Shown: one piece after another, positions 1-64,000 of the stretch
Layout: each line of letters begins with the position of its first letter
Position numbering within the stretch: position 1 is the stretch's first letter
Position numbers and translations under genes: made by a program
The notes under the pieces: generated by a model
Seen by the model: only the letters and a program-made list of their open reading frames with translations
Databases searched by the model: none
Told to the model about the DNA's origin: nothing
From: Proteromonas lacertae
Taxonomy: Eukaryota
NCBI GenBank assembly: GCA_002245135.1
Contig: NGBS01001161.1
Span: 186,001-250,000 of the forward strand
DNA length: 64,000 nucleotides
Direction: 5' to 3'

Positions 1-1
1 A

Positions 2-554
2 ATGAGTAATCCAGATGATAAACCATCCATATTTTCTATGCCTAAACCATTGAGATTGACAGAATCTGAACCAATTTTGAAGAAATTAGAGAGAAGAGAG
101 TTGAAGTTAATACAGGAAGATCATTATCCTCTTAAAGATTTAGATAATACACAGAATGAGACAGTTAGACTTCTACTAGAAGAAAATGCTGAATCAAATA
201 TCCCTTTTTGTTATTTTTAATGATTTATATTTTTTCTTAATAACATTCTACTAGCTAGATATAAAGAAAGGTACAATAAACCATATATTCCAACATTAGC
301 ATTGTCATCTAGATCATTAAATATGAAATTAGCGCAAGAGAAAAAGAAAGAATTTGATGTATATTTTAATTGTATATTTTTACATAGAAAAGTGTTACAA
401 TGAAGAGGTCAAAAGTATTACTATCATTTTATTATTATTTTTTTAGAGTAACTACATGGAGCCTATTGTTGGTAATAAGAAAAAGACGATAGAAGAGATA
501 GTTGAAGAGAGAAATCTTCAAAAAATGGAGCTAAGTACGCAACAGATGTGTTAA
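2..554 (+). CDS. Hypothetical protein, possibly 5'-partial; 3 introns, the first U12-type
   Basis: Frame is continuous after removing 198-251 (AT-AC) and two GTAT...TAG introns (~359-387, ~415-447); ends ...STQQMC-TAA at 552-554. No family recognised. Confidence 0.65.
198..251 (+). other. U12-type (minor) intron, AT-AC, 54 nt
   Basis: 5' ATATCCCTTTT; branch TTTTCTTAAT; 3' ...TTCTAC. Removal gives ENAES-I-ARYKERY and eliminates the stop at 218-220. Confidence 0.8.
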
Positions 555-667
555 AATAGTGTGATACAATATAATTATTTAATTATTTATGCGCATGTAT
601 TATTTACCCTAATCAACAATAATATTAATCTAATTGCATATAAATATTCTATCCTAATCTTTTATCA

Positions 668-931
668 CTAAAATATATCATCTTCAGGTTCACCCGTAGG
701 AGTAAGATATCTAAATCCGTCTTCGTCTACACTTTCTTCAGGCATTGGAGAGGATATGTTTTGATTCCTTGTGACATTTGTCTTATTTGTTTTAGTCTTT
801 TTTAGAGATTTTTTCTGGTGTTGCTCTATTATTTTGTCTACACCTTTGGCAAATTGAATTTGTAGAGACCTACAATGAATAAACAAATACTTTTAATACT
901 CAGCATCTAAAAGAGTGTTGATGTTAGACAT
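668..931 (-). CDS. Small hypothetical protein (~77 aa), 1 intron
   Basis: ATG at 931 (MSNINTLLDAE), GTAT...TAG intron ~870-899, joins ORF 668..886 (SLQIQFAKGV...EPEDDIF*). Confidence 0.55.
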
Positions 932-1189
932 AAATATGTATGTTACAGAGATAGAGAACCTATCTTAAAAATAAGAATAAAGAATAACAAAATGATTGGT
1001 CAAATTCATTTTAAATCAAGCCAAGCATTAAAACGAATAAATTGATTAAATCATCTATTCTTCTTTGAATCGAATAAAATACATTCATAAAACATTATTA
1101 ATTGATAATCTTAAATCAATACTCATAATAAATACTTATCAATAAACAATAAAATAAAAACAATAAATAAATAATAATATAATCTTATT

Positions 1190-2412
1190 CTACACAAATT
1201 CAGAAACATTCATTGGCATTTCATCAATTTCAGTTCCATAATACTGTTCAATATCAGCCAATACTTTCAAATCTTCATTAGTAGCAAAATTAATAGCAAC
1301 ACCTTTTCTACCAAATCTACCACTTCTACCTATTCTATGTATATATAATTCTCTACTACTTGGTAAATCATAATTAATAACTAAAGATACTTGTTGTACA
1401 TCTAAACCTCTCCCCCATACATCTGTTGCTATTAACACTCTACTTTCACCTCCTCTGAATTTTATCATTATTTCATCACGTTCATTTTGAGGCATTCCTC
1501 CATGCATTGTACAAACTGTGAAATTAGCTTCTCTCATCTTTTCTCCTAGCCATTCTACCTTTCTTTTGGTATTACAGAATATTACAGCTTGTGTTATCGT
1601 TAATGTATCATATAGATCACATAATGTATCAAATTTCCATTCTTCTTTTTCTACACTTACGAAATATTGTTTTATTCCATCCAATGTTAATTCATCACGT
1701 TTTACTAATACTTTCACTGGATTATTCATGAAATTATTGGTGATTTCTAATACTTCATTTGGTAATGTTGCTGATACTAATACTACTTGTGTATGTGGAG
1801 GTAAATATCGATATATATCATATATATGATCTTTAAATCCTTCATTTAACATCTCATCTGCTTCATCTAATACTAACATCTTTATATTCCTTGTTCGAAG
1901 GTTTCTTCTTTTAATCATATCAAATACACGACCAGGAGTACCTGATACTACATGTACACCACGATCTAAGGTACGAATATCATCAGCAAGACTTTTACCA
2001 CCAATACAAGAATGACACTGTACGTTCATATAATCACCTAAAGCTAATAGTACTTTTTGTGTTTGCTCAGCTAATTCACGTGTTGGAGAAAGAATTAATG
2101 CTTGAGTTTCTGACAATGAAATATCTATACTTTGAAGAATTCCTATACTGAACACTGCTGTTTTACCTGTACCAGATTGGGATTGTGCTATTACATCACG
2201 ACCTTTTATTATTGGTAAGATTGCTCTTTGTTGAATGGCTGATGGTTTTTCAAAACCGTATGAATAAATTCCTCTTAGTAAATCTTCTTTTAAACCCATA
2301 TCACTAAAACCTGAAACTACTTGAACATCTTTAGTTGTCTCGAATTCAAGTTTATTATCATCAGAACGTAATCCTAATGTATTAAAAAATAGCAAAATAT
2401 ACCTCCAGACAT
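1190..2412 (-). CDS. EIF4A3: DEAD-box RNA helicase eIF4A-III (exon junction complex core)
   Basis: Motifs [45 protein letters not shown], plus eIF4A3-specific [26 protein letters not shown] and [17 protein letters not shown] at 2412, one intron. Confidence 0.95.
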
Positions 2413-2518
2413 TTGAAATTGTTTATAGACAGTTAAAAATGATTTTAAATAAACAAGAAATATATTTCTTGATTATCAACAATAAAAAGAATCACTATAG
2501 CACAGCATTTTGAACCTG

Positions 2519-2534
2519 TCAAGCCAAGTTTATT
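2519..2534. promoter_or_regulatory. Putative promoter motif TCAAGCCAAGTTTATT in the EIF4A3/RPL17 divergent gap
   Basis: Identical 16-mer recurs at 5267-5282 in another divergent promoter; shorter TCAAGC/GCTTGA cores occur upstream of several other genes. Confidence 0.55.
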
Positions 2535-2617
2535 GTGAATGGAATTGCCATTCAAAATTATTAATGCATTTAATAATAAATTGTTACTCCGATTTCATTT
2601 GAGTATAATTAAGAGGA

Positions 2618-3400
2618 ATGAAATATAGGTATATATAATGATTCTAAATATAAGTTCTATATCTGCTATTTCTATTCTTTTTGTTGTAATACTAAATATA
2701 CTTATTGGCCACTTTAATCTCTATATCAACTAATTATAAATAGTATTAAACCTGAATCATTAGGAGCTGGTGTTAAAGGTATTTTAAATATTTATAAACA
2801 CATTAGTCTGCAAAGCACGTGGTGATTACGTTTCAGCACATTTCAAGAAATGTTATGAAGTAGGAACAGCACTCAGAGGAATGACCTTAGATAGAGCTGA
2901 TACATATTTAAATGATGTCATTAAACACAAAAATGCTGTAGCATTTAGAAGATTCAACACTGGTATTGGTCATCATGCTCAAGGACACATTTTACATGCT
3001 CCAGCTAATTCTGTATGCTGGCCAGAATCTGCATGCAAAGCTTGGTTGAACATTATTGCTAATGCTAAAGCTAATGCTGAAGTATTTTATTATATTAATA
3101 ATATAAAATCAATAGTCAAAAGGTTTAGAACAAGGAAAAGTAACCATCAAGCATTTACAAGTAGTAAGAGCACCATTAACAAGAAGACGTACATACAGAG
3201 CTCATGGTAGAATTAATGGTATAAATAATTAAATAACATATTTTCAAATAGCATTCCAAAACCATCCATGCCACATTGAAATAATCTGTGCTCAAGAAGA
3301 CGAAAATGTACCAAAACCAGCTGGTAAAGCTGTAAAGAGAATTAGCAGAAAGAGAATTGCTCAATTAAGACTTGGAAAAATCCCAGAAGGTAAACATTAA
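2618..3400 (+). CDS. RPL17: 60S ribosomal protein L17 (uL22), 4 introns
   Basis: Spliced product MKYSIKP...[19 protein letters not shown]...WPESA...NAKANAE...[24 protein letters not shown]. First intron 2629-2743 is 115 nt. Confidence 0.95.
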
Positions 3401-3497
3401 ATATGATAATTAATCGAATCGGAGTTATTACTTTTATTTGTGTTTTTATTGAGAGAGTGTGTATATATCACAAATATAATAAATGTAAATAAAAAAA

Positions 3498-4379
3498 TTA
3501 AGATAATAAATCATTGTAGTTCATTATTCGCAATGCACCATCTTTCGTTCCATATATCAATCCATAACCTATTAAAGGATTAAATGTAGCCATATTCACA
3601 CCATCAGTTCCACTATTAATACAACTTTCAATTTTATTACTCTTTAAGTTCAAAAATCGAACTACTTGTGAGGATGGTTTTAAACTTTTTACTTGGAATG
3701 ATAATAAGGCAACTGACCTACTTGGTGACATTTTAACACATGTGATTTCACTTACATCTGATGGTAGAGAGAGTTAAAATAAAATAAAACATAGAAATTC
3801 TTATTAAAAAAGATATGTTTCAATTCATATTGATATATAATTTTTCCAAACCATCTGTTACTCAAATCAATTAAACAAACAGCAGCTTTATCTTTTTCGT
3901 TTCTATTTTCATGCATAAACGAAATATTTTGAGGAACATAATTTGTATTACTTCTAAAATAATATCCTTCATAACTATTTCTTGAATATGCTGTAGTATT
4001 ATAATTATTAGGATAAACATATGATTTAACTCCTGATGGCTGTGACATGTATCCACTACTGTTAATATTATTACTAGCAGCAGTAGAAGGATTTATTGCA
4101 GCTGTATTATTCAATGTAAAGCCATAAGCACTAATATTTCTACTGTTAAATCCACTATTTGTAATGCTGGATGGAGATGGAGGTCTATGCATCTTATTCT
4201 TCAATTTACTATTATTATCATTATTATATATATATATATATATAAATACACTGTAGCTAATAATAATTTACCACCTTCATCAAAATCAACACCTCCATTG
4301 TTGTACAATACAATTAAAAATGGTAATTTATTTGAAGTTATTTTTTCGATTTTATCAGTAGCTTGCTATATAACAAATA

Positions 4380-4412
<33 letters not shown>

Positions 4413-5241
4413 CTCTATAACTCAGTTCACATACATAGCCAGTAGCATATATATTAACATTATTCGTCCGATTATTATGTGGAGATGCAAATGCATAAAA
4501 CATTTTATTTCCATCTATACTAAATAACACAGCTCTCATTTGATCATTATTAAGATTATTTGTAGGATTTGATAAAAATGTATTAGGAACTGGATTTGAA
4601 GATGAGTTGTTATTTATTAATGGATAATAATTGTTTTTTCTTTCATAATTCCAAAGTAAGATCTTATCTTTTATACATACAGCTACGTGTGGTCTTATTG
4701 GGTGAAATGCTAAAGATATAATGTTTTCTCCAAATAAAAAGTTGGATATAATCACATCTCTTTTCCAATCCCAGATTATTAACAATCCTGCTAAACATCC
4801 TGATGCTATTAAATTTTCTTTAATTGGATGGAATGAGCATGCCCATGGTGTCCTTGCATGTTGCCTTAGAACCTATATAAAAGAATGAGAAAAGAATATA
4901 CTTTGTGAATTTGGTGTGTCTCTACAAACCCCACTTTTACAGTATGATCACCATGTGTAGATGCAAAATATCTTCTATAGAAAATAGTAAATGTAATCAA
5001 TGTAAAAAAATTATACCCGCTTCTTGAATAAGCCACGCATATCGTCGACCTTGTATCATTAGGGCGTAATACATATTTTTTATCAAACTATTATATCATT
5101 AACGTATATGCTATTATACAGAAGTAAAAGTAAGCTTTTCTGCTGTTTCCTTCAATTTTTGTGGCATATACTATAGATATTAGACCTTGGAATATATACA
5201 TTGCCTTTTTCTGCACCTAACAGCAGTTTATACACCGACAT
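3498..5241 (-). CDS. AMBRA1-like WD40 / DCAF protein, ~7 introns including one U12-type
   Basis: Spliced motifs FASTHGDHTVKV, HARTPWACSFHP, ASGCLAG, ITCVKMSP and C-terminal VNMATFNP..GYGLIYGTKDG are typical of AMBRA1 homologues. Confidence 0.8.
3764..3816 (-). other. U12-type (minor) intron, AT-AC, 53 nt
   Basis: Minus strand: 5' ATATCTTTTTT; branch TATTTTAAC; 3' TCTCTCTAC. Joins YQYELK-P-SDVSEITCVKMSP in frame. Confidence 0.85.
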
Positions 5242-5266
5242 TTTTAATTTTAAGAAGAAATCAAAC

Positions 5267-5282
5267 TCAAGCCAAGTTTATT
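5267..5282. promoter_or_regulatory. Putative promoter motif TCAAGCCAAGTTTATT in a 60-nt bidirectional gap
   Basis: Identical to 2519-2534; lies between ATG 5241(-) and ATG 5302(+). Confidence 0.55.
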
Positions 5283-5301
5283 TTCATTTGAATTTCAGTT
5301 T

Positions 5302-8300
5302 ATGTCAAATGTATTCGCTCATTTATATATTCTAGTCATCTCTGATTGAAAGTATTGTATTATCAAGGGATATTCCAGTATAAACTTGAATTTTAAATCA
5401 CAATAGACCGAATTTAAACTAGCGAAAGCAATACATGATGATTTGGAAGCAAAAGATAATAGTAATTATTCCCAACAACTTCTAGAAGCAGTAGGACCAG
5501 ATATTTTCGACCAGTTTGTTAAGTATATATTTTATTGGACTATAATTATTTTAGATATTTATTTCAAAGACGTTATGGATGGTCTGAGTATTACGAGGGA
5601 AGTGAAGGAGATCCGTCCAATCCACGAATACCAAAATCACATATTTCTGACACATTGACTAAAGCGAATAAATCAGAATTTAACGACATTTTAGATTATT
5701 TAATATCGTATATTTCAATTCTTTTTATACCGTAAAATTTATTAGATTAATTGGACAATTACCACTTACACCAATAGTCATTAGCGCAATAGAATATACA
5801 GTTTTAAATTGTACGAACTGTCCTGTAGCACGCCAACAAGCTTATTTAACTATATACAATTGGGCAATAAAATCATTCGATGTTGATTTTACTGATAGTG
5901 GTTATGTATTTCCTTATGAAGAATTTAAATGTATTATACTATTATCAATAAGTGATGTATGGTCTCCAACTCGTAAAAACTGTATAAGAAAACTACACGA
6001 ATTAATTGACAATTTTGATGAAAATAAACTGAGAAATCTTTATATCAGTTTCATTGATCTTTATAATCAAAATAACAATGGCAATAACCAACAACCATTA
6101 CCTCTGCAGCAGCAACAACAACAACAACAACAATCTATATCATCAATAATAACTCCCAAATTAATTCGTTCTAATTCAACGTCATCTAACAACAATAACA
6201 ATGATTGGAGAATAAGAGAAGGTTGTATAATGGGGATGGGAATAATCATTAAATCATACAGAATATTGAAAATATCAACAAAAGATAATACATCTGAATA
6301 TAAAATATGTCTAGGAACTGATGTTTATAATGTTGTTCCAACCTATATTGCTGATAATGAAGATATTCTATTAACAGCTATACAAGATCAACAACAATCA
6401 GTTCGTGAATATGGAGTTAAGACTATAACATTATATCTGAATAGAACTTCTATAATATCATCTGATAATATTAGTATATGCCATTTAATGTTATTAAATA
6501 TTACAAATAATCAATTGTTACCCATTATTTATAAACAAAGGAAGAGTGTTAATTATATTGAAGAACCTTATAAAACAGAAGGATTAATACAATTATCTAT
6601 TGTATTGATTAAATATTTGAATCTTGAGTTTATTAATAAAAATTTTGAAGTTTTATGGAATGTATTTTGTATATTTTTATTTGATAATGCAAGTACAGTT
6701 AGACAAGCCGTTTCAGAATGTATAGTTATTATTGTTTTATATATATATATATTATATAGTGTTTGTTCAGTTAATGACTAAAGATATGGATGCTAATTTG
6801 TTTTTACATTTTTTCGATTGTCTTGTAAGATTTTGGGATATCAATAAAGTAATAGTTTTGAATAGTTTAAATTCACCAACTTCACCAAAAGATATAATGA
6901 AAGAAGAAGAAGAAGAAGATGATGATGATGATGAGAAAGTAGTTAATGAAATCAATTTGAATGAAAATCAAATTTGGCAAAAGAAAGAAGGGATTTTATT
7001 ATGTTATGAATTAATATTCAAATACTTAATAAAGTCTCATAGTAAAATATATTATAAAGAAATAAAGAAATTACAACAACAACAACAACATAAAGAAAAA
7101 GAAAAAGATAATAGTGGAATAAATACTTCAATATCTTTTTTTAAAAGAGAATATATATATATATCAATATTATTTCTCTTAATTCATATTTTAAATAGGT
7201 AATATATCAGGTATAGAAAGTTGTCCAGGAAGTAGTAAAATAAAGCGAAAAGTATTAGCTTCAACAACATCACCGATATCAACAACAACCAGTGTAACAT
7301 CACCTGAAAATAATGTGAATAGTGTAACAAACACACCAGAAACAGCAAATAGAGTATTATTTACATCTCCAAGTATTGAACGAATTGTACATGAAAGAAA
7401 GAATAGTTTATTTAGTGAAGAAATGAGATCTCCTTTAAATCCAACCAATAGTTCAAGTAATAGTAACTTTAATAAATCATTATTTATGCTGATATATTCA
7501 AAATATGATGATTATGTATTATTTACTGATAATCTTAGTATATATATATATATATATTATTCTATAGGAACTATTTATCATCAAGTTGAAGATTGTATTT
7601 CCTCAAACAGTAGGTTTGAGTTAAAAAGAATGGGTGAGCAAGATTTACCATTATTAATAACAGCATTATATCATATCTGTCCAAAAATAATATTTGAATA
7701 TTTTAACAATATTATATCAACTCCAATACCTCCAACATCTGTTAAAAGTCAAACACCATTAGTTACAAATAATAAATATATATGTTTATTGAAATCGATA
7801 GATACAATATTAGAATATAACGCTAGTAATAAAAATATAGATTATGAAACTCATTATCAATCAGATTATTATTATAATATTCATATAAAAAGTAAAAATA
7901 TGAATAGAAGACATGAGAATGGTAATAATAATAATAATAATGATGATGAAGAAGAAAGTGATGAAGATGATGGTGATGATGATGATATTTATATATCACC
8001 TGTATATATTTATATATTTATGTATTTAATAGTATAATTTATTCAAGAAATATATTCCTCAGTTTCTTATTAATTTTGATAATTTGCTATGTAATGCTCC
8101 TTCTGATACTATTAGTTTAATGACATCTCACATTATTATATTATTATATTATTATTATTACAATAATCAACAACAACAACAACAACAATCTGTAGAAATG
8201 GATGATGATGATAATGTAGTTGTGATAATCGATGAGAAATTAAAAGAAAAACAAATCAATTTCATTGTAAAGAAGTTAGTAAAAATTGAAACTATAAGAA

Positions 8301-9262
8301 AAAGAACTTTAAAAGATCCAAAATCTGTATATTTATATATATATTTATATATTATTTTATATATTATTTAGACTGAATTATTAAAAAGAAGAATCAATCT
8401 TCTATCTAAACTTTGTCATGATACTTTCAAGCCAAATAATTTATATATTCTCCTCTCAATTCTACCTATCAATTTAGTATTGAGTTTACTTCCCATATTT
8501 ACTCAATGGATTGTAGATATAGAAGAAACAGTTGATGAAATTGAACTATGTAAATATATTTATAATTATCTATACCTTATATCCCTCTATTCACCTTTAC
8601 ATCATATCGAATGTAATGAAGATGGAATGAAACACTCAAACCATCCTCAAGCTTTTCCTAATCCACCAACAATATCTATTACTCCCATTCCAGATATTGA
8701 TGTTAATAATAATAATAATAATTTATCACCAAGTAGTGATTTTTCATATTATTATAATGTAAATAAGAAAAACCATTTGATTCCATCAACTGAAGAAATA
8801 TCATTGTTATTATCACCATCAGCTACTTTTCAAACCAACTTCAAACCTTTTTTATTATATTTAGAACCACAGGAGTTAGATAGGAATACTGATTTTATTA
8901 GATTACTAAGAACCAATCAAAATAGAGATATTATAATGAAAGAAATAGAAAATGGAAATATAGAGAATTATATTGTAGAAATAGTAAATACATTAAATGG
9001 AATAATTGAAAATAAGAGTAACATAGATACAAGAGTATTAAAATACATATTGTCAGTAATGAAATTAATAACAATCATTGCTTTTGATTATAGATATTTA
9101 ATAAAATTCATTAAGAGTCTATTGAACAGAGTAAAAGCTAGTTTAATTAAACTGAAAGCAAATAAACAAAAATCAACTAAATCAACTAAACTTGGAGGTG
9201 AAGTTGAAACGGCTTTATATTTAGTATCTAATGATATTACTCATACAATAACTAACAGTATA

Positions 9263-9296
<34 letters not shown>

Positions 9297-9911
9297 ATTA
9301 TGTTGAAATAGATGACATAATTAGTGAAAGTGATACAGAAATTAACAATCAGAATAACAGCAGTATTATCATTAAAAATGATAAGAATTATAACAAAACT
9401 AAAGATACATCAAGTACACTCAACAAAAGTGGAATTATTAAAGCATCTGATACAATGAGTAATGATAAAAAAGATAGTGATTCTGATTATGAATCAGATG
9501 ATGATAAAAATAAAAAGAAGAAGAAAAATACAGATGATAATGATGATGATGATGATGATGATGAAACGAATGATTTTGACGAAGATTCTGATTCTGATAA
9601 TTGGGATGATTGGTCTGATGAAGAAGTAAGTGATACATTTTTGAATGATACTAAAGAATTCTTTAATCAGCTGTTAAAAGTTTTTCCAGTTGTAAACGAA
9701 GAGACTGTGAATAAAAATATAAATAGTAAAAGGATTGTATATGAGAGAGAGGATATTAGTTTGAAGGAATTATGGTGTAAAAGCATAGTGAAATATGTGC
9801 CTGTTGAATTCATTGTATTTTATTATATTTATTTATTTATTGTATGAATAGTTTGAAAGCTTGGATGTAGAAGAGAAATGCGTTTATGATGACTTAGAAT
9901 GTTTAATATAA
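5302..9911 (+). CDS. Large HEAT/ARM-repeat-like protein with low-complexity N/Q/D tracts, ~11 introns
   Basis: Exons splice into one frame; HEAT-like motifs WRIREG, D.ASTVRQA, WQKKEG.LL; ends DDLECLI-TAA at 9909-9911. Confidence 0.65.
7131..7194 (+). other. U12-type (minor) intron, AT-AA, 64 nt
   Basis: 5' ATATCTTTTTTT (phase 0); branch TTTCTCTTAAT; 3' ...TTTTAA. The nearby AGs ending at 7198, 7210 and 7216 all give frameshifts. Confidence 0.72.
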
Positions 9912-10179
9912 TCTTTTTTTATTAAATGTATTAATTACAATTTAATATATATTTATGTAATTTTGAAAGAATAAACTACACAATAGAAATACTTTATTAA
10001 AATATGAGAAAATTTCATTTCTTTTCAGATGCCACATGTGTTTTACTGTGTATGTTATTAACAAAAAGTCTATAAAGAGTGGTAATGAGTTGGTAATAAC
10101 GACAAAAATGGAAATGCCAATATTGGATGAAACGAATATAAAAACGATTATAACTGTTGATCAAAAATTGGCTATTTTG

Positions 10180-13100
10180 ATGGATTTCACGCTTATCAGT
10201 ATACATGTGTCGATATATATCATAGAATTTATATTTGCCATTTATTTTCTTGGGATGTGTGAAGGAAGGATGTTTAGGAATGTAGATTTAAGAAAATCAC
10301 AAAAAGTGGGGGTTTTAAGAGAAGCAGATAATATTGAAATTACTAATTTGTCGTTTGGAGCTTTTACTAATTCTGGTAATGTTATATATTTATGCTCTCA
10401 TGAGAATATTGCTGTAATAGATAGAACATACTGTAAATTCTGTAAATTTGTTTATACTTACAAAGGTACATATGACAAAACAACTGAAACATACACTTTT
10501 AGTAATCTTGTTTTAGATGAAGAAAAATCATTGTTCTATATTGGTTTTTCATCCTGTAATTTACCAGAAAAGGAGTATAAATATAGTGAATTAAAGAAAT
10601 GTCGTTATGCTCTTACATACAAAAATAGTAAAGAACAACCATTACCAAAGAAAATATTAAAAGGTGAGTTATATTTTGTTGGACAATCTGAACAAGCAAA
10701 AAAAGTAATTTCTCGTATGATCATAGTTTATATTATTATTTAGTAAATAATGATGATGTGAATTATAGGATTAAGTATAGCCACTATGCAGTTTACAATG
10801 CTACACTTGATAATATGTATGGTTATAGTAGAGATTATATGCAGTATAATACTGAATTAGGAATATATAATAATTTAACAATGATTATAGCAACTGCAAT
10901 GAATTATTCAAGAAGAATTGGATATATACCTGATTATAACCTACATATTGATGCAATAGAGATGTATAAAACAGAACAACGTGGAAAAGCAGTAGTATTA
11001 CATCAACCATATTCTGATGAAGTAAATCCAGTATATTGTTATACGGAAAAATGTGATTACTTAGGAGTATATAAAGGATGGGTTGGTTTTTATACTGGAT
11101 TTTTAGGTTTTAAGCCAGAACCAAAGGATGAAGTCAGAAAGAGATTAGATGCAGATATGAAATATATTAGACAGGAAATAAGAAAAAATTATAAAAGTAA
11201 ACTAACAAACAAAAGAATATTAGAAAATGAAAAGAGAAGTTTAGCTGGAGATAAAGGGCTGTATTATGAAGAAGAATTTCGTAATGCCGATATTTATCAT
11301 TCATATATTATACAATCAAATAAATTGACAGTGTTGTCATATACAATAGTAAATAATGTTATTGAAGGTTTAATAAAAACTGTATATGCTATACCTAGTA
11401 ATAATGTTATAAATTCAAACGAATATGATAATACAAAAAGTACATATGAGTCAAGCTCTTTTAAAAAATGTAAAACACCTACACTGTTGAAGTATTGATT
11501 AAAATTATTTAATATATATAGGGATGTTAAAACGAAATGTGAATCAGATGCATATAATTATGTGAGCAGAGTTGTTAATGATATTTCATACACTATTGAA
11601 ATAAAAGGGATGAAAATGACATTGAATAATTATCAGAAAAAAGAAGTTGATTTAAAGGAAATGAGTATATATAATAATAATATAAATGAATAGATGGTGA
11701 TGATTTAAGAATGATTATTGAGAAATCTACAGTTAATACAATTGCAATCCCAACAAATAAATGCTTAACTGGAAATATTTTAGATAATAAACATGAACAA
11801 ATGGTTAATATAACTTCAGTAGAGAATGGGTTATATGAATCTTTTGTTTCATTTGATGAACAATTTCCAGCATATATGAATTCAGAATTATCTATGAAAA
11901 ATAGCATTAAATATAATAAGTCTGAAAATAGTGTTTATGGAAGTAATTATTATGTTGCAACTACTAATGATTTAAAAAAATACAATAAAGCATTTGTGTT
12001 TAATGATAATAGTTTTTATTTGGTACAAGGATTTGTAGATTTGATAGATTGCAAAGTTAATCATGATTCACAAATTACAAAAGCTTTGAATAATTATAAT
12101 GAAAATGCATATTCTATGGATTTGCTTTTCAATAAACAATTACCAGGAGGAAGTGATACTCCAGATGATGATAATAATAGCGGTAATAAACCTACTACTT
12201 TAAAACCGACTCTTCCTACATTGAGATGCCCTTATAAGAAAGGATCCTACAGATTCATTAATAGTGGAGATACTTATGATATAAGTCCAATTCCTGTTGC
12301 TAATACTCTAGTCACATACAATATAGATTGTAATGATACTGTAGAGAAATCTGACAATGGAATCATACAGTACAAATCAGATAAAATTAAAACAATAACC
12401 TGCAAAGTAAACTGTTCTGCTGAAGGATATAATAATGGAATAACAAATATTATTATAAAAACAATAGATTATAAGCCAACAGTTTCAAGAATATTATATC
12501 CAGCAATGGTAAATAAAAGTTCTATGTTTGATGCATCAATTACATTAAAATATCCAACAATAGACAATTTGAATGACACTGATGATGAAATGCTGATTAC
12601 AAAAAAAGATATCACCTTTAAATTGTCATTAGAAAATAATGATTATGGACTTCAGCTATATCCTGAAGAAGGAAAAAAGACTGAAAAAGAATTATTTCAA
12701 TTTAATAATTTTTACATTAATAGCAGCAATAATGATGAAGGTCAATTTTATTTAACTCTGAAATTTGAAGGATTAAGTGAAGATAAAAATATAAATATAA
12801 CAGAGAGTGGTACTATTAAAGTAATGAATCTAAACGAATGTAATGAAAAGTTTGGTTTTGATGCTCAACATGATTGTTGTAAAAGAGAAAGTCCAGGTGA
12901 ATTATGCAGTAATGTAATTACACTTTATAAATTTGATGTTGCTGGTGGTGATGAAAATAATTTTGCAATGCTAAGAACTAATTTCGTAGGATTAATAGGA
13001 AAACTATTCAATGGAACACATTTTTTCAGGTATGATGTAAGTGAAAATGATGATATTAAAAATTACAAAATACGAATATCTGTCAGATATATTGGTGATA

Positions 13101-14254
13101 AGAATTTTACAGTTGAATCAAGATTATTAGAAGATGAAATGATTGATATCACTCCACTCGATTTTATCACAGAAGTAATGAAGAGTATTGGTCCAGCAGA
13201 AGAAACAGCAGGTGATACTGAAGATGGTGATAAGGATAAACAAATTGAAATTGTTAAGGAAATGGCTAAGAAAATGAATATTAATGAAGATACATTCTCT
13301 TTAACATTACAATCTACAAATGAACAGTTGAAAGAAAGTTGTGATACTCTTGGTTTTCAACCAAGCGATGATTTTATTACAACATTACCACCTAAATCAA
13401 CTGATTCATTGGAAATAGTAAATGAGGAAAAAGATCCTTGGATAGAAGAATACTGGTGGGTTATATTAATAATATGCGTAGTTGTAGTGATATTAATTAT
13501 AGTAATTGTAACGTTAAGTTATTCTCATTCAAAGAAAACAAAAGCATTAAGAGAAATAGAAGAAAAACAAAGAAAAATTAAAGAAAAAGAAATTCCTGTT
13601 GAAAAGATCGTTGAAATGAATAGTGTAGCAGAAGAGGATTTGTATGTTCCTTATTTCTACGAAGTTATTATGGAAAGTTATATATTAAAGCAAGGAAGAA
13701 AGAATTTAGGTAAATGGCAAAAGAGATATTGTGTCTTATATTCAAATCTAAAGACATTTAGAATTTATGAATCAATGACTCCCAGTTATGGAGGAAATGT
13801 TTATTTGAATGAAAAACAAGATATTCCAATGGATTGTTATAGTAGTATAGACTATAAAGAAGGTTCATGTGAATTTACCTTGATATTAAAGATAAGAGAA
13901 TCTTCCTTCAAAACATATGAAGCAGGAGATAGTGAAAGAAAGATTAAATTCAAATGTGAAGGTAGTAATAAAGTTGAAGAAGCTAAGAAGTGGGTTGAGA
14001 GTTTTAGAGACTTTGACAATAAAAAACCAAGAACTATAGAAGCTTGGACTAGACCAGTAATAATCGATAGAGAAAACAAAGCAATAGTTGTAGCAACCGA
14101 TAAAGCTGAAGCAAAGAAAAATCAAAATTCAATAGAAAATGCTTTAAAGAGAAAGAATCGTAAGACAGTAATTCAGAACAAAAGAAAACCAGTCAGTGCT
14201 TTTGTCCCAAGCTCTTTGATGGTAAAAGTAGGAGTTTATGTTAAGCCAGAGTAA
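10180..14254 (+). CDS. Large type-I membrane protein (signal peptide, Cys-containing ectodomain, single TM, cytoplasmic PH domain), 3 introns
   Basis: Signal-like MDFTLISIH...YFLGMCEG; ORFs 10036, 10758 and 11711 are joined by GT-AG introns; TM WWVILIICVVVVILIIVIVTL; PH motif ESYILKQG...WQKRYCVL...EAKKWVESF. Start codon uncertain. Confidence 0.75.
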
Positions 14255-14328
14255 TATTCTAAATTAAACTTATATTAATATATTCTATACACCTTATAAT
14301 AATTGTGTTTCACTATAATACAAAATAC

Positions 14329-14623
14329 ATGAAACTTCTTGTATTATTTTTCTTTTCTTTATTTCTTTTCATTAAGCCAGTCTGTTTAGCAATGCCAGAA
14401 AATCACAATTGGCCTGATTTAGTTGGAGTAGATGTTGATGAAGCTGAAAAGAGAATTTTAGCTGATATGCCAGATGCTCAAATAGTTCGTGTTCCTCCAG
14501 TATTATTTTCATATCATTATATTTAATTTTATTTAGGCTATGATGACAAGAGATTACAACCCTCAAAGAGTCTTCCTTGTTCATAAAGATGGTAAAGTAG
14601 TTTTAGCTCCACACAACTCATAA
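14329..14623 (+). CDS. Secreted potato inhibitor I family (MEROPS I13) serine-protease inhibitor, 1 intron
   Basis: Signal peptide followed by WPDLVG..VDEAEKRILADMPDAQI...AMMTRDYNPQRVFL...GKVVLAP. Confidence 0.88.
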
Positions 14624-14695
14624 ATATAAACTATAAACTCTCATTTGATCCTTTTTTATTGGTGATACAAACTCTCATAAACAATAGATTAAAAA

Positions 14696-15374
14696 TTACT
14701 GCTTTATTGACATTACATAAGAAAATCTTTCTTGCTCTATCTTGATAATAGATGGAGGTTTTGCATATTTAATAATTAATGTATTATGTTCATGAGTGAA
14801 AGAAAGATTTGCTTCCATCAATGGAATACGATATCTTTTAAGATAAGGAATATCAAATCTTTTGAAATACATCTTATTGGTTGTTCTAATGACTAATTCT
14901 TGTTTTTCATTGTCAATTGTTATTTGATATGTTTCTAAAGGGTAGGGTATATTCCTAACTCTGAAAATCCAATTATCCTTTTCATCTGTACATAAAAATA
15001 TAGGCTATAAATAACAAATTCAACTATAAGTTATACATTTGAATTAGAAGGGTGTAAATCGATGGCTGAAGGAGTATCACTCTATTAAAAATAATAATGA
15101 GATGTAAAAATAGCATACAGCAGGTCTTTCACCGATTTCATAAAGCCAAGGTGTGTAATTTCCAAATGATTTCTTTTCTCTCCACTTTTTCGTTGTTAAT
15201 ATCTGTTTATTTACATCAAATTCTTCAATCTGCAAATTATAATATTGATATCATACTTCTTCCACATTATCATCATAATATGTATGACAAGTAAGTTTTC
15301 CTCCTGCTAATAATGCTGTTGATTTACCAGATGTGTATAATTTATACTAAAATAAACCAAATATAATATACCAT
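14696..15374 (-). CDS. DPCD: Protein DPCD, ~4 introns
   Basis: Spliced KSTALLAGG...EEF...KKWREKKSFG...W.YEIGE and WIFRVRNIPYP...LVIRTTNKMYFKRFDIP.L...LSFTHEHNTLIIKYAKP match DPCD. Confidence 0.88.
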
Positions 15375-15511
15375 GCTTTAAAAATCAAAAAACAGAAATA
15401 GTATTCGGTATGAAAAATGGGGTTTTCTGGATATTATTGTTTTTTTTCACCATCACAACAAAGATTAAGCTTTGAAAAATGAATAATATATAAGTTTTAA
15501 GAATTTGTATT

Positions 15512-17535
15512 CTAGTACATTTCATCATCATCATCATCTTCTTCTTCTTCTTCTTCATCTTCATTTTCACTTTCTTCTTCACTACTTTCACTTGAACTTG
15601 TTTTTTTCAATGGGAATTTTCTAGGTGGAGCAACTCTTAATACAAACCTTTCATCAATACTATTTCTTCTTGGAGTAGAAACAGGAGTTTTACTTCGTAT
15701 ATTATTTATAACAGCAGACTTTGTATTCTTCTTTATTTCCTTCATCGATAATATCAAATTATTCAATATAATAGAAGATGAAGTATCCATTAATGATGAT
15801 TTAGATTTTAAACTCATTTCAGCATTGGATAGATAATTTGGATTATTGATTATGCTATTAATTTGTTGGTTTTGTATATTAAATTTCTATTCAATATATA
15901 AATATATAAGAAAATATACTTTTTCTGAATAATGTAAAGCATCATCAATCATTGCTAAACAAGTAACATAACCAAATGGAACTTTATCTTCATTCATAAA
16001 TGAATATTTATTAATATAATCAATAGAATATTTTGCATTATACAACTTCAAGTATATTAAAATCAATTGACAATAAGATGAATTCTCAGCTTCAAATGTA
16101 TAAATATCTTTATCTTCAACTATTCTCATATTCTTATTAAAATCATTATTTCTTTTATTACTATATGGAGATTGATCAATAAATATATTACTTTCACTTT
16201 GGCTTCTTAATCTGGTTGTTGCTGCAGATGTTATTGTTGAATGAGAACGATTTGAATGAGGTGAAATACGTTTTCTAATTGGAGAATTTTGATCAGATAA
16301 TGAAGTAGAAGTATTAATATTAGTTGGTGTTGATGGTGATGTTAATAATGTAGTTGAACTACTAATATGGTTTGTTACATGAATTGAAAACTTTATTTCA
16401 TTATCTTGTTCTTTATAAAATGATAAATTTGAATGATAATGTAATGATAAAACAACTTTTGATTTACTTAATACTTTTATTTTATGTTTATTAATTTGTA
16501 TTTCAACTTCACTTTTTTCATCAACACCTTTGATTCCTTTTATATGTTTTATTTTATAGTTAAAATCACATTTTTTGCTCATTTCTGTTTTAACATATTC
16601 CTCTAAATGTTTTGTTGTTATTGTTGAACATATTTCACAACATTTTTTGTCTTTATATCTAACTTTCATTTCGATTTTACATCCAGCATCATTTATAGAT
16701 AAATAATACAAAGGACCACTTCCTACTAATTCAATGATATTATCACCGTAAAAAAAAGAAATAGACGTTAAAGAAGTTTATTAATTATTTATTGTTAAAA
16801 AGATATAAATTTATGTCTATACCATTGAATATCACATCTTTCACATACATCACTGATTTTACCATTAATCTTTAGACTTCCATGACAACGTAACTATTAT
16901 AATTATATTATTATTATTGTAGTTATACTACATCACCAACTCTTGGTTGGCCTGCAATATAACAATCATTCAATTCAACTCTTTCAGTATCTAATATTTT
17001 ACTATTCACATTATTTAAGGTTGAATTCAGCGATATTAACTGCTCTTTCAAATCGTTTAAATAATGACTTGTAATGTCTATGAAGTTCTATTAACTATAT
17101 ACTGATATTACACATACAATGAGATAATCTTCTTTCTTTTCACTTGCTTCTTCTTCTTCTGAAAATGCCATTAGTGGTGTAGTAGGATCAGAAATAGTGA
17201 ATTCTTTGGAAGTGGGCTATTACAATATTTTAAATTATAATACTCTATTAATTACATGAATAGATATTTCACGTCCATATGGTTGTAATTTATGTTTTAA
17301 ATTCTCTATATCTTCAATGCTTTCAATTTGACATCTATGTAGTAAAAAAGCTTTATATACTGGATCATTAACTTATTATCATAACGTACATCTGCTTCTC
17401 CCCATTTAACTCCATTAAACTTATTTTTAACTATCTTTGAGAGTAAATTTAACGGATTTGCATTTGGTAAAGGAACAACTGAACATTGACAAGCATCTAA
17501 TAATTATATTGCATTATAGATTGTGTACATGACAT
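15512..17535 (-). CDS. Hypothetical protein with AIR9/A9-like Ig-type repeat and acidic C-terminus, ~7 introns
   Basis: IAGQPRVGDVL...QWYR...G...GSGPLYYLSINDAGCKI resembles the A9 repeat consensus; exons join in frame. Confidence 0.6.
16748..16806 (-). other. U12-type (minor) intron, AT-AC, 59 nt
   Basis: Minus strand: 5' ATATCTTTTT; branch TTCTTTAAC; 3' ...TTTTAC. Joins QWYRHKF-GDNIIELVG in phase 0 and removes stops. Confidence 0.8.
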
Positions 17536-17650
17536 TCTGTAGTGTATATAAAGCAAAGAAGATAGACAAACTTGAATCAAGCTTTTGTGTTTGTTTTAAA
17601 ATTTTGACTAAAATATTTGTATATAGAAATATATATCTATGAAGATATAG

Positions 17651-18781
17651 ATGAATATACACAATTATTTGTTATCAGGAAAAAAATCTGAGAAACAATT
17701 AGTATTTTTTAAGGAATATGAAAAAGTAATAGATTACATAGGATTTACAAAGATATGCAGAGAATTATGTTTTAAATATGATGAAACTCGTATAAATATA
17801 GTGTTTGAAGATGGGCTGAATGAAACAAGTGAATTGTTGTTTAGATTCCTTTTGGACGATTTATTTAATATTAAAAAGAAAGGTAATTATGACATTTTAT
17901 ATGAAGAGCTATATTTAAAAAACGCAAATGAAGTAATAACAAGTTTATCCAATAGTAATTGTAGTTTATCCTTCTTATTAATTGATTGTGGATATTATTT
18001 TCAATACTATCATAAATTTGAAGGGTGGAGAAGTATATTTTCATATATATAATATTGTATAGAAGATTCAATAGACTGTTTGTGTAATAATTGTAGTGAA
18101 AATTTATTAGAATTGCGAAAAGGAGGATGTATTAATATTTCTATCTCTTATGATTAGTTTATAATCAACAAGAGAGTGATTACGGATTAGAATATCTAAG
18201 TTATAAAATGATGAAAATGACATATTTAAAAGTAATAGATTTAAGTAGTATATTTACTCTAAACTGATCTTTCAATAGATAATGAAATGAAAGATTATGG
18301 TTTAAAATGCATAACAGATTCCTTTTGTTATTTACCAAATATCATTGAAGTGACTCTAAGTTATAATAATATTACTTCCAAAGGAATACAATCATTTGTA
18401 TATAATATGAAGTGGATAAAACAATTAAGGAAATTAGATATATACAATAATGACATATGTTCTGGAGGAATGATATTGCTTTCTAATAATTTGCATTATG
18501 TTAAGAATCTAGTATATTTAGATGTTGGAAAAAATAAGATTAAAGATGAAGGTGTAATAAGTTTATGTAAGAATTTATGCTTTATAGAAAATATTAAATT
18601 GTTGAAGTTAAATGAAAATATGATTAGTAAAATTGGAGGGGATTGTATTTGTGAGAATATTAGCATGTGTAAAGTATTGGAGAATATAGAAGTAAAAGAT
18701 AATAATATATCAAATAGAAAGGATCTATTTAATGTCATACAATTAAATCATCCAAACAAGTATCTAAAAGTTTGGATTTAA
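17651..18781 (+). CDS. RNI-like leucine-rich repeat protein, 3 introns
   Basis: Repeats LxxLxLxxNxI.xxG (LRKLDIYNNDICSGG, LVYLDVGKNKIKDEG); similar C-terminus (NHPNK) to the gene at 61175. Confidence 0.8.
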
Positions 18782-19123
18782 ATCACTATAAAAAGTAGGA
18801 GAACAGAATAATGAAACGAATAGTGAAGGTGAAAATATTGAATTTGAAGAAGAGAAAGAAAAAAGGATAATTAGGATTAGAAAGGATAAAAGAAGAAGAA
18901 AATTGAAATAACAAATAATAAAAGTGATAAAGATAATAGAATGTAGTGAAATAATCATAAGAAATAAATATTTTGCTAAATACTGTAATATAGTATTTTA
19001 GTTGTAATAAAATCTAAATTATTTGAACTTATCTCTGCATTATATAAAATAGACATAGAGTATTTCTCAAAATCTTCTATGCTTCTTTTCTTTAATCAAG
19101 CTTCTCAAGCTAATCGTTTCAAA

Positions 19124-20804
19124 ATGTTTTTATTTTTAAATTTTTTGTTTCTCATAACTGTTAATTCCATTAAATTTTCAGGTACTCTTCAATCTAGCGA
19201 TTCATGGAAAATACTCACCAGGTTTTGTTTTGATTCAGAGAAAATTCCTTCTTCTATTTAGTATTAATACATTTATTAAATCATAGTGGAACTATAGCTC
19301 CTAATTCAGGGTCAGCTGTTAAAATATTCGCATTTGATACAAAAATAGATCCAGATTATATAATTGACAGTTCTGATTCCTGTGAAGAAAAAGGTAAGAA
19401 AGCATTTGTATAAACTTAATATATTTAAAAAAATAGATGTCCAACTCCTCATTATCAGTTAATATGGAAATGAATAACATAATACCAAAGGAAATATCAT
19501 GCTATTATATAGCATTAGGTGCTTGTTATTCAGATTGTTATACTGATGATTGTCAAAGTGCATTAGATACTAATTTTGTTTTATTTATACAGAATGGCAA
19601 TTCAAACTTTGAAAAGCATTTATCATCCGATGAAGGTGGTTTATTTTACATTGGAATAGTGTTTTAGTATATATATATATATATATATAATGCAATATAT
19701 TACTATATAAATAGCTTTCTTCAGTGTATTATAGTGTTGTACTACTGTTACATTGAAGTATATTTACAAAGATTAGATAAATGTCATATTACAGTTGATA
19801 TATTGAAATATTCAGATCTATTTACACTTATAGCTGATGTATGTTTTGTTATGTATTATTTGATTTATTCTAATGTTGGTAAAAAGTATAATATTTATAT
19901 ATATGAAATAGAATACAAGTGTTTTCTGTATTATATGATGTATGTTATAATTTGGCAGAGATATTTATGGTTTTATTATTCGTGTTGTTAGCTAAAGGAT
20001 GGACTATCTCAGCTAGAAAAATATCTAAAATTGTATATTATCTTATCTATTATATATATAGAGTCGATTGAAAATTACTATATATTTAAACATATATTTG
20101 TGGTTATCTATATTTTCTGTAATTTGGAGACGTATTTTGTTATTATTGTTAATATTATTATAAATAGAATTTGGTGTAGTTGAATATAAACGTAATAAAT
20201 TCTTTTACAATACTCCAGGAATATTGTTAATAGTGTTGAAAGGTTTAGTTGTTCTATGGTTTGTATATTCACTTCATACAACCACTAGTAAAAATCCAAG
20301 AAAAATGCATTTCTATAGAAAATTTGGTATTTTAGCTACAATGTGGTTACTTCTCAATTTCTGTATAATATATATATATATATATATTCATAGTTTTATC
20401 TGTCTTTATTGATCTATGTGATGAAGCAAATAGATATACTGTGTATTATTCTCTTGTATTTTCATCTCAATGGGTTGCTCAATTTACGATGACTTTATTA
20501 TATAATCCTAACACAAGATGCAACTCTTCATTCCCTTTTCATCAGAAGACAGCAGATATGAGAGACATAGATGAAGAAACTGCAGCAACAATTGTAGAAA
20601 ATACATGTATATATATTATTATTATTATATTATATTATGAAAATAGTGGCTGTTACTAGAATTGCTAAACTTTATGCTAGACAAGCATCAGTGTTGAGAG
20701 AAATTAGTCATAGTTTGTCATCTACTTATTCAAATGCTTATAGAGCTGTTCATAAGAAACAGAAACGTGTTAAATTAATGACAATGATAAGTGAAGTTTC
20801 ATAA
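19124..20804 (+). CDS. TMEM145/GPR180-like (GOST family) 7-TM protein, ~9 introns
   Basis: Signal peptide, W.ILTRFCF, HLSSDE, LAKGWTI and FPFH motifs; multiple TM segments. Confidence 0.8.
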
Positions 20805-20918
20805 CAATCAAATTTTCATACTTAATACATAGTATTCATTTTTTTTAATTTTGTAATAATTTATTGTTTTTATTTGTTTTTGAATTTAAAAGGGGAAAAA
20901 AACAATAAATAATAGATA

Positions 20919-22505
20919 TTAGAAAAGTGGTAATTTATCATTCATAAAAACTACAAACTCTCTATCATTATAACATTTAATATTATATGATGCACATTTC
21001 AACACAAGAACATTATCACCTGTAACAAGATAAACATCATCTTTTTTAACTTCATAATAATATAAAGCGCAATTAAGTATTCTATCATCATTCTTTAATA
21101 CGGATGGATTCTCATGAATTCCTTTACCACTATTTAAATATAATAATAATAAAAAGTATATATATATACTAATATATTTCAGAATCATTTTGCAAGAACA
21201 ATATTTTGTTTTTATATTGCGATAATGAATCAACTAACATTCTACTTGCTTTTCTAGCTTTTGATGCTGTATTATTATTAGAATTCAATTTCAAACCATC
21301 TAATTCAACTATAACTTGTTGAGGAACAATCATATAATAATATGGTTGTAGAATAGACATTGTTGATTGCAATGTGGAATGTTTGCTATTATAAATTTTT
21401 AAAGCTCTTTTTAAATATGATTCTATATTATCCAAATAGTCCAAATAATAGTTTGTATCAAATACTATTGAAATATTCTTTATTTCTTCTTTCAATTGAT
21501 TATTAGGTTGTTTCTTAACAATAGTAATTTGTTTTAATTGTGGTTGTATTATTGTCATTGGCTTTTGTCTTTCTTTACATGATGATGATGGTAAGAAATT
21601 ATTTGGTTTGGATTTTATTTTTACATTTTCATCATTATTCTCTTCAACTTTTTCTCTTTTTATGTTTTTTTCTTCATTCTCTATTCTCACTTTTTCTCCA
21701 GATAGATATTCATCTGATAAAGGAAGTGGTAATGGCGTTATTAGTGTTGTTGGTAATATAACAGGAGGAGATGGAGGTGAAGAAGGTGAAGAAGAAGAAG
21801 ATTTATGTTTTTGTAAAGAAAAAGAATCTGAAGAATTAGGAGAAGAAGAAGATGATGATGATGATTTAGTAATAGTTTTTGTATTAATAGATGGTGTAAT
21901 ATTTGATGATTTACTTTTATTAGTTTCAGATGATTGTGTTGATACTCGGGAGAATGTCATCATCACATTAGATTGTTGATTCTGAGATGATGCTATTGAT
22001 AATCTACTATCAACTACACTTTGTTTTAATGGTACAAAATGTGATTCATTTGTACTGTATTGGCTATAGTTTTCTTTGTCACAATTTGAAACAGTCAAAA
22101 GGGAAAATGTACTTTCTAACTCTTCAGTACTTGATTCAGACTCTTCATCATCATCATCATCTTCTTCTTCTTCTTCATTTGTTCTAACATTACATACAGG
22201 CTTTTTCACATTATTATTTATCGGTGCACTCTTAATCTATATGCATATTCATAACAACAATACATTATTATCTACGTTGCTTCTCTTAATCCATTTCTTT
22301 GTAACCTTATTAAAAACTAAATTATTTTTATAACAATCTAGTGCAGATTCAAATCTTTTACCTTTATATTTTTTAATTCTACAATATATAACAATAAATA
22401 CTTACTCTCTATTCTTTAACGCCTTTTCATAATCTTCATATGTAAGATAGCAATCGCAACTTGGAAATTTCTATTATATTAAACCTGTATATATACTTTA
22501 CCCAT
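20919..22505 (-). CDS. PIN-domain (SWT1-like) nuclease with Ser/Pro-rich linker, ~4 introns
   Basis: IVFDTNYYL, IVPQQVIVELDGLK, KARKA, NDDRILNCA and LVTGDNVL.LK are PIN motifs. Confidence 0.8.
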
Positions 22506-22933
22506 CTTATTTTTTGAATTAAAAGTTTATGGTGCGAAAAATATTTTGATACACCATTTTCCTAATTACTTTTGAGTATTTTCATTTACCACAATTGTAA
22601 TGATGCTCTTTTTCTCTCTTAATGTTATAAAAATGCGACTATATTAGAATATTGTATTTTCAAGGCAATTGTTATATGTATATTTGTTTTATAACTAAAA
22701 CACGATTTAAGCTCTGTAATATGTTTTTCAGAATAGCTATAACATAAATAAAACATTTTTTTCTACATTTATTTTAATCTCATTTTGAATCAAATATATA
22801 ACAAAATATAAGTTACTTTAATAAAAAGATTATATTCAGTCAAAATATGCTTTTTATGATTTATCACTCTGTAAAATGAATTAAAATGATTAAAGATTTA
22901 TGAAACGGTACAAATTGCACTTGAAACTAAATA

Positions 22934-23744
22934 ATGAATTCAAATGGCTATACTACATCCCTGCTGTCTCATTTATCATTTTTTCATGATAGACATTTAC
23001 GTATAACATATTTATACTATTTTAATATAGCCAACAACTTTGCTTCACAAGATTTATCTAATAAACTGTTATATGCATATTTGAACCTTTATCAGTCATT
23101 GATAGCAATTCAAAAACAATATAATTGTAAATACAACTATAATTTGAAATGGAACAGTATTTTGAAGCATAGAATTCTATCTGGCTATTATACGAATGTA
23201 TTAAGTTTTTGTCAAGATGTAACAGCAATTTTATACTCTCTATTCGATAGTTCACAAAGGTATAAGCATTTTTTTCTCATCTGTTAGAAATACAGTACAT
23301 ATATCAAAATTTTTAACAGATTTTTCTTCAGTACTAATATCTTTAGGAATAAAGCAAAAGTATTTAATATATACTCATTTTATTAACTAAATAGCTGTAA
23401 TGAAGATTTTCTCCCTGAATCTCACATAGAATGTATAATATATAGTATAATTATATAGTAACACCATTTGCAAATGTATCAGTACTATCAGAACTAGATC
23501 CTCTCCCACCCTCAAACATTCCTCTATCATTAACGCAAACATGTCAACAGTATCACTCAATTACACCATTCCATTCATCATTTATAAACCCTAAAACCTA
23601 TCTATCACTGAAATGTGTTGATTCTATTAAAAGAAGTATAGAAAATGAGCAACAAAATAGTATATAATATATATTATTTAAAATGTATAGATTTTAAAGA
23701 AAAAATAGATGTAAATAGACCTGAGTATCTAGGTAATCTACCAG

Positions 23745-23776
<32 letters not shown>

Positions 23777-26099
23777 TTAATAAATAAATAGAATAATCCA
23801 ACCAGTATTCCATCTGAATTTTATAATATTACATTGTCCTGTAGATTATGTCATTTTAAGACTGCTTCACCTTTATAACTTAGTAAAACACAAGCTAACA
23901 CATCCTTACGAAACAATTACCATATTGAATGATCATTTTTCATCACATATCACTTTTAATCATTTCAAATTAGAATCATTATCACCTGATAGAATATATC
24001 ACTGTTGTATTTATAACTGTCCATATCAAACCTATATTAAATATAAAATTGAAGAACATTATCGAATACATGAATTATTATTTCAATCAGTAAATAATAA
24101 CAATAAGAATGGAAGTAGAATAGAATTATATAGATGCCCATTTCAGAATTGCGGTTACATTACTATTAATAAATCATTATTAAATTCACATGTCAAATCT
24201 CATAATCCTCTGTTACATGATCCTTATAAATCACTGGATGTTGAAATGAATTTTAATACTTTGCATTATAAAGAAAAGGAATATCCTTGTCCATTTCAGA
24301 ATTGCTATTTTAATACTAATAATCGTGATATATTAATCAATCATCATTTAATTAAACATGTTAATAATAATAACATATTTAAAAATGGAAAAATACTTTG
24401 TCCTTTTGATAAATGCAATTATGTAATTAAATCGTTATCCTATTTAAAATTACATATTCAAACACATTATTCCGATGTTTATTATAGATGTTTTGATTAT
24501 AAAAATTGTGGATATATGTCAATATCAAGATGCTCAATGTATTATCATGTTTGCATATTCCACTCAAATCATAACAGTGCTAATAATTCATTTATATCTA
24601 CTAACACTAGTGCTAATAATGATGATAATATTCCTGTAGAAGAATATAGATTTTGTAGTGTATTTAATTGTGATTTTAAATGTAAATCGAATGATGTTAT
24701 AAGAAAACATATATCGTATCATTCTCATAAACCAAATGAAATATATAAATGTAAGAAGTATTGTTGTTCTTATTTAACAAATAATAAATGTAGATTCTAT
24801 ATTCATAACGTTAAGAAACATGGTAAAAATCGGTTACCTTATCGAGCTAAACGTTATTTTTCAATAAATCCTGATATACTACCAATTAAACATGTATTAT
24901 ATAGAAATAGTAATAATAATAATAAAAATAACACTTTTAATAGTTATATAATGAGTAACAATGATGATGATATTTGTAATGACAATTGTATAGTATATGA
25001 ATGTCCATTTTGTGAATTTATATCCAATTCTAATGACACTTTAATTAGGCATCAAATTATACATAGTAATTACAGATGTTGGTTTAAGAATTGCATATTT
25101 AATACTAAGGATTTTGAGCAGTTTAGATATCATTTAACTTCAAGACACAACTTCAGAGTTCAATTAGAAGAAAAAGCACAACAATTAAGGAATATAAAAG
25201 ATGGAAATATAATAAATAGAAGTAATATAATAAAACCAATATTATTCGATGATTCTACTAATAAAAAGAAAGAAAAAGATAAAAATGATTTTATTGTTAT
25301 TGATGTTGATGATGGAAGTACAACAGAAGAAGATGACGACGATGTAAAAGTAGACGAAATAAATAAGTCACTCGAAAAGAGGAGAATGATAGTTGATGAT
25401 GAGATTATTAATCCACTAAAACGTCCTTATATAAAAACATATAAATATGAATGTAATGAACATAATTGTTATTATGTAACAAATTCTAAAGTATTATTTA
25501 CACGCCATAAAAAATCTCATTTTTCATATTATTATTATAAATGTTCTATATTTGGATGTAGTTTTAGAAGTATTTATTATATTCAGTTTTATTATCATTA
25601 TATTCAAAAACATGGAGAATATGTACCTGCTTTAAGAGCTATGAAAAATACAACTGTTTGTAATAATGATTATAAATTATATGTTAAAAATAAAGATAAG
25701 AATAGATATAATGAAATATATCATTGCGAATATAATAACTGTAATTATAGTACAACTTCAAATACAGAGTTATTCCACCACTTGTTATATATCCATAGAA
25801 TTAGAGAATATAAATGTAATTATCCAAATTGTGGATATGTTACTAAATATAAAAGAATATTACGTTATCATATTAATTATCATCATTTAGTTAAGCCAGA
25901 AGAAGATATAATGGAAATGGATGACAGAGATGATGAAGTGACAATAGTTGAGGATGATACTGAAGAAGAAGATGATGACGATGAGGAGGAAAGATATAAG
26001 AATAAAAGAAGAATGGAATCTAAAACAACAAAACAAATTCATTATAGTAGATCTCATAAACGTCATCGTAAGAGGATATCCACAAACAAGAGAAAGTGA
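22934..26099 (+). CDS. Multi-C2H2 zinc-finger protein; ~5 introns; apparent +1 insertion near 23870
   Basis: Many CxxxxC-x12-HxxxH fingers in ORF 23925..26099; upstream exons join via GT-AG introns; 5' end uncertain. Confidence 0.8.
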
Positions 26100-26253
26100 G
26101 CTATTTTCTAATGTATTTTTCCAATCTAAGAATAATAGTTTATAATATTTAATGTTTTTTTGTTGTAATTTATTCAATTTTCATCGCCTTTAATATTTTT
26201 CATTTATTGGGGCGAATGAAAATTTTGGGTAAAAACAGTTATTCATTTTAAAA

Positions 26254-28602
26254 ATGGCTTTACAGGGTTCTGTAGCTGCTTGTATCAAATCTGATATTCA
26301 ATTTGGAATTATATACACATTTTCTGTATAATTTACACTTATTGTATAGAATGATAATAATTCTTATATTGCTACTTCAATAAATGACGTAATAATTATC
26401 TGGAATTCAATTACTTTGGAAATGATACAAATATTAAAATGCCATTTATCACAAACATATTTATCAAAATATAATCTACCTAAAAATATATATACAGGGT
26501 ATAATATTAATATTACATTGTTTAGAAACAAATATCATCCAATAGATCCATTTAAGCGAAAAGAGAATCCAGATAGCTTAATATCTTACCATATCACATC
26601 AATTACTGTAGATAATTCACAGCAGTATCTGTTTGCAGGATGTAGCTATCCAGTAATAATAATTTACAGATTAGATAATGGTGAAGTTTATACTATTTTA
26701 AGAGGTCATAATGATAGTATTGAATCAATGTTAGTTTTTGATAAAATACTCTATTCATGTGGTGATGATTGCACATTTAGAAGTTGGAATTGGAAAGAAG
26801 GAAAACTAATATCTAATCCTCCAATTTTAACAATGAATTCTGCAATAAACAATTTAAGTTTTCATGAAGAAAAAAATGGAGTAATTAATCGAATTAATCT
26901 ATGTTGTAGTGATGGGAGTATTGTTCTATATGATATTGAAGGTGAAAGAGTGTTATTTGAATGTCAAGTATATTTACATTTATATATCATCTTTTTTTTT
27001 GTATAGTTTGTATGTTTTATATCCAATATTTTAACTTCTGGATCTACTTTGATTGTATCATCAACAAATGGAACTATTCCTGTTTTAAATTTACCTAATT
27101 TTTTACAGAAACAACATAATAACAATAATTGCAATAACATTAATAATAATGATGATTATAAAATATCTTGTAATGAGGTATTAACTTCATTATATGATGT
27201 ATAACTATAATAATTAAATAGTGTATTTATATAATTAATATAGGAGTTATCAATTGAAGAACAACAAGCTATAAACAATATGACCAAAACAAAGACAAAT
27301 ATTTTACAAGAAAGTATATTTATATTTAATGTTATATATCAAATAGATGAAGAATTAAAATCAACAAAATTACTATCATCAACTCCAATAACGTCCAATA
27401 AACCAGTTACTTTATACACATTGAATCATGAAAAGGATGTATCATTTATGGCTATTAATAGAAAGCGAGATATACTATTCACGTCTTCATTAGATTGTAC
27501 AATAAAAGTATGGTCATTGTTGTTAGGAAAATTGTTATATACTTTTGAATTACCAGAACCAGCAAATGGACTAGATATTATGTTAATTAATAGTGATAAA
27601 GAGGAGTATATATATATATGTTATGTTAATTTTATTGTAATTTTTATAGTACTGAATCATATTATATATATTGTACATGTAAGAATGCAATGATTATATT
27701 AAAAATTGAATTACCATCACAAATACTGAATTACAATTTTGATATTAAAAACAAATATTTTCTCTCTTTAGTAGATACAATTAGAACAGAAAATGAAATA
27801 AAGTTACCAAAATTACCTCAAATATCATTAAATGCAGGAATATCAACAAAAACTACAAATTCTTTATCTATAAGTGGTTTAGGCTCCAAAAAGTCACCCA
27901 GAAAAGAACAAGGAAATAAAACGAATATATCATTTATAAATCTTTATATTTTAGCATGCAATACAGATTTCGGATTAGAGTGTGTTACAAGTGTAATTAA
28001 CAATCCTCATGTTACTCAAAGAGAAATGTATATATATATTTAATATTGTTATTGTAATAATTTTAGACATTCTTTGTATTTATACTTGCAAGATAATCAG
28101 AAAGTGGATGATTTATCAAGAGATGTAATTTTGCCATCTATTTCAAAACATAATAAAAGAAGAGAATATGTAAGCCCACGATCAGAAAGATACAATTCCA
28201 ATGTATTACCTTCAATAGTACTATCTCGTATAATCCCCAATTTTTATTTAATATAATTGCATAGCAAGAAGAAGAAAGTTGGTAATATATGATGGTGAAG
28301 AAGAAGAAAATGATGATTTTTTATGTTATGGAAAGTCTATTGAACAAATAAAAGAAACCAAAAGAAAAATACATCCTCCAATAGTAGATGTAAAACCAAC
28401 ATTAAGAAAACCACCAATAAGAAGAACAATTCCTACAATTCCACACAAAACACAAAATTATAATTCTATTACAAATCATTATTCTTCCAATAGGATGAAG
28501 TATCTATATAGAAGACCGTTTCATTTATCATTAGCACCATTATTAGGAAGTTATGAAATTACTGATGTCAAAGGGCCAGAGATTCATAAATGTAAATTGT
28601 AA
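26254..28602 (+). CDS. WD40-repeat protein, ~8 introns
   Basis: LRGHNDSI...SCGDDCTFRSWN and HEKDV...TSSLDCTIKVWS. Confidence 0.75.
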
Positions 28603-28766
28603 ATTTATTTATTCTTCATATTGTTTTTTTTTGTATATATGGGTATTTAATATGTTATAGTAGTAGTATATATCCATAAAACAATAAATAATTGAAACTA
28701 CTCAATTTTGTGAAGATTAGCACTTTACACAGACATATATTATACTTTATAAAATAATTATAATAA

Positions 28767-30049
28767 TTAATAAATTACAGTATGTTTAGTACTAACAATT
28801 GGTAATTTAGTTTCAAAAGATTGAATATCTTCAATAGTCTGAGTTGATAATTGACTCCTCATTGTCTTTTCTTCTTTCAACTGTTTATCTATTTTACTTC
28901 TTTCTTGTTTGGCTTTAAATTCTTCTAATCCAGTGTAATCACCCCATTCTTTATTGGTTCTTCTATACGTTGAGCTGTACAGTGAAACAGTTGAAGGTCT
29001 TGCTACTTCTTTCTCTCTCCATAATGATTGTCTACTTCTTATACTATACACATATAATAATATATAATAATATATACTCTGCATATGATCTTGTAGTTAT
29101 TGATTTTCTTGCTGATACTCTTGACAATGAAGTAGTACCAGGTCTTAATATTGATTGAGTATGACTATGTTGTAAATATAATTCACGATTTGGATCAGTA
29201 AACCCATTTACTTTAAACAACGATGGTCTACGATCAAAGGCAGTAGGATTTTGTTTCAATGTTCTTTCATGAGCTGTACTTCTAAGATAATTATCTTTCA
29301 CTGCCTCTTTTGAACTATTTGCTACAATATCTTCTCTTTGACCTTCACCTCTAGCTAATATATGATTATAACTTAATTTATCTCTAAAACCAACGACATG
29401 TGATCGAGATTTACTTTGATAGGTTTGATATTGTTGAGTTAATGGATTATAAACTTTTACTTCTTTTGTTTCATAAGTTCCTGCTTGGTTTTGAAGAACA
29501 CCAAGATCATCTGGTTTTTGGAAGTTTGCATATGGATATTCTGCATGTTGATTTGGAACTACATCATTAAATGTAGAGAATGTTAAATCATTAACATGAT
29601 TTTCTATCATTCTTTTACTAAACTTGTAGGTTAGATCACCACATTTCTTTGATTCACCTCCAGCTGACAAACCTGGAAATTTCTTTTTACGTGCGACCAT
29701 CTATAATACAATAATTATTATGCAAAAAATGTACATCAATCGGATTTGTGAATTCTGGTTCAATTTCAGCTTGTTCCAAGTAGAGTTTGTAACAGTCTGG
29801 CAGTTTTACAGGAGAAGGTTTAGGAAAAGGCAAGTTCCCTCCCCATTTTCTTTCTGGAATCTGTCTGATGCAAGGCACAAATTTCTTTTATTTTAGTAGA
29901 AAATATAAAAATAATACAAGTTCTTCTTTATTCTCTTTAAATGGACCTTTATCTTTGTAATGTCTCAAATGAGAGAAATTAAACTACAGTCATATAGATC
30001 AGGAATATACTTCTTTGGTTTTATCGCCACTAAGCCAATTTAATGCCAT
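28767..30049 (-). CDS. Hypothetical protein, ~4 introns
   Basis: ORFs 29687, 29044 and 28767 join via GT-AG introns; no family recognised. Confidence 0.6.
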
Positions 30050-30118
30050 TATTAATATATATCAAAGAAAACGCCAAATATCAAGCTCGATAAAAAGCTT
30101 GATTCTCATTTTTAAAAA

Positions 30119-30793
30119 ATGCTTCAATCTCCTGAATTAATTCCTCCATTGAGATTTGGTACAGTTGAAACTAATTTATACAGAGGAGCTTATCCAACTT
30201 TGAAAAATTTCAGATTTCTTAGAAGGTATTATACTCTTTTGTTTATTAATAGACTAAAACTTACATGTATAGTGTCATTAATAGAAAATGATCCAAGTGC
30301 AGATTTAATTCAGTTTTGTTCATGTGAAAGAATAAATATAAACCATATTAATGTCACATTTATAAAAGATGAAATTGCTTTTACCTCAAAAACAATGACA
30401 CAGATTTTAGAATTGATCAGCGATCCTGCTAATTTGCCTTTATACCTTCACTGTGAAGATGGTACACATATTACAGGATTAGTAATTATGTGCTTAAGAA
30501 GGCTTCAAGGCTGGACATCTGAGAGTTATATTAGTGAGTATTTGAGATATGTGCCTTCAAGAAAGATAGAAGAGTTTGAAAAATCATTTCTAAAGTCATA
30601 CACAGGTCCAATTAATGTTCCAGAGAAATATCCTTCTTGGTTAGCTGATAGTGATGCTGATTTATTGTCTAGACCAATCAGTGTAAAGTTACCACAGAAA
30701 AATCTACCTCCACCTGCTGTGTTAGGATCTTCAACAAACGCATCAGATGAAACTGAATCTAGAACCCTCAAAGCCTTAACATTAGTTGAATAA
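30119..30793 (+). CDS. OCA6: OCA6-like (Siw14/PFA-DSP family) pseudo-phosphatase; one in-frame 27-nt intron
   Basis: LIPPLRFGTVE.NLYRGAYP..KNFRFL, PLYLHCEDGTHITGLV (no CX5R Arg), LRRLQGW, C-terminal SRTLKAL. Confidence 0.8.
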   Translation: MLQSPELIPPLRFGTVETNLYRGAYPTLKNFRFLRRYYTLLFINRLKLTCIVSLIENDPSADLIQFCSCERININHINVTFIKDEIAFTSKTMTQILELISDPANLPLYLHCEDGTHITGLVIMCLRRLQGWTSESYISEYLRYVPSRKIEEFEKSFLKSYTGPINVPEKYPSWLADSDADLLSRPISVKLPQKNLPPPAVLGSSTNASDETESRTLKALTLVE

Positions 30794-30939
30794 TATTTAT
30801 TTATTGACTTTGTAATTTAGAAAATGTTGTTATAAAAATTAACAGAAATAATACAATAATACAGGTGTATTGAGTATTATTTCTCATTTATCGTTTTGTT
30901 TTTTAATCTTCAAAAGAAGTTTTATTTTCAATATACAAT

Positions 30940-32004
30940 ATGGCAGAAGACGAAATTAAAGCATTAAAAGAAGAAGCTGAGAATCTTAAAGCTGAAATTA
31001 ATGACTTAAGAGATCAAAAGTTAGATGGTGGTATGGAAGAAGCCAGTAGTGGTAAAGAAGGTTCAATGAAGCAGTTTGTTCCACAGCCAAAGATGAGAAG
31101 ACTTTTAAAAGGACATTTTGGTAAAGTTTATGCAATCAACTGGGCTGACAAATTTGAAACCCACAACGATGATCATGTCCTTATTAGTGCATCTCAAGAT
31201 GGTAAACTTATAGTATGGGACGGTTATACAACCAATAAGCTGAATGTTATTCCTTTAAGATCCTCCTGGGTTATGACTTGTGCATTCGAACAAACAGCTG
31301 GTAAATTCGTAGCTTGTGGTGGTTTAGATAATTTATGTTCAATATACGATGCTACTCAAAGAGAAGCTGGAAGACCAGTAAAAGAATTAGCTTCCCATGA
31401 AGGTTATTTATCATCTTGTCAATTTTTCGATGAGAAGAACATCCTTACAGCAAGTGGTGATTCTACAATTATTTATTGGGATATAGAAACAGGAGATGCA
31501 AAGACACATTTCAATGATCATGGTGGTGATGTTATGAGTATATCTATAAATCCAAAAGATCCAAACTCCTTTGTTTCTGGATCATGTGATGCTACAGCTA
31601 AAATATGGGATATAAGAACTGGTAATTGTGTACAAACATTTGCTGGACATGAATCAGATATTAATGAAGTTGCTTTCTTACCCAATGGTTTTTCATTTTC
31701 TAGTGGATCTGATGATTCAACCTGCAGATTGTTTGATACAAGATGTTATTCAGAAATTAACACATTTGGTTCAGATCGTATATTATGTGGTATTACATCA
31801 GTTGCTGTTTCAAAATCAGGTCGTTTACTATTCGCTGGCTATGATGATTACAACTGTTATGTTTGGGATACTTTAAGTGGTAAAAGTCAATCCGTTTGGC
31901 AAATTCAAGGTCATGAGAATCGTGTTAGTTGTGTTGGTGTGAATAAGACTGGTAATGCTTTCTGTACTGGTTCTTGGGATACATTCTTAAAGGTTTGGGC
32001 ATAG
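30940..32004 (+). CDS. GNB1: Heterotrimeric G-protein beta subunit, intronless
   Basis: [66 protein letters not shown]. Confidence 0.95.
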
Positions 32005-32163
32005 AAAACATAAATAATAGTGATAATTAAAACATAGTCATAAAATAATTAATAAAAAACCAAATGTATTATTATTATTATTATTATTAATTCTTTATAT
32101 ATTATTATATTATTATGATTGTGTTTTGTTTTGAGGTGTATTTTGAGTGAATTGAAAAAGATT

Positions 32164-34458
32164 CTAATATTTTTTCCATTCAGATGGCTTTGTATATACT
32201 CTTAGGCATGAATTTGATGAAAATAAATATCTCAACAATCCGTCTGTCACTTTGTAACAACCACTGTAATTCAAATGACATAAAGTAGTTCCACCCAGCT
32301 ATATGCCATTAAAATGATATATAAATATATACATGCATCAAACCTTTGTCAGTGATATTATAACATCCATATATACATATATCTAAAATTGATTTACAAT
32401 AAGCATCTTCAATTCTAGATAAAGATTTATCAGAGATGTTTGAGCAATTTGAAAGTGACAGATATTTTAGCTTAAATTTTCCATTGCACATACAATCTAT
32501 ACCTTTATCTGTTATTGATGTTAAATTAATGTTCAGTGAATCAAGTACAGACATGGTTTCTGATATTGATTTTAACACTTCATCATCACATCTATTTTAA
32601 ACATATAATAAATGAAGATATAAAAAAGAAAAATATATACAATTCTAAACCTGATAAGTCCAATTCCACAACATTTTTTGAATATAATATACATTTACAT
32701 ACACTATTACTTGATAAAAATCTATTTCCTCTTAGCTAAATACATACATAAATAGAAAAATGAAATATACAATTAATGAAGTAAGATATTCACCATTTAT
32801 TCTAGCCCATTTCTCCATCAACTCTTAAAATATCCAATTAAAAACACTATTCGTTATTTGTAGTAGGAATTAATCAAAAAAGATATATTTAACAAATCAA
32901 TACCACCATATAAACTGAACAAACATAAATCCTCACTTTTTGGATAAGGTGTTTCATCCATTATTGATTCTAATAGTTTAAGATATGTATCTACATATTG
33001 AGAAGAAATGTCAGCAATCATTTCTTCACTATTTTCATTATCAAAATAATTATCAACATCTTTATACGGCTGAGACCATCTACAGATATAAGGCTCCCAT
33101 CTAATACGATTTATTATTCTAATTATACTTTTGATATTTCAGAATATCTTCTGATTCTTCTAAATACAGTTCTTTACGTTTAATAAGAGATAGAATACCA
33201 ATTCTAATTATTGGTTCTCTTATTGTATCATAACATTTAACTGTTATTTATATAAATAATAAAATAATAATAAAATACGAGGTAATAGACATGATAAACA
33301 TTCATAAAACAGTTTCAGATCATTTATCACATCCAACAACTGTAATTGATATTGCAAATCATAATTCACAAATTTAGAAGAAGTTAGAAGCGGAACGAAC
33401 AATGAGAGTAAATGTGTAACAATCATATCAAGTTGTAAATAGTCTGCACACTAATCAAACAAATAATAATAATAATGATTTATACAAAAATCAAATCCCA
33501 TAAAAATGGTGAATCAATCTCTTCATCTGTCAAATACTTAGATTGAGATAAATTTAATTTCTGCTGAACATCTTTCATATAATTTACTAATATATTCATA
33601 ACTTTAGCTGGTATTGTTGGGAAATATATTGTATTTGGATATAATGGTTCTTCAATTGGCTTTGATTCTTCAATTGGTGATTCAACAGGTGATGATGATG
33701 ATGATGATTGAGGTAATTCATTTGGAATATCTTCATTTTCAACTGACGGGGGTGGAGGAATACTTTCATTCTTTTCACCATCACTATTATTACTATCTTC
33801 AACATCTTCCTTTTCATTATTACTGTCATTATTTACATCTTTATGTGTATCTTTATCATTTGTAATTGTTTCATCTTCTGTTTTCTTATTTAATACAGGT
33901 TCTGGTAGAATGATATTAGCTTCACTTGTATCAATTGGAGGTAATGGTAATACTTCTACTTTTTCATTTGATTTATCTTTTGGAGTGGTTTGTATTTTGT
34001 TCTTCTGTTTAATTGTTTTACCACTATAATTTTCTGATTTTGCTTTTGCTATTGGTTTCGTTGCTATTATTGTTTTTGAGATAACTCTTTTTGAACTTGT
34101 ATTTACTAACTTCTTATCAGATACTTTGGGTTTCTATATCATTACAACATTAACAAGTATTAATACCGTTTTTAGTTGACCTTCATTATATATTGATGAA
34201 TTAGGAAGTATTTTTGATTTAGCTAGTTTTGTTTTTGACTATACTATTAAATTAAGTAATTTATACAACTGAGTATGTTGTTTTACTTTTAGTTGTTTTA
34301 TTTGATTTTTTAATAGCTATTTATAAGAATATTCAAACAATATTATACGATTATATCTCAATTGTTTGTGTAATGGAGTTGTAGGTAGTATATCTACTGT
34401 AGATTGTGACAGCTTTCTAATGAAATACAAATTACTTAAATAAATACTCTAAACTCAT
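32164..34458 (-). CDS. Protein with C-terminal cysteine-containing (FBXL/AMN1-type) LRRs, ~10 introns including one U12-type
   Basis: LSLSNCSNISDKSL, IYGCYNITDKGL, LNYSGCYKVTDGLL; N-terminal low-complexity K/P/E region; start uncertain. Confidence 0.7.
32825..32886 (-). other. U12-type (minor) intron, AT-AA (or AT-AG 3 nt further), 62 nt
   Basis: Minus strand: 5' ATATCTTTTTT; branch GTTTTTAAT; 3' ...TTTTAA. Joins GGIDLLN-ELMEKWAR. Confidence 0.72.
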
Positions 34459-34875
34459 CTATATGAAGATATCAACTGTTACTTCCAATTATATTAAATT
34501 TATAGATTCAGCGTCAAATTTATGACAGAAATCAAACAAATACAAATTATCATAGTAAAAAAACAGGCTCTTTATTAGATTATTCAAATTTCTTTATTTT
34601 TCAAAAATATTTAAAATTTCATATCTTGGACTGAATAAGCCCAAATAAAAATGTTATTTATACTTCAAAATATTTGTTTTACCTAATTTCATAAATCGGT
34701 TATTGTTTTTCAATTTCATTTTCTATTCATATCTAAAATGCATTTCACCACATCTTACTTCACTAATTCAGTATGATTTTATCTTTCATTTTAACCAATA
34801 AAATTCAAACGTGTGTATGAAAAAATACCCCATAATTTTTTGTTGGCATTTTTGATTTTTATTCATTCTTGCATA

Positions 34876-35656
34876 ATGAAAGCTTCATATATCGTGCTTC
34901 TTGCTGTAATTGCATTAGCAATTGCTGAGGATAGTCCTGAAACAAAGATGGAGGGTGTTCAAGATTTAACAAACGAGAATTTCGATGAAGTTGTAGACGG
35001 ATCTAAATTCGCTTTAGTTGAATTCTATGCTCCATGGTGTGGTCATTGCAAACACTTAGCACCAGAGTACAACTTTCTTTATTCATTTTTTTGTATAGTT
35101 ACAAGAAATTAGGCAAAGCCATTGCTGATGATCCAATTTTATCATCAAAGGTATTTTATTATTGCATTATAATGGATAATAGGTTGTTATTGCTAAAGTT
35201 AATGCTGATAGTGATAGAAAATTGGGAGAAAGATTCGGAATTTCTGGTTTCCCAACACTTAAATACTTTTCAAGAGGACAATCAGAAGCTAAAGACTACA
35301 ATTCAGGAAGAAGTTTCAAAGATTTATTAGAATTTGTAAAGAAACAAGTTGAAAATGACAATATTGGTCGTTTAGACGATTTTGATGATATTGTAAAGAG
35401 ATTTAAGGATGGAAGTAAAGAATCAGCAATTAAAGAAGCTGAAGAAGCTATTGCTAATGTAAAAGAAGAAGAAACTGATTTTGCTAAATATTACATCACA
35501 GTCATGAAGAGAATAGTAGAAAAAGGAGATGATTATGCAAAGAACGAAAAAGAAAGAATTGGAAGAATGCTTAAGACAAAGAGCATTAAGAAGGATAAAG
35601 TATCAACATTTGTTGCTAGACAAAACATCTTAGGAGCTTTCAGTGATGAAGAATAA
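34876..35656 (+). CDS. Protein disulfide-isomerase, single thioredoxin domain plus ERp29-type C-terminal domain, 2 introns
   Basis: Signal peptide, [33 protein letters not shown]...E..R...RQNILGAF. Confidence 0.9.
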
Positions 35657-35741
35657 ATCAAACATTTGCATTTTTCTTATTTTATGTGTATGTTGAATAA
35701 ATAAACAAAAAATTAAAACATAACGACAAGACACAAACGTA

Positions 35742-37354
35742 TTAAGTTTTTCTAACATCATTGCTGTGATATACTTTTACTCCAGTAAATTCTTCAATTA
35801 AGTAATGTGCTATTCTAGACTGCATTATTTTCACATGAGATCTTTTTGCAGTAATCATCATATTCTTTGGTATTTTTACATCTAATGCTAAAATTGTAGA
35901 ATTTGTTTGTAAAGCGTAAGTAATATCACTTGTTCTAACTTCACCAATTCCAGCTTTAACAACATTAACATCGCATTTCTGTAAATTATCAACTAATGAA
36001 GCTAATGATGCAGTAGAATCTGCTTTTACAACACATGATTTAATGTTAGATTCCATTCCAGTAACATTCATTTCTTCATTATCATTATTACTGATATTGT
36101 CACCATCTTGTACTTCATTTTCATCATTAATAATTCTTCCATTAAATTCTAATTCTAATAATCTTTGCTCAAGTATTTCATCAACAATACTTTTTGGTCT
36201 ACAGAATAAAGTATCTCCTAATGGAGGAATTGAAGATCTCAATGACTTATCAGGTCTTTTTAGCCCGCCAATATCAATAACATCACCAGGAACAGCATGT
36301 TCAACACTCTTATTATCCATATTAGTTATTTGTTTTATTTTACCTGTTCTATATCCACAAATAAATGTATCATTTAAGTTCAAAGTTCCTCTTCTTATTA
36401 ATACTCTTAGTACAATGCCCATTCCTTTTGAATAGTAACTTTCTAATACTGTTCCTTCAGCTAAACCATTAAAATAGCCAAGAGGTTTTATTCTATATTT
36501 TATCATTTTTTCCACTTCATTTAATAATGGTTTTAATGTAGGTTTTAATAATGCACATATTTCTACAATTGGTGCATTTTTTAAATTGTATTGATATAAT
36601 TGACTTTTAATATACTCTTTCACATTTGGTAAAGCTAAATCCATTTTATTCAAAGCTATAACACAAGGCAATCTATATTCATTTATATATTGAAAAATAT
36701 CTTTAGTTTGATTAGAAACAATCCCTTCATTAGCAGCTATAACAAGAATCACTCCATCAGCCATTGAACTACTATTATCTCTCATTCTAAAGAAATGTGG
36801 GTGCCCTGGTGTATCTAATAATGTAAAGTGGTGAGAATCTTCATCATAATTTACTGCATATATTTTTTGTGTTATTTTCCCAATCTCTTTATCAGCGATT
36901 GAACTGCCTCTTAGTGTATCACAGAGTGTTGTTTTACCATGATCTATTTGTCCCATTACAACAAGAACTGGTCTTCTTGGTTTAAGTGTTGAAATATCAT
37001 CATTTGGTAATGGTTCTTCTTCTGGATCAATTGTTGTGTATTGGATTGGTATATTGTTTTCTTTTGCAAATTTTTCTACTATGTAATATGGTAATATAAT
37101 TTTATGAATGTTTTCAAATTTGTATAGTTTATTCTCTTCATCCTTAAAAATGAAAAATTATGAAAATATACAGTGATATAATAATTTGTATCATCTCTTT
37201 GGCACATTGCTGATGCTACATGATTTGGTTGTAAATATAACATTTTTGAAAAATCTGAAAGTCTAATGTATTTAGGAATAGAAATTGGCTTTTTAATATC
37301 ATATGTAATAGAACGAATTAATGAAAGTCTGGAAAATTGTCTAAAAAAATTCAT
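35742..37354 (-). CDS. Organellar (mitochondrial/MRO) translation initiation factor 2-like GTPase, C-terminally short; 1 intron
   Basis: Presequence-like MNFFRQFSRLSLIRS; PRRPVL.VMGQIDHGKTTL, ITQKI, DTPGH, NKMD, GTL..D, KAD..SL..L, GIGEV..SDI. Confidence 0.8.
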
Positions 37355-37435
37355 TATATAATGAGAAAAATGAGAATTAAAAAAATAGAAAGAGGAAGTT
37401 AGCAGATCGTGATCTAACATTATTTTTTTAAAAAT

Positions 37436-38328
37436 ATGTCAACAGAAGAAATAAACAGCACAGTGAAACTACTTAGCAATCACATGGTGAAAGTGAAACT
37501 AGAATATGAAGGTATTTGTTTCATTATCTTATTGATATTGTTAGAACAAATATATGAATTAAAGACTCAAATAAAGTTGCTCCAAAAAGAAAAGGATCAA
37601 TTTTCTGCAAAAGAACAAGAATTATACGATGAAATACAATCTCTAAAATACCAAATTTCAAATCTAAAACACGAATCAACAGTGAAATCAAGAATTGATG
37701 AACGAAACGAATGGAAAGCATTAGTAGATGCGGTAAACGCTGATAGAACCAGATTACAAAATGAAGTTGATTCATTGAGAGTAGAAATAGATAAGAAGGA
37801 CAAAATAATAGCAAGGTTTAGAGCTCAAACTGATCCAGAAATGAGAGTGAATGTATACATCTATCAAAAGTTTATATAGTTGAATAGACAACTCAAGAAA
37901 TTGAAGATGTCACACCTGGAGTGAAAGAAGATTTGACTCAATATGATAATCTAGATAAAGAGCAATTGAAAACAGAGATTTTCACATTAAAAGAAGAAAA
38001 GAAATTGTTAAGACAACAATTAGATGAATTTAGGTTGAAACACATAGATGAAATGGAAGTATAATATAATAATTGCTTATTTTATTATTAATAGAAGCAA
38101 AGACAACAATCATGGGATCAAATAGAAGGATTGAAAGTAAAATTAGATAAAGAGTTGGAAAAGAAGTGGAATTACCAACAGAAAATAAAATATTTGAGAA
38201 ATAAATATGGTGGTACAATATTATCGTTGTTTTCATCACTTTCCCCACATATTATACTCGATGAGCTTGATCCTAGTGTAACTCCTTATTTAAGTAATAA
38301 AGATGATGATAATTTTGTTAGTCTATAG
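37436..38328 (+). CDS. Coiled-coil protein, 3 introns
   Basis: Heptad-rich frame (ERNEWKALVDAVNADRTRLQNE) joined through GT-AG introns. Confidence 0.65.
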
Positions 38329-38476
38329 TGTTTTTTAACAATTTATGTTAATTTTGTGTTGTTGTTGTTTTTATTATCTAAATACTTTCACTCAAAATAC
38401 TAAATGAAATAATATCAATTGTCATATATATTTAAACATAAATAATAAAAATGCCTTATCCTTATTATATATTGAA

Positions 38477-40091
38477 TTAAATCGGACTAACAGGAACAAC
38501 TGTACCTTCTTCTTTTATACCATTTGGAGATTCTTTATCCGTCTTATCATCATTGATCACTTTATCACTACTATTTTTCTCATCTTTCTTAGTATCTGAA
38601 CCTCTATTTGGTCTTTGAGCATTACTCAATTCATCTTCCCATACTTGAGCAACTCTTTTACCTCTCTCTAATTTAACAAATAACAAGATAAACAATCCAA
38701 TTGGAAAAGTTCCACAGAAGATACAAGCAGCAGTTCTTCCATCTGTAGCATCAGATATTGGTCCATAAACAGTAGAAATAATAGAAGCTAAATTAACAAA
38801 CATTTCCCATAAACTAAATATTTCACCAGATAGATCTTTGGGTGATAACAATGTCAACATTGATCTAGAACATGATTGGGATGGTCCCATAGCTACTCCA
38901 ACAATAGGGCAAATACAAATAAAGAAAGTTTTTACATTCCCAATTTAATGCTTCACATAATTCTATAGCAGAAACAGCTAATATTAAACCAACTGTCCAT
39001 ATCACTAAAGTTATAATAATAACAATCTTTGGACCTAAATAATTCTCAATATAACCAAACAATACACAACCTACAGCTGCAGTTATTTGAATAATGACAA
39101 ACATTGTCGCAATTTGTCCTGATGATAAGTCAATTGTATCACTTGCATAAATGGACATAAAACTGACAATGCCTTGAACGCCAATCATATAGATTAAGAA
39201 AGCTAAAAAGAATAATCTCAAATCTTGTTTCCTCATTACAACTTTCAATGTATTCCATAACTGCTTAAATGTATCTTTTAAATCTTCCCATACCTTTGTA
39301 ATTAATTTTGTATTTTTCAATTCAACGGAATCATAGATGGTTATTGTGTTTTTGGATGGAACTTTCCATAAACCATATATAACTGGAATACCAGATATTA
39401 AACAGAATAAACCACAGAGTAACATTGATAGAGATACACTATCAGCATAACCAGCATCACCTTCACTTTTCATTACCCCAAATGTTAATATTCCCAAGCC
39501 GATTGTTCCACCAACATATCCAATTCCCCAACCTATACCACTTACAAAGCCTGAATATTTTCTATCTGTTACACAATCTGGTAGGAACATAGCACATACT
39601 CCTTCATTGGTATTATAAGCTATACGACCTAAAATTAACAACACTAAGGCCAACACTGTATGATTATGTTCTGAATACGGTCGTACGAAGAATAACAAAG
39701 CTGAAAATATTGAATACCCCACTATATTTGCTCCTACCCATGCTAATTTATGACCTTTTAAATCAATTATTGAACCAATAACAGGTGTAACTAGTATTGA
39801 AAATATTGTAGGTACAATATTTGCAACAGACCATAGAGAGGCAGCTACACCTGATTTTGCAACATAATCGACAAAATATGGTGCATAAATAGCAGATACA
39901 ATAACTGTGATATAAATTGAATTGGAAAAATCATTAAAAGACCATCCCAAAGTTTCTCGCCACTTCACTTTGTGATACCATTTATCTTTAGATGTATTCT
40001 CTGGGGATTCTATTTCTATTGACATAGGTGCGACTTTTGTCACGCTTTTATTTTCTTTCAGTTCTACAGTGCTAGGTTGGCTTTCGGACAT
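38477..40091 (-). CDS. MFS transporter, UMF1/Atg22-like, intronless; +1 frameshift at the T-run 38929-38933
   Basis: W.FNDFSNSIY.T...Y..YF, P.IGSIID.KG.K, VSGIGWGIGYVGG, GP.QS.SRS; ~12 TM segments once one base is removed. Confidence 0.85.
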
Positions 40092-40257
40092 CTAAATCTG
40101 AATGATTCAAAGATGGTAAAACGAACATAAAAGCTTGGTTTGTGCTTATCTTGATTGTTTTTTAATTCCCTCCTTTATAAAAGAACATTTATTTATTATT
40201 ACTTTTTTCAAATTGGTTTGGAAAATCATATTAATATTAGAAAATATACAAAATGGT

Positions 40258-41350
40258 TTAAAGTAAAATTTGTACAAAATTATGATTAAAAATGATTATA
40301 CGACCAGGTGTTATTGCTGTTATAATGCCAGACCATCCCTAAATATAATAAAAATACATTGTAAATACATATGCGCCAAAAATATCACCTTGTTTCAAAA
40401 TTGTGTGTTCTTCATTGCTGATTTCAAATTCACCTTGGTCAATGATATAAGAAATATTCTCTGTATTTGTGTCATCACCAAATACCACTTCATTCGTTAG
40501 AACATCTTTCTATTTTCAATAAATTACACAATAAAAAACTATACAATTTCAATACTATCTAATAATCTAATTTTCTGAGTATCTGTTAGATTGTCAAGGT
40601 CATTGAATTTGTTTAAATATTTTAAATACTGTTTCTCCTTCTTTTGTATCTCATCATAGATTATTCTTTGAAATACGGGTCTTGTGATTGTCCAAGCAGA
40701 TAATTTTTCTTTTGCTTGAATAGAAAAACTGCTTACACTGTAGTGAAATAGAAACAATTCTCCAAATGCATCATCTGCTCCATAAGTTGCTATTTCTTTA
40801 TTATTTTCTATTTTTACACATGTACCTTGTAACATTATATAGAATGAACTACATGGTAATCCTTGTTGAATGATCATTTCACCAGAATCTATTACTTTCT
40901 CTTCCATTACCTTTGAAAGTGATACTAATGTTTCATTACCTAGATTTGCTAATATTGGAATTTTTTTCATTATTTCTTGGATTCTTTCCTCCTCTTCTAT
41001 TGTTTTATAAACATCAGCAACATCAACTTCTCGAATAGAAGAAGATGAAACGGCTGACTGTCTTCCATATGACTCCTTTTCTTTTATTTTACTCATTTCT
41101 TCTTCAGAGATCTCATATTTTTCTAATGGTCTATTTTTTATTCATATTATTTTCTAAAATATATACTCTGCACATTCTATTTTACTTTCATCTCCATATT
41201 CTTTAATCTTTTCTGCGACAAACTTTAAAGGATCTTCAGGTTGTTCAACTGCAACAGATTTTAAGGCGTACTTCACAGCTTTCTGAACTAAACAATATAA
41301 TGTGATGGATACATACGTCTTTCATCCACAGCATCAAGAACAGCGTCCAT
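40258..41350 (-). CDS. PKA regulatory-subunit-like protein (RIIa/Dpy-30-type dimerisation helix plus two cNMP-binding domains), 4 introns
   Basis: EQPEDPLKFVAE; GRQSAVS linker; GEMIIQQG...FYIMLQG...FGELFL...WTITRPVFQRI; second domain with QGDIFG. Confidence 0.75.
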
Positions 41351-41431
41351 TTTATTTTTGAAACAGAAAAGTTCAAACCTCAAGTTCGAAAGAAAAACGT
41401 TTTGATTTTTATCAAATCAATAATCTGATTG

Positions 41432-44400
41432 ATGGATGGATGTATTTCACCATATTCAACATCAACGGTCGCTAGAGGCGATTCGAGAGAGAATGAAAGA
41501 GATATATTAGCAAAATATAAAGACGGATCTGGAATTATAACTCAACGACATACAATAAATGAAGTAAGCGATTTAAAACAAAGAGCAATAATGTATAAAC
41601 AAATACTGGAAGTTAAAAGCGATTATCAGAAAAAATGTCTGGCATTTGAAAATCAGAAAGAAAAAGCTGATTTAGAATATGGCAGACAGAAAGATATGGA
41701 AAATGAACTTGCTCAAAATGAAGAAACACTACAACAAATAGAATCTGGTGAAATTGTTGTTTTACCTAGAGAACAATGGAAAATAGAAAAGAAAATAGAA
41801 TATTTAAGGAAACAAATACCAGTGCAACATGCACTAGCAGAAAAAGAGAAAGAATTACGAGTTGTAGCATCTCAAGCTAGAGATATGTCTGAATTAGCAT
41901 ATCACAAACTGAAAGATGATGAAATAGCAATAGAACAATCAATAGCCCAAGAGAACGCAGAAAAAGAAATAATAGCAGCAGCAAGAATGAAGAAAAAAGA
42001 AATAATAGAAAATACAAGAGAAAGAAAATATGAGCAGTATATAGATAATGAAAGGCAAGAAGAAGAATTCCATGAAACTCAAGCCCAAAAACAAAAACGA
42101 ATAGCTTTAGAAGGAATGAAATTAGCTAAAGAAAGACTTAGAGATTATAAACAGGAACAATTACCATACATAAATACATTAAAACAAGCTGAAGATGAAT
42201 ATACTGAATTAAGAACATTACAAAAACAGTCATTAGATGCGAATGTAGAAAGAATTACTAATAGAATAAAAGGTAAAAACGAAAAGAACAGAATTGCTGA
42301 AGAAGAAAGGAAGAAGAAAGAAAAAGAAGAATTTAATGATTTACTGTCGAATGGTAAGAATCCATATTATGTGTTTAGAAAAGAAAAATTAGATAAAGAA
42401 AAACAGCAAAAAATAGAAAATTTAGAAAAGAGGATAGAAGATTCAAAAGTAAAAATAAAAGAAAGAGTAGTATATGAAGATTCTCTAGACATGAAAGCAA
42501 AGAAAATAGAAATAAAGAATAAAGAATATGAAGATAGATTTAGAAGAGAATTAGGTAGAAAAGCTCAAGAAGAACATCGAGATGAGATTATGAAGAGTAT
42601 TACAATAAATCAAAGTATATTAGCCACTGAAGATGGTTCACCATTTTACCCATCTGAAAAGACGCAGTTTAAACCAGGTGGTTTTGGTACAGGTAGGACT
42701 GCTTTATTAAGACCAGATATTGTTGATAAAATAGCATCTAAACCTGTAAATAAGAATGTACAACCTGCTGATATATTTGTTAATACTGTATTTATTATTA
42801 TTATTATTATTATTATAGAATTTAAGAAGTAAAGATTTTTCTAAACAGCCATCAAGAGCAACATCTAGTGAAAGTGCATATCGAGATATAAAACTAGGAG
42901 AAATGCCAGGAACAACAGAATTAGAAACTATCAAATCACCAGAGAAAAAAGGATTTAAACTACGAGAATTAAGTAAATATGAACAGAATATGATGAAAAA
43001 AGCATTAGATCGACATAAAGCTGGTTTTACTAAACCACAAGTTGTCTGTGGAAGAGAATTTAAAGGTCAAGCTTTTATTCCCAAACCTGCAACTGTTGAA
43101 TTTAAAGATTTTGAAGTTGGCGTTGATATGGTAACTACTTTTATATTAACAAATGTGTCTTATAGTCAAACATATTTCAAAATGTTACCTATTGTTGATG
43201 AATATATAAATTATTTTGAAATTGAATATAATAAACCAGGAAGAATGTCTGCTGGTACTTCTTGTTTAATAAAAATTAGATTTATGCCTAAAGTAAATGA
43301 AGATATTTATACTGAAATACCATTTCTAGCTGATACTGGTCCATTTGCTGTTCCTTTAATATGTTTAACTAAAAAAGCGACAATGTCTATTAGTTCTGAT
43401 CATATTGATTTCAAACCAGTAGTATTAGGTGAATATGGTTTATATAATTTAAAAATAACAAATGATGGTGCTTTAGATACACATTATACATTAGTTACAC
43501 AAAATCCTGAAGAAATTGACAATCAAATATTTGAATATCCAATGGAAGGTGATGTCTTGAAACATTCAACAAAAACAATTACATTTAAATTCACACCAAA
43601 TCAACCAGAATCATATGAAAGAGATATGAAATTGGAATTTAATAATACTGAACCATTTGACTTAACAATGACTGCTGAATGTGTAAAAGTGCCTATTTAT
43701 TTAGAAAATCCAGTTTTAGACTTCTTATGTATTCCAGCTGATAAAACATACAGAATTGGATTATTTATAAGGAATAGAGGTAATATAACAATGAAAGTGA
43801 ATATTAAAATACCAAAAGAATTGAAAGATTATGTTTCAGTCAATCCTGATACAGTGTATGTACAAGGCAAAGATATAAAAGCAGATAAAGAAGGTAGATC
43901 TGAAGTAAGAATAAAATTTGAACCAACATTGGATTTAATATATAAATTCCCATATTATGTTCAAGACGATGTATTAGAATATCCAATACAATTAGATATA
44001 CCAGACCAAACTGAACCAGTAATATTCAAAATAAAAGCACAAATAACCAACAGTGATATAGAAATTAATCCTAATCCTTTATCATTTGGTAGAGTGTATA
44101 CTAACCAATCAAGTGTAATAAAAATAACAATGAAGAATCATTCAGCATTAGCACAAAGATTTGGATTTGTACATTTACCACAGGAAGTTATGATTAGACC
44201 AAATTATGGTTTTGGTACAATATTACCATTTGAAAGTCTAGAAAGAGAGATTGTTTTTTCACCTTCATCTGATATACTATATGAATATAAATTAGAATGT
44301 TGTACTGATTTTAATAGAAGGTTTTATATTCCAATGACAGCTCAAGGTGTTATATCACCATTTTCATTGTCGCATACAATTGTTCATTTCCCACCAACTG

Positions 44401-46424
44401 CCAAAGGTGATGTTAGTCAGACTACTATTACAATAAAGAATAAATCAAAGAAAGAAATGGATTTTGAATTTAATGTTCCAGTTCCTGAAATTTCACAAAT
44501 TATATTTGTTCCAGCTATAGGTACAATTCAACCTGGTAATTCACAGAATATATTAATAAACTTCAAACCAACAGAAGATGGTTTACATCCACCACCACCT
44601 CCTCCACCTGAACCAGAACCAGTAGAACCAGAAGAAGAAGAAGAGGATAGCAAAAAAGGCAAAAAGGGTAAAAAACCAGCTGCTAAAAAGCCACCAGCAA
44701 AGAAACCATCACCCAGATCATCTAAAAAGAAGAATGGTAAGAAAGGATCACCAGAACCAATAGAAGAACCACCAGAGCCAGTAGAACCAGAAAAACCAGT
44801 AGAACCAGAAACACCAAAACCACCAGAAAGACCTAAAATAGATGATAAAGTAGGATATATTCAATATTCAGAAGATATTGATGAAAATGAACCATGGAGT
44901 AGACATGCTTATTGGAGAGTCCCATTATTTATGAAAGAACATGATAGTGATAATATAAAAGAATATGAACCATTAGGTGTGAAAGTATATACAACAACAG
45001 TACAAAAGACATTAACATGCGATTTAGAAGTAATTGATTTTGGTAAGAAAGCTGCTGGTTGTGAAAGTACAAAGATAATTACCTTGGTTAATACAGATGA
45101 AGAACATGATTTACAATTAGAAATAGTTCCATTAAATACAATGGGTAGTTTTAGTGTATTAAATCCAGTAGAATCAATACCAGCAGATGGTAAAATATAT
45201 ATAACAGTATGTTTTAAACCATTACAACATTTAATTTATAAAGAAACTTTAACAATAAAATCTCTACGAGGAAATGTAAATATTAAACTAACAGGTGAAG
45301 GAATAAGTCCTTCTTTAGAAATCATACCAAACGATCCAATTATTAATATGGGAGTAACACAACATGGTAATACATCTACTAAGACAATTACATTAAAGAA
45401 TGTATCACTTTTCCCATTAACATTTACAGTAAAACCATTAACTTCACAAGATACAAATTATACAACATTACCTGTATATGGTTGTATTCCAATGGAAGGT
45501 ATTATTTTACCAGAACAAAGTGATACAATTACATTTTTCTTTACTGCTGATCATTCAAAGAATATTCCTTATAAAATGAAATATTTAATTGATGTTCCAA
45601 ATCAAACAGAACCTCATGTTGTTGAATTGATAGGTAGATGTTATGACACACCATTATATATTTATTCACCTGATTCCGAAGCTATTATTCCACATGGTAA
45701 AGAAGGTATTGAATATTTATTAGATATTCCATCATGGATTCCGATGGTAAAAGATGAAGAGAATAGTAATCCACTGTTACCAAATACAACAGAAGAAGAA
45801 GAAGAACCACCACAAGTTAATTTAAATTCGAGAGATACATCAATATATTTACATGCTGTTAGAATTGTATTTCCTAAAGATAAACCTGATGCAAAAATAC
45901 CAATTTATTTAGGTGGAGTTCAACCACATATTCCAATATCAAAAGATGCTGGTTTAGCAGCTGATGGAGTTGTTGATCCAAAGAGTGCAGCTGCTGCAGC
46001 TGCAGGAGGTAAAGGTGCAAAAGGAGCAAAAGCTAAACCACCACCTAAAGCAAAACCAGCTGCATCAAAAGCAGCAAAAGGTAAATCAAAGAAAGGAGGA
46101 GCAACTACAGCAGCAAGTGAAGAACCTATTGAATTTAATATTATTCCTGTTTGCACAACAGGTGGTGTTGGTACTTATGATATAAATGTTCCTGCACAAT
46201 GTCCATTTAACTTAACTAATCCTAGAGGTAATTTAACAAGTACACAGGAAGTAGTAATAGAAGTAACACAAAATCATGCAATCTTCAAAAATGATGATAG
46301 TGAAAAAGATATTGGCTTGTCGATTGGTAAGTGGATTACTACAGAATTAGTTTGTGAAATGAAATCTGGTAATGATAGTTTTTCAGTTCCTATAATATTA
46401 AAAGGATTTTTTAATACCATTTAA
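41432..46424 (+). CDS. CFAP74: Cilia- and flagella-associated protein 74, 1 intron
   Basis: N-terminal coiled coil with G.NPY.VF; QVVCGREFKGQAF..KP..VEFKDFEVG...LTNVSY...PGRMSAG; ASH/Ig repeats, GFGTILPFE. Confidence 0.85.
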
Positions 46425-46551
46425 ATTATTTTTTGTATTTTGTGTATGATTTTTGGTTTTTTATAGAAAATACAGAGTAATACACTTCATTAAATACATA
46501 GAAATACATTTTGCATTTCTATTGTGGTAATATTCGTTTTTTTGAAGCAAT

Positions 46552-47261
46552 ATGGTTAAATTAGGACAATTAAGAAATTGTATTTATCATCTCTATATCT
46601 TATCTATTGATCTATGTAGTTTTTGTTTTTCTATACTTCATTCTTTGCTAATTATCTAATTACAATATATATTCCTATTTTAAATCCATTTTTAATTTAA
46701 ATAATAGATCGTCGTACTTACAAGACACCACGTCGTCCATACGAAAAAGAAAGATTAGATCAAGAACTTAGACTTTGTGGTGAATATGGTTTAAGATGTA
46801 AAAGAGAAATCTGGAGAGTTCAACTTGTATTAGCTAAAATCAGAAAGGTAGCAAGAGAACTTTTAACTCTTGAAGAAAATGATACCAGAAGATTGTTTGA
46901 AGGTTCTACTTTAATCAGAAGATTGACACGTCTCGGTTTATTAGCTGATGATGAAAGAAAGTTGGATTATGTTTTGCAATTATCAACCCAAAGATTGTTA
47001 GATAGAAGATTACAAACTAAAGTATTCAGATCTGGTTTAGCTAAATCCATCCATCATGCTCGTGTTTTAATCAGACAAAGACACATCGCTGTAGGAAAGA
47101 ATATGGTTGATATTCCATCATTTATGGTGAAATTAGATTCAGAAAAACACATTAACTTCCAACCAAAATCACCATTCGGTTCATCTGGTAAACATGGTCG
47201 TGTATATGTACACAACATGAAAACAAAAGCCAACCAAAAGAAAGAAGGAGGTGATGAATAA
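46552..47261 (+). CDS. RPS9: 40S ribosomal protein S9 (uS4); single 128-nt intron 46580-46707
   Basis: [39 protein letters not shown]...[18 protein letters not shown]. Confidence 0.96.
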
Positions 47262-47461
47262 ATTATGATTTAATTATTTTCTACGATTATTACCACATTC
47301 ATTCATTTGTAGTTGTTTCTTGTGCTTTTTAAGATTATTTTCAAATGAATAGAATAACTTAAATTATGAAAAATACAAAAATTGAAACGGTAAAATTATT
47401 AATCAGTTATTTTTTCTTTTTGAATGATCTTTGAGGAGTGAGTGAATTTATAACACATAGA

Positions 47462-48322
47462 ATGTCTAAGAATAAAGTTAGTAAAAATAGACCTGATGCT
47501 ATTCCTCTAGAAGGTGAATTGGAGCTATATAAGCCATATCCTCTTTTTTTATGTTCTATAACAGTTATTTTAACTATATATAGTGGCTATTGTTGTAGAC
47601 AGTGGTTTAAATATTATGCAATGATAAACAGCACTGATAATGTTTTGAAGTTGTATAAGAATAGAATAGACAAAACACCATATAGTATTTATTTTTATGT
47701 TTATATTTATATAGTTGCAATTCGTTTAGAGTTGCTAAAAAAAGTAACACAAATAGATGATAGACATTTTGAGGTATTTTTTAATAAAATATAATTGTAT
47801 AAATAGCTATCGTATGGATGGAAAGTAAATCTATTCCAAAGTCCTACTAAAGCAGAAAATGATCAATGGATTGCTGCAATTGTAGATTTTTCAAGAAGAT
47901 ATGGTGAATATTTGCGAGATTATATATCATTATCTATGAATGAAATAGAGCCAATGATTCCAGGAAATCTAAATCACAAACATGCATATATTTCAATAGG
48001 AATAGCATCTGCGTTTAGTAATTCATCCTGTAGGCCATATCAAAGTAATAATAACTTACCTTCTACCTCTTCTGGAGGTGGAGCTGGTGGTGTAATTCCT
48101 TTATTAAATTGTATAGAAGATCCAACAGCAGAAACTCCCACAATTAGTAAAAGTAGTAATTCAAGTAGATTACATACACCAAATGTAATAAGTAGTGCAG
48201 AAAGACTCAAAACACCAATAGGAGCTAAAGATAGGTTGATTTGTAGTTGTAATGATTCAATTCATTCTGATTCTTCTAGACAACCTGTACGATCTTCTAC
48301 ACATTATAAGGAAGATATATAA
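47462..48322 (+). CDS. N-terminal PH-domain protein, 3 introns (first U12-type)
   Basis: After splicing: LEGELELYKPGYCCRQWFKYYAMI...LKLYK...IRLE...FE...FQSPTKAENDQWIAAI. Confidence 0.75.
47536..47583 (+). other. U12-type (minor) intron, AT-AG, 48 nt, frame-preserving
   Basis: 5' ATATCCTCTTT; branch TATTTTAAC; 3' TATATATAG. Removal restores the PH beta1-beta2 motif. Confidence 0.75.
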
Positions 48323-48505
48323 AGTCATGTCGTTAGTTTTTATCTCATTATTTATTAATTTTCTCAAATATGTATTTAAATGTAGTTTTAAGTAATATAT
48401 TTGTGTTTGTTAGATGAAGAGTGTTGTAAAAAAGAAAAAGAATAAAAAAGAATTAGAAACGGATATATATCTTTTTGGAGGTATTTTGTTTTTATCTTTA
48501 TCTCG

Positions 48506-50388
48506 ATGAATAATGCCGATAAAAAAGATAATCGCAATTCAAATGCTAACAAAGGTACAGAAGAAGTATTGGCAAAGATTATTGATGGTTTAGCTACTTC
48601 GATTACCTCTCTTCCCAATGATCTTGATTCAATTTCTAGATATTATTACTTCTTGCTGAATAGAACCGAAGGAACAAAATTTACCCCGGAAGAGATCAAG
48701 AAAGTGATATCAAGTAAAAAGAGAGAAGATTTGATGAAAGGAGCAATAGGTGAAGAAAAACCACATGATGATGTGATTTCATCTATAGTGAACAGTTTAA
48801 CATTGAATGACTCATTTATGAGCTTCAATGAAAGTATAGAGATTAATGACTTTCCAGAAAAGAGAATCTTTATTAGAGAATGTTACAAAGAGAAATACAC
48901 TGAGATAATGAATGATATAAAGACTTCAAAGAATGAAAATCCTCATTTTGTAGTGATTGGTCAAACAGGTAATGGTAATACTTCATTTGCTTATTTTATG
49001 TTAATGAATATAAAGAATGAGAAAGAAGATGTATTAAAAGGAAGAGAGATTTATTTTATAAAATCTGAAGATTCAATGGTTTATAAATATGTCAAGAAAG
49101 GAGAATGTTATTTATTAGAACATTTACATGATTGTGATATTAGAAAAGTGAAAAAATCAATTATTATTTGTGATAGTTATGGTAATGCTTCTAGTGATAA
49201 TATCATAATCTCCATTAGTTCTCCAAAGAAAGAGTTTTACAGATATTATATGAATAGTAATTCAAAAACAATATATTTTGATATATTTAGTCCAAATGAA
49301 GTTAGAATATGGTTTAAAATTTGTTTAAACTATGACAATGGGGTTGTTGATGAAAATGTGATGATTGATTATGGTTATAATCCTAGACACATTCACAGTC
49401 ATTATATTAATAGAGATATATTCAAAAGAGATTATTGGGATGAATATAGAAAGTCATTAAAGGGATTAATTGGTATTAAAAAGTTTAAAGAATTTATTAA
49501 TGAATATCTGCTCAGTGAAAGATATGAAGAGAATGAATTTATGAATTTAGTATTTCATTACAATTTAAAAGATGGAAAACCTCAAAAGTATTTGAAATTC
49601 AATTCAAAAAGAATTTCTTATGTGTTTATGAATAATATATCAAGAGAGTTTTTTGAAGAAAAAGCTGTTGATGAAAATTACTATATATATCGAATATATA
49701 AAGAAATGGATGATGAAGAAATAAAATCATTTATGTATAAAAGATTAGTAACATATGTAGTTGCATCCCATCCAGAAATTGTTAAAGATATAATATTATA
49801 CTATGAATCTAATTGTCATGATATGAAACCTGGCTTTCGTCATTATTATACTACATATGTAAAAGAATTTCAAGCAAAATCTTATTCTTACTATTATTTA
49901 AATGAACAGTATGATCGATATGATTTTGTAGTAAATAATTGTATGTTTAAAGTGTTTTATGATGATTCTTCACTTCAAATCAATGATGATGAACCAAAAT
50001 AAGATTTTTAATGTATTGTTATTAATTATATTCTTAATAGAGTAATTTCTATGGAAAAGACGAAAAGATATTAGAATCAAAAGAAGTTATAATCCAAAGA
50101 GAAGGATATGTTCGAAATGGTTTAGTATTAAATGATGAATATTTAGATAAATATTTTACTTCAAGAAAAGTAAGGAAATTAATGATCAGTGAAAACAATG
50201 AATCATTACCACCTGTTACTCATATAAATACTCATTCTAGATTTGCTCCAGGAAGTGAATTTGAAGATAATGAAGATGAAAGAGAAGATGAAGAAGATGA
50301 AGAAGGAGAAGAAAAAGATGATGAAGAAAAAGATGATGAAGAAAAAGATGATGAAGAAAAAGGCGACGACGACGACGACGACGACGAC

Positions 50389-50421
<33 letters not shown>

Positions 50422-51546
50422 AAAGAAGAAAAAGGAGATAAAAACAAAAAGAAGATCAGTAAAGAAAAACCAATCATTAGTTTAAAACCTAAAGAATTTA
50501 ACATAAAAATAGACAAAAAACTAATAGTTGATATTCCATCAAAAGAAGAAAACATACCAAATGATATTGATTTACAGTTAAATGAGATTGCTATCGATGA
50601 AAAAAATGATATATTATATATTAATAAACATGAATTGGTTAATAGAGATTGCTACAAAACTATATTGAACTTAATAAATGATAATAACAAAGGAAAGAGA
50701 AATTTTTTGATATTTGGGGTAGAAGGAATTGGTAAAACAGTTTTAGGTTATTATTTATGTCATTATTTTAGTCATTACTTATTTTCTGACAATGAAAATT
50801 ACAATGTGTTATTTATATCCAACAAAAACAAGTTTTATTATGCTCCAAAAGAAACTGGTGTATTTATGAGAATTGATAAATATGAAAATCCAAAAAATGG
50901 AAAAGTAGTGATAATTGCTGATGATATAGTGATAACTAGTAATGATTATATTGATGCTGATACTATGATTTTGTTGAGCAGTCCTTACTTGAAAAAGTAT
51001 AAAGATTTCCAATCCAAAAGAACTCCATTGTCAATGTATATTCCACCATTTACCGAAAAAGAAGCAAAAAAGTATTATAAAGGTGATTATGATATTGATG
51101 CTGACCAATATGGATATATTCCTGGTTTATTCATGCATGATTATGATGAAGATGAAGATTATTTTGAAGGATTAATTAATGAATATAAAAAACAATTAAG
51201 AGGACATAATTTCTTTGAGTATATCAAAGATGTTGATGAAAATCCAGAGAATGGAAAAATTAATATGAACAATATTTACTGTTATAAGATTAAAAAAGGT
51301 GATTTAACCAAAATAACTAGATATGAAGAGATATCAGAAGGTATTGGCAAAACGGTGTTTAATCATGTAATGGGTGGTGGTTTTGGACATCCAAATTTTA
51401 CTACAACTAATAAGACTAGAAGAAGAAGAAGAATAGAATTTGAAATTGATGGAGATCCTTATCTTAAAGATAATAAAAGAAAGGCAGAAGAAGAAGAAGA
51501 TGATGATGATAATGAATCTTCATCTAAAAGAAGAAGAGTAGAATAA
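48506..51546 (+). CDS. Crinkler/RHS-type protein with two P-loop NTPase modules; needs a +1 shift at 49996-50002 and intron 50013-50040 to be one gene
   Basis: FIRECY...VVIGQTGNGNTS...SSP...Y (module 1) and NRDCY...IFGVEGIGKT...LSSP...YKDF...MYIPPF (module 2); acidic linker; C-terminal KRRR. Confidence 0.6.
50311..50419 (+). repeat. Coding tandem repeat (GAAAAAGATGATGAA)x3 followed by (GAC)n(GAT)n poly-Asp
   Basis: Directly visible; encodes EKDDE x3 and a long Asp run. Confidence 0.85.
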
Positions 51547-51661
51547 AGAAAAATCAATCTTATATAGATATTATTATTAATAATGTATATCCTGATGTTT
51601 GTTTTAATCTATAATTCATATTTGAAATAATTAAAACAAGCCTAAATTATTGAGCTTGACA

Positions 51662-51672
51662 TTTTCGCGCCA
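51662..51672 (+). promoter_or_regulatory. E2F-type element TTTTCGCGCCA upstream of POLE
   Basis: Exact match to the TTTSSCGC consensus, about 22 nt before the ATG at 51694; CpG-rich in a very AT-rich context. Confidence 0.6.
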
Positions 51673-51693
51673 TTTTCATAATTATCATTTTAA

Positions 51694-54600
51694 ATGGCTG
51701 AGAATCGTCAAAATAGAGAAAAATCGGTTTCACAAAGGCGTGAAGAGATGGAAGCGTTTGATGAAAGTATAAATATTAATAATTATAACTAGAATTTGGG
51801 TATGTGAAGTTTCGTGGTGAACCAACAATTGCATGGCTTTTGAACATGGTACCAACTTCAATTTTAGATGAATATAATGAAGAACAGGCTTGTCTTGAAA
51901 TGTACTTCTTAGAAAAGGATACAAATAATTCTTTTAAAGGCACATATCTATATCGGCCTTATTTTTACATATATGTTCATGAAAAGTACATAATGGAAAC
52001 CACAAGATATCTTGAAAAGACTTATTCAGGTCATATTGAAATTACAGTAGCGCAGAAGGTGGATTTAGACCAGCCAAATCATTTGAGTGGTAAATTAGCA
52101 AAATACCTTCGTTTATCTTTTACATGTGTGAGATATCTTCTAGAAGCAAGAAAAGAAATTATGAGTTATGTAAAACACAATCAATCCTTACATGGAAAGC
52201 ATTTAATATATACAATTCCAGAATCATCAATAACAACATTTACTGAAGCAATCTTTGATATAAGAGAATTTGATGTTCCATATTATGTAAGAGTATGCAT
52301 TGACAATGATATAAGAACAGGAGCTTGGTACAAAGTAATACAAACAAAATCAGATAATGATGGATTTATTAATGTAGAATGGCAAAAAGACATGGTAGAA
52401 AAAGCAAAACCTAAAATATTAGCATATGATATAGAATGTACAAAAGAACCATTAAAATTTCCCAATTCAGACCATGATTCTATTTATATGATTTCTTATA
52501 TGATTGATGGTATGGGATACTTAATTGTTGACAGGAAAACTGTATCTCAAGACATTGAAGATTTTGAATATACACCAAAGAATGAGTTTCCTGGGAAGTT
52601 TATGGTTTTTAATGAAAAGGATGAGGAAGATTTGATAAAGAGATTTTTCACTCATATTCAAGAAGAAAAGCCAAATATTGTAGTAACTTTTAATGGTGAT
52701 AAATTCGATATGATATTTCTTGAAGAACGAGCAAAAAAGTATAATTTAAATATGACCAATGAAATTGGATTCTATTTAGAAGGTGATCATTATAGAGGTA
52801 AAAATGCAGTTCATATGGATGCATTCTGTTGGGTAGAAAGAGATAGTTATTTACCGCAAGGAGCACGTGGCTTGAAAGCTGTAACACGTCATAAATTAGG
52901 ATATGATCCTGTAGAAATAAGTCCAGAAAATATGTTAGTATATGCTATAACTAATCCACAATATATGGCTACATATTCAGTATCAGATGCTGTAGCAACT
53001 TATTATTTATATATGCAATATGTCCATTTATTTGTATTTAGTTTATGCACAATCATTCCAATGAATGCTGAAGATGTATTAAGAAAAGGAAGTGGTACAT
53101 TATGTGAAATGTTATTACAGGTTGAAGCTTATCGAGGTAATATTATATGTCCAAATAAACAAATATCTGATCCTTATACATTTCATAAAGGACATTGGAT
53201 TGAAACAGACACTTACATTGGTGGACATGTTGAATGTTTAGAATCTGGTGTATTTAGATCAGATTTACCAGTGAAATTTCGATTAGATCCTACAGCATTT
53301 CAATACTTGATTGATACAATTGACAGTTCTTTGACATTTCATATTGAAGTGGAAGAAGGATTACAAAGATGTGATGTATTGAATTACGAAGAAATCAAAT
53401 CACAAATTATAGAGAAATTGGAAATGTTGAGAGATTCTCCAATCTGTAATGATAAACCAATTTTATACCATTTAGATGTAGCAGCTATGTATCCTAATAT
53501 AATACTTACAAATCGTTTACAACCATCTGCTATTGTTAATCCACAAATATGTTCTTCCTGTTTGTTTAACAGACCTGAGAATGAATGTAAAAGAAAAATG
53601 AAATGGGAATGGAGAGGTGAAATGTATCCTTTGAAATTAGGTGAATTTAAACAAATCAAAAGACAATTGGAAGAAGATTCTTCAACAACTAATAAGAAAT
53701 TTCTAGAAATGACTGAGACTGAACAAGTTGCTGCTTTGAAGAAAAGAACAAAAGAATATTGCAGAAGAGTTTATGGTAAATTAAAAGTAATTGAAACCGA
53801 AGTAAGAGATGCAACAATTTGTCAAAGAGAAAATTCATTCTATGTAAATACTGTTAGATCATTTCGTGATAGAAGATATGAGTATATATTTTATTTTAAT
53901 TATTTATAGTTATAAGAAATTAACAAAGAAATGGAATGGAGTATTAAAAGATATAATGAATAAAGGTGGAGATATATCTTTTTTTTTAATTATTATGTTA
54001 ATATAATAATTAGTTTTCTTTAATTGATAGTTAAGAAGAAGAAATAGAAAATGCTAAAACAAAAGTTGTATTATTTGACTCATTACAATTAGCTCACAAG
54101 TGTATTTTAAATTCATTCTATGGTTATGTAATGAGAAAAGGAAGTAGATGGATGTCTATGGAAATGGCTGGAGTTGTGACACATACTGGCTCAAATCTGA
54201 TTACTGAAGCAAGAGAATTAGTTGAACGAATTGGAAGACCATTAGAATTAGATACAGATGGTATTTGGTGTATTTTACCACAATCATTTCCTGATGTTTA
54301 TACATTCAAATTGAAAGGTGATAAGAAAGTGAAAATCAATTATCCATCATGTATGCTAAATGCTGAAACTCATACGAAATATACAAACCATCAGTATCAA
54401 CAATTGGTTAATGAAAAAGAGAGAAAATATGCAATGAGAAGTGAGTGTTCAATATTCTTTGAATTAGATGGACCATATAGAGCAATGGTATTACCAGCAT
54501 CATTAGAAGAAGGGAAATTATTGAAGAAGAGATATGCAGTTTTCAATTTTGATGGATCTCTACAAGAATTGAAGGGATTTGAATTAAAAAGAAGAGGAGA

Positions 54601-57600
54601 ATTACAAATCATTAAGATATTTCAATCTCAAGTATTTGAAAGATTCTTGTTAGGTGATACACTTCAAGAATGTTATAATAAAGTTGGTGAAACTGCTAAT
54701 TATTGGTTAGATGTATTATACACACATGGCAAAGATATGGAAGACGAAGAATTGATTGATTTAATTAGTGAAAATAGAAGTATGTCTAGAACATTAGGAA
54801 GATTATGGCGAACAAAAGTCAACATCAATTACAACAGCTACAAGATTATCTGAAATATTAGGAAAAGATATGATCAAAGATAAAGGTTTAAATTGTAAAT
54901 TTGTTGTTTCTAAAAAGCCAACTGAAGCTAATATATCAGAAAGAGCCATTCCAACTGTCATATTTTCAATGGATGAGGAAATTAAAGAAAAAACATTAAA
55001 AAGATGGACAAAAGATAATGGATTAAAGAGTTTTGATATTAGAGATATAATTGATTGGGATTATTATATTGAAAGATTTGGAAGTTGTGTTCAAAAGATT
55101 GTTACAATTCCTGCAGCAATTCAAAGAGCTCAAAATCCAGTTCCAAGAATTATACATCCTCCTTGGTTAAAGAAATTGATTAATGATTCATTAGATACTA
55201 GAAAGCAGATTAAAATTGATAGTATGTTTAATCAAGAGAAGACTGTAGATATTGAAGATTTGTTTAAACAAGATAGAATAAACAATAATATAAACAGTCA
55301 ACCAGAACAATTACATGTGGAGAATGTAATGGAAATTGAAGAAGAAGATGAAGATGAAGTAGTAGTAGATAATGAAAAAGAGAATAACAATGATAATAAT
55401 AGTAACAAGTCAATAATGATGAATGAAGATTTAAAACAATGGTATAATCTTCGAAAAGAAGAATGGAAAAGAATGAGAAGTGTGAGGAAAAGAAAGAGAC
55501 AAGAAATATTCAATAATATATCCAGTAATACAAGTATAAACTCCATAATCAAACCAACTGATAATCTACAATCATATTTCAATCAACAACAAAGAATTAC
55601 TGCATTAGGTTATTGGCAAATAATAGAAATATGTGATTTATCATCAAATGGAAATTTGAAGTTATGGGCTTTTACTTCAAGAAATACATTACAAACAATA
55701 ACACTTCATATTGAAAAGACATTTTATATCAATACATTAGATGATAATTTACCAATAGGAAAGAAAGTGAAGAAAATATTACCTCATAATCATAAGTTAT
55801 ATAATTTGTATGAAATTAAGATGTCTGATTATGATTATCATCATCCCAGTAAAGAATTGTTGAATATATTACAATCACATAATATAAGAGGAATATATGA
55901 AGTGAATGTTCCATATTTGTATAAGACATTAATACAGATTGGATGTATTACAAGAGTGAATAAAGAAAGAAGAATGAAAGGTAATACTAGTAATAGTACA
56001 TTGTTTAATTTGGAGGATTTAGAGTATTTAACAACAAGTGATTATGGATATTTAATGAATGAAACTTCTAGTTTTATAAGATTATATTTATATTGTGTTG
56101 AGAATAGTAATGGTAATGGTATATGGATGTTGTTTACTTTGCTTCCAGACAATGAGAAAGATATAAATGTTACAGTATGGGAAGTAAGCGAGTATATTAT
56201 TTATTATTATTATTATTATTATTTATAGTCAAAATAATGATATGTATAATGTAAGATATAAGACATTATTTAATGAAATAAGACTTCATAATAATATCTC
56301 TTCGTATTCCTCACTCCGTATTAAAGTAAATAAAGTCTCATCAAAAGTATATATATATTATTTATGTTTAATAATAATAGAATGAATTTTACAAGTTGTT
56401 TAATAAGTATATAATGGATTATCAATCTAGTCAAAAAGGTCCAACAATAATCATAACTCAAACACCATATATATCAGAAATATTAAGAATTGATATTCCT
56501 TCACTAAGAGATTTGCCATTAGTACCTTTATTATATCCAACTGAAGATGGAAAAACATATAAATCATTGACATGGAAAAATGAATTTGCAGAATTGTCAT
56601 TTAATAGATTCTTCAAAATGAATGATTTATGGGAAGAAAAATTAGGCATTTCTCGATATACACATATTCCAGTTGGTAATTTAACAACAGATATAGTGAT
56701 AGAAGCTAGTGATATATTTTATGGAAGATTATTGACATTTAACAGAAATTTATTATGGGCAAATACAAGTGCATTTCCAGATTTAGGTGGTTATTTAATG
56801 CAGAATTATATTGATAGTGTATTTTCTGGAAATGGTAATAATGTTACACCATTTGAGCAATCAAATCAAGGCGTTTATCGTTCAGTGTGTATTGAATTAA
56901 AAATAAGAAATCTTATTATCAACACAATTAGGATGAGCGATCATTTATCTGATATGGAAGATATTGAAACTGATGATATTTCACAACAATTTGGGTTTTG
57001 TGATACTGCCTATAATATATTAAGAATGTTAATAAGTAGATGGATCTCAACAGCTGAATCAACAGATTTACATTTAGTTGATTATTTCTTAAGTAATTGT
57101 TATAGATGGTTATGTTCTAAATCATCGTTATTATATGATCCTTCTATTCATTCGTTAATTTGCACTTTGATAAAGAAAATATTATTGTTGATCTTAAGTG
57201 AATTTAGACATTTAGGTGCTAATATAATATTTGCTTCTTTTGATAAAATTATATTTTGTAGTAATAAGTTTACTTTAGAAAGTGCAAAGAGTTATTTGCA
57301 GTATATCTTAGATACAATATCCAATCATGAGTTATTTAAGTATTTAGTATTTGAACCACAAGTGTATTGGGATTCTTTGATTTGGATGGATAGTTATAAT
57401 TATGGAGGAATTGTATTAGAGAATTGTGTAGAAGAAGAGGAGGAAGAAGAAGAACAAAGAGAAATGGAAGAAAATAATAATGAAGGACAAGTTAATGAAA
57501 TTATTGAGGAGGAAAATAAATGTGAAAATGATAAGAAAGATAAAGATAATGATAATGATGATTATAAAAATCAAGAAGTAATGGAAGTTGAAGATGGTGA

Positions 57601-58828
57601 TGATGAAAATGAAAATGAAAAAGAAAATGATGATCAAAAAGAAACTGAAGATGATGAAATAATGAAAATTATTGAAAAACACAATAGAAGGAAGGCAAGA
57701 AACGAAAGAATACAACAATATCATGATTCAGATGGTGATGAAGATGAAGTAGACAATGACAATGGAATGGAAGAAGAAGAGGATGATTATGAAGATGAAA
57801 CGTTAAATGGATTTATTGTAGATGATGAAGAAATAGAAACTTCAACAGGGAAAATATATAGAACAGAAAAAGGAGAAGCTAATCATACATTGAAAGAGAA
57901 ACAAACAGAACAACAAACCAATGGTAAAGACTTTTCATTGCATTGGCTTACAGCTACATTTTTACCAGCGTTTTTAGATGCTCCATTTCAAGTTATCATA
58001 GCTGATTTTCTATTAAAACCATTAAATTACAGAAACAACTTGATTAAAGATCATCCTGAATCTACTTTTGATGAAATTAATGAAAAAATGACAGAATATA
58101 CGAAGATTTATATTAAAGAAGAAGTATTCCCAACATTGTCAAAATTGGTTAAAAATATACACGATAAAGTAATTGAAGATGATCCAGAAACTAAAACAGA
58201 TAGAACATTTCCTAAATTTGCTGGAAGTCATTTAAATCTAACATCACCAACATTAGAATATATAAAAGTAATCTGTAAGATATTAGGTCTTGAAGAATGT
58301 ATAGATTTAGAAGTGTTTAGATTAAAAACTAATTTATTGAGTCTAATAAAGAAAAGAGAATCATCTGAAGAATGTCAATATAAAAATCCATGTCTTTCAT
58401 TAATAGTACCAGATGTAATATGCAGTTATTGTAATGAATGTCAGAATATTGATTTTTGTAGAGATTCATCGTTTTTATTTCCTGTAAATGATGATAATAA
58501 TATGTGGGTATGTGAACATTGTGGTCATCCATATAATAAATTGGCAATAGAATATAAATTAGTGGAATTGTTGGATGAATTAATATCAAAATATCATTAT
58601 CAAGATTTACGTTGTGTTAAATGTAAAAATGCAAAAGAAGATAATATATCTTCTGCTTGTAGTTGTGGTGGTGAATATATGAACAGTGAAATAAGTTCTT
58701 TGCAATATATTAAACTGTATATTTGATTTATTTTTATATAATACTCTAGATTAACTCCATTTGAGAATATAGCAAATTATCATCAACTTAGTTGGCTTAA
58801 AGAGGTAATAAATACATACAAACATTAA
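51694..58828 (+). CDS. POLE: DNA polymerase epsilon catalytic subunit; 6 introns (one U12-type); +1 insertion at 54797-54798
   Basis: Exonuclease YDIECTK, FNGDKFD, YSVSDA; polymerase [45 protein letters not shown]-terminal Cys motifs and QDLRC..C. Confidence 0.95.
53974..54034 (+). other. U12-type (minor) intron, AT-AA, 61 nt, in POLE
   Basis: 5' ATATCTTTTTTTTT; branch TTTTCTTTAAT; 3' TGATAGTTAA. Gives [28 protein letters not shown] acceptors ending at 54030, 54035 and 54038 are out of frame with this donor. Confidence 0.82.
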
Positions 58829-58848
58829 TTAAAAAAATAAATGATTAT

Positions 58849-59928
58849 TTAAACTTGATATTTGTTTTTGTTATATAAATAAACGATCATTGCTGGTGGT
58901 ACAGGATGTAAAGCGATATATCTTTTCATATTCATATCAGTGGATATACTAATCCAGGCTTCCATATACTCATGTCCTATATTCCAAATTTTCAAAAAGG
59001 ATTCATTAAATCTCATATATTTTCTTATCATATTCCCATTATAAACATCATCACATTTACTAGCAATTTGGATTGTACCTGTACCATCTATAAACTCTAC
59101 AAAATGCTTAGAAAATATATTAAAACATCCTTCAGGATATATTACATGCTTGTTTTTCTTCTTTTCATATACATGTTTAATTTCAGCAATTACATCATAT
59201 TCTGATTTAATAAAAGGAAGTATTCTTTGAGGAAAAAACAAAACATCAGAATTCACTCTAATTAAGTATTTCATACTTTTAAATGTTTTATAAACATAAT
59301 TATAGGATGACATCATCAAATGGAATATGTTATTATACGAATTACGAAAGTTAAACACAAGTAAATCACCATATTTATCTGACTCTTCTTTCAAATACTC
59401 ATTTTTATAATTATCATTGGTTGATAATCCTGTAATGAATATATAAGCAATTGAATATTCGCCTATTTGCTTTATTTCCGTATAAGTTTGTCGAATTGCA
59501 ATTCTTGATTCAAGTTCTGATGCACCAACTGGAATAATAATAACTATTTCAACATTATTTGAGATATTTGGCTTGATATATACTTGCTGTGGACCATAAT
59601 ATACTCTAATTTTAAACTTTTTATCATTTACTGGAGGATATAAATCCTTTGATTTTAATTTACATAAATTCTGTGATAATATGCTACTACATGACTTAAC
59701 ATTCTGTATTTGTCCTGCTAATACATTCTTTGTTATGGATTCTATTTTATCAAAACCATCTATCATTTCAGTAGATGAGTTTGTGATAAATATAGCTATT
59801 CCAATAAGCAACACTAATGTTGCTGCAATAAATAAAAATACTGTCAGTTTTGTTTTGTGGGGATTTTTTCGATAAAAATGTTTAAACTATTTCTATACAT
59901 AAAACAGTTATTAAACCTGATTTAACAT
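58849..59928 (-). CDS. Glycosyltransferase family 31 (beta-1,3-galactosyltransferase-like), type II membrane protein, 1 intron
   Basis: N-terminal TM; R.AIRQTY, LKEESDKYGDL...F.NSYNN, YPEG...IFS, DDVY.G; the DxD motif appears as NSD. Confidence 0.8.
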
Positions 59929-59976
59929 ATTTTAACAATATGTAAAAACACTAAAAACAATTAAACATAAAAATTA

Positions 59977-60978
59977 TTATTGAAAGTTAAATAAATCGTC
60001 ATGAAATTCTTGATTTCTTAATTTTTCTAACATTCTTTGATTAATTTGCAATTGATCATCTAATTGAGAAGCAACTAAATCATACAAAACCTTATTCTTT
60101 TCTGCTTGATTCAATTTTGAAAGATCGGGAACGCCATACTCATCATACTGTGATTGATATTGCACACGTTCTACTCGTGGCTTATTTTCCCTTTTAACTT
60201 GTTTGGGTTGATTATGTTGTGTTTGAGACTGAGATTGTGAATTTGAATCATCTTCATCTGAGGATTCCATTAATTCATTATCACTACAACTGCTATAACT
60301 ATCTTCTAATAAATCTAAATCCTTTTTAACTGGAACTTGATATAACATATCTTGTTTTATAGAAAATAAATCATTTCCTCCATTCTCACTTTTTATATCA
60401 TTTGAATCCATTCCAAACTGTCTTTTAGCAGCCATAGAATGTTCTATGCATTCAAAATATTTTGGATTTTTAGATATTACACTCTCTGGCAGACACTTTT
60501 CATGATAACCTTTTGGACAAGAAACACAATAAAGAAATGGATTTTCTGGTTCATTTGTATCATTTCCACATTTTGAACATGTGTGACATGCACATCTATA
60601 ACCACCAATAGCTGCCAATGGATTAACTCCTAAGCAAGACTTCTCTTGACAATAATATCTTCCACAATTTTCTGAATTACACAAAATTAATTCATCATCG
60701 CTTTTATAAACACCACATTTACTACATTTGTGCTATTAATAGTATGATAACAACTAAATATATTTATACTTTTTGATTATAACAATCAGGACATAACCAT
60801 TTACCAATATATTCTGGAGTTTCTATATTCAAACTAGGCATATTTATAATAACAATATGTTTTATTTATTATATTTATACCATTCAGTGTGATAATATTT
60901 ATGGCAGCTACCTTTACATGCTAGTAGAACTCCTTTATTTGTATGACAATACCAACATATTTCATCATCACTTGACAT
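59977..60978 (-). CDS. Tandem PHD-finger protein (NSD-type PHDs), 2 introns
   Basis: ICWYC...LLACKGSCHKYYHTEC, WLCPDC...HKCSKC, C...CGRYY...C, HTCSKC...CVSCPKGYHEKC. Confidence 0.8.
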
Positions 60979-61174
60979 TACTGAGAAAACAACAAACAAA
61001 ACTAAACTGAAACGACTTTAATTTTTGAAACAAATTAATTTTGTTAATATATCTTCCATAATACATAAATTATGTTATAGAAATATTACAATGAATGATT
61101 TAAGAGATAATGATGTTAAAAAATATAATATTTCCTCAAGTAATCCAAGCTCAGCGTGTTTCTTTATAGAATGC

Positions 61175-62111
61175 ATGAATTTAATTCAGCATATGTCATT
61201 ATGTGAGATGTTGTCATTTAATGTTTTGTCGTTGTCTAAAAATGTAGTAAAAATACAGATCTGTAGAAGAATAAAACATCCAACTATTGCTTCTAATATT
61301 CTAACAAATTTGATTAATTTAAACGAAAAGAGGTTAATTAAAACCATAAACAGCATTAATAATAAATGTAATCAAAATTTGATTTTAGAGGAAGTATTAG
61401 TAAAAAAGGGATATGTTGAACATAATTGGAAGAAATTTCATGTGTTAGTTGATTTAATGAAATCAAATGATTTTTATTATAATATATATCATCCATCAAA
61501 AATCAAATATAAAATTGAATCAAAAATTCAACAAATTATACAGTATAATAAGAATTCATTTAGTTCTACTTCATGTATTTGTAAAGTAATATAATATAAT
61601 TTATTAGTTAAAAACCAATACTGTGATTATGATGTTGAATTCCTTTCTGATTTTATGGTGAGAATGTCATTTTTAGAAGAAATATACATTTTTAGTTTTT
61701 ATACAACTGATAAAAGTCTATATTATTTATGTAATAATTTCAAGTATATTCCTAATTTAAAGAAATTTTGGATTGATAGTATTTCGTTCTTTATTTCTGA
61801 ATAAATAGTGAAAAATCTAACAGATGAAGGGATTTCTTATCTCTGTGATCATTTTACTGATGTAACTGAATTAAATAGTTTAAGTTCTGTTTAGTATTAT
61901 GTTTTTATTATTATATAAAATAGGTAATAGAATTACAGAAGATGGATGTAATAATATCATAGAGAATATCCATATTTTGTCGCATTTAAAGGAATTAGTT
62001 ATTGTAACAAACCAAATCCCATTACAAAACAATATCAATCAAAGGGCAAGAAATAATCATCCCAATAAAGATATTCATTTATATATTCATACAGTAAGAG
62101 AAGATATTTAA
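61175..62111 (+). CDS. RNI-like LRR protein, paralogue of the gene at 17651; +1 insertion near 61885
   Basis: YIPNLKKFWI..NLTDEGISYLC, NRITEDGC, C-terminal NHPNK. Start could be 61071. Confidence 0.65.
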
Positions 62112-62142
62112 AATATAGTAATATTATTTAATATTTATTTAA

Positions 62143-64000
62143 TTATATTGTTTCATAAAGCTTCATATCTCCTAATGTTTTACCAATTTTCACTTTAACT
62201 ACCAAAGGGACATTGAATTTAACCTTATAATTATTCTCCAAATAACGGATAACTTCTACTTCCATAATCTGTTTATATGTCTGTACTAAACTGGAAATTT
62301 CTGTTGGAGGTAATACTGGTACTTGAATAACTAATTCATCATGTAATTGTAAAATCAGCTTGTATTTCTCACTTCTATTGGGGTTTAAACGATTCAGTGA
62401 TTGTAATGAGTTGAATATTCCTATCATTGCATATTTTATAATGTCACTTGCACTTCCTTGAATAATACTATTAACAGCTTGTCTTTCAGCTCGACTATTC
62501 AAAAAAAAATAAAAATTCTAAATGTATATACAACTTTTCAGATTCATTTTTACTATGGCAATTTGATATATATCTTCTTCTTCCCATTATACTCTTTATA
62601 TAATTATTATATTGAATATCATTCTTCGTATTACATATGAATGACTTGATTCCTGGAAATTCTGATAGAAAATGATTCTTTAAATTTATTGCTTCATGTA
62701 CTGTAATATTCAATTTCTCACTTATATCATTGATACCCATTCCATAGCAAATACCCTAAGCAAATAATATATATAAATATATATACTAACGTTATGCATT
62801 TAGCATTATTTCTTTCTTTGTCATTTATATCTTTAATATTTTTATGGTATATTTTACTACTCACTAATCTATATATATCACCATCATAATTATTATTATC
62901 TTTAAATAATTCCAACAGATGAACGTCATTACTATACTATATAAACAATAATAACAATAAAATATCCAATACATATGCCAATATTCTCATCTCTATCTGA
63001 TTATAATCAAATGATATAAATAATGTATTTTTATCACTATAAAACGCATTTCTTACATTGAAACTTAGTTTTTCATTTATTACTATATCTTCCTATTATT
63101 ATTATTATATAGATAATATATATATACAGAAGGCATATTTTGTATGTTTGGATTACACGAACTTAACCTCCCTGTTGATGTATTAATATGATTCCAATGT
63201 GAATATATATGATAAGAACCATCTGAGAATTCTCTACAACATTCATTATATCCATTTATATAAGTGCTATTATTAATATATTTTAGTGTATTATACTTCA
63301 GTATTTTCTGTAATTTTCTATACTCTATTATTAAATTCGGAAATTCATGTTGATCCTTTAATTTCTATATAATATTATATATATATACATATAACTTATC
63401 ATTATTATACATTTAATATATTCTTATTTGATGATAATTTCTTCATTTTGGATTTACTTTCATTCAATGATAAATGTAAAACATTAAACAATACATTACT
63501 CACCTGTTCACTTGATGATAAAAGAATTGGAGATGGTAATAATGAATTAGCTTTTATTTCAATCTTATTACACAATTCATTTATTATATTTTTATAACCA
63601 TTCATATATTCATAATTATAATTCAACCCTTCTATTTCTAACATTGATAGAATAGGAATAACTTTAGATTCAAGTGAAATGAATGTGAAATAGAGATGAT
63701 TGTTGATTAATTCAGTTTTAATCTTTTCGTAGAGTGATTTTATGATTAACAAATTGTATTTTAATGATTCTATTGACTGAACTTTATTAACTATATAACG
63801 AATAGAAAAAAATGAAAAAATATACTCGTTTCATTATTCAAATATTTCAAACACAAATCTTCAACTGTCATATTTATTGTTTCATTTTCACTATTTAATA
63901 TCCAATTAGCTATTTTAACATCTCTAATTCCTTGATATTCATCTACATAATTCATTACCGTTTTTATTGATTGTTGACAATCATAGCTAATTATTTCTCT
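62143..64000 (-). CDS. Family A DNA polymerase domain (POLQ/POLN-like), 5'-partial, ~6 introns
   Basis: TSTGRLSSCNPNIQNMP, motif A FDYNQIEMRILA, motif B RNNAKCI..GICYGMG, AERQAVNSIIQGSASDIIK, motif C LQLHDEL. Confidence 0.88.

Follow-up and report, generated by a model that had tools for sequence, protein, structure and literature searches.

Seven predicted AT-starting introns of U12-type in a 64-kb window from a likely relative of Blastocystis

Minor introns in Blastocystis, Physarum, animals and plants

The closest described system is that of Blastocystis ST1, for which 346 U12 introns are reported, together with four out of four minor snRNAs and seven minor proteins (PMC5608401; PMC10639083). 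In the published ST1 intron table 339 of 36,254 rows (0.94%) start with ATATC(C/T) (PMC5608401; PMC10639083). Among 90 such rows the 3' end is AC in 55, AG in 30, AT in three and AA in two. The AT introns of this table are mostly 37–44 nt long, versus 30 nt, forming a separate length class, and 49% of them are in phase 0; the GTATCCTT introns (25 out of 25) have 29–33 nt and belong to the major length class.

For Physarum polycephalum 20,899 of 175,198 introns are given as minor (about 12%), including a non-canonical U12 fraction with 29% AT-AG and 27% AT-AA, and these introns had escaped an annotation restricted to GY-AG (bioRxiv 10.1101/2020.10.12.336362). The high density and the 5' signal (G/A)TATC(C/T)TTT, in which T is allowed at +6 (bioRxiv 10.1101/2020.10.12.336362), resemble what we describe here for one stretch of 64 kb, called the window in the following. 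However, the minor introns of this amoebozoan mostly start with GT, are biased against phase 0 and have a TTTGA branch with a compensating change in the U12 snRNA, whereas the branch in the window is TTAAY and a GT-starting member was not found. Animal and plant U12 introns share with the window the RTATCY 5' signal and a branch located 11–13 nt from the end, which is the optimal distance (PMC3584512), and their commonest non-canonical terminus is AT-AA (PMC10639083; PMC3584512). They differ in making up 0.5% or less of introns, in being mostly GT-AG, in having only about 4% non-canonical termini and in disfavouring AT-AG. A sequence-only reading of the window had derived its novelty from this latter contrast. 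That is overstated, because Blastocystis ST1 already carries the same minor-intron design: essentially all-AT starts, AC, AG, AT and AA ends and a separate length class.

Seven candidate introns and their signals

Seven AT-starting segments, located in seven different genes over 54 kb, were found at the sequence level where the sequence-only reading had placed them (Table 1). We interpret them as U12-type introns, the predicted substrates of a minor spliceosome retained in a flagellated protist, probably a basal member of the stramenopiles akin to Blastocystis, and give this interpretation a probability of roughly 85%.

Table 1. U12-like intron candidates in the window and their host genes
Feature	Position	Strand	Length (nt)	Phase	3' end	Margin (nats)	Host gene and basis
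U12-like intron AT-AC	198..251	+	54	1	TAC	11.0	gene truncated by window edge; in-frame stop removed (ORF 2-220)
U12-like intron AT-AC	3764..3816	-	53	1	TAC	18.2	last intron of AMBRA1-like WD40 gene (about 3498-5241, -)
U12-like intron AT-AA	7131..7194	+	64	0	TAA	9.7	HEAT-repeat gene (about 5302-9911); AA only near in-frame end, AG at 68 nt leads to stop
U12-like intron AT-AC	16748..16806	-	59	0	TAC	15.8	AC only in-frame end
U12-like intron AT-AA	32825..32886	-	62	0	TAA	8.0	LRR-containing gene (about 32113-34458)
U12-like intron AT-AG	47536..47583	+	48	2	TAG	4.4	weakest candidate
U12-like intron AT-AA	53974..54034	+	61	0	TAA	13.8	DNA polymerase epsilon catalytic subunit gene, POLE (about 51694-58828, +)

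All seven show ATATC(C/T) followed by a pyrimidine run, with C at +5 in each but in only one of 127 GT introns. A perfect ATATCCTT or CCTTAAC does not occur among them, so that the U12-type 5' signal is present in a drifted form, and the CC of the canonical branch motif is mostly absent. The branch distance had been given as 9–12 nt, with 19 nt in one case. This agrees with our count for TTAA(C/T), made after TTAA, which puts the 3' end 10–13 nt away in six introns and 20 nt away in the seventh (16748..16806, branch TTCTTTAAC). TTAAY at 9–13 nt is found in 6/7 AT introns vs 11/127 GT introns. Introns are T-rich throughout this genome, and in a test for a polypyrimidine tract 16748..16806 was found to carry a T run downstream of its branch. 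The proposed length class of 48–64 nt holds as well, the median of the 127 GT-AG calls being 32 nt (Mann-Whitney p 4e-5), with nine of them reaching 48 nt or more. Four of the seven AT introns are in phase 0, against the bias usual for U12-type introns, which are typically also deeply conserved in position. We likewise found no credible GT-starting U12-type intron in the window: a single one of the 127 GT introns begins with GTATC, and it has no pyrimidine run. No similarity among the seven intron cores that might indicate an introner-like origin was detected beyond that of shuffled sequences (best p 0.015 of 21 pairs).

A gene model in which any RTATCYYY with TTAAY 8–22 nt from an A-N end could open a U12-like intron chose these seven unprompted, beside about 130 GT-AG introns, and kept six of them at a penalty of -8 nats. 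Since TTAAY was required by this model, the presence of the branch motif is not an independent finding. The picks comprise 7 of 23 sense ATATCYYY sites; the 29 permuted decoy motifs had 441 sites, of which 11 were picked, with 0–1 picks per motif. The full motif occurs 12 times on both strands together, against a mean of 1.9 and a maximum of 8 in 200 block shuffles. An eighth pick (61317-61414, in a 71-aa ORF) was antisense to a + strand gene and disappeared after strand correction; six additional calls from a relaxed search were weak and unconvincing, two of them sitting in frame within open POLE exons.

Density, exact ends and the splicing machinery

The sequence-only reading had put the AT-type at ~6% of introns in an expanded complement. 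Its high local density stands, with 7 of 122–142 introns (4.9–5.7%), and a genome-wide expansion is suggested by it; the estimate of about 5% comes from one flagged 64-kb window and has a 95% interval of 2–11%. Nearly an even chance has to be given to the possibility that the introns are of U12-type but represent a local excess, in a genome that is otherwise near 1–2% like Blastocystis ST1. The interval reaches down to 2%, at which seven or more would be met with P = 0.012–0.025, and tails of this size are to be expected when a scan covers hundreds of windows. However, at 0.94% this probability falls to 2e-4 to 4e-4, and the seven genes are separate ones. Slightly more tentative is a wider proposal, namely an all-AT minor complement near 5% genome-wide, the densest known after Physarum, which the Blastocystis/opalinatan line would have gained de novo; branch distance would fix the 3' end almost entirely, and AA would be in routine use.

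It is quite improbable that several of the segments are not introns as drawn, owing to cryptic GT-AG introns, retention of 47536..47583, assembly errors or tandem AG ends that leave few true AA. There are GT-AG alternatives for six of the seven and retention for the seventh, but these alternatives use rare donors (GTTAT, GTAAC, GTGGA, GTTAA) or lengths of 70–104 nt and score 8–18 nats lower. Because the model without the AT introns needs such poor GT donors, an annotation restricted to GT-AG would indeed mis-model these genes. For the set of seven as a whole such an error is not plausible. The earlier claim that each segment restores a reading frame or a motif applies to six. The exception, 47536..47583, is in frame without a stop and was lost under a stricter prior; its T content is 52%, and 54% is reached by 0.2% of coding 48-mers. 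The host gene, presumably PH-like, had no Pfam match, and a HMMER search of this exon against 1.8 billion representatives gave two repeat-protein matches, judged spurious, and no relative. For this segment, unlike the set, a wrong drawing is plausible, at clearly less than even odds. Pfam searches with the exon pieces were uninformative on the junctions.

With regard to the AC, AA and AG ends, non-AC ends are supported, while the exact end is ambiguous by frame in three introns: an in-frame AG lies at 57 nt (position 254) beside the AC at 54 nt in 198..251, at 59 nt beside the AC at 53 nt in 3764..3816, and at 65 nt beside the AA at 62 nt in 32825..32886. At 198 and at 32825, each, a misplaced end is possible, somewhat short of even odds. 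If the ATATC start is accepted, the frame forces AA at 7131 and at 53974. For 3764..3816 a relative is informative. The AMBRA1-like gene, named after its best PDB match (AMBRA1, E 5e-12), has a relative, P0243, which reads through this site in frame with a segment of 60 nt as against 53 nt in the window. Protein identity is 31/36 before and 73/87 after the segment, and conservation ends at both predicted junctions. The translation of P0243 requires A at +1, where a His codon would turn into Arg with GT, and C at -1, where AG would replace Gln by Glu, which settles the end at AC and independently argues against a mis-drawn intron. At branch distance P0243 also preserves an F-N pair (TTY AAY); in its cluster the 5' side is found in three of six members and the 3' side in three of six. 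Against the U12-type interpretation, the sequence of another relative, P0241, implies A at +6.

For POLE, 21 homologues have a 34-residue linker, and in 13 of them G-D is located 15–14 residues ahead of the (Y/F)DSLQ motif. Only the AT-AA form of 61 nt keeps this spacing. The GT-AG alternative removes G-D and falls 6.4 bits behind on the 34-residue-linker profile, on which a 64-nt AT-AG form with its start two bases further upstream does as well as AT-AA. With all 113 homologue segments, mostly with 31-residue linkers, GT-AG and AT-AA are equal (173.6 vs 173.3 bits). At least one indel error of the assembly lies elsewhere in POLE, near 54790, which favours errors of drawing in general. Scanning metagenomes with POLE yielded 80 loci (top identity 72%), among which neither a close relative nor an RTATCCTT-type intron was found. 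After dropping eight loci without anchors, the linker is uninterrupted in 70 of 72, a set selected for open frames, and the other two are interrupted elsewhere. An accession for Blastocystis POLE was not found in the supplements searched (of 33 files, 20 were left out and 9 had no text).

A little less probable still than mis-drawn segments is removal of real introns by a major spliceosome that tolerates A at +1 (U2-type AT-AN) or by a hybrid machinery: the prevailing GTATA/GTATT donor (103 of 127 GT-AG calls) is one base off ATATC at +1 and +5, the branch lacks the canonical CC and minor machinery was not seen within the 64-kb window, where Rfam searches (gathering threshold, also E up to 1) gave no match, but C at +5 and non-AG ends occur together with a positioned TTAAY and a separate length class, and the same intron class in Blastocystis comes with a full minor spliceosome.

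Under the preferred U12-type interpretation, and following the known pathway, a U11/U12 particle would recognise ATATCY and the pyrimidine run jointly with the TTAAY branch. The 3' end would be chosen at an A-N dinucleotide about 10–13 nt past the branch, and therefore AC, AA and AG could all serve. Drift from C to T in the 5' site and branch would be a consequence of the low GC content of the genome (27%), and G-U pairing would make it tolerable. Co-evolved U11, U12 and U6atac snRNAs, as had been postulated, are not implied, because U11 makes no pairing with intron bases +1 to +3 (PMC3584512) and a C-to-U change at +6 could be accommodated by a G-U wobble with a G that has not changed. As in Blastocystis, U12 introns with a GT start are probably lacking, and were possibly converted, the major donor GTAT(A/T) being so near.

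Host placement and meaning

In a quick tree of one gene, eIF4A3, the window sequence falls within a stramenopile-containing group (support 97) and outside the oomycete/ochrophyte clade; the tree does not recover a grouping with Blastocystis, nor is one rejected (p-AU 0.20), and FastTree gave no supported sister. Its eIF4A3 is 75–77% identical to that of Blastocystis. The window holds CFAP74 and DPCD genes, so that the flagellar-gene loss of the genus Blastocystis does not extend to it. The host is likely a flagellated protist, a basal stramenopile related to Blastocystis. The Blastocystis polyadenylation motif occurs in 13 copies, by the stop codon in 4 of 32 genes, and is not diagnostic. SCAB/AIR9 Ig-like features of the gene hosting 16748..16806 (score 0.77) are a lead only.

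The all-AT starts, the AC, AG and AA ends and the length class above the major introns are thus an architecture known from Blastocystis. New are the flagellated, basal-stramenopile-like host, the density of about 5%, about five times that of ST1 if the window is typical, the T at +6 (5/7 vs 3/339 in ST1), the longer introns and the commoner AA ends. A literature search, with the Proteromonas genome paper cited in PMC12129017, which may bear on novelty, outside its coverage, found no publication that treats minor introns of a flagellated relative of Blastocystis.

Annotation restricted to GT-AG breaks about one gene in five in the window (7 of about 33), including POLE. Minor introns are regarded as hardly ever gained, with Physarum as the one large exception; Blastocystis is a suspected case of gain for which the authors of a survey see a need for more relatives (PMC10639083). 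A flagellated relative with several times the density of Blastocystis would, if true, be the comparison asked for. Hundreds of AT-AA and AT-AG introns, if present, would test how the minor spliceosome chooses its 3' end, and shared versus unshared intron positions would directly test gain against loss.

Seven AT-starting introns in the gene model

All seven AT-starting segments noticed in the sequence-only reading were found again in the window with the same coordinates, strands and motifs, and they form a length class of their own (48-64 nt versus a median of 32 for the major, GT-AG introns). The analysis draws on the DNA itself, on related proteins and on published work. The long ORFs of the window served to train a gene model in which 33 regions had their strand set by hand and GT/GC-AG introns were learned iteratively. 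A U12-like intron was permitted at any RTATCYYY with an A-N end 35-100 nt further on and TTAAY 8-22 nt before that end. The model picked 127 GT-AG introns and all seven AT introns, at identical coordinates. An eighth U12-like pick was an artefact in a region carrying a wrong strand assignment; after this was corrected, the output was 7 U12-like and 131 GT-AG introns. Under an extra penalty on U12-like introns of 4 nats all seven were kept, six under 8 nats and three under 12. ATATC was picked at 7 of 23 sites versus 11 of 441 for 29 decoys with the first five bases permuted; each decoy was picked at most once, and one such pick was a real intron displaced by one base. As a set, the seven introns are predicted to be U12-type with a probability of about 0.85. 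The one at 47536-47583, in a PH-like gene for which a search for relatives found none, is itself probably U12-type. In the relaxed search only, a ATATCTTTTT site directly upstream of a predicted start codon was picked at 48467-48507 (+); it could mark a candidate U12-like intron lying within the first exon or a 5' UTR.

Features of the window, with the score lost when an intron is forbidden in the gene model
Feature	Position	Strand	Cost (nats)
Putative U12-type intron	198-251	+	11.0
Putative U12-type intron, AMBRA1-like gene	3764-3816	-	18.2
Putative U12-type intron	7131-7194	+	9.7
Putative U12-type intron	16748-16806	-	15.8
Putative U12-type intron	32825-32886	-	8.0
Putative U12-type intron, PH-like gene	47536-47583	+	4.4
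Putative U12-type intron, POLE	53974-54034	+	13.8
Unusually long predicted first intron (115 nt), ribosomal protein gene	2629-2743	+	
Unusually long predicted first intron (128 nt), ribosomal protein gene	46580-46707	+	
ORF of ~500 aa, nearly intronless, P-loop-like motif	48446-50002	+	
ORF of ~500 aa, adjacent to the former, nearly intronless, P-loop-like motif	50041-51546	+	
ATG22/MFS-type transporter, intron-poor	38477-40091	-	
CFAP74	41432-46424	+	
DPCD	14631-15374	-	

The major introns are very uniform, with GTA at +1 to +3 in ~94% and a TAG end in 114 of 127, and (TA)n runs are common inside them throughout the window. The two genes with long first introns are, by resemblance, presumably RPL17 and RPS9; Rfam gave no match for these introns. 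The two adjacent ORFs may resemble the NTPase of CRN/RHS-type families, and a bacterial origin is possible for the transporter.

Homologues and the 3' ends

In P0243, an ORF from a relative, the reading frame continues across the position of the AMBRA1-like intron. Identity to the window is 31 of 36 residues upstream and 73 of 87 downstream, and between these conserved flanks lies a divergent segment of 60 nt (53 nt in the window). Its translation opens with H-I-F-F, as in the window, which requires A at +1; F-N stands at branch distance, and the final Gln codon gives C at -1. Since a conserved S-D follows directly, the AC end is favoured over AG six bases further. The remaining cluster members have frameshifts within the segment, as expected for an intron, and P0241 implies A at +6.

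The linker interrupted by the POLE intron was recovered from 113 of 120 homologues, with 31 residues in 92 and 34 in 21; 13 of these 21 carry G-D 15-14 residues ahead of (Y/F)DSLQ. The 61-nt AT-AA form preserves this spacing. A GT-AG alternative deletes G-D and scores 6.4 bits lower on the profile of the 34-residue class, although equal on that of all homologues; an AT-AG form of 64 nt, with its start two bases upstream, ties on score, but loses D and the ATATC register. Further along POLE, a conserved part of the gene loses its reading frame near 54790, where the relative P0143 reads through, likely owing to a one-base assembly error; the 22-nt intron modelled there (54780-54801, +) is a false bridge.

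Given an ATATC start, the sole workable near end is AA at 7131 and 53974 (where the next in-frame ends are likewise AA), AC at 16748 and AG at 47536; introns 198, 3764 and 32825 have tandem in-frame alternatives. The proposed relaxation of 3' ends is thus firm in two AA cases and likely in one AG case, while two cases fit either end.

Density, host and known minor-intron systems

Among the 127 GT-AG calls, 11 are in-frame and stop-free and at least two look false; because of this imperfect count, we give the density as a range of 4.9-5.7% (95% interval 2-11%). This is about five times that of Blastocystis ST1, from one window flagged for this very trait. Seven or more introns would have a probability of 2e-4 to 4e-4 at a true density of 0.94%, and of 0.012-0.025 at 2%.

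The window is gene-dense and eukaryotic (26.9% GC), its genes including eIF4A3, G-beta, POLE, CFAP74 and DPCD; the latter two make a flagellated host likely. Relatives of eIF4A3 occur at 92-98%, those from named organisms at 80% or less. In a quick tree of 20 rows, the window grouped with stramenopiles (97*) but fell outside the clade of oomycetes and ochrophytes (96*); a common clade with Blastocystis was neither recovered nor rejected (p-AU 0.20). A host related to Blastocystis, flagellated and AT-rich, would fit and is taken as a lead; GC is 27.0% in Proteromonas and 21-23% in tortoise Blastocystis (PMC12129017, Table 1).

For Blastocystis ST1, 346 U12-type introns, "typically" AT-AC, all four minor snRNAs and seven proteins have been described (PMC5608401). 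In the intron table of that article, 336 introns start with ATATCC and 3 with ATATCT, every one of them on the ST1 sheet (36,254 rows). In 90 ATATCC rows (1-60, 307-336), ends counted by eye were AC 55, AG 30, AT 3 and AA 2, and lengths mostly 37-44 nt versus 30 for major introns; all 25 ST1 GTATCCTT introns measure 29-33 nt. The AG, AA and AT ends appear in the data rather than in the article's text as available, and the AG share is not highlighted in its intron section. Published data for a likely relative thus already include exclusively AT starts, relaxed ends and a distinct length class. Compared with ST1, the window's AT introns are longer, mostly have T at +6 and more commonly end in AA. 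Elsewhere, 253 Blastocystis U12-type introns were reported, 77% AT-AC and 49% in phase 0, with recent gain suggested (PMC10639083), and a Physarum preprint lists 20,899 U12 introns, among which AT-AG and AT-AA pairs are frequent. According to a review, the AT-AG pair is disfavoured, the branch distance is 11-13 nt and U11 is unpaired with bases +1 to +3 (PMC3584512). The portions consulted of PMC11347168 and PMC5953543 hold nothing further on an all-AT minor-intron system, and our literature searches listed no report of minor introns in a flagellated relative of Blastocystis.

A probable mechanism and a possible origin

We consider the AT-intron feature of the window real. The minor spliceosome was probably retained from an ancestor common to the host and Blastocystis. 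It would read the 5' signal and the branch jointly, the 3' cut falling at A-N ~10-13 nt beyond the branch. Where +6 and the branch have drifted from C to T, G-U pairs could absorb the change, so that co-evolved snRNAs, which had been thought to be implied, are possible but not required. The share of phase 0 (4 of 7) and the POLE position, vacant in the 72 anchored loci, fit recent gain, a weak indication because this sample favours intron-poor genes.

Follow-up and report, generated by a model that had tools for sequence, protein, structure and literature searches.

A predicted U12-type intron with AT-AA ends in a gene for DNA polymerase epsilon, and similar candidate introns in the same window

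Minor introns with unusual ends in described systems

Because their last base is variable, minor introns are grouped as AT-AN and GT-AN (PMC8280824). Mutational tests covering every one of the sixteen NU-AN end pairs are reported second-hand (PMC2831892). Non-canonical ends occur in about 3.8% (animals) and 4% (plants) of conserved minor introns, AT-AA being the commonest such terminus in both groups (PMC10639083). Individual AT-AA cases number three in human, four in mouse and one in Arabidopsis, and the MSH3 intron ends AT-AA in human and AT-AC in mouse (PMC1557818). The three human introns (in RASGRP4, FLJ21106 and MSH3) are like the one described below, in the gene for the catalytic subunit of DNA polymerase epsilon (POLE), in their AT-AA ends, their extended U12 donor and a branch point near the 3' end (PMC1557818). 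A first-pass annotation of this DNA had singled out the POLE intron. Its identification of the gene stands, and AT-AA is indeed the best-supported pair of ends, but the predicted intron is no anomaly, being a further example of an AT-AA minor subtype already described. The same annotation held that splicing here must be efficient, which does not follow: human A-type minor introns, AT-AA included, depend on CENATAC and show a relatively high basal retention (PMC8280824), so that adequate splicing of the POLE intron would suffice.

Other systems bear comparison with the window as a whole (that is, the entire 64-kb stretch of DNA that was analysed). Blastocystis ST1 has 346 minor introns among ~35,000 (~1%) and all four minor snRNAs (PMC5608401); its minor introns are AT-AC in 196 of 253 cases, have a mean length of ~42 nt and lie in phase 0 in 49% (PMC10639083). 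The likeness to the window lies in short, numerous, mostly AT-type minor introns (candidates, in our case) among very short major introns. The differences are that the share of such introns is 4-5% in the window against ~1% in ST1, that an AT-AA class goes unmentioned for ST1 in the available portions of both papers (PMC5608401; PMC10639083), and that the window encodes the flagellar protein CFAP74, whereas Blastocystis isolates have lost their cilia and flagella genes (PMC12129017). Elsewhere, B. hominis is credited with 0.29% minor and 2.6% minor-like introns (PMC11347168), and vertebrates with ~0.3% minor introns (PMC10639083).

In Physarum polycephalum, where minor introns have undergone a large expansion, a [G/A]TATC[C/T]TTT donor variant has been described as U12-like (bioRxiv 10.1101/2020.10.12.336362). 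The window is like Physarum in this donor variant, in its many non-canonical U12-type ends and in intron positions mostly unshared with distant species. It is unlike Physarum in that the perfect-donor set of the latter is mostly GT-type (3021 GT versus 627 AT) and its branch motif is transformed, whereas the window candidates are all AT-type and have the classic branch motif in a T-rich version. Minor-intron gain is held to be extremely rare; it is clear in Physarum and has been suggested for Blastocystis (PMC10639083). In a search of mainly open-access literature, we found no description of stramenopile minor introns rich in AT-AA ends.

The POLE gene and its interruption

The window has a GC content of 26.9%; its genes are densely packed and their introns very short. 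The gene at 51694..58726 (plus strand; ~2,280 codons, with five predicted introns and one apparent frameshift) is POLE. Its open reading frames match the Pfam exonuclease, POL2 thumb, DUF1744 and zinc-finger families, the exon 3' of the intron matches solved POLE chains (best E 4e-109, phmmer), and the ~2,280-residue model, which has the DIE, DVAAMYP and ELDTDG motifs, aligns with a mammalian POLE (P0346) at 42% identity across 1,920 positions.

Genes were modelled with a two-strand parser whose codon usage was trained on 23 long ORFs. It could call frameshifts, GT-AG introns and introns that open with ATATC[CT] and close at any 3' end; it superseded a first codon scan that was too noisy for ranking. 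In POLE, the parser places an ordinary 28-nt intron (GTAT...TAG) at 53882..53909 (plus strand) and follows it with a 64-nt exon at 53910..53973 (plus strand). Beyond this exon the POLE frame is not readable through 53974-54034. As the first-pass annotation had reported, these bases begin with AT (more fully, ATATCTTT), end with AA and contain in-frame stops, and their excision restores the frame, joining a Gly-Gly-Asp exon end to an open frame whose first three codons all specify Glu (ORF 54035-54853, which begins directly after a TAA at 54032-34). The interval has a GC content of 0.10 and a purine content of 0.39, against 0.23 and 0.73 in the preceding exon, and it departs from the pattern of the major introns here (GTAT donor, TAG acceptor, ~34 nt). 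Judging by the reading frame, an intron is required in POLE at 53974-54034. We think, with a probability of roughly 0.7, that it is a 61-nt, phase 0, U12-type intron with AT-AA ends at exactly 53974..54034 (plus strand), a prediction drawn from the sequence, the codon scan and the gene parser, the last two of which both picked the AA at 54034 when the 3' end was left free.

The putative 5' splice site, ATATCTTT at 53974..53981 (plus strand), is the extended U12 donor RTATCCTT with one C-to-T change, at +6. It is common to five of the six U12-like candidates in the window (the sixth has ATATCCCT), and TATC[CT] at +2 is found in none of the window's predicted GT introns. The branch-point-like motif TTTTCTTTAAT, at 54014..54024 (plus strand), is a T-rich variant of the conserved branch-point sequence (TCCTTAAC-like). 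Its candidate branch adenosines, 54022 and 54023, lie 12 or 11 nt from the AA end with no pyrimidine tract between; from the second of them it is 11 nt to 54034, 7 to the AG ending at 54030, 12 to 54035 and 14 to 54037. The TAA at 54032..54034 (plus strand) is a stop in the frame of the downstream exon, with the predicted acceptor formed by its final two bases; splicing to any earlier acceptor would retain this stop, and all such acceptors are therefore excluded. This includes the AG at 54029-30, just after the branch motif, and the first-pass annotation was right that it is skipped.

If this reading is correct, the interval would be removed by the U12-dependent spliceosome via its AT-AA ends. 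By analogy with what is established for minor spliceosomes, U11 and U6atac would read the ATATCTTT donor, with what we take to be a G-U wobble at +6, and U12 would pair with TTTTCTTTAAT, bulging the adenosine at 54022 or 54023. Distance from the branch would then largely fix the 3' end: the AG, at 7 nt, would be too near, and the AA, at 11 nt, would be taken; the branch-to-3'-end optimum is given as 11-13 nt (PMC3584512). A further AG lies one base downstream of the AA, at a permitted 12 nt, and would have to be mostly ignored. The expected side products are use of this AG (a frameshift) and of an in-frame AA three bases on (one Glu fewer). With AA, AG and a second AA within four bases, the intron offers a natural test of 3'-end choice; it is also one at which gene finders restricted to GT-AG would truncate or mis-splice POLE. 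Within the 64-kb window itself, Rfam gave no match of any kind at either threshold, genes for U11, U12, U4atac and U6atac included.

Which junction? Homology, motifs and the competing readings

All excisions were enumerated whose donor lies within 53912-54009 and whose end lies no further than 54074. There are 1,259 that leave the frame open, and we listed those in which the terminal pair is one of ten recognised kinds and the spacing between the RDRR and LAHK motifs is 36-50 residues. The serious options are AT-AA to 54034, 54037, 54040 or 54043, AT-AG at 53972-54035, and two GT-AG excisions that start at 53966 and end at 54035 or 54038. The first-pass annotation had thus listed the AT-AA acceptors incompletely, the in-frame AA ends at 54037, 54040 and 54043 having escaped it. 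Its view that the nearby AGs are out of frame is correct, relative to the 53974 donor, for those ending at 54035, 54038 and 54041, but it missed the in-frame GT-AG intron that starts with GTGGAG at 53966. Similarly, its claim that there is no GTAT-type donor is true inside the stretch that it quoted, but there is a GTATTA at 53941, although every AG beyond the stop is out of phase with it.

Among 323 distinct homologue segments, the spacing between RDRR and LAHK is 44 residues in 169, 41 in 57, 45 in 42, 43 in 39 and 42 in 2. The AT-AA excision to 54034 gives 45, against 44 in mammalian POLE (P0346) and as the mode; the fit to animal POLE spacing claimed in the first-pass annotation is thus off by one residue overall, the local Gly-Asp-x-x-Glu register being kept. 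Against a profile of the 314 segments that are 40-46 residues long, AT-AA to 54034 scores 101.1 bits (45 residues), AT-AG at 53972-54035 scores 101.0 (44) and AT-AA to 54037 scores 100.6 (44), while the GT-AG options from 53966 score 97.1 and 96.2, 4-5 bits lower; for the best scores the exon that begins at 53910 must extend to 53971-53973. Alignment with POLE orthologues, which the first-pass annotation had proposed as a check, therefore leaves the three leading junctions, all within 0.5 bit, unseparated. We rejected protein spacing as the deciding test because the homologues themselves vary among 41, 43, 44 and 45 residues. Support for AT-AA at 53974-54034 as the best-supported pair comes instead from the donor motif, from the branch motif and its distance, and from the sister introns described below. 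That the ends are AT-AA at one or other of the tandem acceptors (54034 or 54037) is somewhat more probable than the exact junction.

The position of the intron shows no sign of ancient conservation: an intron at the same codon was seen in none of 80 homologous loci, many of them from intron-poor groups and some possibly transcripts. In this set, 71 loci are contiguous by motif, seven of the nine others were read by eye, and L037 and L038 match L036 without a stop. Two of the loci read by eye have peculiarities of their own, L005 a GT-AG intron ~12 codons downstream and L067 a frameshift. A spliced POLE from the same organism or a close relative was not found in searches of the longer and representative proteins, nor were any of ten window ORFs present in the protein collection by exact look-up; the closest relative protein, P0122, begins downstream of the 53973/54035 junction.

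The competing reading that survives best, though we consider it unlikely, keeps the same U12 donor and branch and moves the main acceptor to the AA at 54037 (AT-AA, 64 nt), or uses the two acceptors in tandem. This excision is in frame and gives a gapless fit with the modal 44-residue spacing. However, the end would lie 14 nt from the second branch adenosine, outside both the 11-13 nt optimum and the 10-13 nt seen in four sister candidates; splicing would have to pass over the AA at 54034 as well as the AG at 54035, and the free parser favoured 54034.

A little less probable again is an assembly error at the AA end. The true intron would then be a canonical AT-AC, with an A standing for a C at 54034, or AT-AG, a G having dropped out where the next exon begins. 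The AC ends of three sister introns would fit with this, and the same gene has, in the thumb domain, an apparent one-base insertion in the GG run at 54797..54798 (plus strand). There P0122, which is 97% identical upstream, is continuous, and its tblastn match switches frame between 54796 and 54798. The extra G, ~760 nt downstream of the intron, is probably an assembly error, to judge from this protein; a dead gene copy, the alternative, fits poorly with the intact motifs. The chance of an error at the acceptor is thereby slightly raised. This is the sole frameshift tested and found by homology. The parser, over ~54,600 predicted coding bases, reported no second one, although an error could have passed there as an odd intron. 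Against an error at 54034 there are, besides, two more AA-ending candidates in the window, so that up to three separate errors, each at a minor acceptor, would be needed. As for the GG run, the parser made of it a 22-nt "intron" (54780-54801), which we rejected, as it masks the frameshift and P0122 retains the residues concerned; a GT-AG gene finder would conceal the frameshift in the same way.

We regard as quite improbable a conventional GT-AG intron of the major class that starts at 53966 and ends at 54035 (70 nt) or 54038, with the U12-like motifs being incidental. Its ends are canonical and in frame, it is the choice of the parser if only GT-AG is permitted, and the version ending at 54038 gives 41 residues, the spacing of 57 of the 323 segments. 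On the other side, a GTGG donor occurs in none of the 109 predicted major introns, the median length of which is 34 nt, the profile scores are lower, the 42 residues obtained with 54035 are found in only 2 of the 323 segments, and the coincidence of a U12 donor with a correctly spaced branch motif is left unexplained. Just as improbable, in our opinion, is an AT-AG intron whose donor lies two bases earlier (53972-54035, 64 nt), which the first-pass annotation was right to raise: it is in frame, with the modal 44 residues and an AG 12 nt from the branch adenosine, but its donor, ATATATCT, sets the TCTTT two places off both the U12 consensus and the five sister donors, and AT-AG combinations are described as disfavoured (PMC3584512), though 11 human cases have been listed (PMC1557818). 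Finally, a GTAT...TAG intron at 53941-54013 was rejected, having a stop left in frame and the lowest profile score (89.8 bits), and making a purine-rich (0.73) stretch intronic.

Candidate sister introns and the setting of the window

With the 3' end free, the parser used as donors 7 of the 196 ATATC[CT] sites on both strands. A YYTTAAY motif lies 4-21 nt from the chosen end in 6 of these 7 picks, against 5 of the 109 predicted GT-AG introns (Fisher p = 1e-6, an optimistic value, the motif and the distance window having been chosen after viewing the candidates). Nine decoy donor motifs of similar composition gave 17 picks, three of them with a branch motif and all three overlapping real candidates; the gain in parse score was 51.7 bits for the real donor motif and 0.1-15.1 bits for the decoys. 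The seventh pick, at 20021 on the plus strand, was dropped (no branch motif and a non-canonical end), and an eighth, at 32789 on the minus strand in the first parse, became a GTAT intron after donor weighting. As to the 109 major introns, 98 start with GTAT; their donor is very narrow, with A at +3 in 104, and their acceptors are mostly TAG. Three other predicted introns, at 18770-18806 (plus), 23841-23883 (plus) and 38896-38935 (minus), have atypical donors and 30% GC, and may be mis-parses or hidden single-base assembly errors.

There remain, besides the POLE intron, five sister U12-like candidates. Three end AT-AC: 198..251 (plus strand; 54 nt, branch adenosine 11 nt from the end), 3764..3816 (minus; 53 nt, 10 nt) and 16748..16806 (minus; 59 nt, 20 nt). 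The other two end AT-AA: 7131..7194 (plus; 64 nt, 12 nt) and 32825..32886 (minus; 62 nt, 13 nt). Counting POLE, four of the six 3' ends come from the free parser. The two others were set by hand at the nearest in-frame option on a donor chosen by the parser, namely the AC end of the candidate at 3764..3816, where the parser end was 6 nt short, and the AA end at 7194, where it was 3 nt long. All five sister junctions rest on the parser and the motifs, without homology support, and some have rivals: a GT-AG parse of 7131..7194 that requires a GTGG donor, an in-frame 104-nt GTAT...AG intron for 16748..16806, and an 80-nt GTAT...AAG intron, likewise in frame, for 32825..32886, which is the least certain of the five.

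The six candidates measure 53-64 nt, longer than the major introns, with branch-to-end distances of 10, 11, 11, 12, 13 and 20 nt, and their ends are divided equally between AC and AA. The three that end in AA (POLE included) are all in phase 0 and all end TTAA. No GT-type minor introns were seen among the window's predicted introns. The minor-like share is 6 of 116 predicted introns, or 5.2% (95% interval 1.9-10.9%), and ~4.3% (1.4-9.8%) if the POLE intron, the reason for which the window was flagged, is left out. We think that the three AC-ending sisters point to a working minor spliceosome, and that the two further AA-ending ones argue against a one-off base error in POLE.

From this one window, the ~4-5% of U12-like introns, all AT-type, suggests that the organism has unusually many minor introns. 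One may speculate further, and we do so with considerable doubt, that a flagellated and probably stramenopile lineage gained minor introns to ~4-5%, all of them AT-type and with AA about as common as AC, the acceptor being set almost wholly by branch distance, and that the POLE intron is one recent gain. If true, the share would be several times that of Blastocystis ST1 and more than ten times the vertebrate level, and a second stramenopile lineage with dense, AT-only minor introns and frequent AA ends would provide a test of minor-intron gain in the group and of how a minor spliceosome chooses its 3' end. Six AT-type minor-like introns, half of them ending in AA, are in any case a lead worth following beyond the single intron in POLE.

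The tentative stramenopile assignment draws on a G-beta protein encoded in the window, the best named matches of which are nearly all stramenopiles, at ~60% identity. In a tree of 20 rows (two of the named ones non-stramenopile) it is not placed inside the sampled oomycetes, diatoms, raphidophytes or a Tribonema pair. The organism is probably flagellated, since the gene at 41432-46424 (plus strand) encodes, according to Pfam, the ciliary central-pair protein CFAP74. Between this gene and POLE, at 48506-51546 (plus strand), there are two long adjacent ORFs without a Pfam match, each with a P-loop-like glycine motif; the parser bridges the two with an intron of 89 nt whose GTGT donor is atypical, and they may be two genes. 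Finally, P0122 and P0383 are proteins from assembled runs that are ~97% identical to proteins of the window (P0503-P0506 belong to the cluster of P0383), which indicates that close relatives of this organism have already been sequenced.
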